From contig JACRAK010000012.1 of assembly GCA_016234725.1 (NCBI GenBank), positions 10,619 to 74,618 of the forward strand: a stretch of 64,000 bases of DNA, in the 5' to 3' direction. The notes under the pieces are model-generated. The model saw nothing but the letters and a program-made list of their open reading frames with translations, had not been told where the DNA came from and made no database searches. Source of the stretch: Candidatus Azambacteria bacterium (lineage in GTDB: Bacteria; Patescibacteriota; Minisyncoccia; GWC2-36-17; WO2-46-25). Shown one piece after another: positions 1-64,000 of this stretch. The stretch's first letter is position 1; every line of letters starts with the position of its first letter. The translations under genes were made by a program, and so were the position numbers.

Positions 1-167
1 AAGAACAGCTGTGGCGCGTGAACCTTGAGTCCGGCAAGAAAGAAATGCTCTATGAATTTGCGGGTATAAGCTTTGACGCGGCCAGCCTCTTACTCTCGCC
101 GCAGGAAGACGTTCTTGTTTTTCTCAATAGAAAAGACGGGTTTCTCTACAGCGTGAAGCTTAAGTAG
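1..167 (+). CDS. 3' end of a gene entering from the left edge (C-terminal ...SPQEDVLVFLNRKDGFLYSVKLK*), beta-propeller-like hypothetical
   Basis: Open frame 3 from window edge to TAG at 165-167; too short for the ORF track; its last 60 bp are duplicated at 950-1010. Confidence 0.3.
   Translation, partial: EQLWRVNLESGKKEMLYEFAGISFDAASLLLSPQEDVLVFLNRKDGFLYSVKLK
107..167. repeat. Direct repeat copy 1 (3' end of left-edge gene)
   Basis: about 90% identical to 950-1010; both copies keep the frame DVLVF(L/F)xRKDGFLYSVxLK*. Confidence 0.6.
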
Positions 168-171
168 CCTT

Positions 172-200
172 AATCTTACGAGACTAAGTCTCATAAGATT
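172..200. repeat. REP-like hairpin (aatcttacgagact-a-agtctcataagatt) overlapping transposase stop
   Basis: 14-bp stem with 1 mismatch; core GAGACT-N-AGTCTC shared with 924-946 and 721-737. Confidence 0.6.
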
Positions 201-915
201 GTGCTTTTGAGCTATATTCCAATGATAGCTCTCTGATAGCTTCGCTGTCTATTTCTTGTAACCAATTAAACATACTCTTTTTGTGTTCTTCTGGTCCGCC
301 AAAGCAACTATGTAAGAAGCTTCGTGAAGTTACTGAGGGGAAGTTGTGTTTGCCGATATAGTCGGGATAACTGGACCACCGATAATTTTCCAAAAACTGC
401 ATTGCGTCCGCACGATCACCCACCTCTCCCTCTCTCCAGTTTGGAAACTTTAACGCAAAGGGATTTAAATGGAGGTAGTAGGGGAGGTGTATGAAATGAG
501 CCTCGCGCTCAACAAGAACGGCTTTGTATGTGCCTTGGAATAGGGCTCCGGTTCTTTGATACTTTTGGTTGAAGTATGTAGCATACCCCAATCCTACTTT
601 ATGCATAAATTTTGCAATACCTCCTTCCCGCCGCTGTCTCAAGAGCAGGTGAAAATGGTTTGGCATTAAAACAAAAGCCAAGATTTCAACGACCATATCT
701 CTTTTCCTTCGTTCTGATTTATGAGACTTAGTCTCATGAGATTGAAGAAAAGGTTTTTTGTAGTACAAATTAGTTGCGGGCAGACTATCATTAAACTCAA
801 ACAGATCGTGAATGAAGCGAAAATGATCGCTGTCATCCATATAAATATCACGCTTTTCTACGCCGCGATTATAGATATGGTAAATTTCTTCTTCTTCGAA
901 TTTTATTTTTCTCAT
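184..915 (-). CDS. IS200/IS605-family HuH (Y1) transposase, REP-associated tyrosine transposase-like
   Basis: 243 aa; HuH motif LMPNHFHLL; C-terminal GALFQGTYKAVLVE...YLHLNP typical of the PF01797 family; flanked by palindromic hairpins. Confidence 0.7.
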   Translation of the reverse strand: MRKIKFEEEEIYHIYNRGVEKRDIYMDDSDHFRFIHDLFEFNDSLPATNLYYKKPFLQSHETKSHKSERRKRDMVVEILAFVLMPNHFHLLLRQRREGGIAKFMHKVGLGYATYFNQKYQRTGALFQGTYKAVLVEREAHFIHLPYYLHLNPFALKFPNWREGEVGDRADAMQFLENYRWSSYPDYIGKHNFPSVTSRSFLHSCFGGPEEHKKSMFNWLQEIDSEAIRELSLEYSSKAQSYET

Positions 916-923
916 ATTATCAT

Positions 924-946
924 CTTACGAGACTAAGTCTCGTAAA
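924..946. repeat. REP-like hairpin (cttacgagact-a-agtctcgtaa) 9 bp upstream of transposase start
   Basis: 10-11 bp stem, same core as 172-200. Confidence 0.6.
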
Positions 947-949
947 GTC

Positions 950-1010
950 AAGACGTTCTTGTTTTTTTCAGTAGAAAAGACGGCTTTCTCTACAGCGTAA
1001 CGCTTAAATA
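950..1010. repeat. Direct repeat copy 2 (duplicated 3' gene fragment) on far side of transposase
   Basis: see 107-167. Confidence 0.6.
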
Positions 1011-2443
1011 AGCTCCCGGGAGGGGCGCATGATCTGCCGCAACACGCGCAGGTCTTCTTGCGTGACGCCTTTGAGCGCATACAGCGCTCCCGCATACACA
1101 AGCACTCCAAGCGCCGTAAGGAACAAAAAGCTCTGGGAAGGAGAAACAACAAGCGCGGCGGCCATCACCGCCGCCGCTCCACCCGCCTTCGCCAGCGCCC
1201 CGATACGCGGAAGATAGGCCGTTGCCCGATAAATGATAAAAAGCATGAGAGAGGACACCACAAGCTCTGTGGCGGCGGTTGTGGCGGCAGCGCCGACGTA
1301 CGAATACCGGGAAATAAGGTACAGGTTCGCAATGATGTTAAGCAGCGCGGCTCCTCCGTACACCCACATCACCCTTTTCTGTTCATGGATCGCGATGATC
1401 GTGCTTCCAAACAGCGCGCCGAAAAAAATAAATACGATCGCGACAAGTAATATCCGAAGCGGCAGTGCCGCTTCCTCAAACCCGCTCCCCGCAAGGATGC
1501 GGACGATGTCGGGAGCGAGATAGATCCCGCCCGCCGTAAGCGGCACCACGAGTATCGCCAGAAAATCGAATGTTTTTTGAAACACCGCGCGAAACATCGT
1601 TTTGTCCGCGGTGAAATATTTTGAAAGAAGCGGCATGACCAGCCCGACGAACATGATCGGAAAGAAAATGATGTTCTCAAGTATCTTATACGCGACGCCA
1701 TATACCCCCACCTCATGCGGCGCCTGTAAAAGCGACAGCAGCAGCGTATCGCCTTTGAAATACACGAGCACGAGCACCGCAGACACCGCCATCGGCCAGC
1801 TTTCTTTCAGCGTTCGCGCAAGCGCTTCTTTTCGGAACATGAGCGCAAAAGGGATCTGCCGCCGCACATACGACCACACGACAAAAAACTGCACGGCTCC
1901 CCCGAGGGTGAACACGAAAAGAAAGTGGAGGAAGCTTCCGCCGGCATAAAAAAGATACGCCGCCGCCGCAAGCTGCGTGACCCGCGCGGCAATATCGGCA
2001 AGCGCGGGGATGGCTGTTTTGAGGTGCTTTTGAAACACCCCCATGAGCACCGCAGAAAGCGACTGGAACGCAAACCCAAGCGCCGCGACCACTACCCCCC
2101 ATTTCACCGCAGCGCTATACGGCATGAACGAAACCACCGCGAAAGAAAGCGCCATGGACGCGCCCAAAAGAAAAAGGCGCGTTGAGAAAATAACGGATAC
2201 GACCTTTGCCTCATCTGCGTCCGGCTTGGCGATCTCCCGCGCAAGAAAGGGGTACAGGCCGAAGTCCGCACACACCGAAAAAATATAGAGGAACGCGAGA
2301 ACCGTGCTGTACGCGCCAAATCCGTCCGTCCCGATGGTTCGCGTGATCAGCGCGACGGAAACGACCCCGAGCGCTCCCGCCGCAAACCTCCCGCCAAACG
2401 AGATAAGAAAGTTCTGCGCTATCTTTTTTTTGAGCTCGCTCAT
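1004..2443 (-). CDS. Polysaccharide/oligosaccharide flippase (Wzx-like, MOP superfamily) membrane protein
   Basis: 479 aa, many TM helices, Gly/Ala-rich hydrophobic pattern typical of Wzx/MurJ-type flippases. Confidence 0.5.
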   Translation of the reverse strand: MSELKKKIAQNFLISFGGRFAAGALGVVSVALITRTIGTDGFGAYSTVLAFLYIFSVCADFGLYPFLAREIAKPDADEAKVVSVIFSTRLFLLGASMALSFAVVSFMPYSAAVKWGVVVAALGFAFQSLSAVLMGVFQKHLKTAIPALADIAARVTQLAAAAYLFYAGGSFLHFLFVFTLGGAVQFFVVWSYVRRQIPFALMFRKEALARTLKESWPMAVSAVLVLVYFKGDTLLLSLLQAPHEVGVYGVAYKILENIIFFPIMFVGLVMPLLSKYFTADKTMFRAVFQKTFDFLAILVVPLTAGGIYLAPDIVRILAGSGFEEAALPLRILLVAIVFIFFGALFGSTIIAIHEQKRVMWVYGGAALLNIIANLYLISRYSYVGAAATTAATELVVSSLMLFIIYRATAYLPRIGALAKAGGAAAVMAAALVVSPSQSFLFLTALGVLVYAGALYALKGVTQEDLRVLRQIMRPSRELI

Positions 2444-2448
2444 TAGGC

Positions 2449-3177
2449 CTACTGCGCTTCCTCTTTGGAGGTGCTTTTAAGCACATGCAGCTGCTGCATG
2501 ATCGAGAACCCGGTCGTTACCGCAAGATACAGCGCGATGCCCGCGGGGAGAATGTATGCCGTGAACGCGATCACCGCCGGCATCACGTACACCATTTGTT
2601 TTGACATGTGCGCGGAGAAATCGTTCTGCGGGGCGCCTTTTTGCCTCTTTTGCTGGTCTTTCAGCATCATGCGTGATTGATAGAACTGGAGCGCCCCCGC
2701 CATGACCGCAAGCACGACGTTGTGCGTTGCCGCAAGATCGACCATTCCTACAAAGAAATGCTGCATGGCCCCGGGATTCGGGATAAAGCCATAGAGCGCA
2801 TTCAGGCTTTCTTCTTTAAACCCCGCAAAAAATACTCGGTACAGGGCAAACAGGACGGGGAGCTGTATGAGGATCGGTAAAAACCCCGAGAACGGATTTA
2901 CTTTTTTTTCTTTGTACAGCGCCATGACGCGCTTCATTTGCTCGTCTTTATTATTTTTGTATTGCTCTTGGATCTTCTTTATTTCCGGTTGCAGCGCCAT
3001 GAGCTCTTTTTGCGAGCGCAGCGCGCGGCTTGCAAGCGGCCACAACGCGAGCCGCAACAGAACCGTGAGAATGATGATGGCGATGCCGAGATCGTAGAAC
3101 GCCGCGGTTTGATACAACCCTACCAGCGCATTGAACAGCGGGCGGTAAAAAACTTCATTGAACAGAGAACCGAGCAT
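2449..3177 (-). CDS. yidC: Membrane protein insertase YidC/Oxa1 (short form)
   Basis: 242 aa; conserved YidC core (…NPFSGFLPILIQLPVLFALYRVF…); position downstream of rnpA. Confidence 0.8.
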   Translation of the reverse strand: MLGSLFNEVFYRPLFNALVGLYQTAAFYDLGIAIIILTVLLRLALWPLASRALRSQKELMALQPEIKKIQEQYKNNKDEQMKRVMALYKEKKVNPFSGFLPILIQLPVLFALYRVFFAGFKEESLNALYGFIPNPGAMQHFFVGMVDLAATHNVVLAVMAGALQFYQSRMMLKDQQKRQKGAPQNDFSAHMSKQMVYVMPAVIAFTAYILPAGIALYLAVTTGFSIMQQLHVLKSTSKEEAQ

Positions 3178-3183
3178 AGTGTA

Positions 3184-3531
3184 TTACTGGGGAAGCGTGG
3201 GGAGTATTTTTTTAAGCGAAGCGAACACCGCTTCTTTTATGTCATTGAATTGCGCGTCGATGATCCCTTTTTTTGCCACAAACACCATGTCGCGCCCCTG
3301 CGCGGCGACGTGCGGATTTTTTTGCACGATCGCGCGCAGCCTTCTTTTTGCCTTATTCCGTTCCGTTGCCTTTTTCGATACCTTCTTGCTTACCACAAAC
3401 CCGTAGCGGTCCTTCGCGGAGTTGTTGCGGATATATTTTAACAAAAAAAACGGGGTGGCCACAAACCTCCCCCTTCCCAACACGGCATTAAAATCTTTTT
3501 CTGTAACGATCCTCCGAGTCCTTGTGAGCAC
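3184..3531 (-). CDS. rnpA: RNase P protein component
   Basis: RnpA motif FVVSKKVSKKATERNKAKRRLR; likely GTG start at 3531 (the ORF-track start 3630 overlaps rpmH in another frame). Confidence 0.75.
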   Translation of the reverse strand: MLTRTRRIVTEKDFNAVLGRGRFVATPFFLLKYIRNNSAKDRYGFVVSKKVSKKATERNKAKRRLRAIVQKNPHVAAQGRDMVFVAKKGIIDAQFNDIKEAVFASLKKILPTLPQ

Positions 3532-3541
3532 TGTGGCAATA

Positions 3542-3676
3542 TTAGACCGAGAGCCTTGTTCGCCCCCTTCTCCTTCTTTTTGTGATCGTTCGTGCGCCGG
3601 TCTTGGTGCCCATGCGCGCAAGAAACCCATGTTTTTTCGCCCGCTTCTTGTTTTTCGGCGTATATGTTTTTCCCAT
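3542..3676 (-). CDS. rpmH: 50S ribosomal protein L34
   Basis: Manual translation MGKTYTPKNKKRAKKHGFLARMGTKTGARTITKRRRRGRTRLSV*; missed by the >=60 aa ORF track. Confidence 0.85.
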   Translation of the reverse strand: MGKTYTPKNKKRAKKHGFLARMGTKTGARTITKRRRRGRTRLSV

Positions 3677-4011
3677 ACCCTTACGTCCTTTGTTTATTTT
3701 TTATATACTGTACGAAGCGAATTATACGAGGATTCGCGTATAAAAGTCAACCCCGTTACAAGCTTATATGAGGCATTCTTTATGTATTGACGCAAGCCGT
3801 AAGGCGGCTTCGCCTTGGCGCTCACATTAAGAAGAAAATCGTCGACGAGCTTGTAACGGGGTCAACAACACAGGAGCGGGGAAATAAGGGAAGTGCACAC
3901 GATATCCACATCATATCAACAGAAATTGTTCTTTTTCTCCTTGTTTTGCCCATTTCTGGAAATCTTTCCCAGGTGGTATACTTTGGGAAGATTTCTTTCG
4001 CCGCGGGATTT
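3677..4011. promoter_or_regulatory. rpmH<->dnaA divergent intergenic region with DnaA box and inverted repeats (oriC part / dnaA promoter)
   Basis: tATCCACAt at 3903-3911; 14-bp inverted repeat accccgttacaagc (3750-3763)/(3849-3862); extended -10 TGgTATACT about 3978-3986. Confidence 0.45.
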
Positions 4012-5379
4012 ATGGAACACACCGAGCTCTGGCAACACGTGCTTTCCGAGGTTGAGCTGAGCGTATCGAAGGCAAGCTTCAATACCTGGTTTCAGCACAC
4101 CGGGATCCAGTCCAAACAGGATGGCGTTGTTTTTATTTCCGTTCCTAACTCTTTCGCGAAAGAGTGGCTGGAGAATAAATTCAACAAGTTCATCCTGAAG
4201 TCGCTTCGCACCATTTCTTCCGAAGTAAAAGACGTTAAATTCGTGATTGCCGCGTCGCCATCGCCGCTCACCCCGCAAAAAACGAAAAAGAAAAAAGAAG
4301 AGGAGGAAAAAGAGATCGCTCTCGACAATCAGTTTGAGTTTGCCGGCGTAGACGCCGAAACCAACTTAAACAGCAAGTACACATTCGATGAATTCGTCGT
4401 CGGCTCGTCAAACGAGCTCGCGCACGCGGCCGCCATCTCCGTTACCAAAAACCTCGGCACGATATACAACCCTTTGTTCGTGTACGGAGGAGTGGGGGCG
4501 GGGAAAACGCACCTCATTCAGGCGATCGGCAACGAAGTGCTGAAAATGCATAAGGGGAAGAAGGTAAAATATGTCTCTTCCGAGAAGTTCACGAACGAAC
4601 TCGTGAACGCGATCCAAAACAGGAGTATGGAGCGATTCAAAGAGGACTATAGGCAAAACGATGTCCTTATCATCGACGACGTCCAATTCCTTGCCGGCAA
4701 AGACAAAACGCAGGAAGAATTTTTTCACACATTCAATGCGCTGTACGAGAAGAACAAACAAATCATCATAAGCTCTGACCGCCCGCCGAAAGCGATCCCT
4801 ACGCTCGAAGACCGCCTGCAATCGCGCTTTGAAGGAGGGATGATCGCAGACATCGGCTATCCGGACTACGAAACGCGCCTCGCTATATTAAAAAACAAGA
4901 TTATTAAAAAACAGGTTGTGCTTTCCGACGACATTGTTGAATTTATCGCAAATAATTTTCAAAAGAACCTCCGCGAACTTGAAGGAGCGCTCAATAAGGT
5001 GCTTGTCCACATGAAAATAGCAAAAAACCCGCTTTCAGTGGAAGAAGTGAAAAAGATATTGTATCCGTCTATCCATACGCCAAAAAAGAACATCAATGTA
5101 AAACAAATAATCCAGGCGGTCGCGAATTTTTACGGCGTACAAGAAAAACAGCTTATTATCAAAACAAGAAAGCAGGAGATCGTGAAGCCGCGTCAGATCA
5201 TTATGTATTTGCTGCGAGAGGAATTTAAGTTTTCCTACCCTTCTATCGGCAGCAAGATAGGGGGCCGCGACCACACCACTGTTATGCACGCGTGCGAGAA
5301 AATAGAAGGACAATTAAAAGAAGACGAGTCGCTTATAGAAGAGCTTAATCTTATTAAAAAAATTGTGTATAACGCATAG
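4012..5379 (+). CDS. dnaA: Chromosomal replication initiator DnaA
   Basis: Start chosen at MEHTELWQHVLSE (canonical DnaA N-term); Walker A GGVGAGKTHL; C-terminal DNA-binding domain. Confidence 0.9.
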   Translation: MEHTELWQHVLSEVELSVSKASFNTWFQHTGIQSKQDGVVFISVPNSFAKEWLENKFNKFILKSLRTISSEVKDVKFVIAASPSPLTPQKTKKKKEEEEKEIALDNQFEFAGVDAETNLNSKYTFDEFVVGSSNELAHAAAISVTKNLGTIYNPLFVYGGVGAGKTHLIQAIGNEVLKMHKGKKVKYVSSEKFTNELVNAIQNRSMERFKEDYRQNDVLIIDDVQFLAGKDKTQEEFFHTFNALYEKNKQIIISSDRPPKAIPTLEDRLQSRFEGGMIADIGYPDYETRLAILKNKIIKKQVVLSDDIVEFIANNFQKNLRELEGALNKVLVHMKIAKNPLSVEEVKKILYPSIHTPKKNINVKQIIQAVANFYGVQEKQLIIKTRKQEIVKPRQIIMYLLREEFKFSYPSIGSKIGGRDHTTVMHACEKIEGQLKEDESLIEELNLIKKIVYNA

Positions 5380-5584
5380 GATAACAAAAGGATAACGCGT
5401 GCATAAAACCGGTGTTTTAAAAAAGATGTTTTTATCCCCCTTTTTTCCACCGCACTATCTCCTTGTTTTCCCCACTATTGCCAACATGAAAAACATACAC
5501 ACCGCCTGTCTCTATCCTTATTATCCCCACTTTTTCACCCTTTAATTATAACTATAAATTTTTCTTTTTATTTATATATTTATT
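5380..5584. promoter_or_regulatory. Candidate oriC (DnaA-box cluster plus AT-rich unwinding element) between dnaA and dnaN
   Basis: Several TTATCCMCA-like boxes (ggataac x2, ttatccccc, tttccaccg, ttatcccca) followed by an almost pure AT 30-mer at about 5555-5584. Confidence 0.5.
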
Positions 5585-6688
5585 ATGCGGATAATCTGTT
5601 TGCAAGAAAATTTAAAAAATAATCTTCTTACTCTTGAAAGGATCTCTTCTAAAAACCAAGAACTTCCTATTTTAGGAAATGTGCTGTTAAAAACAGAAGA
5701 AGGATTTTTAAAAGCGTTTGCCACTGATCTCGAAATCGGGGTGGAGATCGCTATTCCGTGCAAGATAGAAAAAAAGGGGGAAGCGGTGGTGCCGATCAAA
5801 CTTATAGCGGGATTTATTGCGAATCTTCCCAACACAAAACTCACCTTGGAAGAAAAAAACAATGCAATAGTCATAGAAACGGAAGGGGTCACCACGACCA
5901 TTCCCGCCGCGAATAAAAATGAATTTCCCATCGTCCCGAAAATAAAAGAAGAGAATATGATAACGATGAGCGGCGAGGCGCTGCGAGGCGGGATCGCTCA
6001 GGTGATAAATTCCGCAGCGATCTCGTATACGATCCCGGAGATCGCGGGAGTGTTGTTCGTATGCGGCGCGGACGTAGTGAAGATCGTGGCGACAGATAGT
6101 TTTCGGCTCTCGGAAAAAACACTATTTAAAACCAAAGAGTATGCGATAAAAAAAGAACAGTCATTCATCCTTCCGGCAAAAACCGCAGCCGAACTTTCAA
6201 AAATAATAACCCCCGAAGATGAGATCGTGGAAATATACCTCGCGCAAAACCAAGTACTGTTCAAATTAAAACACGCTACGATCGTGTCGCGGTTAGTGGC
6301 CGGAGAATATCCGAAGTATGAGCGGATCATTCCCAAAACAAGCACGACAAAGATAGCGCTCAATAAAACCGAATTTATTTCAAAACTAAAACTCGCAAGC
6401 CTGTTTTCGTCAAAAATTAACGATGTGAAACTGGACATCCGCGCCAATAAAAACGAAATGGAGCTCACGGCGGCAGACCAGGCAAAAGGGAATTTTTCTG
6501 CAACGATACGCGCAGACATGACCGGAGAAAGCGCCGAAGCACTGTTTAATTATAAATACCTCCTAGACGGACTTTCCAATATCAGCGAAGAGGAGATCGT
6601 GTTCGAGGTGAACGGAGCGGCTTCGCCCGCGATCCTGAAAACAAAGAACGACACATACCAATACGTGGCGATGCCGATAAAAATGTAA
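5585..6688 (+). CDS. dnaN: DNA polymerase III beta sliding clamp
   Basis: 367 aa, three-domain clamp pattern, position after dnaA. Confidence 0.9.
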   Translation: MRIICLQENLKNNLLTLERISSKNQELPILGNVLLKTEEGFLKAFATDLEIGVEIAIPCKIEKKGEAVVPIKLIAGFIANLPNTKLTLEEKNNAIVIETEGVTTTIPAANKNEFPIVPKIKEENMITMSGEALRGGIAQVINSAAISYTIPEIAGVLFVCGADVVKIVATDSFRLSEKTLFKTKEYAIKKEQSFILPAKTAAELSKIITPEDEIVEIYLAQNQVLFKLKHATIVSRLVAGEYPKYERIIPKTSTTKIALNKTEFISKLKLASLFSSKINDVKLDIRANKNEMELTAADQAKGNFSATIRADMTGESAEALFNYKYLLDGLSNISEEEIVFEVNGAASPAILKTKNDTYQYVAMPIKM

Positions 6689-6690
6689 CA

Positions 6691-6966
6691 ATGTTTGTCT
6701 CGTTAAAAAACATCATCCCGAAGGCGATCGAGAAACACGGGATCCACAAACACATCCGCGCGCTCACGGAAAAAGAAAACATAGAAAAAACGATCAGCGA
6801 CGTGGTAAAAAGAAACGTGATCCTCGTGAAGCACCACGGGAAGAAGATCAGTGTACGAGGGGGGAATTTCTCGGCAGCAAACGAGATACGGCTGCGGGAG
6901 GAAGAAATAAAAAAACGACTCGCAAAAAAAGGCATTCATATCGACGCCATCCGCTGCGCCCTCTAA
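6691..6966 (+). CDS. Small DUF721/DciA-like protein (possible helicase-operator) following dnaN
   Basis: 91 aa, basic; location and size typical of DciA/DUF721 genes in the dnaA-dnaN neighbourhood; weak sequence support. Confidence 0.35.
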   Translation: MFVSLKNIIPKAIEKHGIHKHIRALTEKENIEKTISDVVKRNVILVKHHGKKISVRGGNFSAANEIRLREEEIKKRLAKKGIHIDAIRCAL

Positions 6967-6975
6967 AGGGCGTTT

Positions 6976-9459
6976 TTATCGTATGAGCGGTAGCTCATAC
7001 GTACCGACGTTGTCGTAGATGTCGTACGCGTGTACGGTGAGCGTGTGGGGCCTCGGGGAGAGTGGTGTGGCGCTTACGATCGTTTCATACGGATATTGAA
7101 AGGCGGAAGAGGCGAACCCATCGTCAAGGGAGAATGAAACCTCTTTGATCGGAAAGGGGGCGGCGATCGATGCGCGCGCGTAGAACGCGTCGGAAACGGC
7201 AGTGTAGGGAAGCGGATCAAGGACGATTATACGGGGCGTGTTTTGTTCCGTGTGGATGTCGTCAAATTGCGTAGGAGGCATTTCTGAGGGAACTGCAAAG
7301 GTTTTGTTTTCCGCGATCCAGTCGCGTATCGCAACTTCCCAGTTGTAATACTGCGGGTCATCCTGCGGGGTGAGCGGCGCGTCCCCAAGCGGATCGTTTT
7401 TATTGATGTAGTGAAGGATGCTGTGAACCTCCTTGAACGCCTTTTCTTCTATCTTATTGGGGGGCGTGCGCGCGGTGACGAGCTTGCGGGAGTCCTTGTC
7501 TATCTGTACCACCGTTTCCCCGATGTAGCTGCCGTTGAGAAGCGGCTTGGCGCTGTATATAGGCTCAGGAGGGGGGAATGATGCCGCTCCTTTTAACTGG
7601 ATCGCTTTTTCCATGAACGCGCGGAAGATAGGTCCTGCGGCGGCAATACCCGCGCCGCCCCGCTCCATCGGGGTTCCGTCGTTGTTGCCGACCCATATCG
7701 CAGCGGAAACGGACGGCGTATACCCGACCACCCATGCGTCGCGGTATTTTTGCGTGGTGCCCGTTTTTGCGGCGACCTGCGCGCTTTCAAAAAACAACGG
7801 ACTCCGTTCGCCAAACACCGGCGCGCGCAACGCGTTGTCGGAAAGGATCGCGGTGATGGTGCGAGCGACATTTTTTGAAAGCACCTCTTTCGATTTCGGC
7901 GCCCATTTTTCTATTATTTTCCCGCGCGCATCCTCGATCTTTAAAATAAACGCTTTTTCTTGCCGCACGCCGTCGTTCGCGAATACGCCGTAGGCATACG
8001 CCATGTCGAGCGGAGAAACTTCGCCGCCGCCTAAAACGAGAGAGAGACCAAGGGCGCTCGGGTCGGTGAGCGTGGTGACGCCCATGTCGTGCGCGAGAGC
8101 AACGACGGATTCCATTCCCGCGAGATACAGCACCTGCACCGACGGCACGTTGAGCGACTGCGCAAGCGCGCTTTTTGCCGATACCGGGCCGCGAAAGCGC
8201 TCATCGTAATTAAGGGGGATGTAGGACTGCAAAGGGTCTGCGGAGAACTCGGTCTTCACATCGAACAGCACGGTGTCGGGAGTAAATCCTTTCTGAAAAA
8301 AGGCGGCGTAGGCAAGCGGCTTGAACGAAGACCCCGGCTGGCGGTTCTTTGACGTGGTGACGTTGTAATTTCCTTCGCGCTCGATATCAAAATAATCGCG
8401 GGAGCCCACCATCGTCAGAAGCTGGCCTGTGGCCGGGTCGATCGCGGCAAGCGCGGCGTTCTGCGCGTTATATTTTTTCTCGTTTTCTTCTCCGATGCGC
8501 GCCACGATCTCCTCTGCGGTTTTTTGCAGCTCGTAGTCGAGCGTGGTGTATACTTTCAGGCCGGCGTTTTCCACGTAGTTCGCGCCGTACTTTTCTTCGA
8601 GGTAGTTTTTTACATACGCCACAAAGTGAGGTGCCTGTATGTCCGCGCGCTGTTTTTGAAAGAGAAGCGGTTCATTTTTCGCCCGTGCGAGGTCTTGCTC
8701 GGCGATAAACCCGACCTTCTGCATGCGCTCAAGCACGTTGTTCTTTCGCGCTATGAGTTCTTCTTTGTGCTGGCCGTACGGAGAGTAGTAGCTTGGCGCC
8801 TTCGGGAGCGCTGCGAGCAGCGCCGCTTCGTTGAGCGAGAGGGCGGCGGCGGATTTGCCGAAAAACGTCTGCGCGGCCGCCTCGGCGCCATAGGCGTTCG
8901 AACCGTAGGGGATCTGGTTCAAATAGAAGGAGAAGATCTCTTCTTTGGTGTAGCTTTTTTCTATTTTATACGAAAGCACTGCCTCCTTTATTTTTCTCGT
9001 GAGCGTTTTTTCCGGCGTGAGAAATGCGTTTTTCACCAATTGCTGGGTGATGGTGGATCCGCCCTGCGCCCTTTTTCCGCGCAACACGTCCACAAAGACC
9101 GCGCGGAGCAGCGAGCGAAGGTCGATGCCGCCGTGCTCGTAGAAATTAAAGTCTTCCGCCACGATCGTCGCGTCTTTCAGGTCTTGGCTGAAGCGGTCAA
9201 ACGGCACAACGGTCCTTTTTTCTTCGCCGTGCACCTCATACAGCAACACTGTGCCCGTGCGGTCATAGATCTTCGTGGACTCCGCCACTTTGCGCTCGCT
9301 GATCGTGAACGGGTTGGGCAGATCGCGCAGTAAAAATACGCCCGCAAGCGCGCCGCCCGCTCCTGCGACGAGGAGTCCTCCAAAAAAAAGAACAAGCATC
9401 GTTTTCATGATGCTCTTTTTCCGGGAGGGGGCATGCGTATAGCGTTTTCGACGTGGCAT
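6976..9459 (-). CDS. Class A penicillin-binding protein (PBP1A-type transglycosylase/transpeptidase)
   Basis: GT51 motifs (EDxxFxxHxG, GGSTITQQ) then transpeptidase SxxK/KTG; start set at MPRRKRYTHAPSRKK before TM helix. Confidence 0.8.
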   Translation of the reverse strand: MPRRKRYTHAPSRKKSIMKTMLVLFFGGLLVAGAGGALAGVFLLRDLPNPFTISERKVAESTKIYDRTGTVLLYEVHGEEKRTVVPFDRFSQDLKDATIVAEDFNFYEHGGIDLRSLLRAVFVDVLRGKRAQGGSTITQQLVKNAFLTPEKTLTRKIKEAVLSYKIEKSYTKEEIFSFYLNQIPYGSNAYGAEAAAQTFFGKSAAALSLNEAALLAALPKAPSYYSPYGQHKEELIARKNNVLERMQKVGFIAEQDLARAKNEPLLFQKQRADIQAPHFVAYVKNYLEEKYGANYVENAGLKVYTTLDYELQKTAEEIVARIGEENEKKYNAQNAALAAIDPATGQLLTMVGSRDYFDIEREGNYNVTTSKNRQPGSSFKPLAYAAFFQKGFTPDTVLFDVKTEFSADPLQSYIPLNYDERFRGPVSAKSALAQSLNVPSVQVLYLAGMESVVALAHDMGVTTLTDPSALGLSLVLGGGEVSPLDMAYAYGVFANDGVRQEKAFILKIEDARGKIIEKWAPKSKEVLSKNVARTITAILSDNALRAPVFGERSPLFFESAQVAAKTGTTQKYRDAWVVGYTPSVSAAIWVGNNDGTPMERGGAGIAAAGPIFRAFMEKAIQLKGAASFPPPEPIYSAKPLLNGSYIGETVVQIDKDSRKLVTARTPPNKIEEKAFKEVHSILHYINKNDPLGDAPLTPQDDPQYYNWEVAIRDWIAENKTFAVPSEMPPTQFDDIHTEQNTPRIIVLDPLPYTAVSDAFYARASIAAPFPIKEVSFSLDDGFASSAFQYPYETIVSATPLSPRPHTLTVHAYDIYDNVGTYELPLIR

Positions 9460-9503
9460 ATCAGCGTGATGGTATTGTACCACAAAAACGAATACTTTCA
9501 AGC

Positions 9504-9531
9504 TTGACACAAAACAAAAAATTGATAAAAT
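9504..9531 (+). promoter_or_regulatory. Sigma70-like promoter (TTGACA-16-TAAAAT)
   Basis: Near-consensus hexamers in PBP1A divergent region, facing the 9625 ORF. Confidence 0.35.
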
Positions 9532-9624
9532 GACTTCGAAAACAGCTTTTATCATTAATCATCTCAGTTTCGTTTCGTGTTTCTACAGCGGGATGCGGGG
9601 CGAAGCTCGTTGTGTTCTTACACC

Positions 9625-9819
9625 ATGAAGGAAGAGTATAAGGATGAAGACGCCATCGAAGGCGTTGAAAAAGAGCCGGGAGAAATTAATGACGAAGAGC
9701 TTGCGCTCGATGCGTGGGACAATAACGATGACGATGGCATCGTGCCTGAGGCCACCGAAGAGCTGAGTCCGTACGAGGACCAAGAAGAAAAGCTCAGCCG
9801 CTTCTCGCCGGAGTACTAG
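9625..9819 (+). CDS. Small highly acidic hypothetical protein
   Basis: MKEEYKDEDAIEGVEKEPGEINDEELALDAWDNNDDDG...; no clear SD; low confidence. Confidence 0.25.
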   Translation: MKEEYKDEDAIEGVEKEPGEINDEELALDAWDNNDDDGIVPEATEELSPYEDQEEKLSRFSPEY

Positions 9820-10325
9820 ACGGTCCGGCGCGTGCTCTGTTCGAGTGTTTTTAATATCATACTACTGTGCGTACAGATCGCGGCGGCCAATGCGTCCGCC
9901 GCATCGTCTTGTGTGAGGGGGCTTTTTATGCCAAGGATCGCTTGCACCATTTTTTGCACCTGCTTTTTTTCCGCTCGTCCGTAGCCGGTGACCGCTTGCT
10001 TGATCTGCAGGGGGGTGAATTCGAGTACCGCGACATGATGCCGTTCGCATGTCGCGAGGATGACGCCGCGCGCCTGCGCGACCTTGATCGCGGTCTTGAG
10101 GTTTTTAAAAAAGAAGATGTCTTCAATGCCGATCACGTCCGGCGCGTGCAGAGAAAGGATCTCCCCAAGCTTTTTTTCAAGTTCGTGGAGCTTTTGCGGG
10201 GTCGTTTTGCCTGCCGACGGGACGGCAATGCATCCGTGCGCGACAAGCGCAATGGACGAACCCGTTTTTTTGATGACCCCGAAGCCGATGAGCGTATCCC
10301 CGGGGTCGATGCCCATGATGATCAT
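9816..10325 (-). CDS. ruvC: Holliday junction resolvase RuvC
   Basis: MIIMGIDPGDTLIGFGVI… with catalytic D/E pattern of RuvC. Confidence 0.85.
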   Translation of the reverse strand: MIIMGIDPGDTLIGFGVIKKTGSSIALVAHGCIAVPSAGKTTPQKLHELEKKLGEILSLHAPDVIGIEDIFFFKNLKTAIKVAQARGVILATCERHHVAVLEFTPLQIKQAVTGYGRAEKKQVQKMVQAILGIKSPLTQDDAADALAAAICTHSSMILKTLEQSTRRTV

Positions 10326-10337
10326 AAGAAAAAGAGA

Positions 10338-11063
10338 TTAGGAGACAAACGAAACGTTCGAATAAATATCTTGCACGTCGTCATTGTCATCAAGCGCATC
10401 AAGAAACGCCTCGACCTGTTTTTGCGCGTGCGGGTTCGCGACGGTCACGGTGTTTTTCGGCGTGTAGTCGAGTTCCGCGCGTTCCGGCACAATGCCCTTT
10501 CCTTCAAAAAATGTTTTTATGTGAAATAACTCATCGGGCTTGGTGATGATGACCGCGGCGCCATCTTCCTGCTGTACATCATGTGCGCCTCCTTCGATCG
10601 CGAGCGCTTCAATGGCTTCAAACGAAGTTCCCGTAAGCGGCACAACGATCCTCCCGCAGCGCTCGAACATCCAGGTGACCGAGCCGGGGGAGGCGAGATT
10701 GCCGCCGTGGTCTGAAAGCAGATGGCGTATCTCTTGCGATGTGCGGTTGCGCGAGTCGGTGATCGCGTCGATGATGACCGCAACGCCTCCGGGCCCGTAT
10801 CCTTCGAATTGCACCGTCTCGATCTTTTCGCCGCCGCCGCCCGACCATTTTTTCATGATCCGCTGGACGTTTTCTGAGGGCATATTCGCCTCTTTTGCTT
10901 TTTCAAGCGCAAGCCGCAGACCGGGGTTCAGTTCGGGGAGAAGCCCCTTTTCTTTGATCGCGATGCTGATCATGCGCGATATCTTGCCGAACACCTTTCC
11001 TTTTTGAACGTCTGCGGCGCCTTTCTTCCTTTTAATGGTCGACCATTTTGAATGTCCCGACAT
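10338..11063 (-). CDS. yebC: YebC/PmpR family DNA-binding transcriptional regulator
   Basis: MSGHSKWSTIKRKKGAADVQKGK… canonical YebC N-terminus. Confidence 0.85.
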   Translation of the reverse strand: MSGHSKWSTIKRKKGAADVQKGKVFGKISRMISIAIKEKGLLPELNPGLRLALEKAKEANMPSENVQRIMKKWSGGGGEKIETVQFEGYGPGGVAVIIDAITDSRNRTSQEIRHLLSDHGGNLASPGSVTWMFERCGRIVVPLTGTSFEAIEALAIEGGAHDVQQEDGAAVIITKPDELFHIKTFFEGKGIVPERAELDYTPKNTVTVANPHAQKQVEAFLDALDDNDDVQDIYSNVSFVS

Positions 11064-11136
11064 GCTGTCTTGAAGCTTGAATCCTGAAACTTGAAACGAG
11101 CTACGTTTCAAGTTTTACGTTACAAGTTTCATGGTG

Positions 11137-12150
11137 TTAGAGTAGCGTTCCCTGATTTTGCCCCGCCTCAAACGGAATGCCCAGGTGCGCGTAGGCGTCT
11201 TTGGTGGCGATCCTTCCTTTCATACTGCGGGCAAGAAAGCCGATCTGCAATAAATACGGCTCGTAAATATCCTCAATGGTCTCGACCTCTTCCGAGGTTG
11301 AGGCGGCGATGGTCTTAAGCCCCACGGGGCCGCCATGGTATTGAGAGATGATGGTCTCAAGAATGCGCAGGTCGGTCGCTTCAAGCCCGATGGGGTCGAT
11401 GTCCATCATCGCGAGCGCCTTGTGCGCAACGTCGCGCGTAACGGGTTCGTGGTCGTGCACCTGCGCATAGTCGCGGACGCGCTTGAGAATACGGTTCGCC
11501 ACGCGCGGGGTGAAGCGCGACGCGTCGGCGATCACATCCACCGCCTCGTCGAGAAGGTTCGCGCCCAAAAGCGCCGCGGAGCGCGCGATGATCTTTTTAA
11601 TTTCGTCTTTCTGGTAAAATTCCAAACGGTGCGTCGCGCCGAACCGCGAGCGGAACGGCGAGGAGAGAAGACCCGCGCGCGTTGTTGCCGCGATAATAGT
11701 AAAGCGGGGAAGCTGTAATTGCAATGTGCGCGCGGAAGGACCTTTGCCTAAAATAATATCAAGCGTGCCGTTTTCCATCGCGGGGTAAAGCATTTCTTCC
11801 ACCACTTTATGCAGGCGATGCGCTTCATCGATAAAAAGCATATCGCCCTCTTCCATATTGGTGAGGATCGCGGCAAGGTCGCCGACCTTTTCTATCGCGG
11901 GGCCCGACGTCACTTTCAGCGCCGCGCCCATTTCTTTTGCGATGAGGTTGGCGAGCGTGGTCTTGCCGAGTCCGGCGGGACCGTACAGCAGAACGTGCTC
12001 GATCGGTTCTTTGCGCTTGCGCGCGGCCTCGATAAGAACGCGCAGATTCCGTTTTATCTTTTCTTGGCCGATGTAGTCGTCCCAGCGCCCCGGTCGGAGG
12101 GCTAGGTCAAGCGAGGCGTCTTCTTTTTTGAGTATTTGTTCGGGAGGCAT
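11137..12150 (-). CDS. ruvB: Holliday junction branch migration ATPase RuvB
   Basis: AAA+ Walker A GPAGLGKTT, sensor motifs, winged-helix C-term. Confidence 0.9.
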   Translation of the reverse strand: MPPEQILKKEDASLDLALRPGRWDDYIGQEKIKRNLRVLIEAARKRKEPIEHVLLYGPAGLGKTTLANLIAKEMGAALKVTSGPAIEKVGDLAAILTNMEEGDMLFIDEAHRLHKVVEEMLYPAMENGTLDIILGKGPSARTLQLQLPRFTIIAATTRAGLLSSPFRSRFGATHRLEFYQKDEIKKIIARSAALLGANLLDEAVDVIADASRFTPRVANRILKRVRDYAQVHDHEPVTRDVAHKALAMMDIDPIGLEATDLRILETIISQYHGGPVGLKTIAASTSEEVETIEDIYEPYLLQIGFLARSMKGRIATKDAYAHLGIPFEAGQNQGTLL

Positions 12151-12191
12151 ACCCCTCTATTTTACTACATTTTTGAGCTTCGCGCGCCCTA

Positions 12192-12220
12192 TTGACAAAG
12201 CCAATTTTGTTTGCTATAAT
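12192..12220 (+). promoter_or_regulatory. Consensus sigma70 promoter TTGACA-N17-TATAAT driving the sRNA candidate
   Basis: Perfect -35 and -10 hexamers with 17-nt spacer. Confidence 0.6.
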
Positions 12221-12225
12221 TGGGC

Positions 12226-12437
12226 ATCAAAAGTATTTGGCAGTACAGCTAAAACATTAAAAACTCACTGACCTGTAGGCAATTAAGATTTTCTCGTTGA
12301 TCTTAAATAGGGGTGCTTCTCAGCTTGGGTAGCTTGGTTCCGACTGAACTATTCCTCGGATGTATTCTTTACTCTTGGCTCCGGCTAGGATTTTTGCCTA
12401 CAGGTTTGTGAGTTTTTTATTTTCTCTGTTTTTTTTG
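12226..12437 (+). ncRNA. Candidate structured small RNA (about 200 nt), unclassified (6S-like long closing stem)
   Basis: No ORF; 12-bp closing helix ACCUGUAGGCAA(12269-12280)/UUGCCUACAGGU(12393-12404) extended by CUCAC/GUGAG, followed by U-run; internal hairpin UUAAGAU..AUCUUAA. Confidence 0.45.
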
Positions 12438-12445
12438 GAGCTATG

Positions 12446-14119
12446 TTATTGTCCTGCGACGGATTCTATCTCTTCAATGGTGGTAAGTCCCGCAAGCACT
12501 TTCAGAAAGCCGTCCTGCTTGATCGATATCATGCCGCTTTTGCGCGCAAGCTCCCATAATTGCGATTGCGTGGGTTTTACGATGATCACTTCTTCCGCGT
12601 CTTTGCCCACCGCGAACATTTCATACAGCCCAACCCTTCCTTTATAGCCGGTGTTGTTGCACAGCTTGCATGCGGAAGGCCGAGACACCATCGTGTATTC
12701 ATCGAGAGCCGGTGCCGCAACGCGCAGCGAGAGGTCCGCGAACGCCGTTTTTAATTTCTGAAGCTCTTCTTTCGTCACCGGGCTTTTCGTGGAACAATGC
12801 GCGCACACTTTCCGCACCAGACGCTGCGCGATCAGCATATTGATCGCCGGCGCGATGATGTTCGGAGAAAGATCCATATCAATGAGCCGCAAGATCGCGC
12901 TTGGCGCATCATTGGTATGCAGTGTAGAGAATACCAGGTGGCCCGTCAAGGCGGCGTGGAGCGCGATGTCCGCTGTTTCCATGTCGCGGATCTCGCCCAC
13001 GAGTATCACGTCGGGGTCTTGGCGTAAAATAGAACGAAGTCCGGAAGAAAACGTATACCCGGCTTCGGTGTTCGTCTGGCTTTGTGAAATGCCGTCGACA
13101 TGATACTCGATCGGGTCTTCGATCGTGATGATCTTCACCGCAGGGGAGTTTATCTTTTTCAAAAACGCGTAGAGCGTCGTGGTTTTTCCCGACCCCGTCG
13201 GGCCGGTGACCAAAATAAGCCCGTTGGGGCGCTTCAGTTCCTTCGCGACCAGCTCCAGGTCGTGCGGCAAAAGGCCCAGGTCCTCAAGCGGAATGGAAAT
13301 GGTCTTGGGATTGAGGATACGCATCACGAGCGATTCGCCGTTGGGCCCCGGAAGCACCGAGGTGCGCACTTCGATCGACTTGTCGCTTGCCGTAATGGAA
13401 AAACGGCCGTCTTGCGGCGCGTTGGTCACGTTCAATTTAAGGCGCGAGAGCACCTTGATACGGCTGTTGAGGAGCGCATACATTTTTTTATCCAGCGTCG
13501 CGACCTCCTGGAGCACGCCGTCGATGCGGAAACGCACCGTCACGCTGTCTTCTCGCGGTTCTATATGGACGTCCGAGCTGTCGAGCGCGAGCGACCCCGC
13601 AATGATAAGCTCGATCACCGCGGTGGCGTTTTTAAGCACTGCGCGCAAAAACACGTCCTTGAAATCGTCGACATAATGGATCTCCTGCTGGAGCTTTTCG
13701 AGGTTCTCGGGCGTGATCTCAATAGTGCCCGACACATCTTCTTTTTCTTTCGGCAGGAGCGCGTAAAACCCCCATGCGTGGTCCAAGCTCCGGCCCGAGG
13801 CGAGAAAAAGATCGACGATAAGCCCTTTGTTCTTGAGATTTTCTATCATGAGCATCGTCTGCGGATCCTTCGGGTTTTTGACGGCGATCTTGAGGTTGGG
13901 GCCGAATTTCTGTATCACCGCGAGATGCGCGCGGCGGGCGGTTTCTTCGTCCACGGTCGAGAGCGAATCCGCGTTGATGGTCTGCGAAGAAAGGTCGACA
14001 TACGGGATGCCTATTTTCTCGGAAAAGCGCTGTGCCGCCTCTTCTTCTTCTTTCTTGCGCAGTTCTTCAAATTTCGCCTGCTCCTTCTTTTCTTCAAATG
14101 TATGTTCACGCATGGTCAT
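12446..14119 (-). CDS. Type II secretion/type IV pilus assembly ATPase (GspE/PilB family)
   Basis: 557 aa; Walker A GPTGSGKTT, Asp box, His box and tetracysteine motif CxxC…CxxC of GspE/PilB. Confidence 0.8.
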   Translation of the reverse strand: MTMREHTFEEKKEQAKFEELRKKEEEEAAQRFSEKIGIPYVDLSSQTINADSLSTVDEETARRAHLAVIQKFGPNLKIAVKNPKDPQTMLMIENLKNKGLIVDLFLASGRSLDHAWGFYALLPKEKEDVSGTIEITPENLEKLQQEIHYVDDFKDVFLRAVLKNATAVIELIIAGSLALDSSDVHIEPREDSVTVRFRIDGVLQEVATLDKKMYALLNSRIKVLSRLKLNVTNAPQDGRFSITASDKSIEVRTSVLPGPNGESLVMRILNPKTISIPLEDLGLLPHDLELVAKELKRPNGLILVTGPTGSGKTTTLYAFLKKINSPAVKIITIEDPIEYHVDGISQSQTNTEAGYTFSSGLRSILRQDPDVILVGEIRDMETADIALHAALTGHLVFSTLHTNDAPSAILRLIDMDLSPNIIAPAINMLIAQRLVRKVCAHCSTKSPVTKEELQKLKTAFADLSLRVAAPALDEYTMVSRPSACKLCNNTGYKGRVGLYEMFAVGKDAEEVIIVKPTQSQLWELARKSGMISIKQDGFLKVLAGLTTIEEIESVAGQ

Positions 14120-14218
14120 ATGCGCTTATCATACCGTCAAATCGCGCATTTGAGCAAGCAATTGCATCGTGCTAATTTCCCCGCTGAAAAGCGGCTTTTT
14201 ATGTGATAAGATGAAGTC

Positions 14219-14482
14219 ATGGAAATCACAGAGAAAAAACTGCAGGCGATTTTAATAAAAGGAAGAAAAGAGTTTCAGCGGTATGTTGGCGCGCTTGGAA
14301 ATAATTTTTCTTCACAAGTGAAGCTGGTCGCTGAATCGTTGTCCGGCATCCAGAATCAGCTCGTGGCCATTCGGGAGATGGTTGCCAAAAACACGGAGGA
14401 CATAGAGACGATGAAGAGGGATCTTCATCTCATCAAGCACGATCTTAAGCGCAAGGTTGGTATGACGAGTTTGCAATATTAG
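14219..14482 (+). CDS. Hypothetical small coiled-coil protein
   Basis: 87 aa, no recognisable motif. Confidence 0.25.
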   Translation: MEITEKKLQAILIKGRKEFQRYVGALGNNFSSQVKLVAESLSGIQNQLVAIREMVAKNTEDIETMKRDLHLIKHDLKRKVGMTSLQY

Positions 14483-14602
14483 AGCGACGCGTGGTCATGC
14501 TGGAAACGAAAGCAAAAAGATAAAAAAACACAATGGCATGGCGAGAAGCCGGAAAGTGAAGTAATAAGGCATGCGGGAGCGGATATACAAAATTATGTAA
14601 AC

Positions 14603-14632
14603 AAAAAGACGGCATTTGATTGCCGTCTTTTT
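14603..14632. terminator. Bidirectional intrinsic terminator (aaaaagacggca-tttgat-tgccgtcttttt)
   Basis: Perfect GC-rich stem flanked by A-run and T-run; near-identical copy at 21817-21848. Confidence 0.6.
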
Positions 14633-14639
14633 AAATTAT

Positions 14640-15302
14640 CTACTGATTCGCAAAATTTCTCTCTGCTTCAGATAATGAGATCCCAAAGATTTCTTTGAAT
14701 TTTTCTTCAAACTGAGGATGGTAGTAGTTTTTATTCAAGGATCGTAATAATCCCAATATTTTTTCAAAGGAATATTTTTCTATCAAAAAGGAGGTAAACA
14801 AGCATGCATGTTTATATGCATCATGGTTAGCATATACGCTCCATCCATACTCAGTGGAGAGCTTCGCGACATAATTCTCTTCTATATAATATCCCCGCTG
14901 ATTTTTATATTGATCGACTTGGCCCGCTACATACATCGCTATCCCTTCATTCAGCCATACGGGAATGGCCGCCGCGCCCACGATCTTCTTTGCGAACGCA
15001 TGCCACAGCTCATGCTTTAAGATTTTTATAAAATCACTTTTTGGGTGAGAGCTTTGCTTTTCAAAAGAGTTCGGATGAAGAATGTCTATAGAACCATCCG
15101 CAGATGTGTTTCCCACATGCCATGGTGGTGTTTTCATCCCGATCCGCTTCTCATAGTTAGCTCTGGATTCGTGGAGTCGGATAACGATAGGGAAGTCGGC
15201 GGGTATGTGCAGCTGACCCCCGAGATCAGCAAGCGCCTTTTCAACTTCTTTCTTTATTACATTAAGACCCCTCTTCGGTCCTTGCAGCGTGAAATTACTC
15301 AT
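14640..15302 (-). CDS. HExxH-motif putative zinc metallopeptidase (paralog family 1 of 4)
   Basis: 220 aa; HELWH … NEGIAMY (HExxH+E); same architecture as 22081, 25568, 28265. Confidence 0.4.
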   Translation of the reverse strand: MSNFTLQGPKRGLNVIKKEVEKALADLGGQLHIPADFPIVIRLHESRANYEKRIGMKTPPWHVGNTSADGSIDILHPNSFEKQSSHPKSDFIKILKHELWHAFAKKIVGAAAIPVWLNEGIAMYVAGQVDQYKNQRGYYIEENYVAKLSTEYGWSVYANHDAYKHACLFTSFLIEKYSFEKILGLLRSLNKNYYHPQFEEKFKEIFGISLSEAERNFANQ

Positions 15303-15553
15303 AAGAGGATTATATCACAAAGAAGCAGTCTTATTTCACCGGCATCAGCCATTTTTTTGTGCAAAATTAATTCAATGTATAAATTAACTGAATAACCCAT
15401 GTTTTTTGGTGTTAAAAGAGCTTAAAAGACATTAAGATATTAAAATTGACAAAAACAAATCTTAGTATATTATTCAACATAGTTAAGGGTAAGGAGAAAG
15501 ATCTTTAAAAACATAGATTGCAAAATTTAACCCGAGAAAAGGAGGTGGCCGAA

Positions 15554-15793
15554 ATGATCACAAACATGGATGAAAAACTGAAGTTTTATTGTCCTCGGTG
15601 CAAAGTAATGTTTTCTTGTGCTGGTGACGATGGCGTGGCAAAATGTCCAATTTGCAAGGTCAAAAGAAGTGATGGTTTTAATCAAATCGGACACAACTGC
15701 TTTCAGTGCGTAGCCTGCAAATGCCGATTTGAAAACATTTCAAAAGAAGGACTAAAATGTCCTAACGGATGTGTAAAGGAGGATGTGGAATGA
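15554..15793 (+). CDS. Small double zinc-ribbon protein, translationally coupled to trpS
   Basis: 79 aa from MITNMDEK; strong SD aaggagg; CPRC…CPIC…CFQCVAC…CPNGC; stop overlaps trpS ATG. Confidence 0.4.
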   Translation: MITNMDEKLKFYCPRCKVMFSCAGDDGVAKCPICKVKRSDGFNQIGHNCFQCVACKCRFENISKEGLKCPNGCVKEDVE

Positions 15794-16791
15794 AAAGCAA
15801 GAGTGTTATTCTGTCAGGAATACGAGCAACAGGGAGGCTTCATTTCGGAAATTTTCTTGGCGCGGTTCAAAATTTTGTTAAGTTTCAGCAACCAGGGAAT
15901 ACCTGTCTTTATTTTATCGCTGACTGGCATACCCTCACGACTTTTCAAGACCCTAAAGAGCTTCGAGGAAATTTGATAGAGATAGTGAAAGATTACATTG
16001 CTGCCGGCCTTGATCCCGAGCGGTCCATTATTTACGCTCAATCAAGTGTTCCGGAGATTGCGGAGCTCTGTCTCTATCTAAGCATGATCCAGCCTTTTGG
16101 TGATCTGGTGAGGATTCCGACGTTTAAGGATCTTATTCGAAAGAATCCAAACAATGTGAATCTGGGAATTGTGACGTATCCGGTTCTTATGGCAGCCGAT
16201 ATCCTTGGTCCAAGAGCAACGCTAGTTCCTGTTGGCGAAGATCAGATTCCAAATATTGAACTTGCGCAATCATTAGCGCGCAAGTTCAATAATCATTTCG
16301 GCGATACATTTGTTATCCCCGATATGATGATGCAGATGATTCGGGTTCCCGGTCTAGATGGGAATAAGATGGGAAAATCGGAGGCAGATAATGCAATCGA
16401 TGTAAATTCCCCAATTTCTGTAATTCGCGAGCGATACCTAAAAAAAGGAATAACAGACATTGAACGTAAGCGAGCAAAAGATCCCGGGGACCCCTATAAT
16501 CGTTGCCAGTCCGTGTATCCTTTGCACGAGCTTATCACGATTGGTGAGGCCGAAACGCGAACCATAGCAACCGCATGCCTAGAAGCCAGGATTGGATGTG
16601 TGGAATGCAAGCATCGTCTTGTGGATGGCATTGATAAGATATTGGGGCCATTCCAAGAGGCGCGCGCTAAGCTCGCTGACAAAAACGACCAAATCAGGGA
16701 AATTCTTCACGAGGGAGGGAAAAAGGCGAGAGTGCTGGTCCGTGAAACAACAATGGTCGTGCGCGAAAAGATGGGTATTGTCATCCATTAA
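15790..16791 (+). CDS. trpS: Tryptophan--tRNA ligase
   Basis: Class I motifs (GRLHFGN HIGH-variant, KMGKS); SD aaggagg before ATG 15790. Confidence 0.85.
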   Translation: MKSKSVILSGIRATGRLHFGNFLGAVQNFVKFQQPGNTCLYFIADWHTLTTFQDPKELRGNLIEIVKDYIAAGLDPERSIIYAQSSVPEIAELCLYLSMIQPFGDLVRIPTFKDLIRKNPNNVNLGIVTYPVLMAADILGPRATLVPVGEDQIPNIELAQSLARKFNNHFGDTFVIPDMMMQMIRVPGLDGNKMGKSEADNAIDVNSPISVIRERYLKKGITDIERKRAKDPGDPYNRCQSVYPLHELITIGEAETRTIATACLEARIGCVECKHRLVDGIDKILGPFQEARAKLADKNDQIREILHEGGKKARVLVRETTMVVREKMGIVIH

Positions 16792-16817
16792 CTCTAAAGA
16801 AGGAGGAGGGAAATGTT

Positions 16818-17942
16818 ATGGAACAGTTCTTGAGCTTAAAAGAACTGGGGAGCCGACTCTATAAGGTCGACATGCTTGTTGTTGCTCTCTTGAAGCGCCG
16901 AATGGATTTGGCGCTTCAAGTAGGGGAGTTCAAGGTAAGGAATGGGCAAAAGATTTTTCGTGCAAGCGTCGAATCAAAACGATTGGCTCAGGTGAAAGCT
17001 GAGGCGCGCAAGCGCAATCTAAGCCAGCACTTTGCAGCATCCATTCTGTATCAAGCTATAAATGAATCATGTAAGCAGCAAATGATTCAGTTGCAAAATA
17101 CAAATGCTCGGCGGCACAAAAAGGCAAAAACCGAAAAAGAGAGCTACCGCCTCTTGAAAAAAAACCTTCTGCTTCTTACGAGGCGATGGGCTGATTCATA
17201 TGATGATCAGTATGACAAAGCTTTTTTTGCGACGCACGCTTATCTTGATTTCGAGGATCAGATCCTCGAGCAAGAGATAAGGCAAATTGCTGATCGGGGA
17301 ATTGCTTTGGACTTGGGGTGTGCAACAGGAAGGTTGTCTACGAAGCTTTCCCCGTCATTCAGATGGGTGTATGGATACGATCTGAGTCCTCATATGCTCA
17401 TGAAGGCAAACGCAAAAGAAAAAAAAGTCCAAAATGTCAGCTTCATTGAAGCTGATTTAGAAAAAGGAATTCCTCAGTCAGACAGTTCGGTATCGTTTGT
17501 GGCAATGAATTTAGGTACGGCAAGCGATATCCGTGATATTTCCGGAGTTCTTAAGGAGGTTAAGCGCGTCCTTGTCTCTGGCGGAAGGTTTTTCTTCTCG
17601 TTTTACAATCGAGAAGCGTTGTTGTATCAATGGGATTTCATCCCATGGCCAGTTGGACTTGCTGCTGAAATCAACATCCACAAACATTGCCTAGACGTTC
17701 ATTTAGGCGCAAAGGTTTTGTCAGTATATGCTCGTCCGTACACCTCGAAGGAGGCGAGGAATCTTTTCCCTAAAGGAATGAAGCTTTCGAAGGTTCTTAC
17801 TCACCCAACGATCAGCTCCATTCTTCCTAATAATCTGTTTGAAGGAAAAGCATCCATTCAAAAGTCTGTGGCTGATATCGATCGACACCTTGCAAAGGCT
17901 CACGATGGCGCATATATCATCGTAACAGGTAAAAAAATGTAG
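16818..17942 (+). CDS. Fusion protein: N-terminal AroQ-type chorismate mutase-like domain + class I SAM-dependent methyltransferase
   Basis: N-term RLYKVDMLVVALLKRRMDLALQVGEFK (AroQ pattern R..ID..D..LL.LL..R..L..VG..K); C-term LDLGCATGR and VLVSGGRFFF methyltransferase motifs. Confidence 0.55.
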   Translation: MEQFLSLKELGSRLYKVDMLVVALLKRRMDLALQVGEFKVRNGQKIFRASVESKRLAQVKAEARKRNLSQHFAASILYQAINESCKQQMIQLQNTNARRHKKAKTEKESYRLLKKNLLLLTRRWADSYDDQYDKAFFATHAYLDFEDQILEQEIRQIADRGIALDLGCATGRLSTKLSPSFRWVYGYDLSPHMLMKANAKEKKVQNVSFIEADLEKGIPQSDSSVSFVAMNLGTASDIRDISGVLKEVKRVLVSGGRFFFSFYNREALLYQWDFIPWPVGLAAEINIHKHCLDVHLGAKVLSVYARPYTSKEARNLFPKGMKLSKVLTHPTISSILPNNLFEGKASIQKSVADIDRHLAKAHDGAYIIVTGKKM

Positions 17943-17946
17943 CTTT

Positions 17947-17977
17947 AAAGACCCCTGTATCCCGGGGGTCTTTTTTA
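17947..17977 (+). terminator. Intrinsic terminator after CM-MTase gene
   Basis: agacccc-loop-ggggtct followed by TTTTTT. Confidence 0.6.
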
Positions 17978-18007
17978 TATCTGGTGTCTTGAGGCGCTCT
18001 AAAGCTC

Positions 18008-18035
18008 TTGACAAATTTTTTTATGGTGCTAGATT
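18008..18035 (+). promoter_or_regulatory. Promoter TTGACA-16-TAGATT for the TrpD-like gene leader
   Basis: Consensus -35; about 355-nt untranslated leader follows. Confidence 0.45.
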
Positions 18036-18041
18036 TAGCTC

Positions 18042-18397
18042 AGGTCTTTTATAGTAGCAAAACCTTTGATGTGGGTCCCTCGAGTAGTCGAGGGATTGGG
18101 CTCATATCGCTCGACATGACATATGGCGAGCAAGGTGGCTTCTGCGAAAGTGGAAACCCGGATTCCTCCGTAATCATGGGATAATTGATGTCAGCCGAAA
18201 GGCACTTGAGTCAATGAGGGAAGCTTTTGCTTCCGAAAAAGGGTGGTAGCACGTAGATAAAACTCTTCGTCCCTTTGCGTAATTTTTTGCGCACAGAGAT
18301 GAGGAGTTTTTTGTTAAAACCCTCAGCATTTAAGGCGAGTTCTTTTACAAATCACGCACAAATCGTGCACAACCGTTTGACCCAAAGGGAGGGTGTT
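18042..18397 (+). promoter_or_regulatory. Long structured 5' leader with internal intrinsic terminator; weak T-box-like motif AGGGUGGUAGCACG
   Basis: AAAAAGGGUGGUAGCACG at 18231-18253 overlapping a terminator (AAAGGG…CCCUUUgcg + UUUUUU at 18283-18288) upstream of SD/ATG 18398. Confidence 0.3.
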
Positions 18398-19783
18398 ATG
18401 AAAAAAGTTTCGCGCATCATTTTGTCTGGACACAAATTGTTAAAGCAAAAAGCTCGGGAAATCTTGGCTATCGACTACGATGTATCCAAACGGGCCGTGG
18501 GCAACGAAGGCATTCTTCATTTGCTGGAAAGTACAACAGTTGGCATGCTGGATCGGAAAGTAAAGCACGGAGAAAATCTTTCGTTCGAGGAAGCATTTTG
18601 CGGAATGTGTTATGTGCTTGCAGCAACAAACGCCCATTTTTATGAAGCATATCGCGGTCTGTTTGAACGAGCCTACGGCAACACAAACTTCACGAGTGAA
18701 AAAGCGCTGGCAATAGCCTCGTCCTTTTTGAGCCTTATGGCGGCGAAAGAATCACTGAATTACCTTACAGCTGAAGAAATTGCTGGAATGGTTGCCGCCG
18801 GAATGATGGACACCGTTATTTCGCTTGATGTGCCAAGGGTCGTTGAAACCTGCGGCATGGGAGGCGACAAAGGATTTCGCCGTTCCCGCGTTGGCATTTC
18901 CAAGAAAACGATCAACGTTTCAACGCTGAGTGCTCTCGTGCTTTCTGCCATCGGACTTCCTGCCGCTAAGCACGGATCCTACGCAAATACATCCGCAGTA
19001 GGCAGCACAGAGGCCATCGAGTTATTTGGGGCAAAAACCTCAATGATATCGGAAGCAGAGGTGTTGGACGTCTTGGAAAAAGCAAACTTTTGCTTTTTTG
19101 ATGCCCACTGGTGCAAAACCATCCATGATTTATCACATCTTTTAATGATGGAAACGATCAATCATGTGATTGGGCCGATGACCCCACCTTTTAGTTCAAA
19201 AACGGAGGTGAACAAGCTCATGGGGGTGAATGAAAAAATTCACCCCAAGACAGTTGCTGAAGCGTATGCGATTCTCCATCAAAAAAGGAAGCAGAATGTT
19301 GGGGGCGTCATCATTGTGTGCGGGCTTGACGAAAAAGCTCGAGGAATTGACCCCCTGAATTTTGCTACGGTTAAGAAGCATGCAATTGTTGATGAAGTAT
19401 CTCCGTATGTTTCTGTGGTTTCCGCGACGCTTAAGGGCGAGTACCTTGGAACATGGATGCTTTCTCCGGAGGATTTTGGGGTTAGCATTGATGCAGAAAA
19501 GATTCAGATCGTTAATAAGCAGGAGGAGATCCAAGAAGCAAATATTGCAGCGTTAAGCGGCGCAAACTCCGAGCTCGCAGACTACCTTGCGGTAAATGCG
19601 GCGCTGGGATTGTACGCAGCGGAATATTTATCGCGAAACGATGCGATTACGCCGAATGGGCTTAATCATCATTACCTGCGAGAATGTTTCAGGCGTTGCC
19701 GAAAGGCAATTTCATCCGGTGCGGCAAAAAATGTTCTTGATGGATATGTGCGGGTAAGTAAAAATGTTCTTTTGTTGACATGA
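18398..19783 (+). CDS. Anthranilate phosphoribosyltransferase family protein (TrpD/TrpD2-like, glycosyltransferase family 3), N-terminally extended
   Basis: CGMGGDKGF and KHGSYANTSAVGSTEAIELFG motifs; SD aaagggaggg; 461 aa. Confidence 0.6.
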   Translation: MKKVSRIILSGHKLLKQKAREILAIDYDVSKRAVGNEGILHLLESTTVGMLDRKVKHGENLSFEEAFCGMCYVLAATNAHFYEAYRGLFERAYGNTNFTSEKALAIASSFLSLMAAKESLNYLTAEEIAGMVAAGMMDTVISLDVPRVVETCGMGGDKGFRRSRVGISKKTINVSTLSALVLSAIGLPAAKHGSYANTSAVGSTEAIELFGAKTSMISEAEVLDVLEKANFCFFDAHWCKTIHDLSHLLMMETINHVIGPMTPPFSSKTEVNKLMGVNEKIHPKTVAEAYAILHQKRKQNVGGVIIVCGLDEKARGIDPLNFATVKKHAIVDEVSPYVSVVSATLKGEYLGTWMLSPEDFGVSIDAEKIQIVNKQEEIQEANIAALSGANSELADYLAVNAALGLYAAEYLSRNDAITPNGLNHHYLRECFRRCRKAISSGAAKNVLDGYVRVSKNVLLLT

Positions 19784-19797
19784 GCAGCATTTTAATA

Positions 19798-19826
19798 AAG
19801 AGGGGGGAAAAATTCTCCCCTCTTTA
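19798..19826 (+). terminator. Intrinsic terminator (aaagagggg-ggaaaaattc-tcccctcttt)
   Basis: Perfect stem and T-run. Confidence 0.6.
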
Positions 19827-19871
19827 TTATTAGAGAAAAAGAGATATAATAAACTTATTGACATTTCATTA

Positions 19872-20690
19872 ATGGATACTAAATTTAAAAAAATATTTAA
19901 TAAGGAAAAAGGGGTCATTGTCGGAGCGATTCATTTTCCGCCACTCCTTGGTTTTTCGGAGTTTCCGGGTTTTGAGATCGCTCGTTTAAATGCGCTTAAG
20001 GACCTCGAAGCGTTCGTTCATGGTGGAGCAGATGCCATTGTTTTTGAAAATAATTATGATATCCCGCACACGGAATTTGTCGGGCCAGAGATTTGCGCAT
20101 CAATGCTTCTTTTAGGCGCAGAAATTAAAAAAGCAACGACCCTGCCTGTTGGGATAAGTGTTTTGTGGAATGATTACAAAACAGCGTTGTCTATCGCGAA
20201 AGTTTTAGACCTTCAATTTATTCGTATACCGGTTTTTGTTGATACCGTTAAAACAAGCTATGGCATCATTGAAGGAAAGCATGAAGAGATCATGGCATAC
20301 AGGAAGAACATTCAAGCGGAACGCATTGCGCTGTTTACTGATATCCATGTTAAGCATGCTGAAACCGTGTCGGCGTTTTCAATAATCGAATCCGCACAGA
20401 GGGCAATCACAAGAGGATCCGATGGGCTAATTGTGACAGGAAAGTGGACGGGCAACGCACCCACCCTTGCTGAGCTCAAGAGCATAAGGGAGGCAGTGGC
20501 AGATTTCCCCGTCATATGCGGCAGCGGAGTTGATAGCAAAAATATTCATGAATTGTTTGAATGTGCAGATGGAGCAATTGTCAGCACTTCTTTAAAAGAA
20601 GGAGTTCGCAAGCAAGGGGAGATAAATGTGAAGGGTTACGAACAGCGCATTGATGAAGAGAGGGTCAGAGAATTGGTGATAAGTATTTAA
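19872..20690 (+). CDS. BtpA/SgcQ family TIM-barrel protein
   Basis: N-terminal GVIVGAIHFPPLLGFSEFPG matches the BtpA signature. Confidence 0.5.
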   Translation: MDTKFKKIFNKEKGVIVGAIHFPPLLGFSEFPGFEIARLNALKDLEAFVHGGADAIVFENNYDIPHTEFVGPEICASMLLLGAEIKKATTLPVGISVLWNDYKTALSIAKVLDLQFIRIPVFVDTVKTSYGIIEGKHEEIMAYRKNIQAERIALFTDIHVKHAETVSAFSIIESAQRAITRGSDGLIVTGKWTGNAPTLAELKSIREAVADFPVICGSGVDSKNIHELFECADGAIVSTSLKEGVRKQGEINVKGYEQRIDEERVRELVISI

Positions 20691-20718
20691 AAACACCGGA
20701 GAGCGTCCGGTGTTTTTA
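20691..20718. terminator. Bidirectional terminator (aaaacaccgga-gagcg-tccggtgttttt)
   Basis: Perfect 9-bp stem with flanking A/T runs between convergent genes. Confidence 0.6.
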
Positions 20719-20733
20719 ATGAGCTAATTAATT

Positions 20734-21708
20734 TCACTCAAAGATTGTTATTTTTGGAGGTCGTACGAAGAACATCACTTCCTCATCCAAATTCTTCACA
20801 GTCATTCCCGATGGAGCAAGGATCACGTGCCCTGTGAGCGGTGCAAAGAGGTTGTGTTTTCCATTAGTGGCAATTTTTTGGCCAGCGATAACCTCTTCGT
20901 AGGGTTTAAATTGTTTCACTAGCGAATAAGAAGCATCGGGAAAGATGAGAGAGCTATCAACAAAGTATTCCCGATATTTCTGATCATTGGTTGTTGTTCC
21001 TCCTTCGATCATTCCAAGATTTTTCAACAAAACCTCGGTGCAGGCAATCGCTCGCGTGAATGCTTGGGGGCTTTCGTGAGATCCCGCTTCAATTCCCATT
21101 ACCGGTATCGAGCCATTTCCATAGAAAAATACAGCGGGTTTCGCTATCTGCACGTTTTCTATGTTGGTAATGATATCTGTGATTGGGAATCCGCGAATCA
21201 ATTGGGGGTGAACAGCCCCGATGTTCATAATCATTCCGTCATTTTCTTGGGTGGTGCTATGAATGTCAAAGCCGACATCAAATTGCTCCCAGATATTTTT
21301 TAGTTCTTGGACACGACGGATTTCATACCGAGAGTCATTTTTGTTGCACCTCATAACATTGTCCGGTAGGCGATTCATATTGATGTCCACGAAACGAGAC
21401 GACATCTTTTCTTCTGTGTTTTTGGCGGCTAAAAATCTTTCAGTTGCGCGAATGTTATTGAGAGAAAAAATAACCACCCCATTTTTAAGACGCTGCTCAA
21501 GTGGAAATTTTTCTCTAAAGTACTCAAGTACCGCGAGTCCGCTAGGCTCATTTCCGTGAGTGTGAATCGTTATGCCGAGCACTGGTCCCGATTTGCTCGC
21601 ACCAATTTTCCAAATCCCACCTACTCCTTGATATGAGGAATTTTTGATAAAATTAAGGTGCTTTTTTAAGTATCCTATCCCTAGGTATTTCGGTGATTTC
21701 GGCTCCAT
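20734..21708 (-). CDS. Succinylglutamate desuccinylase/aspartoacylase (AstE/AspA, M14-like) family protein
   Basis: ITIHTHGNEPSG (HGNE zinc-ligand motif). Confidence 0.5.
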   Translation of the reverse strand: MEPKSPKYLGIGYLKKHLNFIKNSSYQGVGGIWKIGASKSGPVLGITIHTHGNEPSGLAVLEYFREKFPLEQRLKNGVVIFSLNNIRATERFLAAKNTEEKMSSRFVDINMNRLPDNVMRCNKNDSRYEIRRVQELKNIWEQFDVGFDIHSTTQENDGMIMNIGAVHPQLIRGFPITDIITNIENVQIAKPAVFFYGNGSIPVMGIEAGSHESPQAFTRAIACTEVLLKNLGMIEGGTTTNDQKYREYFVDSSLIFPDASYSLVKQFKPYEEVIAGQKIATNGKHNLFAPLTGHVILAPSGMTVKNLDEEVMFFVRPPKITIFE

Positions 21709-21816
21709 TTTAACCTCCTATTTTAAATGAGCAACTAAATTCCTTATTTTTTTGAAGATATCACCTGTGTGTTTTTTTGTAAATACTCGTCAAGCATTAC
21801 ACGCGCCCAAAAAACA

Positions 21817-21848
21817 CCATATCTAGAAAAAAGACGGCATTTGATTGC
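21817..21848. terminator. Bidirectional terminator hairpin, near-copy of 14603-14632
   Basis: aaaaaagacggca-tttgat-tgccgcctttttt. Confidence 0.5.
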
Positions 21849-21871
21849 CGCCTTTTTTGCCGATGATTCTC

Positions 21872-21950
21872 TATTTCGCTGCCGTCAGTCACTTTTTGTA
21901 GCGGGGGAGTGCGCCGGAAACTATCTGCGCATATGTTTCTCGGAGGTGTT
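21872..21950. repeat. Conserved about 75-bp noncoding element, copy A
   Basis: about 88% identical to 24551-24624 (…cactttttgtagcgggggagt…ccggaaactatctg…atatgtttctcg.aggtgt.tggtc). Confidence 0.55.
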
Positions 21951-22080
21951 TGGTCATCGGACCTTCTTTTTGCTTGTTAAATACAACGCCGTCGATTTTC
22001 CCGATGCCGTTCACTTCCACCGCAGTGCCGCAAAAAACGCTTCATCGAATTTTTTATAGTAAGAAAAATAAAAACCCCGG

Positions 22081-22821
22081 CTAATGAGCCGGGGTTTTTA
22101 TTAATTCAATTACCTTATCAAGAAAGAGGGTAAAATTTTGCTTTGTTTTCTTATGCTTCTTGTATAATTGCAAGACTTTTTGTCTTATTTCTTTGTGACC
22201 ATAATAGCCGCGGTCAGGAAGATAAAGAAATTCGGAAAGATCCTCGTTTAGCAAAACTGTTAAAATTTCTTTTAGGTCCCCGACCTGTTTCTCGCCCAAT
22301 CCTTTTTCATTACAATAACCGCTATATCTTTTTAAAAATTCTATATGCATGATCTCGTGCGATGCTGTATTGGGGAAATCGCTAAATTGATTAAACATGA
22401 AGCTGTTCTTTCCAAAAGGAATTCTTTTCCCGAAGGTAAAATAAGCGCGATATTCTTTTTCAAATTCTTTAAGAGGAATATCTAGCATTTTTGAAAGACC
22501 TAAAAGGCATTCCTTGCCTGCTTCACCCCATCTTTTTTCTGCTCTTGCTGATATGTCTTTTATAATATGCGTTGCTTTGGGTGTTTTTAAGAATTTATCA
22601 AGAACCTTTTCTATTTTAGGAAGAATTTTTTCTTCGGAATCTGTTTTTTCAGCGAGTAATTCAATTTCCTGAGGAATGCCGCCCAAATCCCATTTTTTAT
22701 GCCCGCCGGCATCATACGATATATTTTTGACACATGAATCAACCCAATTTTTTAATTCCCAATCCTTATTAAATTCAAGTGTGATTTTAGGGAATAAGTT
22801 CTTTTTTGAGGCATTTTTCAT
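22081..22821 (-). CDS. HExxH-motif putative metallopeptidase (paralog, module A)
   Basis: Start set at MKNASKK; TASHEIMHIEF … ILTVLLNEDL, homologous to 28265 protein (TAMHEIMHIFF … MTVLLNLWF). Confidence 0.45.
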   Translation of the reverse strand: MKNASKKNLFPKITLEFNKDWELKNWVDSCVKNISYDAGGHKKWDLGGIPQEIELLAEKTDSEEKILPKIEKVLDKFLKTPKATHIIKDISARAEKRWGEAGKECLLGLSKMLDIPLKEFEKEYRAYFTFGKRIPFGKNSFMFNQFSDFPNTASHEIMHIEFLKRYSGYCNEKGLGEKQVGDLKEILTVLLNEDLSEFLYLPDRGYYGHKEIRQKVLQLYKKHKKTKQNFTLFLDKVIELIKTPAH

Positions 22822-22854
22822 GCGTTTAAAATACCATAAAAAGAGAAAATGCGC

Positions 22855-22890
22855 TAGCCTATTTAGGCTAGCGCATTTTGAGGCCGGAGA
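22855..22890 (-). terminator. Intrinsic terminator after peptide A (gcgctagccta-aat-aggctagcgc + U-rich)
   Basis: Perfect 10-bp stem immediately after peptide stop. Confidence 0.55.
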
Positions 22891-22894
22891 AGCG

Positions 22895-23026
22895 TTAATA
22901 ATCAGTGCAGCAGTCTCCGTCAGGACAGTCGCAGTCACTACACTGACTCGTGCAATCGAGCAAGGTCTTGCTGGCGACTTCTGATTCAGCAAGAACCAAA
23001 ACTCGATTTTTATCTGTTGTTCCCAT
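22895..23026 (-). CDS. Cys-rich RiPP precursor candidate A (43 aa, six Cys; SCIFF/ranthipeptide-like)
   Basis: Manual ORF MGTTDKNRVLVLAESEVASKTLLDCTSQCSDCDCPDGDCCTDY*; perfect SD aaggaggtgatc; ATG directly abuts the rSAM stop. Confidence 0.6.
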   Translation of the reverse strand: MGTTDKNRVLVLAESEVASKTLLDCTSQCSDCDCPDGDCCTDY

Positions 23027-24115
23027 TTAGATCACCTCCTTTGTTTTGACATGCCCCCAAATTAACTGTAAGGCTTTAAGTTCAATTAATCGTGGAATCA
23101 TGATCTTAAAGAGTTTGCAGTATGGGGAAGAAGTGGTGGCTAGGTCATGAGCTCCAAAATTGATGACGGGACATCCGCCCCCACAAACAAGAGACCACTG
23201 GCAATCTTGACAGCCCTTGTAATCAAGCACATCTTTTGAATGTAGTTCGGGAAAAGTGTCTTGAGACCACGCCATTTCCAAAAAGGTTTTCTTGGTTTCA
23301 AGATTGCCTATCGGCTTTTTATCCATCCTTGCCTGGCAAACAAATACATTGCCGTTATGATCAACGGCTACGCCGGAATGGCCAAGATTGCACCCTCGTA
23401 AATGAGGCTTCCTATCGAGATGAATCTCGCACAGCTGTTGCGCGGCAACGGCGCTATGATTACGAATTGCAAGAGCGTAATAATCATAGCAATCATTAAG
23501 GGCGCTCGAAGCTTTTTTCATAAAGTCTTCGTATCCCTTAAAATCTCCTACATTATCCCGATATAGACCATAACGAAACGGAATGCTTGCATCAATCAAA
23601 AAACGGCTCAGCATAGGCACGCCGGAAATATTTCTATCCGTTATGGTTGTTAGTATCGTCGGGCGGACATCATTCCCCATGCATAAGTTCAGATTTTTGG
23701 CCACGACATCAAAAGAACCGGTGCCAGCGCCGAAGAAGCGTGTTTTGTTGTGCCACTCACCTAAACCATCTAACGACATACAGACCCTCACCGAGTTATC
23801 TTTAATCATCTTTATTAGATTAAGATCGAGCAGAGTCCCGTTTGTCAGTAAGATTAATTTAGCGCGAATACCTTTTTCTACGAATCGTTTCTGAGTCTGT
23901 TCGATCAAAAAATTAATCAACGTTTTATGCAGCGTGGGCTCTCCTCCAGCAAGACGTATTGTTACTAGGTCCAGACCGTGATGGCTTACAGTTTGTTCAA
24001 GCTTATCCAGATATAAGCTTGCTGTCTGAAAAGACATGAACTTTTTGTCCTTATTTATATAACAGTAAGGACATTTTAAATTACAGCAGTTGGCTATATG
24101 GAGCCATGTGCTCAT
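23027..24115 (-). CDS. Radical SAM/SPASM-domain peptide maturase A
   Basis: CNLKCPYC (CxxxCxxC) and C-terminal SPASM CQDCQWSLVCGGGC; start at MSTWLH (upstream TTG extension possible). Confidence 0.7.
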   Translation of the reverse strand: MSTWLHIANCCNLKCPYCYINKDKKFMSFQTASLYLDKLEQTVSHHGLDLVTIRLAGGEPTLHKTLINFLIEQTQKRFVEKGIRAKLILLTNGTLLDLNLIKMIKDNSVRVCMSLDGLGEWHNKTRFFGAGTGSFDVVAKNLNLCMGNDVRPTILTTITDRNISGVPMLSRFLIDASIPFRYGLYRDNVGDFKGYEDFMKKASSALNDCYDYYALAIRNHSAVAAQQLCEIHLDRKPHLRGCNLGHSGVAVDHNGNVFVCQARMDKKPIGNLETKKTFLEMAWSQDTFPELHSKDVLDYKGCQDCQWSLVCGGGCPVINFGAHDLATTSSPYCKLFKIMIPRLIELKALQLIWGHVKTKEVI

Positions 24116-24185
24116 GCCCTTAACATTGTTTTTTTCTAGACTAGGTCTAAACAGCGGAGCATCTTTTGGTTGAATAAGTCCGTTT

Positions 24186-24491
24186 TCAAGCAGAAGTTTT
24201 ATCCGTGGCAAATCTTTCTCGGTCTGAAAAAGGGACAGATTGTCTATAAAGAAGCTTAGTTCTCATGTCGAGCAGGACCACGCCTCTTTTGCTTCCAGGG
24301 ACAAGCGCATAACCATAGCCGTCTACTTCTCCTGTGTAACAATTACCCGTCTTTTTATATGCCTCTATTTCCCTCATTTTCTTTCCTCCGTAGGTTTTAT
24401 GATGTTGTAAAAGATCTTTTCGTATTTGTCTTTCTAATAACATAACAATAGCGTTTTTGTCAAATTCTTCATAAGAAGGGTTACTAATCAA
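24186..24491 (-). CDS. Hypothetical 101-aa protein upstream of rSAM A (non-ATG start)
   Basis: ORF with TTG start and no SD; possibly an accessory/RRE-like protein or not expressed. Confidence 0.2.
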   Translation of the reverse strand: MISNPSYEEFDKNAIVMLLERQIRKDLLQHHKTYGGKKMREIEAYKKTGNCYTGEVDGYGYALVPGSKRGVVLLDMRTKLLYRQSVPFSDRERFATDKTSA

Positions 24492-24502
24492 TAAAAATGA
24501 AA

Positions 24503-24529
24503 AACTCCCTTTCTAAGGAGTTTTTCTTG
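24503..24529. terminator. Bidirectional terminator hairpin (aaaaactccc-tttctaa-gggagttttt)
   Basis: Perfect stem with flanking A/T runs; followed by repeat copy B. Confidence 0.5.
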
Positions 24530-24550
24530 GTTCGCGTTTTTACTGTACAA

Positions 24551-24624
24551 CCGTCAACCACTTTTTGTAGCGGGGGAGTTTGCCGGAAACTATCTGGGTA
24601 TATGTTTCTCGCAGGTGTCTGGTC
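24551..24624. repeat. Conserved about 75-bp noncoding element, copy B
   Basis: see 21872-21950. Confidence 0.55.
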
Positions 24625-24686
24625 GTGGATCGGTAAGCATTGTAAATAAAAGACCTTTTGTGTAGGATACAAGCGAAAGGAAAACC

Positions 24687-25400
24687 ATGATCCCACGACT
24701 TGTCCAGCAAATCACCTATTGGCCGATATACCTCTTTTTTAAAGTGTTTTTTTGTTTTCGCGTGGAAGGACAGGAGAATCTGAAAGGACTGGAAGACAAG
24801 CCGGTTATTTTTGCGTCAAACCATGCAAGCTTTCTCGATGGTCCCATGTGTGCAGTGGCGATGCCGCGGGAAGGAATCGTACCAAAAAAGTTTTTTGCCA
24901 TGCGGTTTCTTGTCGCAAAAGAAGCGTTCGCGTTGGTAAAAAACGTCGTTCCGTTTCCCATATCTATAATCTTTGCGATCTATGTGCGTATGAATGGGGG
25001 CGTTCCCGTGGTGAGAGGCATGAACAATATTCAAAAAAATCTTGAGGAAGCAGTGAGGATACTTAGCAAGGGAACAAAAATGTGGATTTTCCCGGAAGGG
25101 AAACTGTCAAAAGACGGAACGCTTCAAAAAGGGAAGCGGGGCGTTGCCTATTTGCATCAAGCAACTAGCGCGGCTATTGTGCCGGTAGGGCTTATCGGCA
25201 CGTGTCGCATGCCTTCACAATTTTTTCGTTTCCAGCGTCCGTGCGTGACGGTGCGCATTGGCTTGCCAATGCATATTCCCGAAGGCGTTTCCTTGGAAGA
25301 GGGGACGGACATGATAATGAAGGAAATAGGACTGCTTCTTAGTGGCATGGCCACTTCATTGACCACGGCACGCGTAGAAAAAGCGCCATCAGCGATTTAA
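24687..25400 (+). CDS. plsC: 1-acyl-sn-glycerol-3-phosphate acyltransferase (PlsC family)
   Basis: NHASFLDG (HX4D) and FPEG motifs; putative promoter TTGTAA-17-TAGGAT at 24638-24666. Confidence 0.7.
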   Translation: MIPRLVQQITYWPIYLFFKVFFCFRVEGQENLKGLEDKPVIFASNHASFLDGPMCAVAMPREGIVPKKFFAMRFLVAKEAFALVKNVVPFPISIIFAIYVRMNGGVPVVRGMNNIQKNLEEAVRILSKGTKMWIFPEGKLSKDGTLQKGKRGVAYLHQATSAAIVPVGLIGTCRMPSQFFRFQRPCVTVRIGLPMHIPEGVSLEEGTDMIMKEIGLLLSGMATSLTTARVEKAPSAI

Positions 25401-25419
25401 ATTAGAAAATAAAAAGGCG

Positions 25420-25455
25420 GCGTAGGCGATAATTGAATCGCCGCCTTTTTATTTT
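25420..25455. terminator. Bidirectional terminator (aaaaaggcggcg…cgccgccttttt)
   Basis: GC stem with A/T flanks after plsC. Confidence 0.55.
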
Positions 25456-25465
25456 AGAATAACTC

Positions 25466-25561
25466 CACCCTCTTTTGTTTTTTGCCGACAGGATCAGAAA
25501 AACCGGGCGTGGCGGAAGTTATGGCGGAAAGCTTTGAAAAATAAAGGTTTTTTGGTATCAT
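25466..25561 (+). promoter_or_regulatory. Conserved regulatory element copy 1 (GGCGGAA-N5-GGCGGAA direct repeat + TTGAAA-N17-TATCAT promoter)
   Basis: Shares the core (a)tc(t/a)gaaaaaccgggcgtggcggaagttatggcggaaa(a/g)ctttgaaaaataaa with copies 2 and 3. Confidence 0.6.
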
Positions 25562-25567
25562 GAAAAC

Positions 25568-26587
25568 ATGAAGCTACGATTTATAACATCAAAAATAGAG
25601 AATCAATTCTTCTTTATCGCGAATCTTTCTGAATGGCATTTTTCATGTCGATTAGATTATAACCAGGCGTGGATCGAGGAAACAGGAGCATTGAGCAATG
25701 AAGAGAAAAGGAAGCTCAAAGTCTTCGCAAGTATCTTGCAGAAACATGGATTTACTTACGATAAGAATGGAAAAACAAAATACATCGGTAAATATTTTTA
25801 TTGTTATTCGGAGGAAAAAGCATGGGAAGAATTGGGAAAAAATATTACCAAAAAAGAGGCCCTAAGAATAAAAAATGTTTTTAAGATTTTTGAACCACGA
25901 TTTGAAAAAACATGGAACCCGCAAGAGCTCGCGGCAAGAGTAAAAACAATACAAAGTTTTACAAAAGAAAAAAGATGGAAGGAGCTCGTGCAGCGCGTAA
26001 ATATATTATTTGGGGGGCCTGCCATAACAAAAAAGATTTTTATTGTTGTCTTGATTTCTCCTCTGGCAGGAGAAGGAGTGACGGCTGCCGGTAGCGCAAA
26101 TAACGGAGATCAATGCATAACATACGAGATTCCCAAATTAAAAAATGGAGGGTGGGAGCGTGATTATTCTATGGGAGTTTTAGCTCACGAGATCGCTCAC
26201 GCGTTGTTTTCTAAAAAAGGCGGCGAAAAAGAGATTGCAAAGATTATTAAAAAAGAAAATATTCCTGCGCATATAAAAGGATTCCCCACGAGCGCTGTTT
26301 CTGTGATTAACGAGGCCATTACAGAGAGCTTTATTCCCCTCGGCTACCTTGGTCAAAAATATGCTGGGAGAGACCTCGCTCCGTTATTGTTAGATAATAG
26401 CGATAAAGGATGGCTCACAGAAGAAAAGACAAAGAAAGAGAGAGGAATTAATTACCGCAATATAAGAAAATATCTTATCTGGCAATTGTATCCTCTTGCT
26501 GTTATATATGGACGACAAAGTAAATCCATCGATGCATATTTTATCAGGCAGGCAGTATTATTACTGAAAAATGCGCTCGGCAAATAA
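25568..26587 (+). CDS. HExxH-motif putative metallopeptidase (paralog, module B)
   Basis: 339 aa; GVLAHEIAHALF … VINEAITESF. Confidence 0.4.
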   Translation: MKLRFITSKIENQFFFIANLSEWHFSCRLDYNQAWIEETGALSNEEKRKLKVFASILQKHGFTYDKNGKTKYIGKYFYCYSEEKAWEELGKNITKKEALRIKNVFKIFEPRFEKTWNPQELAARVKTIQSFTKEKRWKELVQRVNILFGGPAITKKIFIVVLISPLAGEGVTAAGSANNGDQCITYEIPKLKNGGWERDYSMGVLAHEIAHALFSKKGGEKEIAKIIKKENIPAHIKGFPTSAVSVINEAITESFIPLGYLGQKYAGRDLAPLLLDNSDKGWLTEEKTKKERGINYRNIRKYLIWQLYPLAVIYGRQSKSIDAYFIRQAVLLLKNALGK

Positions 26588-26601
26588 AAAAAAGGCAACC
26601 G

Positions 26602-27681
26602 TTAGGGTGCCTGTGGTATTGCCGATGCTTTTTGGAGAAAAAGCTTGATGTAGTCGAACATCCTTTTTCTTGTCTCGCAAAAAGGGTAGTCTCCGCCATA
26701 GTTTCCTGTCGCCCAGTAGGAGTCGGCTCTGCATCCGCCACGACAAATTGCTACATATTCGCAACGGCCGCATTTTTCAGCATTGTGATTGCTTCTTATT
26801 TCAGCGAGCGCCTTAGTTTTTGATCCCGCTAAAGCATTGATCAGTGATTGGCTGAGGATGTTACCAAGCATAAACCTCTCTTCCACCAATGAACCACAGG
26901 GAACGATGTTTCCTTCTTGATCAATGGTGATCATTTTCTTTAAGCAAGAGTTAGCAAAGGAGCACCCTCTCGGTCTCTGGCCAAGAAGCGAGCGCATCAT
27001 TGTGTCGAGCGGCTCGATTGAGGGAAAAGAGTTTTCCGTATGCGCCCAAAGATCGAATACGTCCTTATAGAAAGCAAACATTTCATCGTTTGAGGGCATT
27101 ATCGGTCTTTCTGAAAGTGGCACGCTTTTTAGAGGCAGCAAGCCAAATGAGTTCACGCCGAGAGCTTCATAGAAATGAAATATCTCTTTGGCGCGAGAAA
27201 CATTTAGTTTACTTATAACAGAAAGAACACCAAGAGGCATGCCAGTCGCTTTTATTTCTGCGCAAGTTCTTAATAGCGCACTTATATCAGAGCGGCGATG
27301 AGCTATGTATACATCTGTTGGCGCATCAAGACTAATCCCCACATGGAAATCATTCTTTTGAAGAAAATCAATCCACGAGGCATCCAGCAAGAGGCCGTTT
27401 GTTTGGATGTTGTTGTGATATACAATGCCTCTTTTTTCCGTTTCCTCCTTCTGGGCATTTATTACTTCTTGATAAAAATTTTTACCAACAAGAAGCGGTT
27501 CGCCGCCATGCCAGCAGAACTCGACACTGTCAAAGCCGATGGAGGCATTATGAATCATAACCCTGATGTTTTTTATCTCGAACTTTTTTATGTTTCTTCG
27601 AGAGGCGCGTGAGTAACAATACACGCACTGAATGTTGCAGTCAGATCCCGTGATCATGATGATCGTCATGGCTTTCTTCAT
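26602..27681 (-). CDS. Radical SAM/SPASM-domain peptide maturase B
   Basis: CNIQCVYC and SPASM CGRCEYVAICRGGC. Confidence 0.7.
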   Translation of the reverse strand: MKKAMTIIMITGSDCNIQCVYCYSRASRRNIKKFEIKNIRVMIHNASIGFDSVEFCWHGGEPLLVGKNFYQEVINAQKEETEKRGIVYHNNIQTNGLLLDASWIDFLQKNDFHVGISLDAPTDVYIAHRRSDISALLRTCAEIKATGMPLGVLSVISKLNVSRAKEIFHFYEALGVNSFGLLPLKSVPLSERPIMPSNDEMFAFYKDVFDLWAHTENSFPSIEPLDTMMRSLLGQRPRGCSFANSCLKKMITIDQEGNIVPCGSLVEERFMLGNILSQSLINALAGSKTKALAEIRSNHNAEKCGRCEYVAICRGGCRADSYWATGNYGGDYPFCETRKRMFDYIKLFLQKASAIPQAP

Positions 27682-27756
27682 AAAATTCGCTCCCGTGTTT
27701 TTTTGAATGCGGATGTGGAGGGAGGGGGTATTTACTACCCCCTCCTGTTCGAGCTA

Positions 27757-27939
27757 TTACTTGGTGCTGGCGTCGCGATAATGATCGTGCGACGGTTGAT
27801 CGACCCAGTGATCGTGTTTCATGCTCAGCGAGTCACCGTTTTTAATCTTGGCAGTCGCTTGAGTAATGATCTTTTGCACGGGTCCGGATATGCAGACGCC
27901 TGACATATCCTTAACATGACTATCGATTCCGCGTTCCAT
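27757..27939 (-). CDS. 60-aa candidate precursor peptide B (His/aromatic-rich C-terminus)
   Basis: SD aaggagggtaaat-ATG; MERGIDSHVKDMSGVCISGPVQKIITQATAKIKNGDSLSMKHDHWVDQPSHDHYRDASTK; hairpin GGAGGGGG…CCCCCTCC between it and rSAM B. Confidence 0.45.
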   Translation of the reverse strand: MERGIDSHVKDMSGVCISGPVQKIITQATAKIKNGDSLSMKHDHWVDQPSHDHYRDASTK

Positions 27940-28100
27940 ATTTACCCTCCTTTCTTTGAGTTTTCAGCCCATTAGATGGCTGAAATTGGGGTTTCCATTA
28001 ACGAAATTATTAAAGGACATAACAAGCGCATATATACGCTTTTCCCTTTATGATGTCAACGCCCTGTGTATGCCGCGCCCTGTATGACACTGTATGGCAA

Positions 28101-28238
28101 GTTTAAGAAACTACGCAACCACTCAAAACATATTTTATCACCCAACAACCCCATTGTTTTTAAAGATAATCTGAAAAACCGGGCGTGGCGGAAGTTATGG
28201 CGGAAAACTTTGAAAAATAAAATTGTTTTTGATATGAT
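28101..28238. promoter_or_regulatory. Conserved regulatory element copy 2 between divergent promoters (rSAM-B operon on - ; HExxH c on +)
   Basis: about 125 bp about 90% identical to copy 3; -35 TTGAAA 28210-28215, -10 TATGAT 28233-28238; minus-strand TTGACA-17-TATATA at about 28020-28050. Confidence 0.6.
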
Positions 28239-28264
28239 GGAGAGGGAAATTAAACAAAGAAACA

Positions 28265-28978
28265 ATGAGCACCCCGCGTGTTATATTTTCTTACAATCAG
28301 GAAAAAGATATCAAAAACATTCAAATTGGACTTGATACTGTGAGTCGCGGCAGACAACCAGATAGAGAGCTTGTACAAATTATCCAGCAATACGGCAGCG
28401 CGCCATCAGAAGAAGACATCAAGGAATATTTAATTTCTCGATGGAAGAATAAAAGGGGTGTCCCTGACCTTATCGTAAAACAACTCCAAGAATATTGGGA
28501 CACAATAGAAGAAAAATATTTTAATCATCTTGCAGATCGAATGCAGCTCACGTCCTTTCATGGAATTAAACAGCTAGGCGGTTTTTTAAGTGTGCGTTAC
28601 GGAAGCGGTTATAATACTGAACAACAATGGTTTGCGGTAAGTGTGTATAATAGCACCCTAAAGAACACATTAACGGCAATGCATGAGATCATGCATATTT
28701 TTTTTCATAAACAATGGTGGGATTTTTGCAAAAAACAAGGATTGCCCGATAACAATATATGGGATGTAAAAGAATCAATGACGGTGCTTTTAAATTTGTG
28801 GTTTAAAAATCAGGTTATTGATACTGATTGGGGATATGATGAGCACGCCGAGCTTCGCCGTTTCATTATAGATTGGTTTTTGGAAACGAGAGATTTTAAA
28901 AAAACATTGGAAAGGGCGTGTATATATATGAAAGAACACTCAGAAAAAAGCCCTGATTGGATAACCAATCAGGGCTAG
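28265..28978 (+). CDS. HExxH-motif putative metallopeptidase (paralog, module C)
   Basis: 237 aa; TAMHEIMHIFFHK … ESMTVLLNLWF. Confidence 0.45.
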   Translation: MSTPRVIFSYNQEKDIKNIQIGLDTVSRGRQPDRELVQIIQQYGSAPSEEDIKEYLISRWKNKRGVPDLIVKQLQEYWDTIEEKYFNHLADRMQLTSFHGIKQLGGFLSVRYGSGYNTEQQWFAVSVYNSTLKNTLTAMHEIMHIFFHKQWWDFCKKQGLPDNNIWDVKESMTVLLNLWFKNQVIDTDWGYDEHAELRRFIIDWFLETRDFKKTLERACIYMKEHSEKSPDWITNQG

Positions 28979-29002
28979 TTTGCTGATGTAAAACACCAGC
29001 TT

Positions 29003-29155
29003 TTAGGAGCCATCGCAGCCGTCTGTGCCGCCGTGACATCCTGACTGGCATACGTTGCAGCCGCTGTTGTCACAGGTGCCACCGCTGTTGTCGCATGCGG
29101 CTAGTACGGTAGTAGCCGACGATCCTTCAATGAGCGAAGAAAAAGCGAGCTTCAT
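29003..29155 (-). CDS. Cys-rich RiPP precursor candidate C (50 aa, seven Cys)
   Basis: Manual ORF MKLAFSSLIEGSSATTVLAACDNSGGTCDNSGCNVCQSGCHGGTDGCDGS*; perfect SD aaggaggtgattg; downstream of rSAM C on same strand. Confidence 0.6.
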   Translation of the reverse strand: MKLAFSSLIEGSSATTVLAACDNSGGTCDNSGCNVCQSGCHGGTDGCDGS

Positions 29156-29226
29156 AACAATCACCTCCTTATTGGGAGTTTCTGTGTTTTGCTGACTCCT
29201 TCCCAGTGAGTAGCAAGTGGGGGTGT

Positions 29227-30534
29227 TTACACCACCAGCTCCAAAACATTTCTGCTGATAAGCTCGCTAAGAAAATGCAGATATTTTGCATTTTCCATAG
29301 AGATTTTATACATAGCGCGAAGAGATTTTGGAGTGAACGACAGTTTTTTGATGTGAATGTCTTCTATGAGATTCAGTGTCTCGTGCTCCACGAAGGTGTT
29401 TTTAATGCCACTCGTGTTGATTATCCCTAATGGTTCATCTCGGCGAAAGCGACAAGCTCTTCTTACGCGGAGCACCGTGTTGTTCTTAAGAAGCGCATGT
29501 GTTTTTGGAACCGCGCGTTTTTGAGCCATTTGTGCTCTCATGATCGAGTCTTCACCGTGAACATCGCCATTAAGGGAGGCGACTCGGCAGCCACCACCAC
29601 ACATAGCGACAAGCTTACAGGAAAGACAGGCCCGAGGAAGAAGAGATCCGTCACGCCACTGAACCATTTTTAACCAAATGGATTTCAAATCTTCAGTGGA
29701 AAGAGATCCATAAGCGATTTCGTGGTGGGGGCATGCGCGCACCGATCCATCTGAAGCAATGGCGATGGACGTTTTACCAGCAGAACAGGTTCGCTGACCA
29801 AGGAGGGAATAAGCATCGTCGTTGTCGAAAAAACAGATGGGGTAGGGAACGAGAGAGTCTAATTGCATGCCAGTGGTTTTCAGATCAAGTAGCTGGTCAA
29901 CAATTAAACCGACGCTTTTTATTGGAAGAGCGAGTTCCTTTGAAGACTGTTTGTTTGGTAAGCGCGGAGATGTAACGCGTGTCGCAGAAAATGCTACCAC
30001 CCCAAGCTTATGTGCAAACTCGCCAGTTTTTTTCACATCTAGCAGGTTTTGCTCCATTACAACCATATTTACAGCGGTGCGGATGCCGGCGGCATGAGCA
30101 CACTCAATACCCCGCACGATACGCTGAAAAGATCCTTTTGTGCCGGAAAGAGAATCGTGGGTATTGGAATCATACGATAAGAGCGATGTTAATATTGTTC
30201 GGAGTCCCACCGAAAAAAGCTCCTTTGCAATTTTTTCAGTAAGTAGAACAAGGTTTGAATTTAGGCTGAACGAGATTTTCCTCTTCGAAAGTTCCTTAAT
30301 GAGAAAAATAAGTTCGCCCTTATTTAGAAGTGGTTCTCCTCCTGTAAGTATGACGTGGAAAATCTTGTGGGCAGCAAGTTGCTCAGCAATTCGAATCGAC
30401 AACGCCTCCGAAATGCTTTTATTTGGAACTAATCCATCGTCTCGCCAAAAATTGTAGCAGTGGAAACATTTTTGGTTGCAGCCAGTATTGATTTCAACAT
30501 GAGCAGCTAGTGGAGCATCAAGCGTTTTATACAT
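29227..30534 (-). CDS. Radical SAM/SPASM-domain peptide maturase C with C-terminal PqqD-like (RRE-like) extension
   Basis: CNQKCFHC; SPASM CLSCKLVAMCGGGC; C-terminal about 110 aa …KKLSFTPKSLRAMYKISMENAKYLHFLSELISRNVLEL resembling PqqD/RRE; SD aaaaggaggctgtt. Confidence 0.7.
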   Translation of the reverse strand: MYKTLDAPLAAHVEINTGCNQKCFHCYNFWRDDGLVPNKSISEALSIRIAEQLAAHKIFHVILTGGEPLLNKGELIFLIKELSKRKISFSLNSNLVLLTEKIAKELFSVGLRTILTSLLSYDSNTHDSLSGTKGSFQRIVRGIECAHAAGIRTAVNMVVMEQNLLDVKKTGEFAHKLGVVAFSATRVTSPRLPNKQSSKELALPIKSVGLIVDQLLDLKTTGMQLDSLVPYPICFFDNDDAYSLLGQRTCSAGKTSIAIASDGSVRACPHHEIAYGSLSTEDLKSIWLKMVQWRDGSLLPRACLSCKLVAMCGGGCRVASLNGDVHGEDSIMRAQMAQKRAVPKTHALLKNNTVLRVRRACRFRRDEPLGIINTSGIKNTFVEHETLNLIEDIHIKKLSFTPKSLRAMYKISMENAKYLHFLSELISRNVLELVV

Positions 30535-30646
30535 AACAGCCTCCTTTTGTTTTTAAAGCTCTTCCTCGACATATCAATAATGCACGAGGTTTATTAATAA
30601 AAACATTAATACATTTATATTAATTTGTCAATACATTATGGAGCGG

Positions 30647-30786
30647 TTTCAAGAAACTAACGCAACCCCTCAAAACATATTTTATCACTCACCAGCCCCC
30701 TTTGTTTTTTAAAGATAATCTGAAAAACCGGGCGTGGCGGAAGTTATGGCGGAAAACTTTGAAAAATAAAGGTTTTTTGGTATGAT
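30647..30786. promoter_or_regulatory. Conserved regulatory element copy 3 between divergent promoters (rSAM-C operon on - ; MTase/HK on +)
   Basis: Same 125-bp element; -35 TTGAAA 30759-30764, -10 TATGAT 30781-30786; minus-strand TTGACA-17-TAATGT about 30600-30630. Confidence 0.6.
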
Positions 30787-30822
30787 AACCTTGTTCTCAC
30801 TATTTATACTAAAAAGAAATAT

Positions 30823-31695
30823 ATGCACGATCTCGAAAATATTAAAATTATTATTGATAGCGATCGTAAGCTTTATGAAATTCATAGTTTCATAAGGAAA
30901 ACAATCGATATTTTTTTAGTCCCAATCTTAAATAGATTGCCACGTGGTTTATTTAGGAAATCAAGCAAAAAAGCAGAAACAGTGAATAAGCATGCAACAA
31001 CCCATAGAGCATTAGAAGTGATTTATTCGTTTAACAACCAGGTAAATTTCGAAAAAGGCATCTTCGACGGGTTTTTTACTTATTTTTGGCAGAAAACCAG
31101 TCATGCTAAGGCTTTAAGAAATCGGCTTAAATTAGTAAAGAGAGAGCTCTTAAAAGCAATACATTCTCTAAATAAAAAGGAAATAAAAATACTGAATCTT
31201 GCGTGTGGTTCAAATAGAGCGGTTATAGAGGTTGTGGGAATGCACAAAAACGATTTCGATTTTAAGGTATTTGGGATGGATAAAAATGAAAGCGCGATCG
31301 AAGATGCGAAAGCATTAACAACCGCTTTTGATGTTGACCATCTGTTTAGCTGGCATCAAAATACGGTTTCCGGTTTTTTAAAAGAGGCGGAGCAAGCCCA
31401 GTTTGATATAGTAGAGATGGTTGGATTTTTGGATTATGTGCCGGACGAGAAAGCCGTTTTTTTGTTTGATCAAATTTATTCAGTTCTGGCTGACGGCGGC
31501 TTCTTCATCACAGGGAATATAAAAGATAATAAGGAAAGAAGATTTGTTACCGAGGTGGTTGGTTGGCCGCATCTTATTTTTCGTAGCGAGAATGACCTTG
31601 CGAGAATATTGAAGCAATCCAAATTTAAAGACGCAGCTACCCATATCGTATACGAACCGCACAATATCCACGGAGTGGTAGTGTGTAAAAAATAA
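30823..31695 (+). CDS. Putative class I SAM-dependent methyltransferase
   Basis: ILNLACGSNRAV (motif I-like) and LADGGFFITG (post I/II). Confidence 0.4.
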   Translation: MHDLENIKIIIDSDRKLYEIHSFIRKTIDIFLVPILNRLPRGLFRKSSKKAETVNKHATTHRALEVIYSFNNQVNFEKGIFDGFFTYFWQKTSHAKALRNRLKLVKRELLKAIHSLNKKEIKILNLACGSNRAVIEVVGMHKNDFDFKVFGMDKNESAIEDAKALTTAFDVDHLFSWHQNTVSGFLKEAEQAQFDIVEMVGFLDYVPDEKAVFLFDQIYSVLADGGFFITGNIKDNKERRFVTEVVGWPHLIFRSENDLARILKQSKFKDAATHIVYEPHNIHGVVVCKK

Positions 31696-31704
31696 ATCCG
31701 TTTT

Positions 31705-33882
31705 GTGTTCTATTTTATAGCAACGTCTTTAGTAAATGCTTTTATTGCCGGCTTGCTCGGATTCCTTGTCATTTCAAAAAATTGGAGGGATCTCGCGAAC
31801 AAGTTATTTTTTGGACTTAGCATTTCTGTTGTCTTCTGGGCATTAAATTATTGGCAATGGCTTTCTTCTCAAAACGCAAATTCCGCGCTGGTTTTTTCAC
31901 GGCTATTTTCGGTAGGAGCTCTTTTTATTCCCATTTTTTATTTTCATTGGGTTCTTATTTTCAGCGGAACAAACAAACAATACAAGACATTTCTTAAAGT
32001 TTTATATTTCATCGCTTTTGTTTTTCTTTCCCTTTCCTTCTCAAAACTATTTATCGAAGGAGTGGGGCAAAAACTTTTTTTCCCTTTTTGGCCAACCCCC
32101 GGAATTCTTTACAATATCTATTTAATTGTTATCTATTTTGGACTCACGATCTATTCTTTGTTTATTCTCTGGAGGAGTTATATTCGTAGTAATGACAGCC
32201 ATCAGAAAGCAATCATTAAATATATCATATTGGGATCCTTCATTGGGTTTAGCGGGGGAGCAACAAACTTTTTCTTATGGTACGATATCCCGATTTTGCC
32301 GTATGGAAATATTCTTGTTAGTTTCTATCCCTTAGCTCTTGCTCTCGCCAGCTTCCGGCACGGCCTTTTCAACATCAAGGTCATCGCCACAGAATTGCTG
32401 ACGCTCACTGTCTGGATCGCGGTATTGGTTGAATTGATATTAGCTGAAACATGGGAAAAGCGGCTTTTGGAAGCGGGGTTGTTGGCGTTCGTGGTGGTGT
32501 CCGGTATTTTTATTATCCGCAGCGTGTTGAAGGAGGTTGAGCAGAAGGACAAGTTTAAAGATTTATCAGAACGACTGGAAAGCGCGAATGCGCAGCTTAA
32601 ACAAAAAACGCTGTATCTGACGACATTACAGGGGTTTACGCATGACATCGGCAGGACGCTTGATTTTAAGGAGATCACTCAAAAGATCGTTGACGGCATT
32701 TCGGAAAAATTTGGGTATCTTGCCGGCCTGCTTCTCTTGGTGTCCGAAGACGGCAAGATGATCTTTCCCGTTACTATCACGGAGAACACGATCACGAAGA
32801 TCGCGCTTAAGATATTGCCAAAACAGATGCATGAATATGCCGGCGATTTTGAGCATGACGATACGCTATCGATCCGGGCGGTCAAGGACAACGCGATACA
32901 GCAAAGCAATGCCATAGCCGATTTTCTCAGCCCGCCGATCTCCGAAACGCTGTGCGTGACGATCCAGAAGGCAACCGGGCTGAAATCCGGCGTAGCGATA
33001 CCGATACGCTCTGAAGGGAAGGCGATCGGCGTACTCGATATTTTTCTTGATCGGCCGAAAGAAGAGATAGGAGGCGACGAGCTCGAGGTGATGAAAACGC
33101 TTGCAAACCAGATCGGCATCGTACTCAAAAATGCATCGCTGTTCGAACAAGTGAAGGAAGCAAACGAAAAGCTGAAAGAATTGGACGATCTGAAAACGGA
33201 CTTTATTTCCATCGCGTCGCATCAGTTGCGTACGCCGCTCACGGCGATCAAGGGGTATACCTCTATGATCATGGAAGGGTCATACGGCGAGGTGTCTGAT
33301 AAAGTGAGAGTAACAATAGGAAAGGTGTTTCAATCCGCCCAGCGCCTTATTTATATCGTGAATGACTTGCTTGATATTTCCCGTATCGAGCAGGGGCGGT
33401 TTACCATTGCGCTTGAGCCGATAAAGGTGGCGAATGTGCTGAAAGATGTGGTGGAGGAGCTCCAGCAGAATGCAAAAAGCAAGAACCTTTCACTTGAGCT
33501 TGCGGTAGCACCGGAAAATATGGAGGTAACGGCGAGCGCCGACTTTAACAAGATACGGCAGGTGTTTTTGAATGTGATCGACAATGCGATCAAATATACC
33601 AACGAAGGATATGTGCGCGTGGGAGTTGAGAAGAGAGCGAATGATGTGCTTATGTCCGTAAAGGATTCCGGCATCGGTATTTCAGAGGCAAGCATGAAGA
33701 ATCTGTTCCAGAAATTCAGCCGGGCAAAAGGCGTGACAAAGCTCCATACCGACGGCTCCGGCCTCGGGCTCTTTATCGTCAAGAAGATCATGGAAGCCCA
33801 TGGCGGCACCGTGTGGGCGGAATCGGAAGGCGAAGGCAAGGGCTCGCAGTTTTATGTTTCCATCCCTTTGCAAAAGGAGTAG
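31705..33882 (+). CDS. Sensor histidine kinase with N-terminal 7TM domain, GAF-like region, HisKA and HATPase_c
   Basis: 7 hydrophobic helices; H-box SHQLRTPLTAIKGY; N/G1/G2 boxes; AT-rich 5' half vs GC-rich 3' half. Confidence 0.75.
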   Translation: MFYFIATSLVNAFIAGLLGFLVISKNWRDLANKLFFGLSISVVFWALNYWQWLSSQNANSALVFSRLFSVGALFIPIFYFHWVLIFSGTNKQYKTFLKVLYFIAFVFLSLSFSKLFIEGVGQKLFFPFWPTPGILYNIYLIVIYFGLTIYSLFILWRSYIRSNDSHQKAIIKYIILGSFIGFSGGATNFFLWYDIPILPYGNILVSFYPLALALASFRHGLFNIKVIATELLTLTVWIAVLVELILAETWEKRLLEAGLLAFVVVSGIFIIRSVLKEVEQKDKFKDLSERLESANAQLKQKTLYLTTLQGFTHDIGRTLDFKEITQKIVDGISEKFGYLAGLLLLVSEDGKMIFPVTITENTITKIALKILPKQMHEYAGDFEHDDTLSIRAVKDNAIQQSNAIADFLSPPISETLCVTIQKATGLKSGVAIPIRSEGKAIGVLDIFLDRPKEEIGGDELEVMKTLANQIGIVLKNASLFEQVKEANEKLKELDDLKTDFISIASHQLRTPLTAIKGYTSMIMEGSYGEVSDKVRVTIGKVFQSAQRLIYIVNDLLDISRIEQGRFTIALEPIKVANVLKDVVEELQQNAKSKNLSLELAVAPENMEVTASADFNKIRQVFLNVIDNAIKYTNEGYVRVGVEKRANDVLMSVKDSGIGISEASMKNLFQKFSRAKGVTKLHTDGSGLGLFIVKKIMEAHGGTVWAESEGEGKGSQFYVSIPLQKE

Positions 33883-33924
33883 GTAGCATTGGTTATTTTA
33901 TAAAATAAAACCCATATTAAGTAT

Positions 33925-34947
33925 ATGAATACACTAAACAGGAAATATAAAGCCGGGGTTATTGGCCTCGGCCATCAATCTTTGGAGGATCATATTCCCG
34001 CTATTAAGGCGTCTCCCGATGTTGAATTAGTAGGTGTGGTCGAGGTAGATGAACAGAAGTTAAAATCGTTTCTTGAAGAAAACAAAGATATAGATGGTTA
34101 TAATAATATAGATGATTTTTTAAAAAACAAACAACCAGATTTTATTGTCATTACTGTCCCGCACCACCTGCATTATGAAATAGTAAAAAAGGCAACGGAA
34201 AGAAGAATTCACATTCTTAAAGAAAAGCCATTCGCTATTTCCTTTGAACAAGGAAAGGAAATAAAAAAATTGGCAGAAAAAACCGAGACCCAGATTATGA
34301 TTACCCTCCAAAGAAGATTTAATCCAATATATTCTACTTTTTTTCAATTAATAGATAAGATTGGCGAACCCTTTTTTATTGAATCAAAATATACTTTTTA
34401 TACTGATTCGCCGCATGAAGGGTGGAGGGGGAGAAAAGATTTAGCTGGAGGAGGGTGTTTAATAGATATGGGGTATCATGCGATTGATCTTTTGATGTGG
34501 TATTTTGGGTTGCCTGATTTAGTTTTTGCTGAAACATCGTGTGCAGCAAAAGAAAATACTTGTTACGATGCGGAGGATACAGCACAAATCACTTTTCGCT
34601 ATAATAGTGAAAAGAATATTTTTGGTTCGCTTCTTGTTTCACGGGTAATCCCTCCAAAGCAAGAGTTTATAAATATATATGGTACAAGGGGAATTATCCA
34701 TATTGAGAGAGGAAAAATTGAGAGGTATGCTTCAAATGGCGAAACGCAAGAGGCTCTCAAAAGGGAGCAGCAATGGTCATCAGCGGCGCAAGATCAGATC
34801 GAATATTTTTTGAAGGTAATAGAAGGAAAAAAAGAAAATCTAAGTAATCCAGAGTTTCATTTACAACACCTCGCCTTTATTGAAGCAGCATATAAAGCAA
34901 GAGAATCGAAACAATATATAAATCCAAAAAAATATCTGGAAAAATGA
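33925..34947 (+). CDS. Gfo/Idh/MocA family NAD(P)-dependent oxidoreductase
   Basis: N-terminal Rossmann GVIGLGHQ…; family-typical length. Confidence 0.65.
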   Translation: MNTLNRKYKAGVIGLGHQSLEDHIPAIKASPDVELVGVVEVDEQKLKSFLEENKDIDGYNNIDDFLKNKQPDFIVITVPHHLHYEIVKKATERRIHILKEKPFAISFEQGKEIKKLAEKTETQIMITLQRRFNPIYSTFFQLIDKIGEPFFIESKYTFYTDSPHEGWRGRKDLAGGGCLIDMGYHAIDLLMWYFGLPDLVFAETSCAAKENTCYDAEDTAQITFRYNSEKNIFGSLLVSRVIPPKQEFINIYGTRGIIHIERGKIERYASNGETQEALKREQQWSSAAQDQIEYFLKVIEGKKENLSNPEFHLQHLAFIEAAYKARESKQYINPKKYLEK

Positions 34948-36206
34948 AAAAGGAAAAACAAAAACTTGCAATTTTAGGAGGATCTCCAACTATAAAAAGC
35001 AAGAGGTCTCATTATCAATGGCCAAAGATAACAAAAAGTATAGAGAAAGCAGTTATAAAGCAGCTTTATGAAGGCATTTCCATATACGATAAAAGCGGCA
35101 TCTTTGAAAGGTTTGAGGAGAATTTTGCTAAGTATCACGAAAGAAAGTATGCGCTATTATGCAATTCTGGCACAACAGCGATTCACTCGATGTTTGTTGC
35201 TGCTGGATTCAAACAAGGAGATGAGGTAATTTGTCCAGCTTACACATTTTTTGCTACGGTAACCCCTCTTTTATTTGTTGGTGCAAAGCCAATACTTTGT
35301 GATTGTGATGAAAACGGGAATATAGATCCAGGGGAAATTAAAAAGAAAATCAATTCAAAAACTAAGGGAGTGGTTATAACCCATATGTGGGGGATTCCTT
35401 GCCAAATGGATGAGATTGTAAAAATTTGCAAAAAAAATAAATTACTGTTATTAGAAGACTGTTCTCATGCGCATGGAGCAACATATAAAAGCAAACCTCT
35501 CGGCTCTTTTGGTGATTTAGCAGCATGGAGCCTTCAGGGGTTAAAAAATGTGAGTGGTGGAGAGGGTGGAGTTCTTGTCGCAAATAATGATGAATTCTAC
35601 TATAAAGCACTCCTCCTTGGGCATTACAATAAGCGATGCAAGCAAGAGATTCCCAAAACACATAAATTTTATAAATATGCAATAACAGGCATGGGATTAA
35701 AATACAGAGCTCATCCTCTTGCGATTGCCATTGCATACAATGTGTTTAAAGACCTAGATGCTTATAGGAAAATTAAAAATAAATTTGCTTTAAAAATAAT
35801 AAAAGAGCTTAGAAGCATAAATGGCCTTGCTGCTCCAAAAATAAAATCAGGGGTCACTCCCTCTTGGTATGCGCTCGTGTTTCAATATAAGAAGGATAAG
35901 TTTCAAGATCTTCCCATCGAGAAAATTTTTAGTGCTTTCCAAGCAGAAAACCTAACAGAAGTGGATCGTCCAGTATCAACCGCCCCTCTTAATCTTTTAC
36001 CCCTATTTCAAAGCCCTGAAGAGTTGTTTCCTGTCTATAAAAATAATCTGTTTTCGTATAAACCGGGAGATTTCCCGCGCGCGGAAAATTTTTATCACAA
36101 CGCAATCAAACTTCCCTTATGGACAAGTAAGAAAGACGCAAAAATGGTAGCTATGTATATAAAAGGAATCAAAAAAGTTATTAAAAATTATAGAAAATTA
36201 CTATGA
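34944..36206 (+). CDS. DegT/DnrJ/EryC1/StrS family PLP-dependent sugar aminotransferase
   Basis: …DLAAWSLQGLKNVSGGEGG (Schiff-base Lys region), fold-type I pattern. Confidence 0.65.
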   Translation: MKKEKQKLAILGGSPTIKSKRSHYQWPKITKSIEKAVIKQLYEGISIYDKSGIFERFEENFAKYHERKYALLCNSGTTAIHSMFVAAGFKQGDEVICPAYTFFATVTPLLFVGAKPILCDCDENGNIDPGEIKKKINSKTKGVVITHMWGIPCQMDEIVKICKKNKLLLLEDCSHAHGATYKSKPLGSFGDLAAWSLQGLKNVSGGEGGVLVANNDEFYYKALLLGHYNKRCKQEIPKTHKFYKYAITGMGLKYRAHPLAIAIAYNVFKDLDAYRKIKNKFALKIIKELRSINGLAAPKIKSGVTPSWYALVFQYKKDKFQDLPIEKIFSAFQAENLTEVDRPVSTAPLNLLPLFQSPEELFPVYKNNLFSYKPGDFPRAENFYHNAIKLPLWTSKKDAKMVAMYIKGIKKVIKNYRKLL

Positions 36207-36646
36207 ATCAGAAAAAAATTGTACAAAAAGTCGTTCTTGCAGGAGTAGTGATGAATGAAGGGAAAATTTTAATTCTTCAAAGGCATAGTGGTGAAGACGT
36301 ATATCCGGGTATATGGGAATTGCCAAGTGGAAAAAGAGAAGCTCTTGAGCTATCTGAGGAGTCTCTTGCTCGCGAGGTGAAGGAGGAAAGCGGTCTTGAC
36401 ATTAAAATTATTTCGCCTTTTTCCATGTTTGATTATCAAATTGAAAAGCCCGATGAAATTCGCGATTCAACTCAAATAAATTTTCTTGTGATTCCAATTA
36501 ATAACCCCGAGGTTATTTTAAGTTCTGAACATCAGGCATTTGTATGGATTGGGGTTGATGAAATTGACAGATATGATATTACTGAAGACACAAAAAAAGT
36601 TATTAAAAAAGGATTTGAGTTTGCTCTATTGTTAAAATTAGTATAA
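36203..36646 (+). CDS. NUDIX hydrolase
   Basis: Nudix box GKREALELSEESLAREVKEESGL. Confidence 0.65.
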   Translation: MNQKKIVQKVVLAGVVMNEGKILILQRHSGEDVYPGIWELPSGKREALELSEESLAREVKEESGLDIKIISPFSMFDYQIEKPDEIRDSTQINFLVIPINNPEVILSSEHQAFVWIGVDEIDRYDITEDTKKVIKKGFEFALLLKLV

Positions 36647-37314
36647 TGATGGGAAAAGAGAGTCCTTTTTTTTGGATAAACATAGAAGGTACAGATGGAG
36701 TTGGAAAAACAACGATATCCAGAAAACTCCGCGATCATCTACAAGAGCTTTATCCTAACGAGAAATTTATTTTATTTAATGAATTTTCTAATTTTGAAAT
36801 AGGGAAAATAATAAAGCGGGTAATAAAAAAAGAAAAGTTTTTTAAATTAAATTCAAATACTCACTATCCTCTCGCGGAAACACTTATGCTCGTTACTGAT
36901 CTAATGTGTCAATTTGAAGCGGAGGTGTTTAGTAGAAAAAGCAGAAAAAAAGTATATATTATTTCAGATAGAGGCCCCCATTCTTTTTTAACCTATCAAT
37001 TAATAAGGCTAAACGATTTTTATCCGCAAGGGAAGTGGAAAAAATGGGTAGAAGATATATTAAGACCGTTTGGCAGACCAGATCTTTCTATTTTTCTTGT
37101 TTCAGATATTGGTGAAATAAAAAATAGATTGATAAAAAGAGGAGATGATCGAGTATTAGAGGATTTGCAATTTATTACGAAAATACAAAGCTCTTATATA
37201 AATTTAGCAAAAAAAGATAAAAAATCTTTTGTTTTAAAAAATAAAAATAATGCCCTACAGCGAACAGTAGATGATGCTACTCAAATTGTAAAACAATATT
37301 TACTGGGGAAGTGA
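36646..37314 (+). CDS. Thymidylate kinase-like P-loop kinase
   Basis: P-loop IEGTDGVGKTT (Tmk EGxDGxGKTT). Confidence 0.5.
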   Translation: MMGKESPFFWINIEGTDGVGKTTISRKLRDHLQELYPNEKFILFNEFSNFEIGKIIKRVIKKEKFFKLNSNTHYPLAETLMLVTDLMCQFEAEVFSRKSRKKVYIISDRGPHSFLTYQLIRLNDFYPQGKWKKWVEDILRPFGRPDLSIFLVSDIGEIKNRLIKRGDDRVLEDLQFITKIQSSYINLAKKDKKSFVLKNKNNALQRTVDDATQIVKQYLLGK

Positions 37315-37379
37315 TAATTCCATCAAAAAAGCATTTATAAAAGAAACAGCGCAATAATTTTGTTATTGCGCTGTTAAAA

Positions 37380-37841
37380 CTACTCAATCTTAAGGATGAT
37401 GATGGCTTTTCTTTTTCCTCCAACCTTGCCTTCTCTGGCATCGTTAATCATAGCTCCTACTAATAAACGAGCAAGAGGAGCATTGTAAGAAATGGTGTTT
37501 TTTTGATCGTGAAAGATCATAAAACTACCTATCCGGATGGTTTGAATCTTGCCAGTTTCCTCGTCTTGAAATGTTGCGCATTTCCCGATACTTACTTTTT
37601 CACTGCTTGTTTCCGGTGATACTACTTTTGCATTATTTCTTATCTTGATAAGTTCACGTAGCCTTGAAGACCACATGTATTGCTGACGCTCCCCATCCTC
37701 AAAAGCAAAATTATCATGGAATGTCTCCGCTCCTTCCTGACAGCTTTTCCCCATTTCTTGTCCTATTTCTTTTATCTTATCGCAAATTTGCTCGATTTGC
37801 TTATCTAAACCCTCAAAATCTTCTTTCAAAAAAAAGTACAT
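37380..37841 (-). CDS. Transcription elongation factor GreA/GreB family
   Basis: Coiled-coil N-term; C-terminal …ISYNAPLARLLVG (GreA SPLGxALLG). Confidence 0.65.
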   Translation of the reverse strand: MYFFLKEDFEGLDKQIEQICDKIKEIGQEMGKSCQEGAETFHDNFAFEDGERQQYMWSSRLRELIKIRNNAKVVSPETSSEKVSIGKCATFQDEETGKIQTIRIGSFMIFHDQKNTISYNAPLARLLVGAMINDAREGKVGGKRKAIIILKIE

Positions 37842-37957
37842 GATCGCCTCCTTTATGTGTGACTAATTTTTTAAAGATCGTCTTACGTGCTACAATACCC
37901 CCAAACACCGAGGTCTGTCAATCATTAAAAACTGGAAAAGTTTATTAATACATCATT

Positions 37958-38082
37958 TCATCGTAAAAAAGATCATGGAAGCTCATGGCGGCACCGTGTG
38001 GGCGGAATCGGAAGGCGAAGGCAAGGGCTCGCAGTTTTATGTTTCCATCCCGCTTGCGGCAGTGCAGACGGTGGTGAAGTAA
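37958..38082 (+). pseudogene. Duplicated 3'-terminal fragment of the histidine kinase gene (copy of 33775-33882)
   Basis: about 97% nt identity to the HK C-terminal coding end (…MEAHGGTVWAESEGEGKGSQFYVSIP…); GC-rich island in AT-rich surroundings. Confidence 0.7.
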
Positions 38083-38117
38083 TAAAGGAGCACATGAAGT
38101 AATGAGGTCGTAGCAAA

Positions 38118-38588
38118 ATGCACTCCTTTAAAGTATTATTCAAATATATGATTGAACAAAAAACTCATTTAGGTATTTATGGCGTGATACAGAGTGACAA
38201 TAATATTCTCTTAATAAAAAAGTCTCGCGGACCCTATAAGGGGAAGTTTGATTTGCCCGGCGGAAAGTTAGAACATGGAGAGGGTTTGTGTGATGGATTA
38301 GCGAGGGAGATCAATGAAGAAACGGGGCTCACAGCAAAGGATTTTAAATTGTACGATAACTACAGTGTTACCGTTGATTTTAACGATGGGAAAAAAGAAA
38401 TTAGTATGTATCATGTTGGGCTGATATATTTAGTTATCGTGGCGAGTATAGACGATATAAAAGAAACCACAGATGAAGAGGACTCATTGGGCTCGTTTTG
38501 GCATACAATTGCGAATTTAGATGTTGAACAACTTTCTCCTTTTGCAAAAATGGCGGTTAAGACTATAAGAAATGAACCGCAGAAATAA
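38118..38588 (+). CDS. NUDIX hydrolase
   Basis: Nudix box GGKLEHGEGLCDGLAREINEETGL. Confidence 0.65.
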   Translation: MHSFKVLFKYMIEQKTHLGIYGVIQSDNNILLIKKSRGPYKGKFDLPGGKLEHGEGLCDGLAREINEETGLTAKDFKLYDNYSVTVDFNDGKKEISMYHVGLIYLVIVASIDDIKETTDEEDSLGSFWHTIANLDVEQLSPFAKMAVKTIRNEPQK

Positions 38589-38606
38589 AAACGACTACAT
38601 AATTTT

Positions 38607-39158
38607 ATGAGTGATGTATCGCATACAATACATAAACCGTATCAATCTTTTTGGGTAGAGAAGTTCGAAGAAGAGAAGATAATGCTGAAGGAAATATTTG
38701 GCGATAAAACCATTGCTATTGAGCATATAGGAAGCACTTCAATCCCAGGGCTTTTATCGAAGCCGATAGTTGATATTGCGGTGATGATCGAGAATCCGGA
38801 AGACGCGGACTCCTTTACTGAACCTCTTGTTAATCTAGGATATAGATTTCATTCATCAAGCACCGAAAGATATTTCTATACCAAAGGCACTCCCATTGAA
38901 TATCATGTATCGATAGCGTATGCAGACCGAGGAGGTTTTTGGCCTCGGCAGATCTTGTTTCGAGATTATTTACGGACCAATCCGGAAGCTCGGGATGAGT
39001 ATGCAAGATTGAAAGAAAGATTGTTGCAGAAAGATCCGACCGGGAAAGGCGAATACTTGAGCGGCAAAACCGAATTTGTTCAAAAAATATTAGAAAGAGC
39101 GGGGTGGAAAGAGGGTCAGACATACAGAACAATGCTTCCTTTGCAAAAGAGGGTATAA
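38607..39158 (+). CDS. GrpB/UPF0157 family protein
   Basis: …IEHIGSTSIPGLLSKPIVDIAVMIE… signature. Confidence 0.55.
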   Translation: MSDVSHTIHKPYQSFWVEKFEEEKIMLKEIFGDKTIAIEHIGSTSIPGLLSKPIVDIAVMIENPEDADSFTEPLVNLGYRFHSSSTERYFYTKGTPIEYHVSIAYADRGGFWPRQILFRDYLRTNPEARDEYARLKERLLQKDPTGKGEYLSGKTEFVQKILERAGWKEGQTYRTMLPLQKRV

Positions 39159-39169
39159 TAAGGTAGATT

Positions 39170-41035
39170 TTGAGTATGAATATCTACCGGAAAATCGCGG
39201 ATGCGATGCAGGATCCATCTGTTTCTGCATTTGTTGAAGAAGAAAAGATCGGGCTTGCGGAGGTAAAGCATATAAAAGAAGCCATATCCCAAAAAGAGAA
39301 GCAGGAGGAGTTTTTGGATTTACCGGAAGGCGAGGATGCATATCCGTTTCTTACATATAAACATTCTATTAGGGATTTTCTAAGAGGGGAGTATGGATTT
39401 GATGAATTAGCGGAGGTGCCGAAAGGGGTGGATGCGGATTTCGCAATCCCGTGTTTTTCTATTGCGATGATAAAGGGAATAAAACCACAGGAGGCGGCGA
39501 TAGAAATTGCGGAAGCGATAAAAAAAGAATGTGCATTCATTGAGCGCGCGGAGGTTACCGGCGGATATGTGAATATATATGTAGACGCAAAAGCACTGGG
39601 GCAGGAAACGATAGTTTCGGTGGAAACGCTGAAGGAGCACTATGGCGCGTCTCGTGCGGGAAAGCGGGCGAAGGTGGTTATCGAATATTCCTCTCCGAAT
39701 GCGGCAAAGCCGATGAGCGTGGGGCATTTGCGCTCGACCATTATCGGCGAGTCGCTGAAAAAGATATATGAGGCGCAAGGATTTACAGTGATCGGCATCG
39801 ATCATGTCGGTGATTTTGGCACGCAATTTGGGAAATTGCTGTATGCGATATCGCAATGGAAAGATGACGATGCATTTGCGAAAGAGCCGGTGAAAGAAAT
39901 GCTGCGGTTGTATGTGAAATTCCATGAAGAAGCAAAGAGCGATCCCACGCTTGAAGATAAGGGAAGGGAAATGTTTCAGAAGCTGGAGGCGGGAGATGCC
40001 AAGCTTGCGCGCCAGTGGGCGGATCTGTGTGCGGTGAGCGCGGATGATTTTGAAAAGATCTATGCGATGCTCGGGGTGAAGATCGATCTTCTGCTCGGGG
40101 AAAGCTTTTATCAAAGCAGAATACCCGATGTGATCGCGCGGTGTTTGGAAAAAAATATCGCGGTGAAAAATGAAGACGGTTCGGTGGCGGTGAATTTTGC
40201 GGATGAAGAATTTCCGTCGTTTCTGCTTGCGAAAAAAGACGGGTCGTCGTTGTATGCGGCGCGCGATATTGCGGCGGCTGAATTCCGGCTTGAGCAGTTT
40301 GATCCCGTAAAGATCATCTATGTGGTGGGCGGGGAGCAAACGCTCCACTTTAGACAAGTATTTAAAACACTCGGACTCCTCGGGCATGATGCGGGAAAAT
40401 TCACGCACGACAGCTTCGGGCTTGTGTCGCTGCCGGAAGGGAAGATGTCGACGCGAGAAGGACGCGTGATATTTTTGGAAGATCTGATCAACGAATCAAT
40501 CGAGCGCGCGAGGAAGATCGTGGCCGAAAAAAACCCTGAGCTGACAGATGCGGAAAAGAAGGAGATCGCGGAAGCGGTGGGTATCGGCGCTATCATCTAC
40601 AATGATCTTTCGCAAAGCAGAGAAAAGAATATTCAATTCACGTGGGATCGGGCGCTCAGCATGGAAGGAAACAGTGCGCCGTATCTGCAGTATGCCTATG
40701 CACGCGCGATGAGTATTGTAAAGAAAGCGGGCGATGTTCCTGTATTTGTAAAAGAGCATATCGTTATCGAAGCGGAGCAGGAGCAAAAACTGGTGCGCAT
40801 GATCGCGCGGCTTCCCGAGGCGGTACAGCATGCGCAGGTGGCAGGCGCCCCGCATATCGTGGCGACATATCTCAATGCGCTCGTGCAGGAATTCAGCCGG
40901 TTTTATAACGAGTGCCCGGTGCTTACCGCAGAGGGCGCGACGAGGGAAACACGGCTTCACCTTGTGCGCGCGACCGCGCAGGTGATCAAAAATGGACTTT
41001 TCTTATTAGGAATCCGCACACTCGATCGGATGTGA
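39170..41035 (+). CDS. argS: Arginine--tRNA ligase
   Basis: Class I ArgRS: SSPNAAKPMSVGHLRSTIIG, DALR anticodon-binding C-term. Confidence 0.9.
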   Translation: MSMNIYRKIADAMQDPSVSAFVEEEKIGLAEVKHIKEAISQKEKQEEFLDLPEGEDAYPFLTYKHSIRDFLRGEYGFDELAEVPKGVDADFAIPCFSIAMIKGIKPQEAAIEIAEAIKKECAFIERAEVTGGYVNIYVDAKALGQETIVSVETLKEHYGASRAGKRAKVVIEYSSPNAAKPMSVGHLRSTIIGESLKKIYEAQGFTVIGIDHVGDFGTQFGKLLYAISQWKDDDAFAKEPVKEMLRLYVKFHEEAKSDPTLEDKGREMFQKLEAGDAKLARQWADLCAVSADDFEKIYAMLGVKIDLLLGESFYQSRIPDVIARCLEKNIAVKNEDGSVAVNFADEEFPSFLLAKKDGSSLYAARDIAAAEFRLEQFDPVKIIYVVGGEQTLHFRQVFKTLGLLGHDAGKFTHDSFGLVSLPEGKMSTREGRVIFLEDLINESIERARKIVAEKNPELTDAEKKEIAEAVGIGAIIYNDLSQSREKNIQFTWDRALSMEGNSAPYLQYAYARAMSIVKKAGDVPVFVKEHIVIEAEQEQKLVRMIARLPEAVQHAQVAGAPHIVATYLNALVQEFSRFYNECPVLTAEGATRETRLHLVRATAQVIKNGLFLLGIRTLDRM

Positions 41036-41151
41036 TACAATATATAGAGGAATAAAGCACCTTTTTATCCTTTTCTCATCCGTTCACGCCTTCCATATTA
41101 TGCAAAAACAGGAAGGCTCCACTTCGGTTAAGAATCGGAAAGAATAAAAAG

Positions 41152-41622
41152 GTGCTTAACGTCGCTAAAAACACAGTGAATATCATAATCACCAAAAGCG
41201 CGGAGGAGACGAAGGCCGTGGCGAAGCTGTTCGCCGAGATGATCGCGCAGGAAAGGACGGCACAAGGCGCAGTGGTGGTGGCGCTTGAGGGTTCGCTCGG
41301 CGCAGGGAAGACCACGTTCGCGCAGGGGTTTGCTGAAGGGCTTGGCGTGAAAGAGAAAGTGAAGAGCCCGACATTCGTGCTCGTGCATGCGCACGCGCTG
41401 AAAAAGAAGATGCGGTTTAAGAATTTTTATCACGCTGATTGTTATCGTCTTGAGAGTGAAAAGGATGTGAGCGCGATCGGGCTTGATGAGGCGATGCGAG
41501 ACCCCGAGAATATCGTACTGGTGGAGTGGGCGCGGCGCATCAAAAAAGCGATGCCGAAAGATACGATACGTGTGACATTTAAATATATCAATGAACAAAC
41601 AAGAAAGATTAATTTTAATTGA
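41152..41622 (+). CDS. tsaE: tRNA threonylcarbamoyladenosine biosynthesis protein TsaE
   Basis: P-loop ALEGSLGAGKTTFAQG, about 155 aa. Confidence 0.75.
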   Translation: MLNVAKNTVNIIITKSAEETKAVAKLFAEMIAQERTAQGAVVVALEGSLGAGKTTFAQGFAEGLGVKEKVKSPTFVLVHAHALKKKMRFKNFYHADCYRLESEKDVSAIGLDEAMRDPENIVLVEWARRIKKAMPKDTIRVTFKYINEQTRKINFN

Positions 41623-44134
41623 CGGAAACGCGCTCGTGCACCGCGCGTTTCACGCATTGCCGCCGCTCTCCCACGAAGGAGAGCCGACGAATGCCGTGTA
41701 TGGATTTACGAGCGTTTTGCTTAAGGTACTCCGCGAGCTGAAGCCCGATTACGTCATTGCGACGTTCGACTTGGCCGCGCCGACATTCCGCCATGAGGAA
41801 TTCGCCGAATACAAGGCGCACCGACCCAAGACCGCTGATGACCTCGTGGTGCAATTCCCGAAAGTGAAAGATATGGTGCGCGCATTTGATATTCCTATTT
41901 TTGAAAAAGAAGGTTTTGAAGCGGACGATCTTATCGGCACGATCGCTTTGCTTGCAAAACAGCACACGCCGCGGGTGAAAACCATTATTATCACCGGCGA
42001 TCTTGACACGCTCCAGCTCGTTGATGACGACACCGAGGTGTATACGCTCAAAAAAGGAATTTCAGATACGGTGGTGTATGATGAAAAAGCTGTGCGGGAG
42101 CGGTTTGGCATCGCGCCGTCGCAGATGAATGATTTCAAAGGGCTCAAAGGAGACCCGTCGGACAATATTCCCGGCGTGCCGGGCGTGGGGGAAAAGACCG
42201 CAACGCAACTATTGCAAGAGTACGGCTCGCTTGAAAATATATATGAAAACATCGGCGTGATGCCCGAAAAGGTGCGGGCAAAAATAGAGCCGTTCAAAGA
42301 CCAGGCGTTCTTTTCCAAAAGTTTGGCGACCATCAAGCGCGATGTGCCGATAGAGCTCGATATGGAAAAAGCGAAGTTCGGCGGGTATGACCAAGCAGGA
42401 ATAGAAGAAACGCTGAGAAAATACGGATTTGCAAGCTTGATCCCGCGGCTGGCGCTGCATCGAGCGCACCACGAAGAGATGGCGGTGAGCGGGCAAGCGC
42501 CGACGACAGTAGGGAGCGGGGACATCGGCAAGCTGGGCAAAGAAAAAATGATCGCATGCGCATGGGACGGCGCGCACGCGCAGGTAGCGACACAGGGCGG
42601 CGCGATATATCAGTGCGCGTTCGCAGACATAAAAAGCGTGCTTGAAGACGAGCGCGTGAAAAAGATCTGCTACGACAGCAAGCAGTTTATCAAAGCGTGC
42701 CGGAAAAAAGGCGTCGCGCCGCGCGGCATCGAGTTTGATATCATGCTCGCGGCGTATCTGTTGGCGCCGGGGGAGCGGGGGTATCCGCTTGAGCATATCG
42801 CCCATAAAGAAGATGTCGCCGCGCGGCCGCCGCTTTCTTTTTTTGCGCTGCGGGAGAAGCTGGACGACACATTGCGCGCAGAAGGGCTTGTGAAAGTGAT
42901 GTATGAAATAGAAATGCCGCTTGTGCCGGTGCTTGCCGAGATGGAGCGGGTGGGCGTGAAAATAGATGTGCGGGCGCTTGAGACGCTTTCTTTGCATCTT
43001 GAACAGGAAAAAAACGAGGCGACACAGCGCATTTTTGCGCACGCAGGGGAGGAGTTCAACCCTGATTCGCCCGCCCAGCTTTCAAAGATATTATTTGAAA
43101 AACTGAACATTGCGCTTCCGGCGCGCGCAAAGCGCGTGAAGTCGGGCCTTTACAGCACCAAGGCGGATGAGCTTGAAAAGATACGGGACGCGCACCCGCT
43201 TGTGGGCGAGATCATTCGGTATCGCGAAGTGGCGAAACTGAAAAGCACCTACGCGGACGCGTTGCGCGAAGCGGTGCATCCCGACACGGGACGAATACAC
43301 ACCATTTTTAACCAGACCGGCACGGCAACAGGGCGGCTGTCTTCATCGGACCCGAATATGCAGAACATTCCCCAGCGCGGGGAGTTTGCCGACGCCGTAC
43401 GTTCCGCGTTCGTTGCCGATGAGGGCTTCAGCTTTGTCGCGCTGGATTTTTCACAGATCGAATTGCGCATCATCGCGTCGCTTTCGGGCGATGAGAAAAT
43501 GATCCACATCTTTGAATCGGGCGGGGATATTCACCGAGCGACCGCCGCGGAGGTGAATCACGTGCCGCTTGAAGCTGTGACGAAAGAAATGCGCAACAGC
43601 GCAAAAGCGCTCAATTTCGGGATACTGTACGGGATGGGCCAGCGCGCATTTGCACAGACCGCGGGCATTGATATCAAGACCGCAAAACAATTCATCGAAG
43701 AATATTTCAAGAATTTTACCGGCGTTGCCGCATTTATAGAAAAAACAAAGGAACACGCAAAGAAATACGGTTTTGCGCAGACGCTTACGGGGCGGAAGCG
43801 GTGGCTGCCCGAGATACGCTCGCAAAACCCGATGATCCGCAACGGCGCCGAGCGCATGGCGCAGAACATGCCGACACAGGGCCTGCAGGCCGACATCATC
43901 AAGCTCGCGATGATACGCATTGCGCGTGAGGTGCTTGCGCCGCGGCACACTGACGATGTGCGCTTGCTGCTGCAGATACACGACGAATTAATTTTTGAGG
44001 TGAAGGATGATATAATCAAGGAGGTCGTGCCGATACTCCGGCACATCATGGAGTCCGTGTTTCCTTTGCGCGTGCCTATCCGTGTCGATGTGCACGCGGG
44101 CAAGCGGTGGGGGGCTCTTCACCCGTTTCTCTAA
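41591..44134 (+). CDS. polA: DNA polymerase I (5'-3' exonuclease + family A polymerase, Taq-like length)
   Basis: N-terminal LILIDGNALVHRAFHAL; motifs A/B/C (…DYSQIELR…, RRSAKAINFGIIYG-like, …HDE…). Confidence 0.9.
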   Translation: MNKQERLILIDGNALVHRAFHALPPLSHEGEPTNAVYGFTSVLLKVLRELKPDYVIATFDLAAPTFRHEEFAEYKAHRPKTADDLVVQFPKVKDMVRAFDIPIFEKEGFEADDLIGTIALLAKQHTPRVKTIIITGDLDTLQLVDDDTEVYTLKKGISDTVVYDEKAVRERFGIAPSQMNDFKGLKGDPSDNIPGVPGVGEKTATQLLQEYGSLENIYENIGVMPEKVRAKIEPFKDQAFFSKSLATIKRDVPIELDMEKAKFGGYDQAGIEETLRKYGFASLIPRLALHRAHHEEMAVSGQAPTTVGSGDIGKLGKEKMIACAWDGAHAQVATQGGAIYQCAFADIKSVLEDERVKKICYDSKQFIKACRKKGVAPRGIEFDIMLAAYLLAPGERGYPLEHIAHKEDVAARPPLSFFALREKLDDTLRAEGLVKVMYEIEMPLVPVLAEMERVGVKIDVRALETLSLHLEQEKNEATQRIFAHAGEEFNPDSPAQLSKILFEKLNIALPARAKRVKSGLYSTKADELEKIRDAHPLVGEIIRYREVAKLKSTYADALREAVHPDTGRIHTIFNQTGTATGRLSSSDPNMQNIPQRGEFADAVRSAFVADEGFSFVALDFSQIELRIIASLSGDEKMIHIFESGGDIHRATAAEVNHVPLEAVTKEMRNSAKALNFGILYGMGQRAFAQTAGIDIKTAKQFIEEYFKNFTGVAAFIEKTKEHAKKYGFAQTLTGRKRWLPEIRSQNPMIRNGAERMAQNMPTQGLQADIIKLAMIRIAREVLAPRHTDDVRLLLQIHDELIFEVKDDIIKEVVPILRHIMESVFPLRVPIRVDVHAGKRWGALHPFL

Positions 44135-44135
44135 C

Positions 44136-46268
44136 ATGGCGCTTTTCACTCACCACGATAAAAAAACAGCGGCACGGGAAACGCCAAGCGCGTTTCCCGT
44201 GTGGCGGACGGTGGCCGTCGGCTTGGTCGTCGTCGTGGCTTTTAATATCTTTTGGCTTGTTCCCGCGCTTCGCGACATGGAAGACAGGGTGCTTGCTCAT
44301 TTGCTTGAAACAGCGGAGAAGATCGAGATCGAAGCGAAAGAGATCGTTATCAGTCATCCAAAAAACCAGATCGATGAGCTTGCGCTCTTTGTGCTGCAAA
44401 AGCTGCGCGGCAATGTGACGCTCGATACGTTCGACGCGGGAGAGATCACGGCATTCTTGCAGGACAGGAACGAGGTGGTCGAGGTGTTTATCATCGATGC
44501 ATCAGGCATGGAAAAGGCGCGCGTATCGCATGGAAGAGTATTTGCGCCGCACGAACTCCGCAATGTCGCGGGAAGCGATTATTTTATCGAAGCACTCAAC
44601 GGGGGGTTTACCGCCCGCGCGTATCATTTGCCGCAGAAAGGCATTCCAAACATTCTCGCGTATGAACGCGTTGATGTGCCCGACCTCGGCACGTTCGTGT
44701 TCGGCGTGAATGTCGACATCCGCGATCGGCTGGAAGGGTTTTCGCAGAAGATCATGGAGGAAGAAGGGGAGCGCGTGTATATCGCCGATGATACCGGCGC
44801 GATCATCGACCACTATGCCCCGGAGCGGGTCGGCAATTCTTTGCTGCAGCTGGATTTCGTGAAGAAGGTGTTTGACGAGAGGGGAGGGGAAAAATATACG
44901 TATCAGTCCGGCGCGTATACCGACCGATCCGGCGAGAAAATGCAGGCGGTCGCGCTGTTGTTCGAGCCGATAAATTTCGTGATCGTTGCCGAAGAAGAAT
45001 ACGGGGAAGTGTGGCAAACATGGAACAAATTTCTCTTTTTTGCCATTGCGGGCCTGATCCTTTTTGTGCTGCTCGCGCTTGTGCTGACGCGGAGCACGCT
45101 TCGCGCGGTTGATTTTTCAAATCAGCTCATACGGGAAAAAGGAAGAACGGAGTCGGTGATCGCAAATCTCGAAACAGGCATCATCGAGTACAGCCCTGAT
45201 TTCCTCGTAACGCTTATGAATCCGAAAGCAGAGCAGATCCTCGGCGTTACAAAAGAAGATGCGCTCGGAGCCATTATCCATCCGAACATTATCCATAAAA
45301 ATCCGGCGCTCACGTCTCTGGCGCAGGTGCTGTACCCCATTCTCGCCGAGAACGTGCGGAAGGTCCGCCTTCAAAAAGGGATGCCTGATATCATTGAAAT
45401 GAGGTTGAGCAGGCCTTCCGAGATCGAGCTGCAGATCTCCACCATCCCTATTCGCGACGAGAAGAATAGCGTGGTGCGGTATTTGAAGGTGCTTCGCGAC
45501 GTATCGCGCGAGCAGGCGATCGCAAAGTCGAAGTCGGAATTCATTTCCGTTGCGGCGCATCAGCTGCGCACGCCGCTGTCGGCGATCAAGTGGGTCATGA
45601 AGCTCATGCTGGACCAGGACGCGGGGCCGATCACCCCTGAACAAAAAGACCTGTTGACGAAAGGGTATGAGTCCAATGAGCGGATGATCGAGCTGGTGAC
45701 CGACATGCTTGATGTTGCGCGCATTGAAGAAGGGAAGTTCGGATTTTCCTTTCAGCATACGAACCTCATCGCGCTGGTCCAGAAAGCGATGGATGCGTTC
45801 GTCGTAAAGGCGAAAGAAAAGAACATCATGCTCGTGTTTGAAAAGCCGGAAACGGCCTATTCGCTCAAGATCGATGCCGCGCGCATCGAGCTGGTGCTGC
45901 AGAATTTCATCGATAACGCGCTCAAATACACCCCCAATGACGGAACGATCACGGTAAGCATCACGGCAACCGGGAGATATGTAAAGATAAGCATTCGGGA
46001 CACGGGCATCGGCGTGCCCAAGGAGCAGGCGGTGCGCCTGTTCACGAAATTCTTCCGCGGGACGAACGCGGTGAAACGGCAAACGGAGGGAAGCGGGCTC
46101 GGGCTGTTTTTGGCAAAGAACATCGTGATGCGCCATGGGGGGAATGTTTCCGTGGAAACGGAAGAAGGGAAGGGCTCGGCATTCTCCTTTACATTGCCGC
46201 TGGACGAAGATAAGATTCCCGGAGAAGAGGGCAAGAACGAGGAATTCGTAAACGGACTCTCCACATGA
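44136..46268 (+). CDS. Sensor histidine kinase (TM/extracytoplasmic region, PAS, HisKA, HATPase_c)
   Basis: H-box AAHQLRTPLSAIKW; G-boxes; start placed just after polA stop. Confidence 0.75.
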   Translation: MALFTHHDKKTAARETPSAFPVWRTVAVGLVVVVAFNIFWLVPALRDMEDRVLAHLLETAEKIEIEAKEIVISHPKNQIDELALFVLQKLRGNVTLDTFDAGEITAFLQDRNEVVEVFIIDASGMEKARVSHGRVFAPHELRNVAGSDYFIEALNGGFTARAYHLPQKGIPNILAYERVDVPDLGTFVFGVNVDIRDRLEGFSQKIMEEEGERVYIADDTGAIIDHYAPERVGNSLLQLDFVKKVFDERGGEKYTYQSGAYTDRSGEKMQAVALLFEPINFVIVAEEEYGEVWQTWNKFLFFAIAGLILFVLLALVLTRSTLRAVDFSNQLIREKGRTESVIANLETGIIEYSPDFLVTLMNPKAEQILGVTKEDALGAIIHPNIIHKNPALTSLAQVLYPILAENVRKVRLQKGMPDIIEMRLSRPSEIELQISTIPIRDEKNSVVRYLKVLRDVSREQAIAKSKSEFISVAAHQLRTPLSAIKWVMKLMLDQDAGPITPEQKDLLTKGYESNERMIELVTDMLDVARIEEGKFGFSFQHTNLIALVQKAMDAFVVKAKEKNIMLVFEKPETAYSLKIDAARIELVLQNFIDNALKYTPNDGTITVSITATGRYVKISIRDTGIGVPKEQAVRLFTKFFRGTNAVKRQTEGSGLGLFLAKNIVMRHGGNVSVETEEGKGSAFSFTLPLDEDKIPGEEGKNEEFVNGLST

Positions 46269-46516
46269 AAAAGAACGTAAAAAAGAAGGCGACAGCGATC
46301 ACCAAGGACGCGGTCATCGCCGACGTGGTGCGCAAACACCCGGAAGCCATTCCCGTCTTTTTGCGGTATGGGCTTCACTGCGTGGGGTGCGCGATGGCGC
46401 AATTTGATACGATCGCATCCGGCGCGCGTTCGCACGGCGTGAATCCCGAGTATATCGTGAAAGATCTTAATGCGCATATTGCGGCGATGCGGCGCGCGGA
46501 CCGGAAAAAGAAATAA
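46265..46516 (+). CDS. DUF1858-like small redox/disulfide-domain protein
   Basis: 83 aa with LHCVGCAMA CxxC. Confidence 0.4.
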   Translation: MKKNVKKKATAITKDAVIADVVRKHPEAIPVFLRYGLHCVGCAMAQFDTIASGARSHGVNPEYIVKDLNAHIAAMRRADRKKK

Positions 46517-46530
46517 TTTCTTGCACACAT

Positions 46531-47244
46531 ATGCTTTTTTTAGAAGTCAAAAATCTTTCAATAAAAATAGGGCGGGAGAAGGTGGTGGACAACGTCTCTT
46601 TTACGATAAAAAAAGGGGAAAATGTCGCGATCATCGGGCCCAATGGCGCAGGGAAAACCACGATGCTTCGCGCGCTCTTGGGAAGTGCACGGTATGAGGG
46701 AGAGGTGGTCTGGCACGAGAAGCCGATCATCGGGTATGTGCCGCAAAAGTTCGACTTTGATAAAACGGTCCCGTTTACGGTTGAGGAATTCTTTTTGGTA
46801 TATAGCAGGAAAAGCAAAGGGTTTTGGTTTCCGTCCTGCGCGGCGGTACGGGAGATCGAAAAATATTTGAAGTACGTGAAGGCCGAACATCTTCTTAAAA
46901 GAAATCTCGGAGAGATATCGCACGGCGAGCTTCAGCGGGTGCTTATCGCGCAGGCGATATTCGAGCGTCCGAACATTCTGTTATTGGACGAGCCGACCGC
47001 GAGCGTCGATGTGGAGGGGGAGCGCACGATCTACTATCTGGTAAAAGAGATGATAAAGGATTTTTCCTTGACCTCCATCATTATTTCGCATGATCTGCAC
47101 GTGGTGCATGATTTTGCCGACCGGGTCATCTGTTTGAATCGAAAAATGCTGTGCGAAGGCGCGCCGAACGCGGTGCTGAACAAGGAAAATCTCAGCGCGC
47201 TCTACGGCGGCGACGTCACACTATATAGGCATGAACACAAATAG
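46531..47244 (+). CDS. Metal (Zn/Mn) ABC transporter ATP-binding protein
   Basis: Walker A GPNGAGKTT, signature ISHGELQR, Walker B LLLLDEP. Confidence 0.75.
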   Translation: MLFLEVKNLSIKIGREKVVDNVSFTIKKGENVAIIGPNGAGKTTMLRALLGSARYEGEVVWHEKPIIGYVPQKFDFDKTVPFTVEEFFLVYSRKSKGFWFPSCAAVREIEKYLKYVKAEHLLKRNLGEISHGELQRVLIAQAIFERPNILLLDEPTASVDVEGERTIYYLVKEMIKDFSLTSIIISHDLHVVHDFADRVICLNRKMLCEGAPNAVLNKENLSALYGGDVTLYRHEHK

Positions 47245-47246
47245 AT

Positions 47247-48020
47247 ATGGATAGTAATCTTCTTTTGTTAAGCGTGGTGGTTGCGATCGCGGCGTCGTTC
47301 CTCGGCGTATTTATCATTCTTCGCCGGCTCGCGCTCGTGTCCGATGTGCTTTCGCATGTGGCGCTTCCCGGGGTTGCGCTTGCGCTGATTCTGGGCGTGA
47401 ACCCGTTTTTCGGTGCGTTTCTGGCGCTTGGAGCGGTGACCGTTGTTATTTTCTTCCTTGAGCGGCGGTTCGCGCTTTCCATCGATGCGATCGTAGGTGT
47501 TGCCTTCACCGTGGCGCTTGCGGTCGGTATGATCCTTATTCCGGATGAACACGCGGCAGAGGCGCTGTTTGGCGATATTGCCGCGATCGGGCGGGGAGAT
47601 GCGGTGTTTGGCGTGGCGCTCGGCGCGCTGCTCATCGCGCTTACTTTTGTGCTGTTTCGGCGGTTCGCGCACGCGACGTTCTCAAAGGAGCTTTCCCGGG
47701 ACGAGACGGTCGCGGATGGACGGGCGGAGTTCGTTTTTTTGGTCGCGCTTGCGCTTGCGATCGCGCTCGGCATTAAAGTGGTGGGTACATTGCTCATGGG
47801 CGCGATGATGATCCTGCCGGTAGTGGCGGCAAAAAATATCGCCTGGAGCTTAAAAAGCATGACGGCGCTTGCCATTGTGCTTGGAGTGCTTGAAATGGTG
47901 GGAGGGGTGTCGCTTGCGCAGGCATATGACACGGTTCCCGGCGCGGCGATCATTTTGATCGGCGGCGCGGTATTCGCGGTATCGCTGGTTTCGCGCGCCG
48001 TGGGGCGCGCGAAACCATGA
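47247..48020 (+). CDS. Metal ABC transporter permease (ABC-3/ZnuB family)
   Basis: 257 aa, 7-8 TM helices, adjacent to the ATPase. Confidence 0.7.
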   Translation: MDSNLLLLSVVVAIAASFLGVFIILRRLALVSDVLSHVALPGVALALILGVNPFFGAFLALGAVTVVIFFLERRFALSIDAIVGVAFTVALAVGMILIPDEHAAEALFGDIAAIGRGDAVFGVALGALLIALTFVLFRRFAHATFSKELSRDETVADGRAEFVFLVALALAIALGIKVVGTLLMGAMMILPVVAAKNIAWSLKSMTALAIVLGVLEMVGGVSLAQAYDTVPGAAIILIGGAVFAVSLVSRAVGRAKP

Positions 48021-48045
48021 GATAGGTTCTGACAGAGAAACATAA

Positions 48046-48078
48046 AAAACACTCCGCAAAAGAGCGGAGTGTTTTTTA
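48046..48078. terminator. Bidirectional terminator (aaaaaacactccgc-aaaag-agcggagtgtttttt)
   Basis: Perfect 10-bp stem with flanking A/T runs between convergent genes. Confidence 0.65.
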
Positions 48079-48096
48079 TGTTTGCGCGGGCAATGG

Positions 48097-48441
48097 TTAT
48101 TTTGCCGCCGCGACGATCTTTGAGAATATCACGGGGTGTTCTTTCGCGACGTGCGCGAGCATTTTTCTGTTGATCGCGATCTTGCTCGTGTTCAGCTTGT
48201 TGATGAGCGCATTGTAGGGGAGTCCGTTCTCGCGTGATGCCGCGTTGATCTGGACGTTCCACAGCGTGCGGAAATCGCCCTTCTTTTTTCTGCGGTGCGC
48301 GAACATGTAGCTGAATGCGTGCAGGGTCGCTTCACGCATGCGCGTGATCTTTGAATTTCTTCCCGAACGAAATCCTTTCGTGTGTTTCCGAAGATTCTTT
48401 CTCCTTTTATTCGCAATGGTCCCTCTTTTTACTCGTGGCAT
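48097..48441 (-). CDS. rplT: 50S ribosomal protein L20
   Basis: MPRVKRGTIANKRRKNLRKHTKGFRSGR…. Confidence 0.9.
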   Translation of the reverse strand: MPRVKRGTIANKRRKNLRKHTKGFRSGRNSKITRMREATLHAFSYMFAHRRKKKGDFRTLWNVQINAASRENGLPYNALINKLNTSKIAINRKMLAHVAKEHPVIFSKIVAAAK

Positions 48442-48581
48442 ACCCCGTAATACAACTTCGACTTGTTTTGCAAACGCAAAACAAGGAAATCGCTTTTAAT
48501 TAAAAATTAACACATATTCGCATATAATGCGTGTTGCGAAAAAATCGTTTATATATTGTCGAAGTTGATATACGGGGCATA
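48439..48581 (-). promoter_or_regulatory. about 143-nt long-stem RNA structure (two helices, 11+10 bp, 3x3 internal loop) whose 3' arm contains the rplT AUG
   Basis: Arms cataccccgtaatacaacttcgac (48439-48462) / gtcgaagttgatatacggggcata (48558-48581); homologous element precedes rpmI. Confidence 0.5.
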
Positions 48582-48586
48582 TTTTT

Positions 48587-48781
48587 TTATCGAGAGAACG
48601 GCATTTTATCGCGCATTTTCGGGGCGTCGGTACCGGCGACCGCTCCAAACCCGCGCTTACTTCGTTCCGCTTCTCCTGTTTGTCGTGCGTTAAAATGATT
48701 CTGACCGATGGTGCGCCGCATGAGCTTGCCTCGCGCGGTTACCTTTATTCTTTTTGAGACCGATTTGTTTGTTTTTTGCAT
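48587..48781 (-). CDS. rpmI: 50S ribosomal protein L35
   Basis: Start at MQKTNKSVSKRIKVTARGKLMRR…. Confidence 0.8.
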   Translation of the reverse strand: MQKTNKSVSKRIKVTARGKLMRRTIGQNHFNARQTGEAERSKRGFGAVAGTDAPKMRDKMPFSR

Positions 48782-48921
48782 ACCCCGTATATCAACTTGG
48801 ATAATATTCACATTATCGAAAGTTGTAATAAATAATTATTCTTGCGTATATCCTTTAGCATGCCCCCGCGCAAGGTCTTTCGCATGCGAAAGACCAATCC
48901 AAGTTGTATTACGGGGCATAC
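48779..48921 (-). promoter_or_regulatory. Second copy of the long-stem structure; 3' arm contains the rpmI AUG
   Basis: Arms cataccccgtatatcaacttggat (48779-48802) / atccaagttgtattacggggcata (48898-48921); stem-end bases covary with copy 1 (cgac/gtcg vs ggat/atcc). Confidence 0.5.
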
Positions 48922-48923
48922 TG

Positions 48924-49427
48924 TTATTTTCCTAATACCGTTATAAATCCTGACGGAAGCTGCTTGATGGGCTGCTCTACGGTGTGCTCCATGGTTACCT
49001 TGCTTAAAAAGAGCACAAACCTCTTTCGCGCAAACTCTTTATTCGCCCGCTCCCTTCCCCGCAAGAACATCTCAACCTTTACCTTATACCCTTCTTTGAG
49101 AAATTCTTCAAGCTGCTTGATCTTGATCATCATATCGTGCTCTGACGTCGCTTGGCCGATCTTTACCGCTTTCAGCTCCCCCGCTTTATGTTTTACCTTC
49201 TGTTTTTTAAGCTGTTTTTCCTGCTGGTAGAGATATTTGCCCAGATTGATGATCTTTGCAACAGGGGGCACGGCGGTGGGGGCGATCTCGACGAGATCAA
49301 GCCCTTTCTCGCGCGCCGCATGCAAGGCCGCCGCAAGGTCCATGATGTCCAAATTCTTTCCCTCTTCGTCGATCACCCGTAATTTCGGAGCCCGTATTTG
49401 ATTGTTGACCCGTGGTTTTGGTGCGAT
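48924..49427 (-). CDS. infC: Translation initiation factor IF-3 (non-AUG start)
   Basis: Frame extends upstream of the GTG at 49376: …IAPKPRVNNQIRAPKLRVIDEEGKNL (canonical IF3 N-term); probable AUC/AUA start about 49427/49394. Confidence 0.75.
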   Translation of the reverse strand: MAPKPRVNNQIRAPKLRVIDEEGKNLDIMDLAAALHAAREKGLDLVEIAPTAVPPVAKIINLGKYLYQQEKQLKKQKVKHKAGELKAVKIGQATSEHDMMIKIKQLEEFLKEGYKVKVEMFLRGRERANKEFARKRFVLFLSKVTMEHTVEQPIKQLPSGFITVLGK

Positions 49428-49476
49428 TGCCGTTGCGTATTACTGATAACTACCGGTTGTTCCGGTGGTGTATTTG

Positions 49477-49850
49477 TGGAGATGGCGAGAGTTGAACTCG
49501 CATCCAAAAAGCTATTCACACTATTTCTCCAAACGTAGGTTGTTTGTTGTTCTCGCGTGCCGGCTGGAAAGCAACCAAAATGCCGGAACGTACAGCCGCT
49601 TAGCTTAACGATACGCTGCGGCGGCGTATCGCGCAACCTGATACTATAACACCGGAGGCCCACCTATCAGGCGTTAGCAGGTCCGATGGCAAGAGTACTA
49701 GACCCTTGCGAAAGAAAGAGGAGCAAAGCTTAACGCTATTGCATTCTTTACTTTTGAGAATAAGTTTGCACTTATTGGTGTGTGCCGCCGTTTTCCGAGC
49801 AGGCGACGACCTCGGTCTGCATAGTGTGAAAAGAACTCTCTGTCAAAGCC
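49477..49850 (-). ncRNA. ssrA: tmRNA (SsrA)
   Basis: 5' GGGGAUGUUGGGCUUUGACAGAG…; 3' tRNA-like T-arm GCGAGUUCAACUCUCGC and acceptor CAUCUCC pairing with 5' GGGGAUG; adjacent to smpB; CCA not encoded. Confidence 0.75.
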
Positions 49851-49916
49851 CAACATCCCCGAAACTATAAAACATAAAACATGGAACTTGAAACATAAAA
49901 CTAAAAGATTCAAGTT

Positions 49917-50366
49917 TTACGCTTCATGTTTCATGATTTTTGCTTTCTCGCGTGTAAACTCTTTTTTCTTGATGTCCTCACGCTTTTCGAACTTCTTTTT
50001 CGAGCGTGCGAGGCCGAATTCAAGCTTGATTTTACGACCCTCATTGTACAGCGAAATGGGAATGAGTGTCAAGCCTTTTTTGGCCGTTTTTCCTGCAAGT
50101 TCAGCGATCTCCCGCTTGGTCAGCAAGAGTTTTCGCGGGCGGGTTTTATCATACCCCGCGGGCGTGTTCTGGGGCTGGTAGGGCGCGATAGGCGCATTGA
50201 TCCAAAACGCCTCGCCGCCGCGGATGATGACGAAGGAACCAGCAAGGTTCGCCTTTTTCGAGAATGCCGCCTTCGCCTCAAAACCAAAAAGCACGATGCC
50301 TGCGCGGTATCGGTCAAGTATTTCATAGTCAAATAACACTTTTTTGTTTTCAGCAAGTAAGGCCAT
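49917..50366 (-). CDS. smpB: SsrA-binding protein SmpB
   Basis: MALLAENKKVLFDYEILDRYRAGIVL… canonical SmpB. Confidence 0.9.
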   Translation of the reverse strand: MALLAENKKVLFDYEILDRYRAGIVLFGFEAKAAFSKKANLAGSFVIIRGGEAFWINAPIAPYQPQNTPAGYDKTRPRKLLLTKREIAELAGKTAKKGLTLIPISLYNEGRKIKLEFGLARSKKKFEKREDIKKKEFTREKAKIMKHEA

Positions 50367-50423
50367 AGATATAGTATACCAAAAGAATGCCCCGGCTGGG
50401 TAAGAGCCGGGGCGGTTGTGTTA

Positions 50424-51614
50424 CTACAAAGGAAGATAGATCTTGAAGATCGTACGATGCGCGATCTTTTTATGTCTTTTTTTCGTTTTGCTTTCCGCAA
50501 TGATCGTGCCGCCGTGTCCCTGGACGATCTGTTCGGTCGTCGCAAGACCGAGGCCGGTGCCGTTCGTTTTCGTGGTGAAGAACGGGTTGAATATCTCCTT
50601 GAGATCTTCCTGATCGATCACTTTTCCGTCGTTCGCGATCGAAACGAGGATGCGCTTTCTGCGCGGCCGGATCTTCATTCTCACCCATGTGTTCTTCGCT
50701 CCCGCTTCATCCGCGTTTCGTATGATATCGTGCAGGCACGTCTCCATCATTTCTTTATCGAAACATACCGTGATGTCGTGATCGAGTTGGAAGAGGTGGA
50801 AATGGACGGTGGGGTGTGATGGGCGTATTTTTTCAAGAAAGTGCCGCAAAAATCCGTTTACGCCATAATCGCCCAGCTTGAGCCGCTCGGGAGCGAACTT
50901 TGAGTACTCAAGGACGTTCTTCGTTACTCGTTCGAGTCCTTTGACCTCCTCGGAGACCAAAGATGCATATTTTCTTCCGGCGCTTGAAAGCGACTGGTCT
51001 TCCTTGAGGCGGTTTGAGAGCCCGCCGATGATCATAAGCGCGTTCCGCACCACATGCGCGACTTGCGCATATTTCTGCCCCATAAGCGATAACCGCTCCC
51101 GTTGCAGCGCTCTTTTTTCTTCCTCCATGTTTTTGTGCGCTTTTTCTATCGCGCGCGCTACGGGCCCGCTGACGATCTTTGCTGTTTTCATGACTTCCGA
51201 CGGTCTTTCTATGACCGATGTGAAATCGAACACCATGATACCGAGCGGTTCTTCTTTTGAAAGAAGCGGGGCAAAGATAATGTCAGAAATGCCGTAGCGC
51301 GCGGCATGCTCTTTGAGGTGCGGCGTCCGCGGATTCCGCGCAGGATCATGTATGTGCACTACGCGCTGGTGTTCGTTCATGACGCCCCGTAAGAATTCGG
51401 CGTGTTTCTCGGTAACTTCTTGTCCAACGGCATGACCTCCTTCTGGATATCCCGCATACAGGACCAGCCCGTTTTTTTTCACGGGGAGTACGATGCAGCA
51501 GCGCGGGCATCCGGCGATCTGCGCGCTCTTTGCTGCGGCAATGCGCAGCGCCTCCGAAAGCGATTTGATTATGATCTCCTCCGCCATCTCCGCAAATGCG
51601 ATCAACTTGTTCAT
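50424..51614 (-). CDS. Cytoplasmic sensor histidine kinase with GAF domain
   Basis: GAF-like N-term; H-box; C-terminal GLGLATTEQIVQGHGGTI. Confidence 0.7.
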   Translation of the reverse strand: MNKLIAFAEMAEEIIIKSLSEALRIAAAKSAQIAGCPRCCIVLPVKKNGLVLYAGYPEGGHAVGQEVTEKHAEFLRGVMNEHQRVVHIHDPARNPRTPHLKEHAARYGISDIIFAPLLSKEEPLGIMVFDFTSVIERPSEVMKTAKIVSGPVARAIEKAHKNMEEEKRALQRERLSLMGQKYAQVAHVVRNALMIIGGLSNRLKEDQSLSSAGRKYASLVSEEVKGLERVTKNVLEYSKFAPERLKLGDYGVNGFLRHFLEKIRPSHPTVHFHLFQLDHDITVCFDKEMMETCLHDIIRNADEAGAKNTWVRMKIRPRRKRILVSIANDGKVIDQEDLKEIFNPFFTTKTNGTGLGLATTEQIVQGHGGTIIAESKTKKRHKKIAHRTIFKIYLPL

Positions 51615-51753
51615 GTCTCCCTCCCTTTATATTTTGTTTTAATGTGCGTCGTTTTTTGAATACGCGTGTTGTACGCTATTTTTATGCATCAGTCAAGAGT
51701 GTAAAAAGCCTGTTTTCTTGATAGTTTCTAGGTTTTCGAGTACCATAGCTACT

Positions 51754-54700
51754 ATGAGTACACAAGAAAAACAGGAAAAATCTCAGCTTGCGCGCATGGA
51801 AGAAGAGGTGCTTGCGTGGTGGAACGAACAGAAGGTGTTTGAGCAGGTTCTCGCAAAACGAAAAAAAGGGAAATTATTCGTGTTTTATGAGGGTCCTCCG
51901 ACCGCCAACGGCATGCCGCATCCGGGGCACGTGATGGGGCGGTGCTTTAAGGATCTTTTTTTGCGGTATAAATCGATGCAGGGGTATTTTGTTCCGCGGA
52001 ACGCGGGGTGGGATACGCACGGCTTGCCGGTGGAGATAGAAATAGAAAAAAAACTCGGCATCACCAAAAAATCCGACATCGAGAAATTCGGCATCGGGGA
52101 ATTCAACCGGTTGTGCAAAGAGTCGGTATGGAAATACAAAGACGAATGGGAAAAGATGACCAATCGCATCGGGTTCTGGCTCGATATGAAGCATCCGTAT
52201 ATCACGTATGAAGCGAAATATATGGAAACGCTGTGGTGGATCATCAAACGCATATTCGAGAAAGGGCTTTTGGTGGAGGAGTACAAGGTGATGCAATACT
52301 GCGCGCGGTGCGGGACCGGCCTTTCGTCGCATGAGATCGCGCAGGGATATAAAACGGTCAAAGACAAGTCGGTATATGTGAAATTCCCTCTGGCGCGGCG
52401 TGCGGCCGAAGAGCGCGTGCATGAGAAAGCGAAACACAAAGCGGTGTTTGATGAGCACGATGATCCCGATGGGCGCGAATATTTTTTGGTATGGACGACG
52501 ACGCCCTGGACGCTCCCCGCGAATGTTGCGCTCGCAGTACACCCTGATATCGAGTATGTAAAGGCGAAAAAAGAGAACGAAGTGCTTATCGTAGCGAAGG
52601 ATCGCGTGAGCATCCTCGGCGAAGGATGGGAGGTCGTGCGGACGATGAAGGGAAAGGAACTTCTCGGTGTGCGGTATGAGCAGCTTTTCACATTCCTTAC
52701 GCCAGACAAAGACGCGTTCTTTGTCGTTGCGGGTGATTTTGTGTCTGCTCTAGACGGGTCGGGGATAGTGCATCTGGCGCCCGCATACGGAGAAGACGAC
52801 ATGGCGGCGGCAAAAAAATACAACCTTCCCGTATTGCACCCGGTGCAGGAGAATGGGGAGTTTGGCGCGCCGATCCCGTGGCGGGGGACGTTCGTGAAAA
52901 ATACGGACGGAGCGATCGTGAACGAGCTTCGAGAGCGCGGACTCTTTTTCAAAGAAGAAGCATACGAACATGAATATCCGTTCTGCTGGCGGTGCGATAC
53001 GCCGATTTTATATTACGCGCGGAAATCGTGGTTCATCACGATGTCTCAATTGCGAGGAAAGCTGATCGAAAGCAATAAAAAAGTAAATTGGGTGCCCGCC
53101 CATACAAAAGAAGGGAGATTCGGCGAATGGCTCACGCAGGCAAAGGATTGGGCGTTCTCGCGCGAGCGGTATTGGGGCACGCCGCTGCCGTTGTGGCGGT
53201 GCGACGGGTGCGGCACAGTGGAGGCCATCGGGAGCGTTGCCGAGCTCGGCGCGCGGTCCCGGTTGCGCAACCGGTATTTCATGATACGGCACGGGCAGGC
53301 GGCGTTCAACGCGAAACGCATAGCGGAAACATCAGGAAGGGCGGAAAATCATCTCACAAAAAAAGGTATTTTGGAGAGCACGGCTGCGCTCGCGCGATTT
53401 GCAAAAAAACACAAAGGAGTCGTTCCCGATGTTATTATCTCATCTCCGTTCGTACGCACACAGGAAACGGCGCGCATCGTGGCGGAACATTTTGGCATCG
53501 CGCCCGAGCGCATCGTGACGGATGCGGCGATCCAGGAGATGGACATCGGCGTGTTTGATGGCAAGCCGGTAAAACAATACCATGCGTATTTTGCTTCGTA
53601 TGAAGAGATGTTTGAAAAGCGGCCTCCCGAAGCGAAAGAGAATCTGACCGATCTTCGCGCGCGCGTCGCCGCGTTCATACAGGATGCGGAGAAACGACAC
53701 GAAGGGAAGACCATTTTTATCGTGGGGCACGAGTATTCATTATGGATGCTGGAAACAGCATTATATGGATATGACCTTGCAGAGACCATCGCGGCAAAAA
53801 AGAAAAAAGGAGACGACTATATCGCAACCGGAGAGATGCGCGAACTGCCGCGCATGCATTTGCCGCTTGATGAGAACGGATCTTTGGATCTGCACAAGCC
53901 GCACATTGATGCTATTACCTTTGCATGCCGGGCGTGCGAAAAGGGAATGATGCGACGCGTGCCGGAAGTATGCGATGTGTGGTTTGATTCCGGTGCGATG
54001 CCCTTCGCGCAGATGCATTTTCCGTTCGCGCAGGGCGACACGAGCGGCGCTAAAAAAAGCATCGTTCAACTCATGAAGCAGATCCCGTACCCCGCCGATT
54101 TTATCACCGAGGGCGTTGATCAGACGCGCGGGTGGTTCTATACGCTCCTTGCGGTCGCGACCGCGCTTGATGCGGGCGTCCCGTACCGCACCGTGATCTC
54201 GCAGGGGCATATTTTGGACAAGCACGGCAAAAAGATGTCGAAGTCAAAAAAGAATTATACCGATCCGCTTATGATCGCCGACACATACGGCATCGATGCG
54301 CTGCGGTGGTTTTTTTTCGTGGTGAATCCGGTGGGGGAGCCGAAGCGGTTTGATGAAAAAGACGTGCTTGATGCGCAGCGCAAATCGGTCATGATGCTTA
54401 TCAACATCGGGAACTTTCTCAGATCATACGCATACGCGGGGCGCGCGCCGGCGGCCCTGCCCCCGGCCAAAAACCCGCTTGACCGATGGATCATATCAAA
54501 ACTGAACCATGCGGTGGCCGCCGTGACGGATGCGATGGAGGCGTATGACGCGCAAAGCGCGGGACGGCACATCGCGGCGCTCCTTGACGACGTTTCCAAT
54601 TGGTATATCCGCCGCTCGCGCGAACGGTTCCAGCTCGCCGAAGATGCGCACGATCACAAAGCCGCAAGCATGGTGCTCACAATGGTGTTTGAGCGCACGC

Positions 54701-55323
54701 TGACGCTTGCAGCGCCGTTCATTCCATTTACCACTGAACGGCTGTGGTTGAACATGGGCAAAAAAACAAGTATTCATTGTGAAAAGTATCCGCGCGCGGA
54801 CAAAAAACGCATTGATAAGAAGCTCGAATATGCTATGATGCGGGTACGGGAAGCGGCGAGCGCGGCGCTCAAAGCGAGAGCGGAAGCGCGCATGAAAGTG
54901 CGCCAGCCGCTTGGCATAGTAAAGATCAGCGGCAAGGCATTTGGTCATGTGAAAAAAGAATTGCTCCATCTTCTTAAAGATGAGGTGAATGTAAAAGAGG
55001 TCGTGGTGGATGATGCGCTTGCCGAAGGAGTGTGGCTCGACACGACCGTCACGCCGGAGCTGAAAGAAGAAGGAATGATGCGGGAGGTCACGCGGCACAT
55101 CCAGCAGGCGCGCAAAGAAGCCGGGCTTACGAAGAAAGACAGCGTCGTGCTCCAATGCGCCGCCGACGGAGAAATGAGACGTACGCTTGAAGCATGGGGT
55201 GAGCGGCTGTCCTTAAGGATCGTTGCGCGAAACATAGAGTATGTCGCGCGCGATGGTATGAAGGATCCCCGCGAGATCACCGGAGACGATTATCATTTGT
55301 GGTTTGCACTAAAACCGATATGA
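51754..55323 (+). CDS. ileS: Isoleucine--tRNA ligase carrying an in-frame histidine-phosphatase (PGAM-like) domain insertion
   Basis: HIGH (PHPGHV), KMSKS, CP1 editing region, zinc-knuckle WRCDGCG; inserted about 200 aa with RHG (FMIRHGQAAFN) and GHE (IVGHEYS) motifs at about 53248-53856. Confidence 0.85.
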   Translation: MSTQEKQEKSQLARMEEEVLAWWNEQKVFEQVLAKRKKGKLFVFYEGPPTANGMPHPGHVMGRCFKDLFLRYKSMQGYFVPRNAGWDTHGLPVEIEIEKKLGITKKSDIEKFGIGEFNRLCKESVWKYKDEWEKMTNRIGFWLDMKHPYITYEAKYMETLWWIIKRIFEKGLLVEEYKVMQYCARCGTGLSSHEIAQGYKTVKDKSVYVKFPLARRAAEERVHEKAKHKAVFDEHDDPDGREYFLVWTTTPWTLPANVALAVHPDIEYVKAKKENEVLIVAKDRVSILGEGWEVVRTMKGKELLGVRYEQLFTFLTPDKDAFFVVAGDFVSALDGSGIVHLAPAYGEDDMAAAKKYNLPVLHPVQENGEFGAPIPWRGTFVKNTDGAIVNELRERGLFFKEEAYEHEYPFCWRCDTPILYYARKSWFITMSQLRGKLIESNKKVNWVPAHTKEGRFGEWLTQAKDWAFSRERYWGTPLPLWRCDGCGTVEAIGSVAELGARSRLRNRYFMIRHGQAAFNAKRIAETSGRAENHLTKKGILESTAALARFAKKHKGVVPDVIISSPFVRTQETARIVAEHFGIAPERIVTDAAIQEMDIGVFDGKPVKQYHAYFASYEEMFEKRPPEAKENLTDLRARVAAFIQDAEKRHEGKTIFIVGHEYSLWMLETALYGYDLAETIAAKKKKGDDYIATGEMRELPRMHLPLDENGSLDLHKPHIDAITFACRACEKGMMRRVPEVCDVWFDSGAMPFAQMHFPFAQGDTSGAKKSIVQLMKQIPYPADFITEGVDQTRGWFYTLLAVATALDAGVPYRTVISQGHILDKHGKKMSKSKKNYTDPLMIADTYGIDALRWFFFVVNPVGEPKRFDEKDVLDAQRKSVMMLINIGNFLRSYAYAGRAPAALPPAKNPLDRWIISKLNHAVAAVTDAMEAYDAQSAGRHIAALLDDVSNWYIRRSRERFQLAEDAHDHKAASMVLTMVFERTLTLAAPFIPFTTERLWLNMGKKTSIHCEKYPRADKKRIDKKLEYAMMRVREAASAALKARAEARMKVRQPLGIVKISGKAFGHVKKELLHLLKDEVNVKEVVVDDALAEGVWLDTTVTPELKEEGMMREVTRHIQQARKEAGLTKKDSVVLQCAADGEMRRTLEAWGERLSLRIVARNIEYVARDGMKDPREITGDDYHLWFALKPI

Positions 55324-55901
55324 GCCAGCGATCGACCATTGCACTTGTCGTGAAAAGAAAAAACAAGGGGGAGCACGACCAACTGCTCACCCTGTTCACG
55401 AAGCGATACGGAAAGATCGAGTGCGTGTGCCGGGGGATCCGCAAGAAGGAGGCGAAGCTTGCCGGACATCTCGGGTTGTTGTGCGTTTCCGACGTCAGCT
55501 TCGTGTTGGGGAAACACACGAAAGTGCTCACCTCCGCATGCGATCGCGAGCATTTTTCGGCGATCAAAAAGGACCTTATCAAGTTGAAAGCCGCACAGCG
55601 CATCGTGAAGCTCCTTGATGCGTATACGATCACGGAAGCAAAAGACGAGGCGATCTTCAACCTGGTGGTCGGCGCGCTTGATTATCTGAATCGGCGGGAG
55701 ATGACGATGCTTGAATTGAAATTTTTCCTCCGCTATTTTGAATTTAAATTCTTGAGCCTGCTGGGGTATGAGCCGGAAGACAAGACGATCATGCGGGCGT
55801 TTTGCAATGAGCATATCGCGCTCTCCGAGCAAGAGCTCGATACGATGGAAGAGATCTTTGACCGGCATTTCAGGGATATTTACGGAGTAGTGAATATGTA
55901 A
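55320..55901 (+). CDS. recO: DNA repair protein RecO
   Basis: OB-fold N-term; ATG overlaps ileS stop (ATGA). Confidence 0.65.
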   Translation: MSQRSTIALVVKRKNKGEHDQLLTLFTKRYGKIECVCRGIRKKEAKLAGHLGLLCVSDVSFVLGKHTKVLTSACDREHFSAIKKDLIKLKAAQRIVKLLDAYTITEAKDEAIFNLVVGALDYLNRREMTMLELKFFLRYFEFKFLSLLGYEPEDKTIMRAFCNEHIALSEQELDTMEEIFDRHFRDIYGVVNM

Positions 55902-55908
55902 CCTTTGA

Positions 55909-56070
55909 ATTACGAAATGTATTTTTATTTTGCCGCCGTCACCTTCAATTCTTTCTTTTATCTTAACGGAAGCGCAGCCTTTCCATACCTATTATATAAA
56001 TAAAAAGGCGTGAGAGGATGAAAGAAAGAATTGAAGGTGACGGCGGCAGGAAAAGGCGTTGTTTCGTAAT
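55909..56070. repeat. Large inverted repeat (28-bp perfect arms tgccgccgtcaccttcaattctttcttt / aaagaaagaattgaaggtgacggcggca, extended imperfectly), 62-bp centre
   Basis: Arms 55931-55958 and 56021-56048; outer 9-bp attacgaaa/tttcgtaat; between recO and surface-protein gene. Confidence 0.6.
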
Positions 56071-56087
56071 GCAAGGATATAATAAAT

Positions 56088-57974
56088 ATGGATAGTCGTT
56101 TAGAAGAATTCGAAAAAAAATTATACGCGCGCAAGGAGGGCGAGGGGGCGAAGCGCAAAGGATATGAAGCATACAAAGAAGAAGATGCGGTGCGCATGCG
56201 CGGCGGGTGGGAAAAGGACGAGCCGGCCTCTCTTACGGTCGGCGTGAAAAAAATACGCCTCAAGCCGATCATCGCGGTGGCGGTAGTCGCGCTTATGCTG
56301 GGCGGCGGATATTATCTTTTTACGCGCGAACGTCCGTTTGACGTTGCCGGAGTGCGCGGCACCATCGAGGGGCCGGCGCGCGTGTCATCGGGCGACGAGG
56401 TATCCTATGTCATTACCTATCGGAACAATACGAGCGTTGCGTTGCGGGGAGGGAAGGTGGTGTTCACGTGGCCGGAAGGCGCGGTGGTTGCCGAAGGAAG
56501 CGACGGAGCGGCGCGGGAAGCGAAAGAAGAGGTGGGCATGATCGTGCCGGGCCAGGAGAAAAGCGCGACGTTCAAAGGAAGGATATACGGAACACAGGAC
56601 GAGCATAAAGAGATCGCGGTGGTATTTCAGTATACGCCGGAAAATGTTGCGGCGGTATTTGAAGATAAAAAAACGCTGGCCCTTACCATTGCGGCAACGC
56701 CGATCGCGCTCATTATCCAGGCGCCCGGGCAGGCGGTCTCCGGCAAGGAAGTGGAGATCGCGGTGGAGTATCAGAATCAATCCGATGCGCCTTTTTCCGA
56801 CATGACGCTGCGCGCCATATATCCGGAAGGATTTGCTTTTGTGTCCGCCGACCCCGCGCCGTCTTCCGAGAATAATACATGGAAGCTCGGCGCTATAGAA
56901 GGAAGGGAGAGCGGGAAAATAAAGATCAAAGGGAGTTTCTCCGGCGCGCAAGGAGAAGCGAAGTCGGTGTACATGGAGCTTGGTATTGTGGGGGACAACG
57001 GTGCGTTCGCGCAGTATGCGCGCGCCGACAGCGCGGTGACCATTGCATCGTCCGCGCTCTTTGTGTTTTTGACCGCGAACGACTCACGGGATTACGTAGC
57101 AAATCCCGGGGGGTCGATAAAATTTAAGGTGCACTACAAGAACACCACGAATGTGCAGATCCCGAATGTCACAATATTGGCGAACATTGACGACACATAC
57201 ATAGATATCAGGACGTTGTCCGTGCAATGGGGGTATGTTGATGGAAGAACGAATTCGATCATATGGAATCCTGTCAGTGTGCCGGAGCTCGCGGTGCTTG
57301 ATCCGAAAGAAGAAGGCGTTGTGTCGTTTTCCGCCACAGTGAAACCGTCGTTTTTGCCAAAGAGCTTTTCAGACAAAAACTTGAAGGTGTCCGCGCGTAC
57401 GCGCATCACCGCCTCAGCGCAACCGGAAAGCTTGAAAGGGCTGCCGCTTGAAAGCGAGGATACCGTCAGCGTAAAGATCAACACGCAATTTTCATTCAAC
57501 GAAAAAGCATATTTCCAGGACGGGTTTCTTTTAAACACCGGTCCGCTTCCCCCTACGGTTGGCCAACGCACCACGTATGGGATATCATGGCAGCTGTCGA
57601 GCACCATCAACGATGTTGACGAAGTTGAAGCGACCGCGGTAATTCCGCCGAATGTCGAATGGACGGGGAAGGTGTATCCTCAGGATGCGAATATCACGTA
57701 TGATCCCGATAGGGGGATCATACGATGGAAGCCGGGAAAGGTGTTTGCAGGGACCAGCAATCTTATTTCTCCTGTGCGGGTTGATTTTCAGCTTGCGTTT
57801 ACGCCTGCGGACGTGCATGTGGGCCAAGTGATCAATCTGGTTTCCGGCGCAACATTGAAGGCGGTAGATGCGTTCACCGGTACGCAGATGGAGCGGCAGG
57901 TGTCTCCGGTCAACACGGATCTGCTAAACTCCCTGAAGGGGGAGCAAGGGCGGGTTATCGGGACAGGCATATAA
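56088..57974 (+). CDS. Membrane-anchored surface protein with tandem beta-sandwich (DUF11/CARDB-like) repeats
   Basis: Charged N-term, single TM (IIAVAVVALMLGGGYYLF), repetitive extracytoplasmic Ser/Thr/Val-rich domains. Confidence 0.4.
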   Translation: MDSRLEEFEKKLYARKEGEGAKRKGYEAYKEEDAVRMRGGWEKDEPASLTVGVKKIRLKPIIAVAVVALMLGGGYYLFTRERPFDVAGVRGTIEGPARVSSGDEVSYVITYRNNTSVALRGGKVVFTWPEGAVVAEGSDGAAREAKEEVGMIVPGQEKSATFKGRIYGTQDEHKEIAVVFQYTPENVAAVFEDKKTLALTIAATPIALIIQAPGQAVSGKEVEIAVEYQNQSDAPFSDMTLRAIYPEGFAFVSADPAPSSENNTWKLGAIEGRESGKIKIKGSFSGAQGEAKSVYMELGIVGDNGAFAQYARADSAVTIASSALFVFLTANDSRDYVANPGGSIKFKVHYKNTTNVQIPNVTILANIDDTYIDIRTLSVQWGYVDGRTNSIIWNPVSVPELAVLDPKEEGVVSFSATVKPSFLPKSFSDKNLKVSARTRITASAQPESLKGLPLESEDTVSVKINTQFSFNEKAYFQDGFLLNTGPLPPTVGQRTTYGISWQLSSTINDVDEVEATAVIPPNVEWTGKVYPQDANITYDPDRGIIRWKPGKVFAGTSNLISPVRVDFQLAFTPADVHVGQVINLVSGATLKAVDAFTGTQMERQVSPVNTDLLNSLKGEQGRVIGTGI

Positions 57975-57988
57975 GATAAACACATACC

Positions 57989-59389
57989 ATGGCAGGGCAA
58001 ACAACATTGGAAGACATCGTTTCGCTGTGCAAGCGGCGAGGGTTCGTGTATCCGTCGTCCGAGATCTACGGCGGGTTTGCCGGCGTGTATGACTACGGGC
58101 ATTACGGCGTGTTGCTGAAAAACAATATTCAGGCGGCATGGTGGCGGCACATGGTGCAGCTGCGCGACGATGTGTACGGGCTCGACAGCGCCATCTTCAT
58201 GCACCCAAAAACGTGGGTGGCATCCGGCCATGTCGGCGGCTTTAACGACCCGCAGATCGATTGCAGGAAATGCAAGAACCGCATGCGCGCGGATCATGTG
58301 CTTGAGGCGTTCGGCATCAACGCCGATAAGGCGACGATCGAATACATTAATACCGAGCTCGACAAGCTGAAAGAGAAAAAAGCATTGAAATGCGCGAACT
58401 GCGGATCTTCCGATCTGACGCCGGCACGGGTCTTTTCGCTCATGGTGAAATCAAATCTCGGCTCTCCGACCGAGGAGTTGAGCGATGAGAACGCGGCATA
58501 CCTCCGCCCGGAAACGTGCGGCGGTATTTATCTGGAATACAAAAACACCATTGATTCTTTGCATCCGAAGCTGCCGTTTGGGATCGCGCAGGTGGGGAAG
58601 GCGTTCCGCAATGAGATCGTTGCCCGCCAATTCGTGTTCCGCACCCGGGAGTTCGAGCAAATGGAGATGCAGTATTTTTTGCATCCCGATGACATGAAAA
58701 AAAGCTACGAGATGTGGAAGCAGGAGCGGTGGCGATGGTATCTGGCGTACGGGATCCCACAGGAGAAGATACGATGGTACCAGCACGAGAAGCTCGCGCA
58801 CTACGCGTCGGAAGCGTACGATATCGAGTTTTCGTTCTCGTCGCTCGGCGGCTTTAAGGAGGTTGAAGGCATCCATGCGCGCGGCGATTGGGACTTGTCA
58901 CAGCACGCAAAGCATTCCGGCGCCGACCTGTCGTATACGGATGAAACGACCAAACAGAAATTCATTCCGCATATCATGGAAACGTCCGTCGGGCTGGGGC
59001 GATTGTTTTTGATGTTCATTGATCACGCGTATACGCAAGAAGAGGTGAACGGAGAAACGCGGACGGTGCTGAAGCTCGATAAGCGCCTCGCTCCCGTGAA
59101 GGCTGCGGTGTTTCCGCTGTTGCGCAACAAGCCGGAGCTCGTGAGCAAAGCGCGCGAGGTATACGACCTGCTGAAAGGCGTGTTCATGTGCGAGTTCGAC
59201 GACAACGGCAACATCGGCAAGCGCTACCGGAGGCAGGACGAAATAGGCACGCCATGGTGCCTTACCATTGATTTTCAAACACTGGAAGACGGCACGATCA
59301 CCGTGCGCGACCGCGACACGCTCGCGCAGGAGCGCGTGGCGATCGCCGATTGCGTTGCATATCTAAAGGAACGCTATGAATCCCGTTAG
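57989..59389 (+). CDS. glyQS: Glycine--tRNA ligase (dimeric alpha2 type)
   Basis: MAGQTTLEDIVSLCKRRGFVYPSSEIYGGFAGVYDYG… class II motifs. Confidence 0.9.
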   Translation: MAGQTTLEDIVSLCKRRGFVYPSSEIYGGFAGVYDYGHYGVLLKNNIQAAWWRHMVQLRDDVYGLDSAIFMHPKTWVASGHVGGFNDPQIDCRKCKNRMRADHVLEAFGINADKATIEYINTELDKLKEKKALKCANCGSSDLTPARVFSLMVKSNLGSPTEELSDENAAYLRPETCGGIYLEYKNTIDSLHPKLPFGIAQVGKAFRNEIVARQFVFRTREFEQMEMQYFLHPDDMKKSYEMWKQERWRWYLAYGIPQEKIRWYQHEKLAHYASEAYDIEFSFSSLGGFKEVEGIHARGDWDLSQHAKHSGADLSYTDETTKQKFIPHIMETSVGLGRLFLMFIDHAYTQEEVNGETRTVLKLDKRLAPVKAAVFPLLRNKPELVSKAREVYDLLKGVFMCEFDDNGNIGKRYRRQDEIGTPWCLTIDFQTLEDGTITVRDRDTLAQERVAIADCVAYLKERYESR

Positions 59390-59486
59390 AAGTCCTTGGC
59401 ATAAAATTTCTTAGAAATTTTATGCGAGACAGCAACAGGGGAAACACGCAAAACATTATTTTTTTCATGACAATGATACTATTAAA

Positions 59487-60791
59487 ATGCGAACTTCTAA
59501 CGGGATGAAAAATAAACTTACGTATCGAAAAACAACGCTCGAAAACGGATTACGCATCATCACCATTCCTATGCGAAACACGTCTACTGTGGCTTCCATG
59601 GTGTTCGTGAAAACCGGGTCGCGGTATGAGCAAAAAAAAGAGAACGGCATTTCGCATGTGTTGGAACATATGTTTTTCGAAGGGACGAAAAAGAGGCCAA
59701 GCAGCATGAGCGTGAATAGAGAGCTCGACAGGGTGGGGGCGGTGAAAAATGCGTATACGTCAAACGACCACACCGCATATTATGTGAAGACGGACGCAAA
59801 ACACTTCGACTTAGGGCTGGATGTTTTGTCGGATATGTACCTTCATTCATTATTCCGTCCGGCATCTATTGAAAAAGAGCGGCGGGTGGTGGTGGAGGAG
59901 ATCCGCATGTATAAAGACACGCCACAGCGGCAGGTATGGGATAATTTTTCCCAACTCCTGTATCCCGACAATTCGCTCGGGCGGTCTGTTCTCGGCCCCG
60001 AGAGCACGGTGTTGTCGCTTACGCGCGCAAACCTTCTTTCATATTTAAAAGAGTTTTATGTTGCGCAAAATACGACAGTGGTGATCGCGGGGAATATTGA
60101 TGAACATGCGGCGATCGCGAAAGTGAAGCGCTATTTTAAAACCATAAGAACGGGAAAACCCTCTGTGTTTTCGCCGGTGGGCGGTCGGCAGGAAAAACCG
60201 CGCGTGCATGTGGAATATAAAAAAATAGATCAGGCGCATCTTGTGCTTGGCGCGCAGGGGTATGCGATCGGCGATAAACGGCGACATGCGCTTGAGGTGC
60301 TTGAGGCGATCTTGGGCGGATATTTCAGCTCGCGGCTTATGACGTCGGTGCGGGACACATTAGGCCTTGCGTATTATGTCGGCGCTGATGCGGATCATCA
60401 CGAAGATACGGGGTCGTTTTCGGCATATGCGGGCATCAATCTTGCAAAGGTGGAGCTCGGCATTACCGCGATCTTGAAGGAGTTTGAAAAAGTACGAACG
60501 CGCGTCGTTCCGAAAAAAGAGATCGATGATGCGAAAACCCACATTGAGGGAGCGTTGAGCTTGCAGTTGGAATTGTCCAACAGCGTTGCACTCGGCGCGG
60601 GGTGGTCAGAGGTGCTGTCGGGGCGCATCGAAACGCCAAAGGAGTATATGCGAAAGATCAAAGCGGTGACCGCAGCGGATATCCGCGCGGTCGCCAACGA
60701 CGTATTGAGGCCGCAGAGCATGAATCTTGCCATTATCGGCCCGTTTAAAGAAAAAGATATAAAACGTTTTCAGGCGTTGCTTCACATATAA
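59487..60791 (+). CDS. M16 family (insulinase-like) zinc peptidase
   Basis: Inverted zinc motif HVLEHMFFEGT (HxxEH). Confidence 0.75.
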   Translation: MRTSNGMKNKLTYRKTTLENGLRIITIPMRNTSTVASMVFVKTGSRYEQKKENGISHVLEHMFFEGTKKRPSSMSVNRELDRVGAVKNAYTSNDHTAYYVKTDAKHFDLGLDVLSDMYLHSLFRPASIEKERRVVVEEIRMYKDTPQRQVWDNFSQLLYPDNSLGRSVLGPESTVLSLTRANLLSYLKEFYVAQNTTVVIAGNIDEHAAIAKVKRYFKTIRTGKPSVFSPVGGRQEKPRVHVEYKKIDQAHLVLGAQGYAIGDKRRHALEVLEAILGGYFSSRLMTSVRDTLGLAYYVGADADHHEDTGSFSAYAGINLAKVELGITAILKEFEKVRTRVVPKKEIDDAKTHIEGALSLQLELSNSVALGAGWSEVLSGRIETPKEYMRKIKAVTAADIRAVANDVLRPQSMNLAIIGPFKEKDIKRFQALLHI

Positions 60792-61061
60792 TTATGCAGA
60801 ACTCATTTCAATACTCTTTCCTGCCGCGATACGTGTCCATGCTGTGTCGGGACAAGGAGCGACGACGAAGGAGTAGTTTTCACTACTTCAAGGAGGAGCG
60901 ACGCCGTATCCGGCACAGCATGGCCGTATCCCGAAGGGTTCTGGCGATTTTCATTCATCGCTTCGTTGCTCCTCGTCATGGTAATATAATTAGCATTTCC
61001 TCGTCGCGCCTCGCGAGTGAAAGAAAATCGCTCAAGAACGCGGCTAGGAAATAGTATTAAA

Positions 61062-62444
61062 ATGAGTTCTACTCAATATCCAAAACTTACGTTTTACGGC
61101 GGCGCGGGGGCGGTGACAGGTGCGTGTTATTTACTCGAAACGGCGCACACGAAGATCATCATCGATTGCGGGATGTTCCAAGGGTCGCGTTTTTCCGAAA
61201 CGCTCAACAGCGATCCGTTTCCGTTCGATCCTAAAGAGCTCAAGGCGGCGCTCATCACCCACGCGCATATCGACCATACCGGGCGCCTGCCGAAGCTGTG
61301 CAAGGACGGATTTAGCGGGAACATCCACGCGACCATGCCGACGCTTGATTTTACGAAAGCGCTTCTGATCGATTCGCAGCATGTGATCGCGATGGAGGCG
61401 AAACATGAAGGGCAAGAACCGTTCTATACCGAGAAAGACGTCGAGCTTGTGTTCGCGCTTGTCAAGCCCGTCGAATACGGAATGATGGTGCATATTGCCG
61501 AAGATATGGCATGTAAGTTCTACGATGCGGGGCATATTTTAGGGTCCTCTATGATCGAGGTGTTCGTCACGGTGGGGGATAAAAAAACAAAGATCGTGTT
61601 CACGGGCGACCTCGGCAATTCACCCGGACCGTTGTTGCGCGATACGCACAAGGAAACCGAAGCGGATTACGTCGTGATCGAATCGGCGTACGGCGACCGG
61701 TTGCATGAAGGGGAAGGAGAGAGGAAAGACACCTTGGAAGACATTATTGAAGAAACGGCTGCCGCAGGCGGCGTGCTTATGATCCCGGCGTTTGCCACCG
61801 AGCGCACGCAAGAGCTGTTGTACGAATTCAACGAGCTTGTGGAGCATGACCGCATTCCGAAAATGCCGGTGTTCATCGATTCTCCGCTCGCGATAAAGAT
61901 CACGGAAGTGTATAAGCGCTACTCGTCGTTTTACGATGAAGAGGCGTTGCGCCTGCTGAAGTCGGGCGATGAGATATTCAGTTTTCCCGGGTTGAAATTC
62001 ACGCCGACCATCGAGGATTCCAAGCGCATCAACAGCGTGCCGCCGCCCAAGATCATTTTAGCGGGTTCCGGCATGTCGCACGGCGGGAGGATCGTGTATC
62101 ACGAAAAATTATATCTGCCCGACCCCAAGAGCACGCTGCTTATCATCGGGTACCAGATCAAGGGATCGCTCGGGAGACGGCTGCTTGACGGAGAAAAAAC
62201 GGTACGGATCCACGGCGATGAGGTGACTGTCCGCGCGAGGATCAGGCAGATCTCGGGGTATTCGGCGCACGCCGACCAGCAAGGGCTGTATCGGTGGGTG
62301 GAGCCGATGCGGCTGTCGATCAAGAAATTGTTCGTGGTGCAAGGGGAGGAGAGCGCATCAGAGACCTTTGCGCAGATCGTGAAAGATCAGCTGGCGATAG
62401 ATGCGATCGCGCCGAAGGTCGGCGACTCGTTTGTTTTGGAATAG
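61062..62444 (+). CDS. MBL-fold beta-CASP ribonuclease (RNase J / CPSF-like)
   Basis: HAHIDHTG (HxHxDH) and beta-CASP motifs; start set at MSSTQYPKLTFYGG. Confidence 0.7.
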   Translation: MSSTQYPKLTFYGGAGAVTGACYLLETAHTKIIIDCGMFQGSRFSETLNSDPFPFDPKELKAALITHAHIDHTGRLPKLCKDGFSGNIHATMPTLDFTKALLIDSQHVIAMEAKHEGQEPFYTEKDVELVFALVKPVEYGMMVHIAEDMACKFYDAGHILGSSMIEVFVTVGDKKTKIVFTGDLGNSPGPLLRDTHKETEADYVVIESAYGDRLHEGEGERKDTLEDIIEETAAAGGVLMIPAFATERTQELLYEFNELVEHDRIPKMPVFIDSPLAIKITEVYKRYSSFYDEEALRLLKSGDEIFSFPGLKFTPTIEDSKRINSVPPPKIILAGSGMSHGGRIVYHEKLYLPDPKSTLLIIGYQIKGSLGRRLLDGEKTVRIHGDEVTVRARIRQISGYSAHADQQGLYRWVEPMRLSIKKLFVVQGEESASETFAQIVKDQLAIDAIAPKVGDSFVLE

Positions 62445-62473
62445 GGCGCGTGGTATCATTGAGTAAAACACCT

Positions 62474-63064
62474 ATGGTTTCATCACCAAAATATAAGATA
62501 TGCGTATCGGGCGCCGCGGAATCAACGCATTGCGGCGCGGCCGTGCTTGCGCTCGCCGAAGAGATCGGACGGGAGATCGTACGGCAGGGGGCGGTGCTCG
62601 TGACCGGCGCGACGTCAGGCATTCCGTATTGGGCGGCAAAAGGCGCGAAGGCGGAAGGAGGGATCTCGATCGGCCTGTCCCCGGCGGCTTCCGAGCTTGC
62701 GCATGTGAAAGCGTACAAGCTCCCGATCGATTACTTCGATCTCATTATTTATACCGGGTTTGATTATTCGGGAAGGAATTTGCTTCTCACGCGCGCGGCG
62801 GACGCGGTGATCACGATCTGCGGGCGCATGGGCACGCTGAACGAATTCACCATCGCATTTGAAGACCGCAAGCCGCAAGGAGTGCTTATCGGCACCGGCG
62901 GCACCGCTGATTATCTGAAGAACATCATTGATAAGATGCATCGGGGCCCCGGGAAAGTGGTGTATCATAAAGAACCGAAAAAACTTGTCGCAGAAGTGAT
63001 CAAGCTTATCAGCAAGGATCAGAGAATGAAAACAGAACCGTCAAAGCGGAGAAATTCGTCATAA
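62474..63064 (+). CDS. LOG/TIGR00725-like Rossmann-fold protein
   Basis: VTGATSGIPYWAAKGA … CGRMGTLNEF (LOG GGGxGxM … PGGxGTxxE pattern). Confidence 0.45.
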   Translation: MVSSPKYKICVSGAAESTHCGAAVLALAEEIGREIVRQGAVLVTGATSGIPYWAAKGAKAEGGISIGLSPAASELAHVKAYKLPIDYFDLIIYTGFDYSGRNLLLTRAADAVITICGRMGTLNEFTIAFEDRKPQGVLIGTGGTADYLKNIIDKMHRGPGKVVYHKEPKKLVAEVIKLISKDQRMKTEPSKRRNSS

Positions 63065-63079
63065 CCATTCATCATCGGT

Positions 63080-63532
63080 ATGCTCGACACCCATCAATTT
63101 TCCATGATCGTCTCGCTTGTCGTTGCGGCGACACTCGGGTTCATTGTCGGCATAGAGCGCGAATTCGTGCGGAAAGAAGCGGGCATCAAAACATATGCGC
63201 TGGTCACGCTCGGCGCCGCATTGTTCACGGTCATTTCATTCGACCCGAATTTTCCCGACCCTTCCCGCATCATCGCGCAGATCGTCACCGGCATCGGTTT
63301 TATCGGCGCGGGGATCATCATTTTCCATCAAAACAAGATACACGGACTCACGACCGCCGCGGGGTTGTGGACGATGGCGGGGGTGGGGGTCGCCGCCGGT
63401 ATGCGGTATTACACGCTTGCGGTCGCGGGCACGCTCATCGTGCTTTTTATCCTTCTCGCGTTACGGAAACTCAAGATCGAGGACCGGATCCATGCTTTTG
63501 TCGGCATACAAGATGAGGAGGAGAAGCAATAG
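63080..63532 (+). CDS. MgtC/SapB family membrane protein
   Basis: …ATLGFIVGIEREFVRKEAGIKTYALV… canonical MgtC N-term. Confidence 0.75.
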   Translation: MLDTHQFSMIVSLVVAATLGFIVGIEREFVRKEAGIKTYALVTLGAALFTVISFDPNFPDPSRIIAQIVTGIGFIGAGIIIFHQNKIHGLTTAAGLWTMAGVGVAAGMRYYTLAVAGTLIVLFILLALRKLKIEDRIHAFVGIQDEEEKQ

Positions 63533-63553
63533 TTAAACAGGGAGCGAAAATAT

Positions 63554-64000
63554 ATGAAAATGATCGTATTCGGGAACGCGCGGTACGGGGTCGCAACGCT
63601 CGTGGGAACGATCATCGGCGTGGGTATTTTCGGGCTGCCGTACGCGGCATCCAAGGCGGGGTTTTTTACCCAGCTTTTTTATTTAGGCGCATTTGCGGGA
63701 GTGTTCGTACTGCTTCATCTCATGTTCGGTGAGATCATGCTGCGCACCACACAGCGGCATCGTCTTGCGGGATATGTGGGGGTGTATTTTGGCGATGCGG
63801 CAAAAAAATTCATCGAGCTCATCACGGTCGTGGGAACGCTTGGCGGCATGCTCGCATATCTTTTGGTCGGCGGGCTGTTCTTAAAAACGCTGACGGGGGG
63901 CGTATTCGGCGGCATCGAGCAGCATTATATCGTTTTTTGGGCGCTGTTGAGTTTTGTGCTGTTCTCGGGATTAAAAATGGTTGAGCGGACGGAGGCCATC
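63554..64000 (+). CDS. Amino-acid permease (aromatic amino acid/TnaB-Mtr-TyrP-like), 5' partial to window end
   Basis: SD agggag; VGTIIGVGIFGLPYAASKAG motif; runs off the window. Confidence 0.5.
   Translation, partial: MKMIVFGNARYGVATLVGTIIGVGIFGLPYAASKAGFFTQLFYLGAFAGVFVLLHLMFGEIMLRTTQRHRLAGYVGVYFGDAAKKFIELITVVGTLGGMLAYLLVGGLFLKTLTGGVFGGIEQHYIVFWALLSFVLFSGLKMVERTEAI

Follow-up and report, generated by a model that had tools for sequence, protein, structure and literature searches.

The stretch of DNA analysed here (the window) comprises 64,000 nt of the Candidatus Azambacteria bacterium assembly GCA_016234725.1 (JACRAK010000012.1, positions 10,619-74,618, forward strand) and carries close to its left end a small inserted unit between two convergent genes. 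The upstream gene, gene X, is functional and codes for a 376-aa protein, which NCBI annotates as a Candidatus Azambacteria WD40-repeat protein. Its last 20 codons and TAG stop (165-167) form a segment termed copy A (106-167, forward strand), and the peptide encoded there, EDVLVFLNRKDGFLYSVKLK, equals the ortholog consensus. The inserted unit of about 780 bp (168-949, reverse strand) consists of a promoter-like site, a 5' palindrome, an ORF with an in-frame palindrome and a 3' palindrome. The latter, AATCTTACGAGACTAAGTCTCATAAGATT (172-200; 29 nt with one mismatch), starts after a gap of 4 nt from the gene X stop. The ORF (184-915, reverse strand) encodes a 243-aa Y1 HUH protein, with the HUH motif at nt 649-660 and a Y147-x-x-x-N-P motif at nt 460-477. 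Within it lies the in-ORF palindrome, an imperfect repeat (719-743) with a perfect 17-nt core (721-737), which encodes S59-H-E-T-K-S-H-K66. The 5' palindrome CTTACGAGACTAAGTCTCGTAAG (924-946) is perfect over 23 nt, ends 8 nt before the ATG (913-915) and is enclosed by the promoter-like site TTGACT-18 nt-TAAGAT (922-951, reverse strand). Next follows copy A' (950-1011, forward strand), an orphan duplicate of the last 20 codons of gene X closed by a TAA stop (1009-1011), which occupies the ancestral position of the gene end. The flippase-type gene (Polysacc_synt; 1004-2443, reverse strand) reaches into this duplicate, its stop (1004-1006) and last two codons lying inside copy A'. The GC content of the inserted unit is 35-45%, compared with 52-62% in the adjacent flippase gene (1001-2400) and 47.7% in the whole window. 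The Y1 gene is single copy, with no second one elsewhere in the 64 kb, and positions 1-1300 gave no match to a known RNA family.

It is near certain that the ORF at 184-915 encodes a Y1 HUH protein of a RAYT-like branch with intact motifs and a Y1 fold. The protein scores 33 bits against Pfam PF01797 Y1_Tnp (cut-off 23) and contains the HUH motif N86-H87-F88-H89 and the tyrosine motif Y147-LHL-N151-P152, of which H87, H89, Y147, N151 and P152 are invariant across 55 homologues. A profile search of PDB sequences with the protein returned no match and hence a fold search was needed. Based on an AF2 model of moderate quality (pLDDT 71), the best Foldseek match is 4ER8, the E. coli TnpA-REP bound to a REP hairpin, followed by the TnpA proteins of ISDra2 and IS608; the top matches 4ER8, 2XM3 and 2A6M have a probability of 1.00 and TM scores of 0.55-0.67 normalised to the target. 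The Y147 segment is placed by the model in helix 139-150, after the HUH strand. Residues 49-69, the loop that holds the in-ORF palindrome, are predicted to be disordered (pLDDT below 50), and the peptide encoded by the palindrome falls between strand beta-1/helix A and the HUH strand. An earlier note on this DNA had named the gene a RAYT-type transposase; the RAYT-like branch is upheld by the Y-x-x-x-N-P motif and the match to 4ER8, whereas the score against the NCBIfam equivalog NF047646 REP_Tyr_transpos, 36.2 bits, lies well below its cut-off of 80.

Among the described groups, the element is a REPtron-like Y1 element whose motifs resemble TnpAY1 subclass 2.1, a grouping discussed together with Group 1 RAYTs and TIRYTs (Quentin 2018, PMC6006769; Bertels 2017, PMC5581495; Di Nocera 2013, PMC3733652). 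Subclass 2.1 proteins have a median length of 238 aa and the motifs NH[YF]H, FQ, Y[IV]HLNP and SS (PMC6006769), and the 243-aa window protein contains NHFH, LFQG (FQ in place of W), YLHLNP (with L for I/V) and RWSSY. While no REP-like sequences were reported near subclass 2.1 genes (Quentin 2018, PMC6006769) and TIRYTs carry GGGGWSAS inverted repeats (PMC3733652), the window gene is flanked by cognate palindromes, no GGGGWSAS inverted repeats were seen in its flanks, and Pfam detected no HTH family in the protein and hence no C-terminal HTH domain. Also, the proteobacterial plasmid members of this grouping are without the insert that bears the palindrome. A search of one collection of papers for RAYTs in Patescibacteria returned no relevant paper, although such an absence is no proof of novelty.

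The three palindromes share the core GAGACTNAGTCTC, which occurs in the 64 kb exactly three times (180-192, 723-735 and 929-941), as compared with 0.07 copies expected by chance from shuffles, none of 100 of which reached three. The hairpins with a shared core that the earlier note placed at both gene ends are thus present, with small corrections to their coordinates, and the third, in-frame hairpin that it described between the N-terminal strand and the HuH motif is confirmed as well. As single-stranded DNA, the terminal copies fold far beyond their shuffles (z -5.6/-4.5 and -3.7/-3.1), and the shorter internal copy of 17 nt is not significantly stable alone (z -1.9/-1.3). The 3' palindrome encodes the last residues of the transposase, Y-E-T, and its stop; read on the reverse strand, 184-186 give the TAG, whose T occupies the centre of the 172-200 palindrome. 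The centre base of the internal copy is an A, which is read as part of the Lys codon in S59-HETKSH-K66. The arrangement of the 3' palindrome across the stop recurs in the homologous loci L006, L009 and L010, the outer end of the inserted unit, ...AAGTCAA, is common to L009 and L010, and the TTGACT hexamer is conserved in L006, L009, L010, L011, L012 and L022. The promoter-like site of the window matches at 9 of 12 positions, with a weak -10 match (TAAGAT, 4/6), and a scan for intrinsic terminators made no call at the 3' palindrome. A GTAG at 164-167 was considered as a REP foot and rejected, as it owes its existence to two silent changes in copy A and is probably a coincidence. The palindromes had been described as REP-like; they lack a GT[AG]G foot, and the window contains no solo copies of its palindrome type. 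With no fourth copy in 64 kb, the dispersed-repeat label 'REP' lacks support for the genome of the window.

Each gene of the family carries its own palindrome type three times and the copies change together between loci, a rule that we regard as near certain. At least 4,381 homologues were detected for the Y1 family, and a strong in-frame in-ORF palindrome is present in 63 of 81 homologous loci, most often at an offset of 177 nt from the ATG and predominantly in a single reading frame (57 of 65 copies). Hence the hairpin inside the transposase, presented in the earlier note as a feature of this locus, is conserved and co-varies across the family. Altogether 42 distinct palindrome cores were found among the homologous loci, one of the types non-cognate to the window protein being TACGAGGCTAAGCCTCGTA. 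The core that belongs to a locus recurs shortly before the ATG in 51 of 55 loci and at or downstream of the stop in 45 of 54, with a cognate palindrome on both flanks in 40 of 51, whereas foreign cores, used as a control, match the flanks in only 1.1-1.2%. Compensatory changes altered both sides at 10 of the 12 stem pairs, with 122 compensated cells as compared with 33 in shuffles (reached in 0 of 500). In addition, 92% of the stem cells are paired as opposed to 30-45% in slid controls, a percentage that is inflated because the windows were picked for palindromy. The palindrome sits in a clade-specific insert of about 40 aa, which is missing from the proteobacterial homologues. The clade also shows a protein segment (Y-E-x-K-x-R-K and variants) that is dictated by a DNA palindrome and not by protein function.

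Some ORFs contain extra in-frame palindrome copies elsewhere, showing that a palindrome unit of about 39 nt itself moves. The palindrome type of the window is also found as solo copies with no adjacent gene in other CPR genomes, and solo copies of other types number eight in 206 kb of flanks, or about one per 26 kb. In approximately 6-8 loci matching flanking palindromes are present and the in-ORF copy is missing, and therefore the internal copy is not indispensable. A -10-like hexamer is located between the 5' palindrome and the ATG in 47 of 52 loci, compared with 24 expected, the hexamer most often ending 7 nt ahead of the start codon and the centre of the palindrome most often lying 21 nt upstream. 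The three copies follow no fixed inverted or direct orientation, the four combinations of centre bases occurring 9, 14, 10 and 10 times. Likewise, among the 4-mers within 10 nt of either foot of the non-coding copies, GTAG was found once and GTGG three times, and no GT[AG]G foot with positional conservation was seen. To our knowledge, symmetric, footless palindromes of this kind differ from every Y1 substrate studied so far.

A conventional explanation would be that the outer palindromes are ordinary regulatory signals in DNA or RNA (a terminator, and an operator bound by a different regulator) and that the in-ORF copy is neutral and gene-converted from the flanks. The perfect symmetry of the palindromes, their free orientation and the overlap of the 5' copy with the promoter-like site fit this idea, as does the internal copy, which is missing in some loci and is the weakest of the three in the window. 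However, the 42 palindrome types follow the Y1 gene and not the host genome, the solo and extra in-frame copies indicate mobility, and the closest solved structure is that of a hairpin-binding nuclease. Moreover, a neutral passenger would not be expected to maintain stems of up to 18 bp, the reading frame and the position in the 63 of 81 diverged loci, and we therefore consider this explanation very improbable. At the other extreme, all three palindromes could be functional sites that evolve in concert with the specificity of the protein, with the in-ORF site being used to sense or process the protein's own gene or transcript. We put this forward tentatively, as an idea with somewhat more against it than for it. 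If true, the in-ORF site could lead to self-limitation, or the gene could be mobilised as two REPIN-like halves; we know of no description of such a self-targeting triple-site arrangement for any RAYT or IS200 element.

We hypothesize that the locus contains a compact REPtron-like unit with distinct roles for its palindromes and that the gene X end was duplicated in place, a statement that we hold to be probable as a whole. It is near certain that 168-949 is such a unit and that it belongs to a TnpA-Y1 clade abundant in CPR bacteria; we are far less sure of the roles of the individual palindrome copies, and of an in-place origin for the duplication, than of the identity of the unit and the triple palindrome across the family. 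By analogy with related enzymes, we infer that the Y1 protein binds and cleaves the palindromes. As a dimer, it would recognise its own palindrome, probably as a single-stranded DNA hairpin as in E. coli TnpA-REP and IS608 TnpA, although a double-stranded operator fits equally well, since the palindromes are symmetric and have neither an orientation rule nor a GT[AG]G foot. Cutting and rejoining of DNA at the palindrome would fix where the unit begins and ends and would from time to time give rise to solo copies. The 5' copy, which covers the -35/spacer region of the promoter-like site, may double as an operator through which the Y1 protein limits its own transcription, and the 3' copy would terminate both the ORF and the transcript. 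The in-ORF copy may have begun as an in-frame palindrome insertion into a disordered surface loop, and we propose that its match with the outer copies is maintained because binding or processing takes place there, too. These units bear on the role of RAYT-type enzymes and on how such enzymes stay matched to their palindromes: within about 780 bp, the promoter, the coding sequence and the stop of a CPR gene are all furnished with a cognate site, and the 42 palindrome types in about 80 loci represent natural specificity variants for tests of recognition, autoregulation and co-evolution.

The inserted unit is flanked by a direct repeat of 61 nt with 90% identity (106-166 and 950-1010), in agreement with the duplication of about 60 bp with preserved reading frame seen in the earlier note; counted through the stop codons it spans 62 nt with seven differences, and both copies are in frame and closed by a stop. 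An assembly duplication, which the earlier note had raised as a way in which its reading could fail, is ruled out by these seven differences and by a separate Logan assembly of SRR12113407, which agrees with the window at every position along 6,915 nt, both copies included. Related genomes lack the insertion; a comparison with such genomes had been suggested in the earlier note. Empty orthologous sites were found in which gene X and the flippase gene are convergent and overlap tail to tail by 8 nt (L091-L095 and L101) and in which they are separated by a 17-nt spacer (L096-L098 and L105-L106). The arrangement of copy A' and the flippase gene in the window reproduces the 8-nt overlap, and with such an overlap the insertion would be tolerated only if the end of gene X was duplicated. 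A long flanking repeat is present in just one of 45 loci, that of the window (score 43 compared with a shuffled maximum of 10), and in L040 only a displaced 20-nt repeat was found, so that the duplication was rejected as a family-wide footprint. The 61-nt repeat, which the earlier note had regarded as a 'duplicated gene 3' end' signature, is a consequence of the overlap at the target site and not a transposition footprint.

How the second copy arose can be explained in two ways. The favoured explanation is that gene X and the flippase gene ancestrally overlapped by 8 nt, tail to tail, and that the duplication was made in place at the time of insertion, which would have kept both genes intact; afterwards, copy A would have remained under selection, whereas only the 8 nt still in use by the flippase gene would have been spared from decay in copy A'. 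Compared with the orthologs, copy A has three unique changes, all of which are silent, and copy A' has four, of which three are non-synonymous. Furthermore, at column 14 the same base is present in A and A', and none of five orthologs has it. However, A is no closer to A' than to the ortholog L100, with seven differences in each case, and thus the in-place origin is unproven. Alternatively, copy A could have been carried in with the element from a donor in which the unit was located downstream of gene X, leaving the resident gene end behind as A'. In this case a surrogate cleavage site inside gene X, or a circular intermediate, would have moved the last 61 nt too, and integration at the same position, whether enzymatic or through one crossover within the 61 nt, would have replaced the gene end. 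We consider this route possible, but somewhat less probable than not. It would account for the right junction, which coincides precisely with the end of the element as delimited from L009 and L010 (...AAGTCAA|), and for the low GC content of the element. In another lineage, too, a gene X/flippase junction is occupied by a related element (87% amino acid identity), and the Y1 proteins are more alike than the flanking flippase proteins (82%). Against the in-place origin, a homologue with 87% identity (L009) adjoins the flippase ortholog without a copy A'. We also know of no mechanism by which a Y1 enzyme would produce a 61-nt target duplication, nor of any Y1 enzyme that makes target duplications. 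On the other hand, the shared base at column 14 speaks against this route, the three non-synonymous changes in A' would still require decay after insertion, and a duplication is not a ready outcome of linear, homology-anchored integration. No donor with such an arrangement was recovered, the L009 sequence being cut off at the hairpin, and the gene X orthologs P0124, P0125 and P0126, through which a second filled site was sought, led to short contigs or to a different, MITE-like insert, and a Y1 gene was present in none of them.

A second duplicated gene end in the same window, at the HK locus, is 95 nt long with four differences, all of them synonymous. This pattern points to two functional alleles, as would result from an incoming copy, and thus lends some weight to the carry-in route at the Y1 locus. 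The earlier note had attributed both duplications to the same signature, but no Y1 gene is present near the HK-locus duplication and hence the two do not share a transposase as their cause. The Y1 locus clearly illustrates how insertion into overlapping convergent genes can be made tolerable by the duplication of a gene end, and the same logic may help to interpret similar signatures of a duplicated 3' end elsewhere.

A further alternative is that the gene itself does not move. The Y1 gene might be a domesticated, immobile RAYT-type housekeeping gene that is inherited vertically together with its flanks and for which only the palindromes move, as the Y-x-x-x-N-P tyrosine motif, the single copy in the 64-kb window and the widespread identical protein P0039, whose genomic context was the same at each of the 10 places listed (24 contigs read), would suggest. 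As in RAYTs, the palindrome type also differs between two diverged paralogues that lie in a single locus. This alternative is unlikely, because the whole 780-bp unit is missing from orthologous sites in at least four related lineages with breakpoints at the palindromes, close homologues (L006 and L010) are found in unrelated contexts, the GC content of the unit is below that of its surroundings, and few or no dispersed palindromes exist in the genome of the window (64 kb searched).

Compared with known systems, the unit combines features of several. With E. coli TnpA-REP and its REPtron it shares the Y1 HUH fold, with 4ER8 as the best match, the Y-x-x-x-N-P motif and a gene bracketed by its own palindromes (Nunvar 2010, PMC2817692; Messing 2012, PMC3479197). 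In contrast to E. coli TnpA-REP, the palindromes are perfectly symmetric and without a GT[AG]G foot, there is no high-copy dispersal in the 64-kb window, the CPR protein has the extra loop of about 40 aa with the in-frame palindrome, and the unit is present or absent depending on the orthologous site. REPs inserted in frame in tnpA-REP have been described for subclass 2.4 (Group 4 RAYTs) (Quentin 2018, PMC6006769), where a cognate palindrome is similarly found inside the enzyme's own gene, in a peripheral loop and with the frame intact. However, the CPR copy is positioned upstream of the HuH motif, most often about 177 nt from the ATG and mostly in one frame, and co-varies with both flanks, and the hosts are CPR bacteria and not Cyanobacteria or Bacteroidetes. 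Rickettsia palindromic elements (RPEs), which are cited along with REPs in PMC3733652 as occurring in frame in host genes, likewise represent short palindromic repeats tolerated in a protein loop, but the host genes of RPEs are unrelated, and the repeats do not correspond to sites on either side of the gene that contains them. Finally, the IS200/IS605 elements IS608 and ISDra2 resemble the unit in having a Y1 fold and hairpins at both ends and in being discrete units absent from empty sites. The window unit differs from them in the motif Y-x-x-x-N-P in place of Y-x-x-x-Q, the absence of tnpB, of asymmetric subterminal hairpins, of a guide tetranucleotide and of multiple identical copies in the 64-kb window, and the 61-nt flanking duplication. 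A further likeness to IS200/IS605 elements would be that the sense strand of the gene corresponds to the lagging-strand template, provided that oriC lies at about 5.4-5.7 kb.

The Y1 HUH protein of 243 aa is encoded on the minus strand (184-915, from reading positions 1-2400 and the ORF list). Its neighbours are gene X, a plus-strand gene whose body extends past the window start and whose 3' end, according to sequence and ORF list, is TAG 165-167, and a flippase-type gene on the minus strand (1004-2443, ORF list). The 64 kb contain three occurrences of GAGACTNAGTCTC (chance expectation 0.07), every one inside the ~780-bp unit between these genes, at 180-192, 723-735 and 929-941. Extension of these copies gives a 3' palindrome of 29 nt with one mismatch (172-200), a perfect in-ORF palindrome of 17 nt (721-737) and a perfect 5' palindrome of 23 nt (924-946), bearing out the earlier note's claim of three hairpins at the gene ends and in frame inside the ORF. 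As single-stranded DNA, both outer palindromes fold far above shuffled sequence; the short internal palindrome alone has no folding advantage over it. Sequence comparison finds around the unit a direct repeat of 61 nt with 90% identity (106-166 and 950-1010), whose copies, here called A and A', close with stop codons in the gene X frame (TAG 165-167 and TAA 1009-1011), much as the same note had described (~60 bp, ~90%, frame kept). The note had also considered an assembly duplication. However, the separate Logan assembly L008 (run SRR12113407) agrees with the window at every position across 6.9 kb, so the structure cannot be blamed on a single assembler.

The protein matches the Pfam family Y1_Tnp (33 bits, cut-off 23) and scores 36 bits with the NCBIfam REP-associated tyrosine transposase model, short of its cut-off of 80. 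All 55 homologues aligned share H87 and H89 of the HUH motif, Y147, N151 and P152. An AlphaFold model made from this alignment (pLDDT 71) has as its best solved match 4ER8, E. coli TnpA-REP with a REP hairpin; the transposases of ISDra2 and IS608 come next. When PDB sequences were searched with a profile of the Y1 protein, there were zero matches. In length and in the motifs NHFH, FQ, YLHLNP and WSS, the protein matches subclass 2.1 of Quentin et al. 2018 (PMC6006769), the equivalent of Group 1 RAYTs and 'TIRYTs'. These authors report that they found no REP-like sequences close to genes of this subclass. At least 4,381 homologues are detectable, chiefly in Parcubacteria-type CPR genomes.

The three-copy palindrome is the rule of this family. 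The same three sites are found in another Azambacteria MAG (L006, homologue 69% identical) and at the loci of the 87% (L009) and 79% (L010) identical homologues. For a scripted family scan, 80 further loci of 51-65% identity were fetched. A strong in-ORF palindrome, with stems of up to 18 bp, is present in 63/81 loci; its commonest offset is 177 nt from the ATG, and 57 of 65 copies share one common frame. The loci have 42 distinct cores; 51/55 repeat their own core upstream of the ATG and 45/54 do so at the stop, compared with matches in just 1.1-1.2% of trials for cores of foreign loci. In about 6-8 loci the internal copy has been lost or was never present and the flanks still match. Among 49 distinct in-ORF copies aligned, both-sided changes occur in 10 of 12 stem pairs, with 122 compensated cells versus 33 in shuffles (0/500). 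Stem pairing is 92% versus 30-45% with the partner column slid, a figure inflated by the selection of windows for palindromy; the common position, the common frame and the flank match are independent of this selection. As the palindrome varies by locus with its flanks matching, the in-ORF peptide follows the DNA (SYETKSHK, SYEAKPRK, SYEVQLRK, KEVGLPKI and YIDLRSQY are each translated from a palindrome). The segment lies within a clade-specific insert of ~40 aa, which proteobacterial plasmid homologues lack and which is predicted to be disordered at residues 49-69 in the AlphaFold model. In the window's sub-clade, the Y1 ORF extends into the 3' palindrome, and the central base sets the reading: T yields a TAG stop, A in the internal copy yields Lys.

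In the window, a minus-strand TTGACT-18 nt-TAAGAT surrounds the 5' palindrome, and TTGACT is kept in several homologues. Across the family, a -10-like hexamer lies between palindrome and ATG in 47/52 loci (24 expected), its commonest end point being 7 nt ahead of the ATG, and the centre of the palindrome is most often 21 nt upstream of the hexamer, the -35 position. This spacing suggests that the transcripts are near-leaderless and the 5' copy operator-like. The orientation of the three copies relative to one another is not fixed (counts of 9, 14, 10 and 10 for the four combinations), and no tetranucleotide is conserved at the palindrome foot across the family; hence, the putative recognised object is symmetric. 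GTAG, the classical REP foot motif, is present at window 164-167, 4 nt from the palindrome foot, where two silent changes in copy A (AAA TAA to AAG TAG) made it. It occurs just once among the family flanks counted, and since the family shows no such foot motif, its presence in the window is probably a coincidence.

Every single element of this picture has a precedent. REPtrons likewise consist of a gene flanked by palindromes, flank repeats overlapping ORF ends resemble cases in Di Nocera 2013 (PMC3733652), and subclass 2.4 genes similarly carry REPs in frame (Quentin 2018, PMC6006769); in Rickettsia, too, palindromic elements lie in frame within genes, as cited in PMC3733652. In the literature searched, we found no description of a CPR clade that resembles subclass 2.1 and has cognate palindromes, of an in-ORF site largely fixed in position upstream of HuH, of three copies varying in concert over dozens of types, or of fully symmetric sites that lack the GT[AG]G foot.

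Relatives differ in whether they carry the whole unit. Y1-free junctions, with which the earlier note had proposed comparison, exist in two forms: gene X orthologs (83-87% aa) that converge on the flippase gene and overlap it by 8 nt (L091-L095, L101), and a 17-nt spacer between the two genes (L096-L098, L105-L106). The close Y1 homologues of L006 and L010 have unrelated contexts, whereas identical copies of one protein, P0039, have a single context in 10/10 places shown; the behaviour is thus partly that of an insertion sequence, partly that of a resident RAYT. In one variant of the P0039 locus there is also a diverged paralogue, whose palindrome type is its own. At L108 (1896-3702), two diverged Y1 paralogues with different palindrome types lie in tandem, and the second gene combines a 5' palindrome of the window's GAGACT type with in-ORF and 3' copies of GAGGCT type. 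A few Y1 ORFs contain an additional in-frame copy of their own palindrome (L022/L023 nt 513, L057 nt 472, L039 nt 711), which in L022 is a 39-nt insert, so that QKQSYEVKPRKIE is encoded twice. Of the dispersed copies for which the earlier note proposed a search, the 64 kb hold none, but solo intergenic copies of the same type occur in other CPR MAGs, one a Saccharibacteria bin. Palindromes of other types yield 8 solo copies in the 206 kb that flank the loci.

Of the 45 loci for which both flanks are available, the window is alone in having a long direct repeat around the unit. Copy A' and the flippase gene form the exact ancestral 8-nt overlap (stops 1009-1011 and 1004-1006), which places copy A' where the gene end originally lay, and the unit and copy A upstream of it. 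Because gene X and the flippase gene overlapped, no simple insertion spares both, and a duplicated gene end is the sole viable product of insertion at the overlap. We favour a mechanism in which the end of gene X would have been duplicated in place when the unit inserted. When changes were polarised with five orthologs, copy A had three unique changes, all silent (GTG, AAG, TAG), two of them within the 8 nt that no longer overlap the flippase gene. In copy A', four changes were unique, three of them non-synonymous (L to F, N to S, K to T) at positions conserved in all orthologs, and one base is common to both copies and found in no ortholog. Alternatively, copy A may have come in joined to the element: the right junction coincides exactly with the element end of L009 and L010, and L009, from another lineage, holds a related element at the same junction without copy A'. 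Three further loci carry a MITE-like element of 122 nt with terminal inverted repeats CTTCGCATTACGAAGTGCC...GGCATTTTGTAATGCGAAG (L104 4132-4253, L107 4129-4250, L099 1852-1890) and a ~8-nt duplication over the stop region. As this insert sits at the same junction, the junction is an insertion hot spot and duplication a recurring solution. Gene X closes a conserved block (L008 8000-12732, upstream of gene X and outside the window). A VirB4/TraG-like P-loop ATPase (DUF87) and a TraC-like protein belong to this block, which is syntenic in every relative examined.

A second duplicated gene end lies at 31705-38100, where the last 95 nt of a histidine-kinase (HK) gene are repeated with 96% identity (33772-33866 and 37957-38051). 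The repeats bracket a 4.1-kb low-GC block (30-37% GC) encoding a GFO/IDH/MocA oxidoreductase, a DegT aminotransferase, and NUDIX, thymidylate-kinase-like and GreA-like proteins. The view that this locus bears the same signature as the Y1 locus holds for the duplicated gene end but not for the bracketed block, which contains no Y1 gene, transposase or integrase. The 4 differences between the repeats are all at synonymous third-codon positions, as if one copy came from another functional allele, which also speaks for the arrival of copy A with the element at the Y1 locus. The orphan HK copy reads on into a different C-terminal tail. Judged from sequence, this favours replacement of the HK gene end by DNA from outside over decay of a locally made duplicate.

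Among radical-SAM/SPASM-like genes (21882-30778), a 73-nt segment occurs three times (25481, 28157, 30706), together with 74-nt (21882/24551) and 49-nt (28113/30660) repeats, all of which resemble short gene ends or cassette boundaries that recur. Two copies of the terminator-like 30-nt palindrome AAAAAGACGGCATTTGATTGCCGTCTTTTT lie 7.2 kb from each other (14603-14632, 21828-21857) and may represent another dispersed hairpin family. At 55931-56048, two arms of 32 nt form an inverted repeat around a 54-nt gap, with 97% complementarity. An AT-rich stretch (5400-5700, GC 27-33%) directly follows dnaA (3787-5379), with dnaN next in L008, and is probably the replication origin, in which case the sense strand of the Y1 gene would be the lagging-strand template.

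Follow-up and report, generated by a model that had tools for sequence, protein, structure and literature searches.

Genomic context and general features

The window analysed here, a stretch of 64,000 nucleotides from the Candidatus Azambacteria contig JACRAK010000012.1, carries rnpA (3184-3630), yidC, dnaA and dnaN at 2449-6688, and because these genes are present it is placed near the replication origin. The RNA gene described in this report sits in a spacer (12151-12445) between two minus-strand genes. The first of these, ruvB (11137-12150; Pfam RuvB_N, AAA_lid_4 and RuvB_C), is divergent from the RNA gene, and the second, which encodes a PilB/GspE-type ATPase (12446-14119; Pfam T2SSE, E = 4e-117), is convergent with it. 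The closest relatives of the RuvB protein are 92-96% identical and are encoded in metagenome-assembled genomes (MAGs) labelled Saccharibacteria or Patescibacteria; a 78% identical match is labelled Candidatus Azambacteria. By these RuvB relatives the window is assigned to the Patescibacteria/Parcubacteria.

The gene is preceded on the plus strand by a perfect extended promoter of the sigma-70 type, TTGACA-17-TGnTATAAT, with the -35 hexamer at 12192-12197 and the extended -10 element at 12212-12220 (TG at 12212-12213, one base, and TATAAT at 12215-12220). This promoter scores 12/12 and is the sole such match on both strands of the 64-kb window, which bears out the TTGACA-17-TATAAT promoter that an earlier note, made from the sequence alone, had placed at 12192-12220. 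Among the homologues found at ruvB loci, a perfect TTGACA with a 17-nt spacer and an overall score of at least 10/12 is found in 42 of 44, and the extended TG in 32 of 44; the perfect -35 hexamer of TTGACA-17 promoters is present in 55 of 74 metagenome homologues. A weak promoter-like site on the minus strand overlaps the -35 element of the RNA gene.

The predicted primary transcript is about 195 nt long (12227-12423, plus strand), its ends being set from the geometry of promoter and terminator: transcription would start 6-9 nt past the -10 element and end within the U tract. Inverted repeat arms of 30 nt each (12253-12282 and 12394-12423) are 87% complementary and contain the closing helix P1, which in the window RNA comprises 24 bp. 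The helix had been recognized beforehand as ACCUGUAGGCAA/UUGCCUACAGGU plus CUCAC/GUGAG, with its strands 110 nt apart and a U-tract behind it, and it was recovered as described except that the arms lie 111 nt apart. The U tracts that follow P1 occupy 12413-12436 (plus strand), with runs at 12413-12423 and 12429-12436, and P1 together with the following U tract is likely to be an intrinsic terminator. Of the homologues, 16 of 44 long variants and 28 of 70 short variants have a U-rich tail directly after P1, and because this is a minority of the copies the terminator role of P1 is not universal. Many of the metagenome copies of the short variant have P1 lengthened to about 30 bp and then a U tract.

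The region 12228-12437 (plus strand) has a minimum free energy of -70.3 kcal/mol (z = -6.2), and none of 200 shuffled sequences folds as well. The predicted fold consists of the closing helix P1, a hairpin P2, a long P3-P4 hairpin and a hairpin P5. The earlier statement that the region has no ORF in any frame does not hold literally, since three mechanical ORFs (32, 47 and 95 aa) extend into the RNA region, but its substance stands: none of these ORFs is conserved in the homologues, and the region has no 3-nt codon periodicity.

Homologues and gene neighbourhood

The spacer sequence of the window detects homologues upstream of ruvB in other Parcubacteria. A covariance model, R1, was built from five sequences with the window RNA among the seeds, and a search with it found the element in 40 of 80 ruvB loci; a family nhmmer profile added 5 loci and a second covariance model, R2, added 2, giving at least 47 of 80 Patescibacteria ruvB loci. 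R1 aligned to the window at 12259-12417 with 145 bits, a score to be read in the light of the window RNA being a seed sequence. R2 is a model of the short variant, built independently from 41 metagenome sequences found by motif, and it cross-detects long variants, including the window RNA (12261-12415) at 22 bits. The 21-nt motif of the short variant, CTGYRGRCACGACAAGCATGG, matches at least 120 metagenome contigs, and nearly all of the 80 motif-found metagenome loci that were fetched were confirmed by R2. In searches with both models the window carries a single copy of the RNA.

The first sample of homologues was gathered via ruvB, and linkage to this gene was therefore built into it. In the motif-based metagenome sample about 8 of 80 copies adjoin ruvB, and a functional link to ruvB was accordingly rejected as a sampling artefact. 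The commonest gene order in the motif-based sample is clpP, the RNA on the same strand and a convergent VanW-like gene, and other neighbours are genes for a metallophosphoesterase, a DHH/DHHA1 protein, a member of the inositol monophosphatase family, a Y-family polymerase and a radical SAM enzyme. The gene neighbourhood across these loci offered no functional clue. At loci L063 and L044 the RNA gene has the opposite orientation between pilB and ruvB, again with a promoter and a terminator of its own. Because the neighbours differ, being ruvB and pilB in some lineages and clpP and the VanW-like gene in others, and the gene can be inverted, it is regarded as a free-standing gene and not as a leader, an antisense RNA or a terminator device. 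The earlier argument that the element, being convergent with the GspE gene, is not a 5' leader was right, and the inverted and differently flanked copies reinforce it. The gene downstream of the RNA is convergent both in the window (pilB) and in short-variant loci (the VanW-like gene), an arrangement that does not fit a riboswitch or other cis-acting leader.

Secondary structure of the RNA

The predicted transcript begins with a leader that is not conserved (12227-12258, plus strand) and contains a small hairpin at about 12233-12255. The distance between promoter and P1 varies from 5 to 140 nt among homologues, and in a close relative whose RuvB is 92% identical (L001) the leader carries an extra palindromic insertion of about 180 nt. 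The 5' strand of P1 (12259-12282, plus strand) has a variable lower half and an upper half, CCUGUAGGCAA, that is conserved in sequence; it pairs with the 3' strand UUGCCUACAGGUUUGUGAGUUUUU at 12394-12417 (plus strand). The family consensus of upper P1 is YCUGURGGCA / UGCCYACAG, compensatory changes occur at all 23 P1 pairs, and 93.6% of the alignment cells in this helix are paired.

P1 encloses three elements in the window RNA. The first is the P2 hairpin (12283-12306, plus strand; UUAAGAUU/GAUCUUAA), which is optional within the family: it is missing from L019, L023, L037 and L059, and the short variants carry a 10-nt bulge, CGACAAGCAU, in its place. The second is the long hairpin formed by P3 and P4. 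The 5' strand of P3, GGGGUGCUUC (12310-12319, plus strand), pairs with the 3' strand GAUGUAUUCU (12359-12368, plus strand) with compensatory changes at 10 of 10 pairs, and the family consensus of the helix is GGAAU... / ...AUUCU. P3 is separated from P4 by an asymmetric internal loop whose 5' side is UCAGCUU (12320-12326, plus strand; family consensus UYAG plus 3-6 nt) and whose 3' side is CUCG (12355-12358, plus strand), in which C-U-C is conserved. The P4 hairpin (12327-12354, plus strand) is closed by a UCCG loop at 12339-12342 and has the base consensus GGR / UCC. Within P4 lies a near-invariant step formed by G12336-U12345 and G12337-C12344, with U12335-G12346 before it. Among the long variants the G-U pair of this step is found in 29 of 35 sequences and the G-C pair in 33 of 35; the G-U pair is present in all 41 short-variant sequences and in 7 of 7 sequences in each domain of the composite form described below. 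The third element is the P5 hairpin (12373-12390, plus strand; UCUUGGC-UCCG-GCUAGGA), which is optional or variable in the family: the short variants lack it, and L019, L023 and L059 have two of it. Among members of the family the apical loop is UNCG-like, variable, or enlarged by 14-32 nt.

The universal core is thus a rod made of P1, P3, the asymmetric internal loop and P4, with side hairpins that are dispensable or expandable. Within the rod, conservation marks the upper part of P1, the lower end of P3, the UYAG/CUC loop, and the G-U/G-C step one helical turn above that loop. Conservation is located in helices and in this one internal loop; the peripheral elements vary freely and the junction linkers are variable.

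Covariation and strand

The covariation test on homologous loci that the earlier note had proposed was run on a structure-fitted alignment and revealed strong compensatory covariation. Standard pairs account for 91% of the cells in the model-fitted long-variant alignment, and for 38-50% in a control in which the pairing partners are slid by 1-3 columns; double-sided changes occur at 46 of 48 pairs, and none of 500 shuffles reaches any observed measure, some of these numbers being inflated because alignment A4 was fitted to the structure by the model and alignment A7 was seeded by a fixed motif. The short variant gave comparable figures. In a structure-blind MI-APC analysis the top pairs are almost only those of the model, and the same analysis gave no covariation indicating a pseudoknot or a long-range tertiary contact. 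A pseudoknot pairing UUAG with CUAA was considered and dropped, being inconsistent by eye and without MI support. The internal loop was also compared with the K-turn, the sarcin-ricin loop, the T-loop and the CsrA site, all of which were rejected, as the GA/AG or loop-exposed GGA that they need is not conserved. The plus strand is taken to be the RNA strand because G-U pairs are frequent, which would be A-C mismatches on the other strand, and because the promoters lie on the same strand.

Short and composite variants

Several members found at ruvB loci (L015, L025, L035, L072 and L076) fold into one unbranched hairpin of about 115 nt. At 11 loci the RNA occurs as a tandem pair, and RNAalifold applied to these loci points to a composite RNA of about 400 nt, whose enclosing helix, CCUGUAGGCC/GGCCUACAGG, surrounds a conserved, lineage-specific linker, a variable hairpin and the second copy. 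This enclosing helix is identical in sequence to the top of P1 in the window. The family therefore has modular forms of about 115, 160 and 400 nt.

Comparison with known RNA families

An Rfam scan (6S, SRP_bact and others) had been suggested as a check and was run against Rfam 15 (4227 families). Positions 12100-12500 of the window gave no match at the gathering score or at E<=10, and no tRNA. When ten long-variant and ten short-variant loci were scanned at E<=10, only spurious matches to CRISPR-DR, snoRNA and miRNA hairpin families were obtained. Gathering-score scans of about 560 kb of loci carrying the RNA returned only tRNAs and rRNAs, and thus no canonical SRP, 6S or RNase P RNA. No description of the RNA was found in the literature on 6S, SRP, non-coding and structured RNAs of the CPR/Patescibacteria. 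It is nearly certain that the RNA gene of the window belongs to a large family across the Patescibacteria (CPR) that has no match to a described family, and as far as present tools and libraries can tell this family is new and specific to the Patescibacteria. The earlier description of a non-coding RNA of about 200 nt with a promoter and a terminator of its own is strongly supported by dozens of promoter-bearing homologues, the compensatory covariation and the absence of an Rfam match. Its failure to match tRNA, tmRNA, RNase P RNA or SRP RNA by inspection agrees with the lack of Rfam matches and with the defining features of these RNAs.

Several housekeeping RNAs were rejected individually. 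An RNase P RNA is to be expected, as the window holds rnpA (3184-3630), and the conserved core is retained in those CPR RNase P RNAs that have been published (PMC8172020); the RNA described here has no RNase P match in Rfam, lacks CR-I/CR-V, and has neither a P4-type pseudoknot nor long-range covariation. 5S rRNA was rejected on the evidence of contig L201, which has an RNA of the window type as well as a canonical 23S rRNA and a canonical 5S rRNA (85.7 bits). tmRNA was rejected because a canonical tmRNA lies elsewhere in the window (49474-49860, minus strand), beside smpB. A retron msr-msd was rejected as well, no reverse transcriptase being found among the neighbours (ruvB, pilB, clpP, the VanW-like gene and others).

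The family resembles the bacterial Y RNAs (Ro/Rsr) in its long terminal stem with a conserved block, its variable internal modules and its 3' U tract, but it matches no Y RNA model and no rsr/TROVE gene is found among the neighbours examined. Y RNAs are sporadic in distribution, whereas the present family is near-universal in its lineages. With OLE, raiA and Bacteroidales-1 it shares the character of a lineage-restricted orphan RNA with strong covariation and no assigned biochemical function; it is unrelated to these RNAs in sequence and structure, and none of them matches in Rfam 15.

Proposed role and alternative explanations

The explanation that we favour, with modest confidence, is that 12192-12436 (plus strand) is an independent gene for a stable, strongly transcribed and trans-acting structured RNA built on a protein-binding platform, and that it represents a new CPR family. 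That the rod acts as such a platform is itself a tentative proposal, short of an even chance, which is suggested by the pattern of conservation in the sequences: conservation lies in helices and one loop, and peripheral modules come and go. Such a distribution is characteristic of protein-binding RNAs and not of seed-pairing sRNAs or ligand pockets. In the proposed mechanism P1 and the U tract would terminate transcription, and P1 would probably also be a double-strand processing site of the RNase III type that gives uniform ends, a role made probable by the variation of leaders from 5 to 140 nt between lineages. The mature rod would then act with an abundant housekeeping protein, either as its RNA subunit or as a partner that sequesters it, and this protein may recognize the internal loop together with the G-U/G-C step at a distance of one helical turn. 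It is conceivable, and we put it forward with some reserve, that the RNA is a housekeeping RNA of the CPR, the RNA subunit or regulator of an abundant, lineage-wide ribonucleoprotein, comparable in standing to 6S, SRP and RNase P RNA.

One alternative, which appears unlikely, is that the RNA is the 6S RNA of the CPR, an open-promoter mimic that sequesters the sigma-70 holoenzyme and is released by pRNA synthesis. Both RNAs are independently transcribed, rod-shaped and about 150-200 nt long, with 5' and 3' ends that pair in a long stem and with optional central hairpins, and the window RNA, with a 24-bp P1 and about 195 nt, falls within the 6S range of length and closing stem; the alternative also draws on the very strong promoter and the length of about 160-195 nt. 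The short variants, at about 115 nt, lie outside this range. 6S RNA (ssrS; RF00013) has a large two-sided central bubble and irregular helices, whereas the present family has no such bubble, and hence no strand to mimic the non-template strand: the 5' side of the P1/P3 junction is 0-2 nt in L019, L023, L037 and L059, and 10 nt against 1 nt in the short variants. That 10-nt 5' bulge beside P1 could in principle be a template. P1 forms a near-perfect A-form duplex and lacks the bulges that recur periodically in 6S RNA, and the conserved asymmetric loop and the G-U/G-C step set the family apart from 6S RNA. No 6S model matched the window region or 20 homologue loci at E<=10, and R1 aligns the E. 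coli 6S RNA at only 1.6 bits (E = 5). The 6S-like architecture of the earlier note therefore holds for the long closing stem and the rod shape but fails for the central bubble and for any match to a 6S model, and the likeness is superficial only. A search of about 0.7 Mb of CPR sequence by Rfam, regular expressions and nhmmer with the E. coli ffs gene found no canonical SRP or 6S RNA, as either identity would predict. Because only about one canonical match was expected in that amount of sequence, this absence is uninformative, and both identities are excluded on features and not by elimination.

It is likewise doubtful that the RNA is a base-pairing regulator, acting in trans on mRNAs or rRNA through conserved single strands. 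The segments to consider would be the UYAG/CUC loop, the bulge CGACAAGCAU and the composite's anti-Shine-Dalgarno-like CACCUUCC; single-stranded nucleotides are indeed conserved, and so is the composite linker, which contains GUCACCUUCC. The bulge and the linker are each limited to some lineages, however, and the window has P2 instead of the bulge, while the conservation that is universal is located in paired regions. No complement of the bulge was found in the 23S rRNA, the 5S rRNA or the 5' half of the 16S rRNA of the same contigs.

A free-standing aptamer or ribozyme, acting as a ligand sensor or a catalyst, could be read from the conserved asymmetric loop between G-U-rich helices and from the complexity of the composite of about 400 nt. 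We regard this as quite improbable, given that neither a pseudoknot nor tertiary covariation was detected, that the junction linkers are variable, that no known ribozyme or riboswitch model matches, and that there is no downstream gene to control.

A highly divergent SRP RNA of the 4.5S type, binding Ffh, is very improbable, despite some likeness of form. The short variant, at about 115 nt, consists of one hairpin, a rod with conserved internal loops like 4.5S/SRP RNA (clan CL00003), and close to the apex its 5' strand has the sequence UCAGGUC, which is also that of E. coli 4.5S RNA. Both RNAs are widespread in their lineage, and the present family, being strongly promoted, is presumably strongly expressed. 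The features that define SRP RNA are absent from it, namely the conserved GNRA tetraloop, the 4x4 symmetric AGCA loop and the asymmetric ACCA loop, and its apex, described above, tolerates large insertions. No SRP-clan model matched at E<=10, and when the E. coli ffs locus was searched with R1 and R2 with filters off, nothing was found at ffs.

The remaining two alternatives are extremely improbable. The reading of the locus as a cis-only element without an RNA product, a bidirectional terminator or insulator between pilB and ruvB combined with a divergent ruvB promoter region, can point to the U runs that follow P1 on both strands, the weak minus-strand promoter-like site over the -35 element and the pilB-ruvB position in many loci, but it is already largely refuted by the 110-nt interior, which is conserved with strand-specific covariation, by the strong promoter that each copy has of its own, by the inversion of the gene in some lineages, and by the location of only about 8 of 80 unbiased metagenome copies beside ruvB. 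A small-protein gene or a mobile or selfish element (a MITE or a retron msr-msd) would accommodate the overlapping ORFs of 32-95 aa and the long inverted repeats, which resemble retron a1/a2 or MITE ends, but the ORFs are not conserved and lack codon periodicity, the window has one copy with no adjacent reverse transcriptase or transposase, and blastn against phage records gave nothing. A pattern for the top of P1 had 46 matches in viral contigs, which were rejected as chance matches in coding DNA, none of them passing R1.

Conclusions

A large part of bacterial diversity belongs to the Patescibacteria (CPR), whose genomes are tiny and nearly all of which are uncultured. To our knowledge, very little is known of the non-coding RNAs of this group apart from rRNA, tRNA, tmRNA and an RNase P RNA that has diverged. 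The RNA described here, strongly promoted and structurally constrained, likely does something important, because many CPR lineages have retained it although their genomes have shed most functions that are not essential. The family is now defined by covariance models, a consensus structure and a set of invariant features, which make its function testable, and such models would improve annotation in thousands of metagenome-assembled genomes. Should the RNA replace or complement the functions of 6S or SRP RNA, it would change the picture of the minimal RNA repertoire of bacteria.

Tandem copies and the short-variant bulge

Pairs of the short variant, the unbranched hairpin form of about 115 nt, lie in tandem approximately 200 nt apart in 11 of the homologue loci (L144, L153, L158, L162, L166, L177, L184, L192, L194, L197 and L205; for example, L177:478-860). 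The two copies are predicted to fold jointly, giving a composite RNA roughly 400 nt long in which a covarying helix, CCUGUAGGCC/GGCCUACAGG, surrounds the linker, a variable hairpin and the second copy. The linker is conserved and lineage-specific, reading AAUUUGUCACCUUCCA..AAAUUUGAGAAAAUUUUUAUCUC.

The 5' bulge that takes the place of P2 in the short variant reads CACGACAAGCAUGG (examples are L143 and L015:1700-1812), and would be complementary at 10 of 14 positions to the universal 1055F primer site in helix 34 of 16S rRNA. A scan covering the 23S rRNA, the 5S rRNA and the 5' half of the 16S rRNA of L200 and L201 found no complement of this bulge.

Gene order at the ruvB locus

At two loci (L063:2723-2901 and L044:1077-1253) the orientation of the RNA gene with respect to pilB and ruvB is reversed. 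The gene is codirectional with ruvB there, and each copy is equipped with a promoter of its own and a separate hairpin terminator. Some lineages carry a conserved gene between the RNA gene and ruvB (L015:1858-2958 and L072:1956-2948), the product of which is about 330 to 366 aa long, and which apparently belongs to the ruvB operon.

Leader, terminator and promoter surroundings

The 5' leader of the RNA is free to vary, because in a close relative (L001:145-390, reverse strand; RuvB identity 92%) an insert of about 180 nt, palindromic over most of its length, separates the conserved promoter from the closing helix P1. On the minus strand too, a U-rich run, GUGAGUUUUUAAUGUUUUAG, comes after P1 in the window (12249-12282), and the same helix could therefore act as a bidirectional terminator that also ends pilB transcription. 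A weak promoter-like site for ruvB (12169-12198, minus strand; TTGTCA-18-AAAAAT, 9/12) overlaps the -35 hexamer of the RNA gene back to back, an arrangement in which the divergent RNA-gene and putative ruvB promoters may compete for polymerase.

Other genes in the window

A tmRNA was found at 49474-49860 on the minus strand (129 bits), with a long predicted tag, ANLFSKVKNAIALSFAPLSFARV, and a promoter-like site matching at 11/12 positions (50072-50043) lies within the 3' part of smpB. The class I tRNA synthetase at 51718-55323 (plus strand, 1201 aa; tRNA-synt_1, Anticodon_1 and DUF5915 domains) contains an inserted histidine phosphatase (His_Phos_1) domain at residues 521-689. Other features include an ORF (184-915, minus strand) whose product carries an IS200-like Y1 transposase domain, and a fusion of chorismate mutase type II and class I SAM methyltransferase domains (16818-17942, plus strand). 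The low-GC stretch at 23027-30534 (0.37-0.43), which holds three radical SAM/SPASM genes along with ORFs that carry no annotation, may represent a cluster for peptide modification or else an island acquired from elsewhere.

Follow-up and report, generated by a model that had tools for sequence, protein, structure and literature searches.

A hypervariable low-GC interval between pilB and argS in a Candidatus Azambacteria genome, probably a patchwork of cassettes exchanged by recombination

Introduction

Genomic islands are common in Patescibacteria, where exchange occurs mostly within the phylum (PMC12455944), and replacement flexible islands are exchanged via homologous recombination (PMC4033161). 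The locus described here was found in a metagenome-assembled genome of Candidatus Azambacteria (Patescibacteria/CPR), an uncultured ultra-small bacterium, and was analysed within a stretch of 64 kb (the window) that carries rnpA, yidC, dnaA, and dnaN at 2.4–6.7 kb. A variable low-GC interval (Table 1) separates pilB from argS at a distance of about 8 kb from dnaA-dnaN. It is a well-resolved yet not unprecedented flexible genomic island, i.e., of a kind already known. We consider it probable that this island is a hypervariable recombination hotspot, a nested patchwork built by recombination and not one mobile element. Relatives and other contigs used for comparison are referred to by L numbers.

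Results

The GC content is 0.509 from position 1 to 14150, 0.411 from 14151 to 39160 and 0.524 from 39161 to 64000, and in 1-kb windows the interval (0.411±0.042, n = 25) differs from the flanks (0.518±0.041, n = 39; Mann-Whitney p = 1e-9). When two change points were fitted by likelihood without constraint, they fell at 14050 and 39400, at most 250 bp from the boundaries in the original prediction. The large drop in GC described there is therefore real, with flanks at 51–52% and not the 55–60% claimed. GC is uneven within the flanks, with 0.40 in an IS200-like gene and 0.44 in dnaN. Per-gene GC3 is 0.21–0.55 (mean 0.39) in the interval and 0.51–0.73 (mean 0.64) in the flanks (p = 5e-9), and codon preference shifts strongly from flanks to interval for Ala (GCG 0.63 to 0.27), Arg (CGC+CGG 0.72 to 0.30), and Thr (ACG 0.49 to 0.24). 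A shift in codon preference had been predicted, but the example given, Lys AAA over AAG, does not hold because AAA/(AAA+AAG) is 0.66 in the interval and 0.62 in the flanks, which is not significant (chi-square p = 0.09). Tetranucleotide z-score profiles of equal 5-kb pieces, when compared with the pooled flanks, gave correlations of r = 0.62–0.76 for flank pieces and r = 0.24–0.52 for pieces of the interval, the TrpRS block being the most deviant (r = 0.24). Sub-blocks of the interval differ in GC3 (0.21–0.30, 0.34–0.36, and 0.41–0.47) and, compared to one another, in tetranucleotide usage (r = 0.42–0.60), which makes the earlier term mosaic an apt one.

In 38 of 80 distant CPR loci pilB and tsaE-polA are divergent neighbours separated by −19 to 4761 bp (median 1.0 kb), which is probably the ancestral arrangement, whereas the pilB-tsaE gap of the window is 27,032 bp. 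The relatives of the window have core genes that are 83–88% identical at the nucleotide level and are therefore different species; many events would be compressed among relatives so distant, and their order is probably not recoverable. At the amino acid level PilB is 95.7% identical to that of L093 and 88% to that of L089, and ArgS is 80–87% identical in L001, L002, and L089, with downstream gene order kept. L093, L089, and L001 all contain the histidine-kinase core, argS, and pilB, as well as different cargo. The genes at the locus differ among three groups of close relatives, and a low-GC zone was found there in every relative examined. The interval equivalent to pilB-argS is 9.1 kb in L089 vs. 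25.05 kb here; L089 and L090 carry a different rSAM pair and a GNAT gene at the locus, without the TrpRS block, RiPP modules 2 and 3, or the sugar cassette. In L001 the kinase is followed by methyltransferase, NUDIX, sulfotransferase, APS kinase, and Hsp70-like genes, and in L093–L096 it is preceded by ThiF and nitroreductase-like genes and followed by glycosyl-, carbamoyl-, and pyruvyl-transferases. Gene content, on which relatives should differ according to the original prediction, does differ among them. The cargo listed there was recovered: the RiPP modules with three radical-SAM/SPASM genes, the sugar-modifying GFO/DegT genes, GrpB, and the two NUDIX genes.

Table 1. Features of the pilB-argS region (positions in the window)
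Feature	Position	Strand	Remarks
pilB (type IV pilus ATPase)	12446-14119	-	Left core anchor; Pfam T2SSE 391 bits; GC3 0.69
Whole variable low-GC interval, pilB to argS	14142-39169		GC 0.411 vs 0.51-0.52 in flanks
87-aa ORF	14219-14482	+	Backbone shared with L093; ORF list
Terminator-like hairpin copy 1	14603-14632		Left repeat; repeat family D7
Inserted TrpRS block, 7.2 kb	14633-21827		Between two copies of 30-nt terminator hairpin
Peptidase MA	14640-15302	-	TrpRS block
Zn-ribbon ORF	15518-15793	+	TrpRS block
TrpRS	15769-16791	+	TrpRS block
Chorismate mutase::methyltransferase fusion	16818-17942	+	TrpRS block
Anthranilate-PRT-like (TrpD-like)	18398-19783	+	TrpRS block
BtpA	19872-20690	+	TrpRS block
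AstE/AspA-like	20734-21708	-	TrpRS block
Terminator-like hairpin copy 2	21828-21857		Right repeat; 29/30 identical to copy 1
D3 long copy	21872-22030	-	Last 46 codons and stop of a gene
RiPP module 1	22081-24491	-	Between two D3 copies
HExxH protein	within 22081-22992	-	RiPP module 1; HEIMH motif
Terminator	22846-22879		RiPP module 1
Cys/Asp-rich 43-aa ORF	22895-23026	-	RiPP module 1
rSAM/SPASM	23027-24211	-	RiPP module 1; Pfam Radical_SAM and SPASM
orf101	24186-24491	-	RiPP module 1
D3 short copy	24537-24626	-	Last ~21 codons of same gene end as long copy
Acyltransferase (PlsC-like)	24687-25400	+	Backbone; Pfam PF01553; 81% aa to same-position L089 orthologue
D1 copy 1	25481-25553	+	Promoter/operator upstream of HExxH gene hyp339
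RiPP module 2	25568-27939	both	
HExxH protein (hyp339)	25568-26587	+	RiPP module 2
rSAM/SPASM	26602-27681	-	RiPP module 2
60-aa ORF	27757-27939	-	RiPP module 2; ends ...KHDHWVDQPSHDHYRDASTK
D6+D1 copy 2	28113-28229	+	Divergent regulatory region, module 2/module 3
RiPP module 3	28265-30534	both	
HExxH protein	28265-28978	+	RiPP module 3
Terminator	28949-28976		RiPP module 3
Cys-rich 53-aa ORF	29003-29164	-	RiPP module 3
rSAM/SPASM	29227-30534	-	RiPP module 3
D6+D1 copy 3	30660-30778	+	Promoter/operator of methyltransferase-kinase operon
Class I SAM methyltransferase	30823-31695	+	Backbone; Pfam; 87% aa identical to L089
7TM-GAF histidine kinase	31705-33882	+	Pfam HisKA_7TM, GAF, HisKA, HATPase_c
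D2 left copy	33772-33866	+	Kinase 3' end
Nucleotide-sugar cassette, 4.1 kb	33883-37956		Between two copies of kinase's last 95 nt
GFO/IDH/MocA oxidoreductase	33925-34947	+	Sugar cassette
DegT aminotransferase	34944-36206	+	Sugar cassette
NUDIX	36203-36646	+	Sugar cassette
dTMP-kinase-like	36646-37314	+	Sugar cassette
GreA-like	37380-37841	-	Sugar cassette
D2 right copy	37957-38051	+	Duplicated kinase 3'-end fragment; 96% identical to 33772-33866
Second NUDIX hydrolase	38118-38588	+	Window-specific at its position; Pfam
GrpB	38607-39158	+	Backbone, last low-GC gene; Pfam GrpB 139 bits; 73% aa, same-position L089
argS (ArgRS)	39170-41035	+	Right core anchor; Pfam
tsaE	41152-41622		Downstream of argS
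polA	41591-44134		Follows tsaE

A single unbroken stretch of low GC, sharply bounded in composition and with internal direct repeats, could be taken for a prophage, ICE, or integrative island, the whole 25 kb having been gained in one event. This is scarcely credible, as integrase, transposase, conjugation, and phage genes are all missing between 14.1 and 39.2 kb (Pfam and NCBIfam for integrase, transposase, and phage genes), the interval has no tRNA gene, no repeat pair brackets the whole block, and sub-block GC3 spans the full range given above. About 5 kb including a core-like kinase segment is moreover in place in relatives while the rest differs piecewise, a synteny that contradicts a single mobile element. 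Searches of the interval against PHROGs and PADLOC gave no established defence family and no phage-structural one, the only hits being one thymidylate-kinase PHROG and, among candidate families, generic NUDIX and kinase matches; no Rfam family was found there either. The search for recombinases covered the 64-kb window of a larger genome, and a trans-acting recombinase could be encoded elsewhere. An IS200-like Y1 transposase gene is located in the flank (184–915).

The terminator hairpin that had been predicted at 14603 to be repeated does have a second copy, and the TrpRS block lies between the two. The folding energy of the hairpin is −17.6 kcal/mol on one strand (z = −6.7) and −17.5 kcal/mol on the other (z = −7.1), and the hairpin is found once each in L089, L090, L091, L093, and L094 and twice in the window alone. 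The TrpRS block is absent from the locus in L089 and L093, and L093 has an exact empty site (alignment A3) in which left flank, one hairpin, and right flank follow each other with nothing in between. The four-gene cluster of TrpRS, chorismate-mutase::methyltransferase, AnPRT-like, and BtpA genes (the TrpRS cluster) is conserved in other Patescibacteria (L084–L087) in other genomic contexts, where the hairpin was not found. Across Patescibacteria, identity within the AnPRT-like family ranges gradually from 83% down to 45%. The trp-related genes that had been predicted include TrpRS and the chorismate-mutase::methyltransferase fusion, but the TrpD-like protein scores 120 bits, under the TrpD equivalog cut-off of 199. 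TrpRS scores above the housekeeping equivalog threshold, and as it may be essential and present in no other copy, the word accessory may be wrong for this gene.

RiPP module 1 lies between copies of D3, the long copy of which is 83% identical in nucleotides to L089 4391–4549 and 86% to L093 4359–4534; a different rSAM pair is found between the D3 copies of L089. The best NCBIfam match of the module 1 rSAM protein is the PapB ranthipeptide maturase (142 bits, under the cut-off of 340), and the module 2 protein best matches a sulfatase maturase (208 bits) and DynA (203 bits), both under cut-off. L093 carries an orthologue of hyp339 (68% aa) and an 89-aa remnant of the module 2 rSAM, and module 3 is absent from L089 and L093. 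One copy of the promoter/operator D1 stands at the head of module 2 and another at the head of module 3; D1 copy 1 contains GGCGGAAgttatGGCGGAA followed by TTGAAA-16-TATCAT and is among the three best promoter matches in the region; of D6+D1 copy 3 the promoter core alone is conserved in L089. We infer that the three D1 sites constitute one regulon tied to the resident kinase, although no response regulator is encoded within the 64-kb window, which counts against this idea.

The first 0.6 kb of the kinase gene is variable and low in GC, and the 3' 1.5 kb (~32300–33882) is a core-like anchor. Residues 1–200 are 20–32% identical to L001 with a GC3 of 0.28–0.46, and residues 250–725 are 86–98% identical at the amino acid level to the L001 orthologue with a GC3 of 0.54–0.70; identity and GC3 switch at the same point, an intragenic junction at ~32.3 kb. 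This core is 93% identical in the L093 kinase, whose architecture differs. The 3' half, correctly predicted to be GC-richer, is thus core and splits the interval into two variable slots. This qualifies the earlier view of a single accessory island, as do the ~5 kb shared with relatives and perhaps TrpRS.

The kinase fragment that had been expected near 38 kb is the right D2 copy. The sugar cassette between the D2 copies has the lowest GC3 in the window (0.21–0.36), and in L089, without it, the kinase directly precedes another NUDIX gene and GrpB. The NUDIX gene at 38118–38588 has no counterpart in L089, where a different NUDIX gene lies on the opposite strand. Contig L092 is made up of this cassette and stops at either end within the kinase 3' repeat; its nucleotide identity is 82.7%, a divergence close to that of the core from L089, and the cassette may therefore be old. 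In L001 and L091 an equivalent second copy of the kinase 3' end brackets different cargo. DegT homologues with ~60–75% identity occur in several Patescibacteria lineages and in Promethearchaeota and Nanoarchaeota MAGs.

DNA of another organism might have been joined into the contig during assembly or binning: the window comes from a metagenome-assembled genome, its internal junctions fall on repeats of 30–120 nt where assemblers can mis-join, and two Logan contigs, L083 and L092, stop at a repeat or close to one. Such a chimera is very improbable. In L089 and L090 (five contigs, other samples) pilB, low-GC genes, kinase, GrpB, and argS are on one contig, the independent assemblies L093–L096 run from pilB through the small ORF, the hairpin, and D3 on to the kinase, and L001 links the kinase to argS. 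Both outer boundaries exist in nature because independent assemblies show them. The independent Logan contig L083 (window 17585–25403, 100% identical proteins) crosses the 21.8-kb and 24.5-kb junctions with identical sequence; the left junction at 14.1–14.6 kb and the D1 junctions are known from the source assembly alone.

Discussion

The comparisons suggest an older low-GC backbone common to genus-level relatives, and at least four cassettes, each with a short direct repeat at its end. Backbone members would be the small ORF and terminator hairpin, the D3 gene-end fragment, the acyltransferase, the methyltransferase-histidine-kinase operon, and GrpB. L093 is homologous to the window from 11977 to 14632 (88% nt), and the 87-aa ORF within this stretch gave no match in the family search. 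The ~5 kb shared with relatives (acyltransferase, methyltransferase-kinase operon, GrpB, small ORF, and hairpin) is low in GC there too, and low GC alone can therefore not date acquisition. Part of the backbone is apparently ancestral.

It is conceivable, if unlikely, that the entire region was vertically inherited, low GC resulting from AT-biased mutation that is little offset by codon selection or by GC-biased gene conversion in dispensable, weakly expressed, or rarely recombining genes, and relatives differing mainly by loss. Such a history would accommodate a low-GC zone in every relative, the orthologous methyltransferase (0.36) and GrpB (0.41) that are low in GC in both window and L089, the L092 cassette that has diverged as much as core DNA, and the ease of deletion between direct repeats. 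It does not readily explain a TrpRS cluster that is found in unrelated contexts (L084, L086, L087) and absent from the locus in L089 and L093, sub-blocks without a single "relaxed" tetranucleotide signature, or the spread of DegT across Patescibacteria lineages and archaeal MAGs. The kinase jumps in identity where GC3 switches, i.e., at a recombination junction and not along a gradient, and the ancestral region would have to be implausibly large to account for four unrelated cargo sets at one locus. The GC shift, the differing cargo, the empty site in L093, and the TrpRS cluster in other contexts instead support the mosaic horizontal acquisition of the original prediction.

As to how a patchwork would be built by recombination, cassettes may have been added or swapped into the backbone. 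Since no recombinase was found in the island, host homologous recombination is proposed, with DNA acquired from other Patescibacteria as the substrate. A circularised fragment that entered by a single crossover at a short shared sequence would end up between direct repeats, and double crossovers in conserved anchors (pilB, the kinase core, and argS) would replace cargo. A 30-nt repeat is short for RecA-dependent recombination. For cassettes flanked by repeats, gain here and loss in the relative look alike, since a recombinational deletion between the two repeats would produce an identical empty site, and we infer the direction of some events as well as their mechanism.

A dedicated site-specific system encoded elsewhere, either an IS200-like Y1 (HUH) transposase acting on the hairpin or a tyrosine recombinase targeting gene 3' ends, is quite unlikely. 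In either strand the hairpin forms a strong stem-loop; it is duplicated exactly at the insertion and has an inverted loop in L093. Y1_Tnp genes occur in the window, next to the TrpRS cluster of L087 and, in L007, next to tsaE/pilB. Cargo is flanked by duplicated gene 3' ends (kinase end, D3) in several genomes, and some known elements duplicate the end of the gene that they target. However, IS200/IS605-type elements carry their own hairpins and leave an empty site without hairpin, whereas the empty site here keeps it, and the hairpin is missing from other TrpRS-cluster copies. No recombinase lies in or beside any cassette in five genomes, and four different repeat types fit generic recombination better than one site-specific enzyme.

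With exchange by host recombination as the probable origin, the two slots on either side of the kinase core differ in their putative cargo. Slot 1, from pilB to the kinase, tends to hold peptide natural-product genes, and slot 2, from the kinase end to argS, tends to hold genes for surface-glycan modification.

Base Composition and Gene Content

The GC content of the window falls to 0.411 between pilB and argS (positions 14151–39160), as compared to 0.509 on the left (1–14150) and 0.524 on the right (39161–64000). In 1-kb windows the mean is 0.411 ± 0.042 inside and 0.518 ± 0.041 outside (Mann-Whitney p = 1e-9), and a free two-change-point likelihood fit sets the boundaries at 14050 and 39400, no more than 250 bp from those originally drawn by eye. 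The AT-rich island recognized by inspection is thereby confirmed. The flanks average 51–52% GC and not 55–60% as first estimated, and a preference for Lys AAA over AAG, proposed as a marker of the island, is not one (AAA fraction 0.66 vs. 0.62, p = 0.09); the codons that shift strongly are those for Ala, Arg, Thr, Pro, Val, and Ile. Per-gene GC3 is 0.21–0.55 (mean 0.39) in the island and 0.51–0.73 (mean 0.64) outside (p = 5e-9), i.e., both base composition and codon usage deviate in the manner expected of a genomic island. When tetranucleotide z-score profiles of 5-kb pieces were compared with the pooled flanks, flank pieces gave r = 0.62–0.76 and island pieces r = 0.24–0.52. The thirds of the island correlate with each other at only 0.42–0.60, and the block is therefore heterogeneous inside.

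Features of the window, with positions in nucleotides and strand where assigned; L001, L007, L087, and L089 are contigs of relatives or other genomes
Feature	Position	Remarks
61-nt direct repeats	106–166, 950–1010	90% identical; bracket the Y1 gene
IS200-like Y1 transposase gene	184–915 (−)	GC 0.40, low for the flank; related genes adjoin the TrpRS cluster (L087) and tsaE/pilB (L007)
Small ORF	14219–14482
Terminator-like hairpin	14603–14632	second copy at 21828
Peptidase MA	14640–15302
Zn-ribbon ORF	15518–15793
TrpRS	15769–16791	passes TIGR00233 (243 vs. 177 bits)
Chorismate-mutase::methyltransferase fusion (CM::MT)	16818–17942
Anthranilate-PRT-like (AnPRT-like) protein	18398–19783	below TrpD cut-off; nearest structures AnPRTs; database start 41 codons downstream of ORF start
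BtpA	19872–20690
AstE/AspA-like protein	20734–21708
Gene-end repeat D3	21872–22030, 24537–24626
Three radical-SAM/SPASM genes	22081–30534	22–24% identical to one another
PlsC-like acyltransferase	24687–25400
GGCGGAA-N5-GGCGGAA direct repeats	25511–25529, 28187–28205, 30736–30754	directly 5' of three near-consensus promoters
Methyltransferase	30823–31695
7TM-GAF histidine kinase	31705–33882
GFO oxidoreductase, DegT aminotransferase, NUDIX, dTMP-kinase-like, GreA-like proteins	33925–37841	DegT 34944–36206, overlapping NUDIX 36203–36646
Repeat of kinase gene end	37957–38051	last 95 nt of the gene, 96% identical
Second NUDIX	38118–38588
GrpB	38607–39158
argS–tsaE spacer	41036–41151	~116 nt here, ~12 nt in L089 and L001; identity to these falls to 0.43–0.47 in a 300-nt window
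tmRNA	49476–49860 (−)	ARAGORN tag peptide ANLFSKVKNAIALSFAPLSFARV; Rfam agrees at 129 bits
ileS-like protein, 1201 aa	51718–55323 (+)	His_Phos_1 domain inserted at residues 521–689, within the catalytic domain
32-nt inverted repeat	55931–55962/56017–56048	97% complementary, 54-nt spacer; just 5' of a DUF11-containing 628-aa protein

None of the 24 island proteins is an integrase, transposase, or other mobility protein according to Pfam, NCBIfam, and PHROGs, and the only transposase-like gene of the window, the Y1 gene, lies outside the island. Capsid, terminase, relaxase, and T4SS proteins, as a prophage or ICE would require, have no Pfam match in the island, and neither phage nor established defence genes were found with PHROGs and PADLOC; a phage or defence reading was dropped as the matches were generic, e.g., a thymidylate-kinase PHROG for the dTMP-kinase-like protein and candidate family PDC-S07 for NUDIX. 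Insertion into a tRNA gene is not indicated either, as ARAGORN and Rfam detect no tRNA in the island and the tmRNA is 10 kb outside. Since the island holds no Rfam family, its repeats D1 (promoter/operator) and D3 (gene end) are not known RNAs. No repeat pair was found around the whole 25 kb; a 37-nt inverted match (14072/40537) is imperfect (70%) and was taken as chance. Direct repeats of 30, 75–160, 73–120, and 95 nt do occur, at four internal cassettes.

Chromosomal Location

To the left of the island is the origin region (rnpA, yidC, dnaA, dnaN, class A PBP, ruvC, yebC, ruvB, pilB) and to the right a housekeeping region (argS, tsaE, polA, PAS kinase, ABC transporter, L20, IF3, tmRNA, ileS, class II aaRS, M16 peptidase, RNase J). 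The ancestral gene order was taken from 80 metagenomic CPR loci found with PilB, all of them distant relatives (43–52% identity), in which the common arrangement is polA<-tsaE<- ->pilB->ruvB->yebC->ruvC->PBP...dnaN dnaA. Where tsaE and pilB are divergent neighbours (38 loci) the start-to-start gap is −19 to 4761 bp with a median of 1.0 kb, as opposed to 27,032 bp in the window, and no island gene occurs in these metagenomic loci. The pilB–tsaE site is a conserved breakpoint.

Conserved Anchors and Variable Cargo

The closest relatives available for comparison are 83–88% identical at the nucleotide level in core genes, i.e., they are different species, and a scan of genome contigs gave two relatives only, one of which ends inside argS. 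No genome of the same species was retrieved. Exact-sequence look-ups of ArgRS, PilB, and TrpRS gave no match, perhaps because the ORF starts used lie 5' of the annotated starts, as is the case for the AnPRT-like protein. Contigs L089 and L090 (Hainich groundwater; core ~83% nt) are collinear with the window from ruvC to the ABC transporter, with a pilB–argS interval of only 9.1 kb that carries a SPASM protein, a 496-aa radical-SAM protein, a 51-aa ORF, GNAT, the hairpin, a short D3, an acyltransferase, a methyltransferase, the kinase, NUDIX (on the other strand), and GrpB; about 20 of the 25 kb of the island are without counterpart at this locus in L089. In L093–L096, the closest relatives of all (PilB 95.7% aa, 88% nt), pilB is followed by a small ORF, the hairpin, D3, an orthologue of the HExxH gene hyp339 with an 89-aa remnant of the radical-SAM maturase rSAM2, a second D3, an aminotransferase, ThiF, nitroreductase-like genes, a 545-aa kinase with a catalytic core 93% identical to that in the window, and then 10 kb or more with genes for glycosyl-, methyl-, carbamoyl-, and pyruvyl-transferases. 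Finally L001, in which ArgRS is 80% and PolA 90% identical to the window, has a methyltransferase, NUDIX, a sulfotransferase, APS kinase, an Hsp70-like gene, and another NUDIX between kinase and argS.

Synteny among the relatives is accordingly not identical: pilB, the kinase core, and argS are kept as anchors across four lineages while the cargo differs, with the empty site in L093 and the other cargo in L001 and L093 giving the presence and absence by which genomic islands are recognized. Some cargo recurs, namely the hyp339 region in L093 and the sugar cassette in L092. The kinase core thus divides the region into two variable slots, the one before it tending to hold peptide-modification genes and the one after it glycan or nucleotide-sugar genes, and about 5 kb constitutes a backbone common to genus-level relatives. 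On the right, identity to L089 and L001 is 0.68–0.76 in GrpB and the 5' end of argS and 0.80–0.89 further in; on the pilB side there is no clear drop toward the island border.

The GC content at the locus is below that of the adjacent core in every relative examined. A purely vertical origin with relaxed composition accounts for the low-GC backbone but leaves unexplained the changes of context, the four unrelated cargo sets, and a sharp junction within the kinase gene. Compared to L001 the first 200 residues of the kinase are 20–32% identical with a GC3 of 0.28–0.46, and residues 250–725 are 86–98% identical with a GC3 of 0.54–0.70. This is most readily read as an intragenic recombination junction at ~32.3 kb, and it is the sharpness of the junction that supports recombination. 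The database proteins P0131 and P0139 (L093 10001–11638) are 545-aa kinases without GAF, and their catalytic core is 92–93% identical to that of the 725-aa 7TM-GAF kinase of the window; as such a core is shared between different architectures, sensor modules have been exchanged while the core was conserved. That the contig is an assembly chimera is improbable, since both outer boundaries and the junctions at 21.8 and 24.5 kb recur in independent assemblies; the 14.6-kb and D1 junctions come from the assembly of the window itself.

Repeat-Bounded Cassettes

The 30-nt hairpin AAAAAGACGGCATTTGATTGCCGTCTTTTT, with a folding energy of about −17.5 kcal/mol on either strand, is present twice in the window and is single-copy in L089, L090, L091, L093, and L094. 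L093 has the exact empty site, i.e., the left flank of the window, one hairpin, and the right flank of the window (D3), so that the window has 7,195 bp extra between its two hairpin copies. The hairpin loop in L093 (GACGGCAATCAAATGCCGTC; 2614–2637) is the reverse complement of that in the window (GACGGCATTTGATTGCCGTC; 14606–14629), as if the palindrome had flipped. The hairpin was considered as an IS200/IS605-type transposon end and rejected, because the empty site keeps one hairpin, the 7.2-kb block contains no Y1 gene, and the hairpin is absent beside the TrpRS cluster in other genomes.

The TrpRS cluster (TrpRS, CM::MT, AnPRT-like, and BtpA) is a conserved four-gene unit in other Patescibacteria, at 51–82% aa identity. 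In L084–L087 it is found in unrelated contexts and sometimes in a different gene order, and in L088 a HAD-PfkB-HAD insertion separates the AnPRT-like gene from BtpA. Proteins in which HAD and an AnPRT-like domain are fused occur as well (P0088, P0092, and others). Elsewhere the cluster has a GC content of 0.45–0.50, equal to that of its neighbourhood; in the window it is 8–10 points under the core. The AnPRT-like protein scores 120 bits against TIGR01245 (TrpD; cut-off 199) and so falls short of canonical TrpD, and none of trpA/B/C/E/F/G is present alongside. Among solved structures it comes closest to AnPRTs, with E no better than 2e-21; as the nearest ones are all anthranilate phosphoribosyltransferases, assignment as an AMP or thymidine phosphorylase was dropped. 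BtpA and hyp339 gave no match in a PDB sequence search. For repeat-flanked cassettes in general, gain in the window and loss from the relative would look alike. For the TrpRS block parsimony favours gain, since neither L089 nor L093 has it and other genomes carry it at other places; the TrpRS itself is possibly essential.

The repeat of the kinase gene end closes a 4.1-kb GFO-DegT-NUDIX-kinase-GreA cassette. In L089 the kinase is directly followed by other genes without this cassette, and L092, from another sample, has the same cassette (82.7% nt) with both ends in the repeat. L001 and L091 carry second kinase-end copies of their own that bracket different cargo, and the fragment in L001 retains the C-terminus found in the intact kinase gene of the window. 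For this cassette parsimony favours neither gain nor loss. DegT homologues that are ~60–75% identical occur in several Patescibacteria lineages and also in Promethearchaeota and Nanoarchaeota MAGs. The existence of a 566-aa DegT::NUDIX fusion, P0322 (69% identical to the DegT of the window), supports a putative functional link between DegT and the overlapping NUDIX gene.

D3 consists of the last 46 codons and the stop of a gene, ending ...GKIDGVVFNKQKEGPMTKHLRETYAQIVSGALPRYKK*, and no full-length gene was found among the loci compared. A long and a short copy bracket radical-SAM module 1 in the window and another radical-SAM pair in L089 (4391–4549 and 8093–8179). Such a pair of copies is kept in four genomes (the window, L089, L091, and L093).

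Radical-SAM Modules and Their Promoters

All three maturases contain Radical_SAM and SPASM domains and are adjoined, on the same strand, by a short ORF of 43 aa (Cys/Asp-rich), 60 aa (ending HDHW...HDHY), or 53 aa (Cys-rich), which is the arrangement of a RiPP cluster. Two of these three candidate precursor ORFs are followed by terminators, and each radical-SAM gene is also accompanied by an HExxH-motif protein that lacks a Pfam family. In this the modules resemble clusters for ranthipeptides (PapB) and dynobactin/darobactin (DynA/DarE), where SPASM maturases adjoin a putative HExxH peptidase and short ORFs whose C-termini are rich in Cys/Asp or His/Trp/Tyr. They differ in that the maturases are far under every equivalog cut-off, the best NCBIfam scores being 142/340, 208/349, and 106/400 bits so that none belongs to a named family such as PapB, DynA, or SCIFF, and in that the short ORFs fall outside known precursor families: neither they nor other small ORFs match an NCBIfam family. 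A literature search returned nothing specific on radical-SAM RiPPs in CPR. In L093 the 89-aa remnant (3854–4123, −), which adjoins the hyp339 orthologue, is 91% identical to the C-terminus of rSAM2 and probably stems from a copy of RiPP module 2 that is decaying in this closest relative.

D1 (73–120 nt, copies 84–96% identical) is located upstream of hyp339, of hyp237 (the HExxH gene of module 3), and of the methyltransferase-kinase operon. It holds GGCGGAAgttatGGCGGAA directly 5' of TTGAAA-16/17-TATGAT, and no other promoter matches in the region score as well as these three. Within the window the direct-repeat motif is confined to these sites (0.07 expected by chance), and the orthologous promoters in L089 and L093 have the promoter core only, without the motif. 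In copies 2 and 3 an extra 49 nt (D6) is found exactly at the start of the divergent radical-SAM operon. The GGCGGAA repeats look like a response-regulator operator, with a predicted regulon of two HExxH genes, two divergent radical-SAM operons, and the methyltransferase-kinase operon; the 64 kb contain no response-regulator gene.

Proposed Mechanism of Assembly

At this conserved hotspot lies a flexible genomic island that was put together piece by piece. The mosaic horizontal acquisition of the original prediction is upheld in a refined form, with two slots around a core kinase segment, a part that is ancestral backbone, and a TrpRS that is possibly essential. Piecewise synteny and the absence of any mobility gene rule out that one mobile element was inserted as a whole. 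Homologous recombination by the host on imported DNA would be the most economical mechanism, because no version of the locus encodes a recombinase and the cassettes make use of four kinds of repeat. Direct repeats would arise where a circular fragment is integrated by a single crossover, and cargo would be replaced through double crossovers within pilB, the kinase core, or argS. Exchange by homologous recombination has likewise been proposed for replacement flexible islands (PMC4033161). It is also conceivable that the cassettes are moved by a trans-acting enzyme encoded outside the locus: a 30-nt repeat is short for RecA, the window carries the IS200-like Y1 gene, and similar genes are found near related loci in L087 and L007.

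It is tempting to speculate, improbable as the full scheme is, that this CPR clade maintains a two-slot "diversity locus" by the origin and pilB, in which integrase-free capture takes place at reusable short sequences (terminator hairpin, duplicated gene 3' ends, promoter/operator) and peptide-antibiotic modules are wired through GGCGGAA-N5-GGCGGAA into one regulon under the resident 7TM-GAF kinase. If true, this would amount to integron-like capture and expression through homologous recombination in minimal-genome organisms.

Relation to Known Systems and Significance

The closest counterparts are the replacement and additive flexible islands of aquatic bacteria (Lopez-Perez, Martin-Cuadrado and Rodriguez-Valera, 2014; PMC4033161). 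Like these, the locus has different genes at the same chromosomal position, no integrase, a GC content below the core, and cargo consisting in part of exposed-glycan genes (GFO/DegT here, sulfotransferase/APS kinase in L001, glycosyltransferases in L093), and exchange is ascribed to homologous recombination in conserved flanks. As in replacement islands, the same locus carries different gene sets of related function, in four lineages. It differs in that the genomes compared are different species (83–88% nt) and not strains of one, that several cassettes are additive with flanking direct repeats of 30–120 nt, and that one slot holds radical-SAM peptide clusters and an aminoacyl-tRNA synthetase cluster instead of envelope genes. 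The substitution peaks described at island borders (PMC4033161) are not clearly seen.

In groundwater Patescibacteria MAGs, i.e., the same phylum and habitat type, hundreds of islands have been predicted from composition, with transfer of up to 13% of genome length (mSystems 2025, PMC12455944). Gene exchange was mostly intra-phylum, in agreement with the distributions of the TrpRS cluster and DegT, and translation genes were enriched among those transferred, so that a TrpRS inside the island fits (PMC12455944). That study is an IslandViewer/MetaCHIP survey without junction-level reconstruction, whereas empty sites, repeat-bounded cassettes, and the pilB–tsaE hotspot are here resolved for one locus; a text search of the paper found no description of the pilB–tsaE locus.

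Classical genomic islands, ICEs, and prophages share with the region atypical GC content and codon usage, a size of tens of kb, presence and absence, and direct repeats at junctions, but here there is no tRNA target, integrase or mobility gene, phage or conjugation gene, nor a repeat pair around the whole. The tycheposons of Prochlorococcus reportedly carry genes for tyrosine recombinases, insert for the most part at tRNA genes, and leave the 3' end of the target gene duplicated. The island is similar in that cargo is enclosed by a complete gene and, downstream, a partial copy of that gene's 3' end, with different cargo at the same site in different genomes, but it lacks a recombinase and its targets are a histidine-kinase gene end, the D3 gene end, a terminator hairpin, and a promoter.

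The locus is thus a well-resolved flexible genomic island and not a new kind of genetic element; its interest lies in repeat-bounded, integrase-free cassettes in a CPR genome and in a trio of putatively co-regulated radical-SAM modules, which are candidates for expression studies. The anchors pilB, kinase core, and argS could be used to fish the variable cargo of the clade from metagenomes. CPR bacteria have tiny genomes and depend on hosts, and where and how they gain genes therefore matters. Resolved to the base pair, one origin-proximal site can triple in size via repeat-bounded cassettes with no mobility gene; its acquisitions range from peptide natural-product clusters and surface-glycan modification genes to an aminoacyl-tRNA synthetase cluster.
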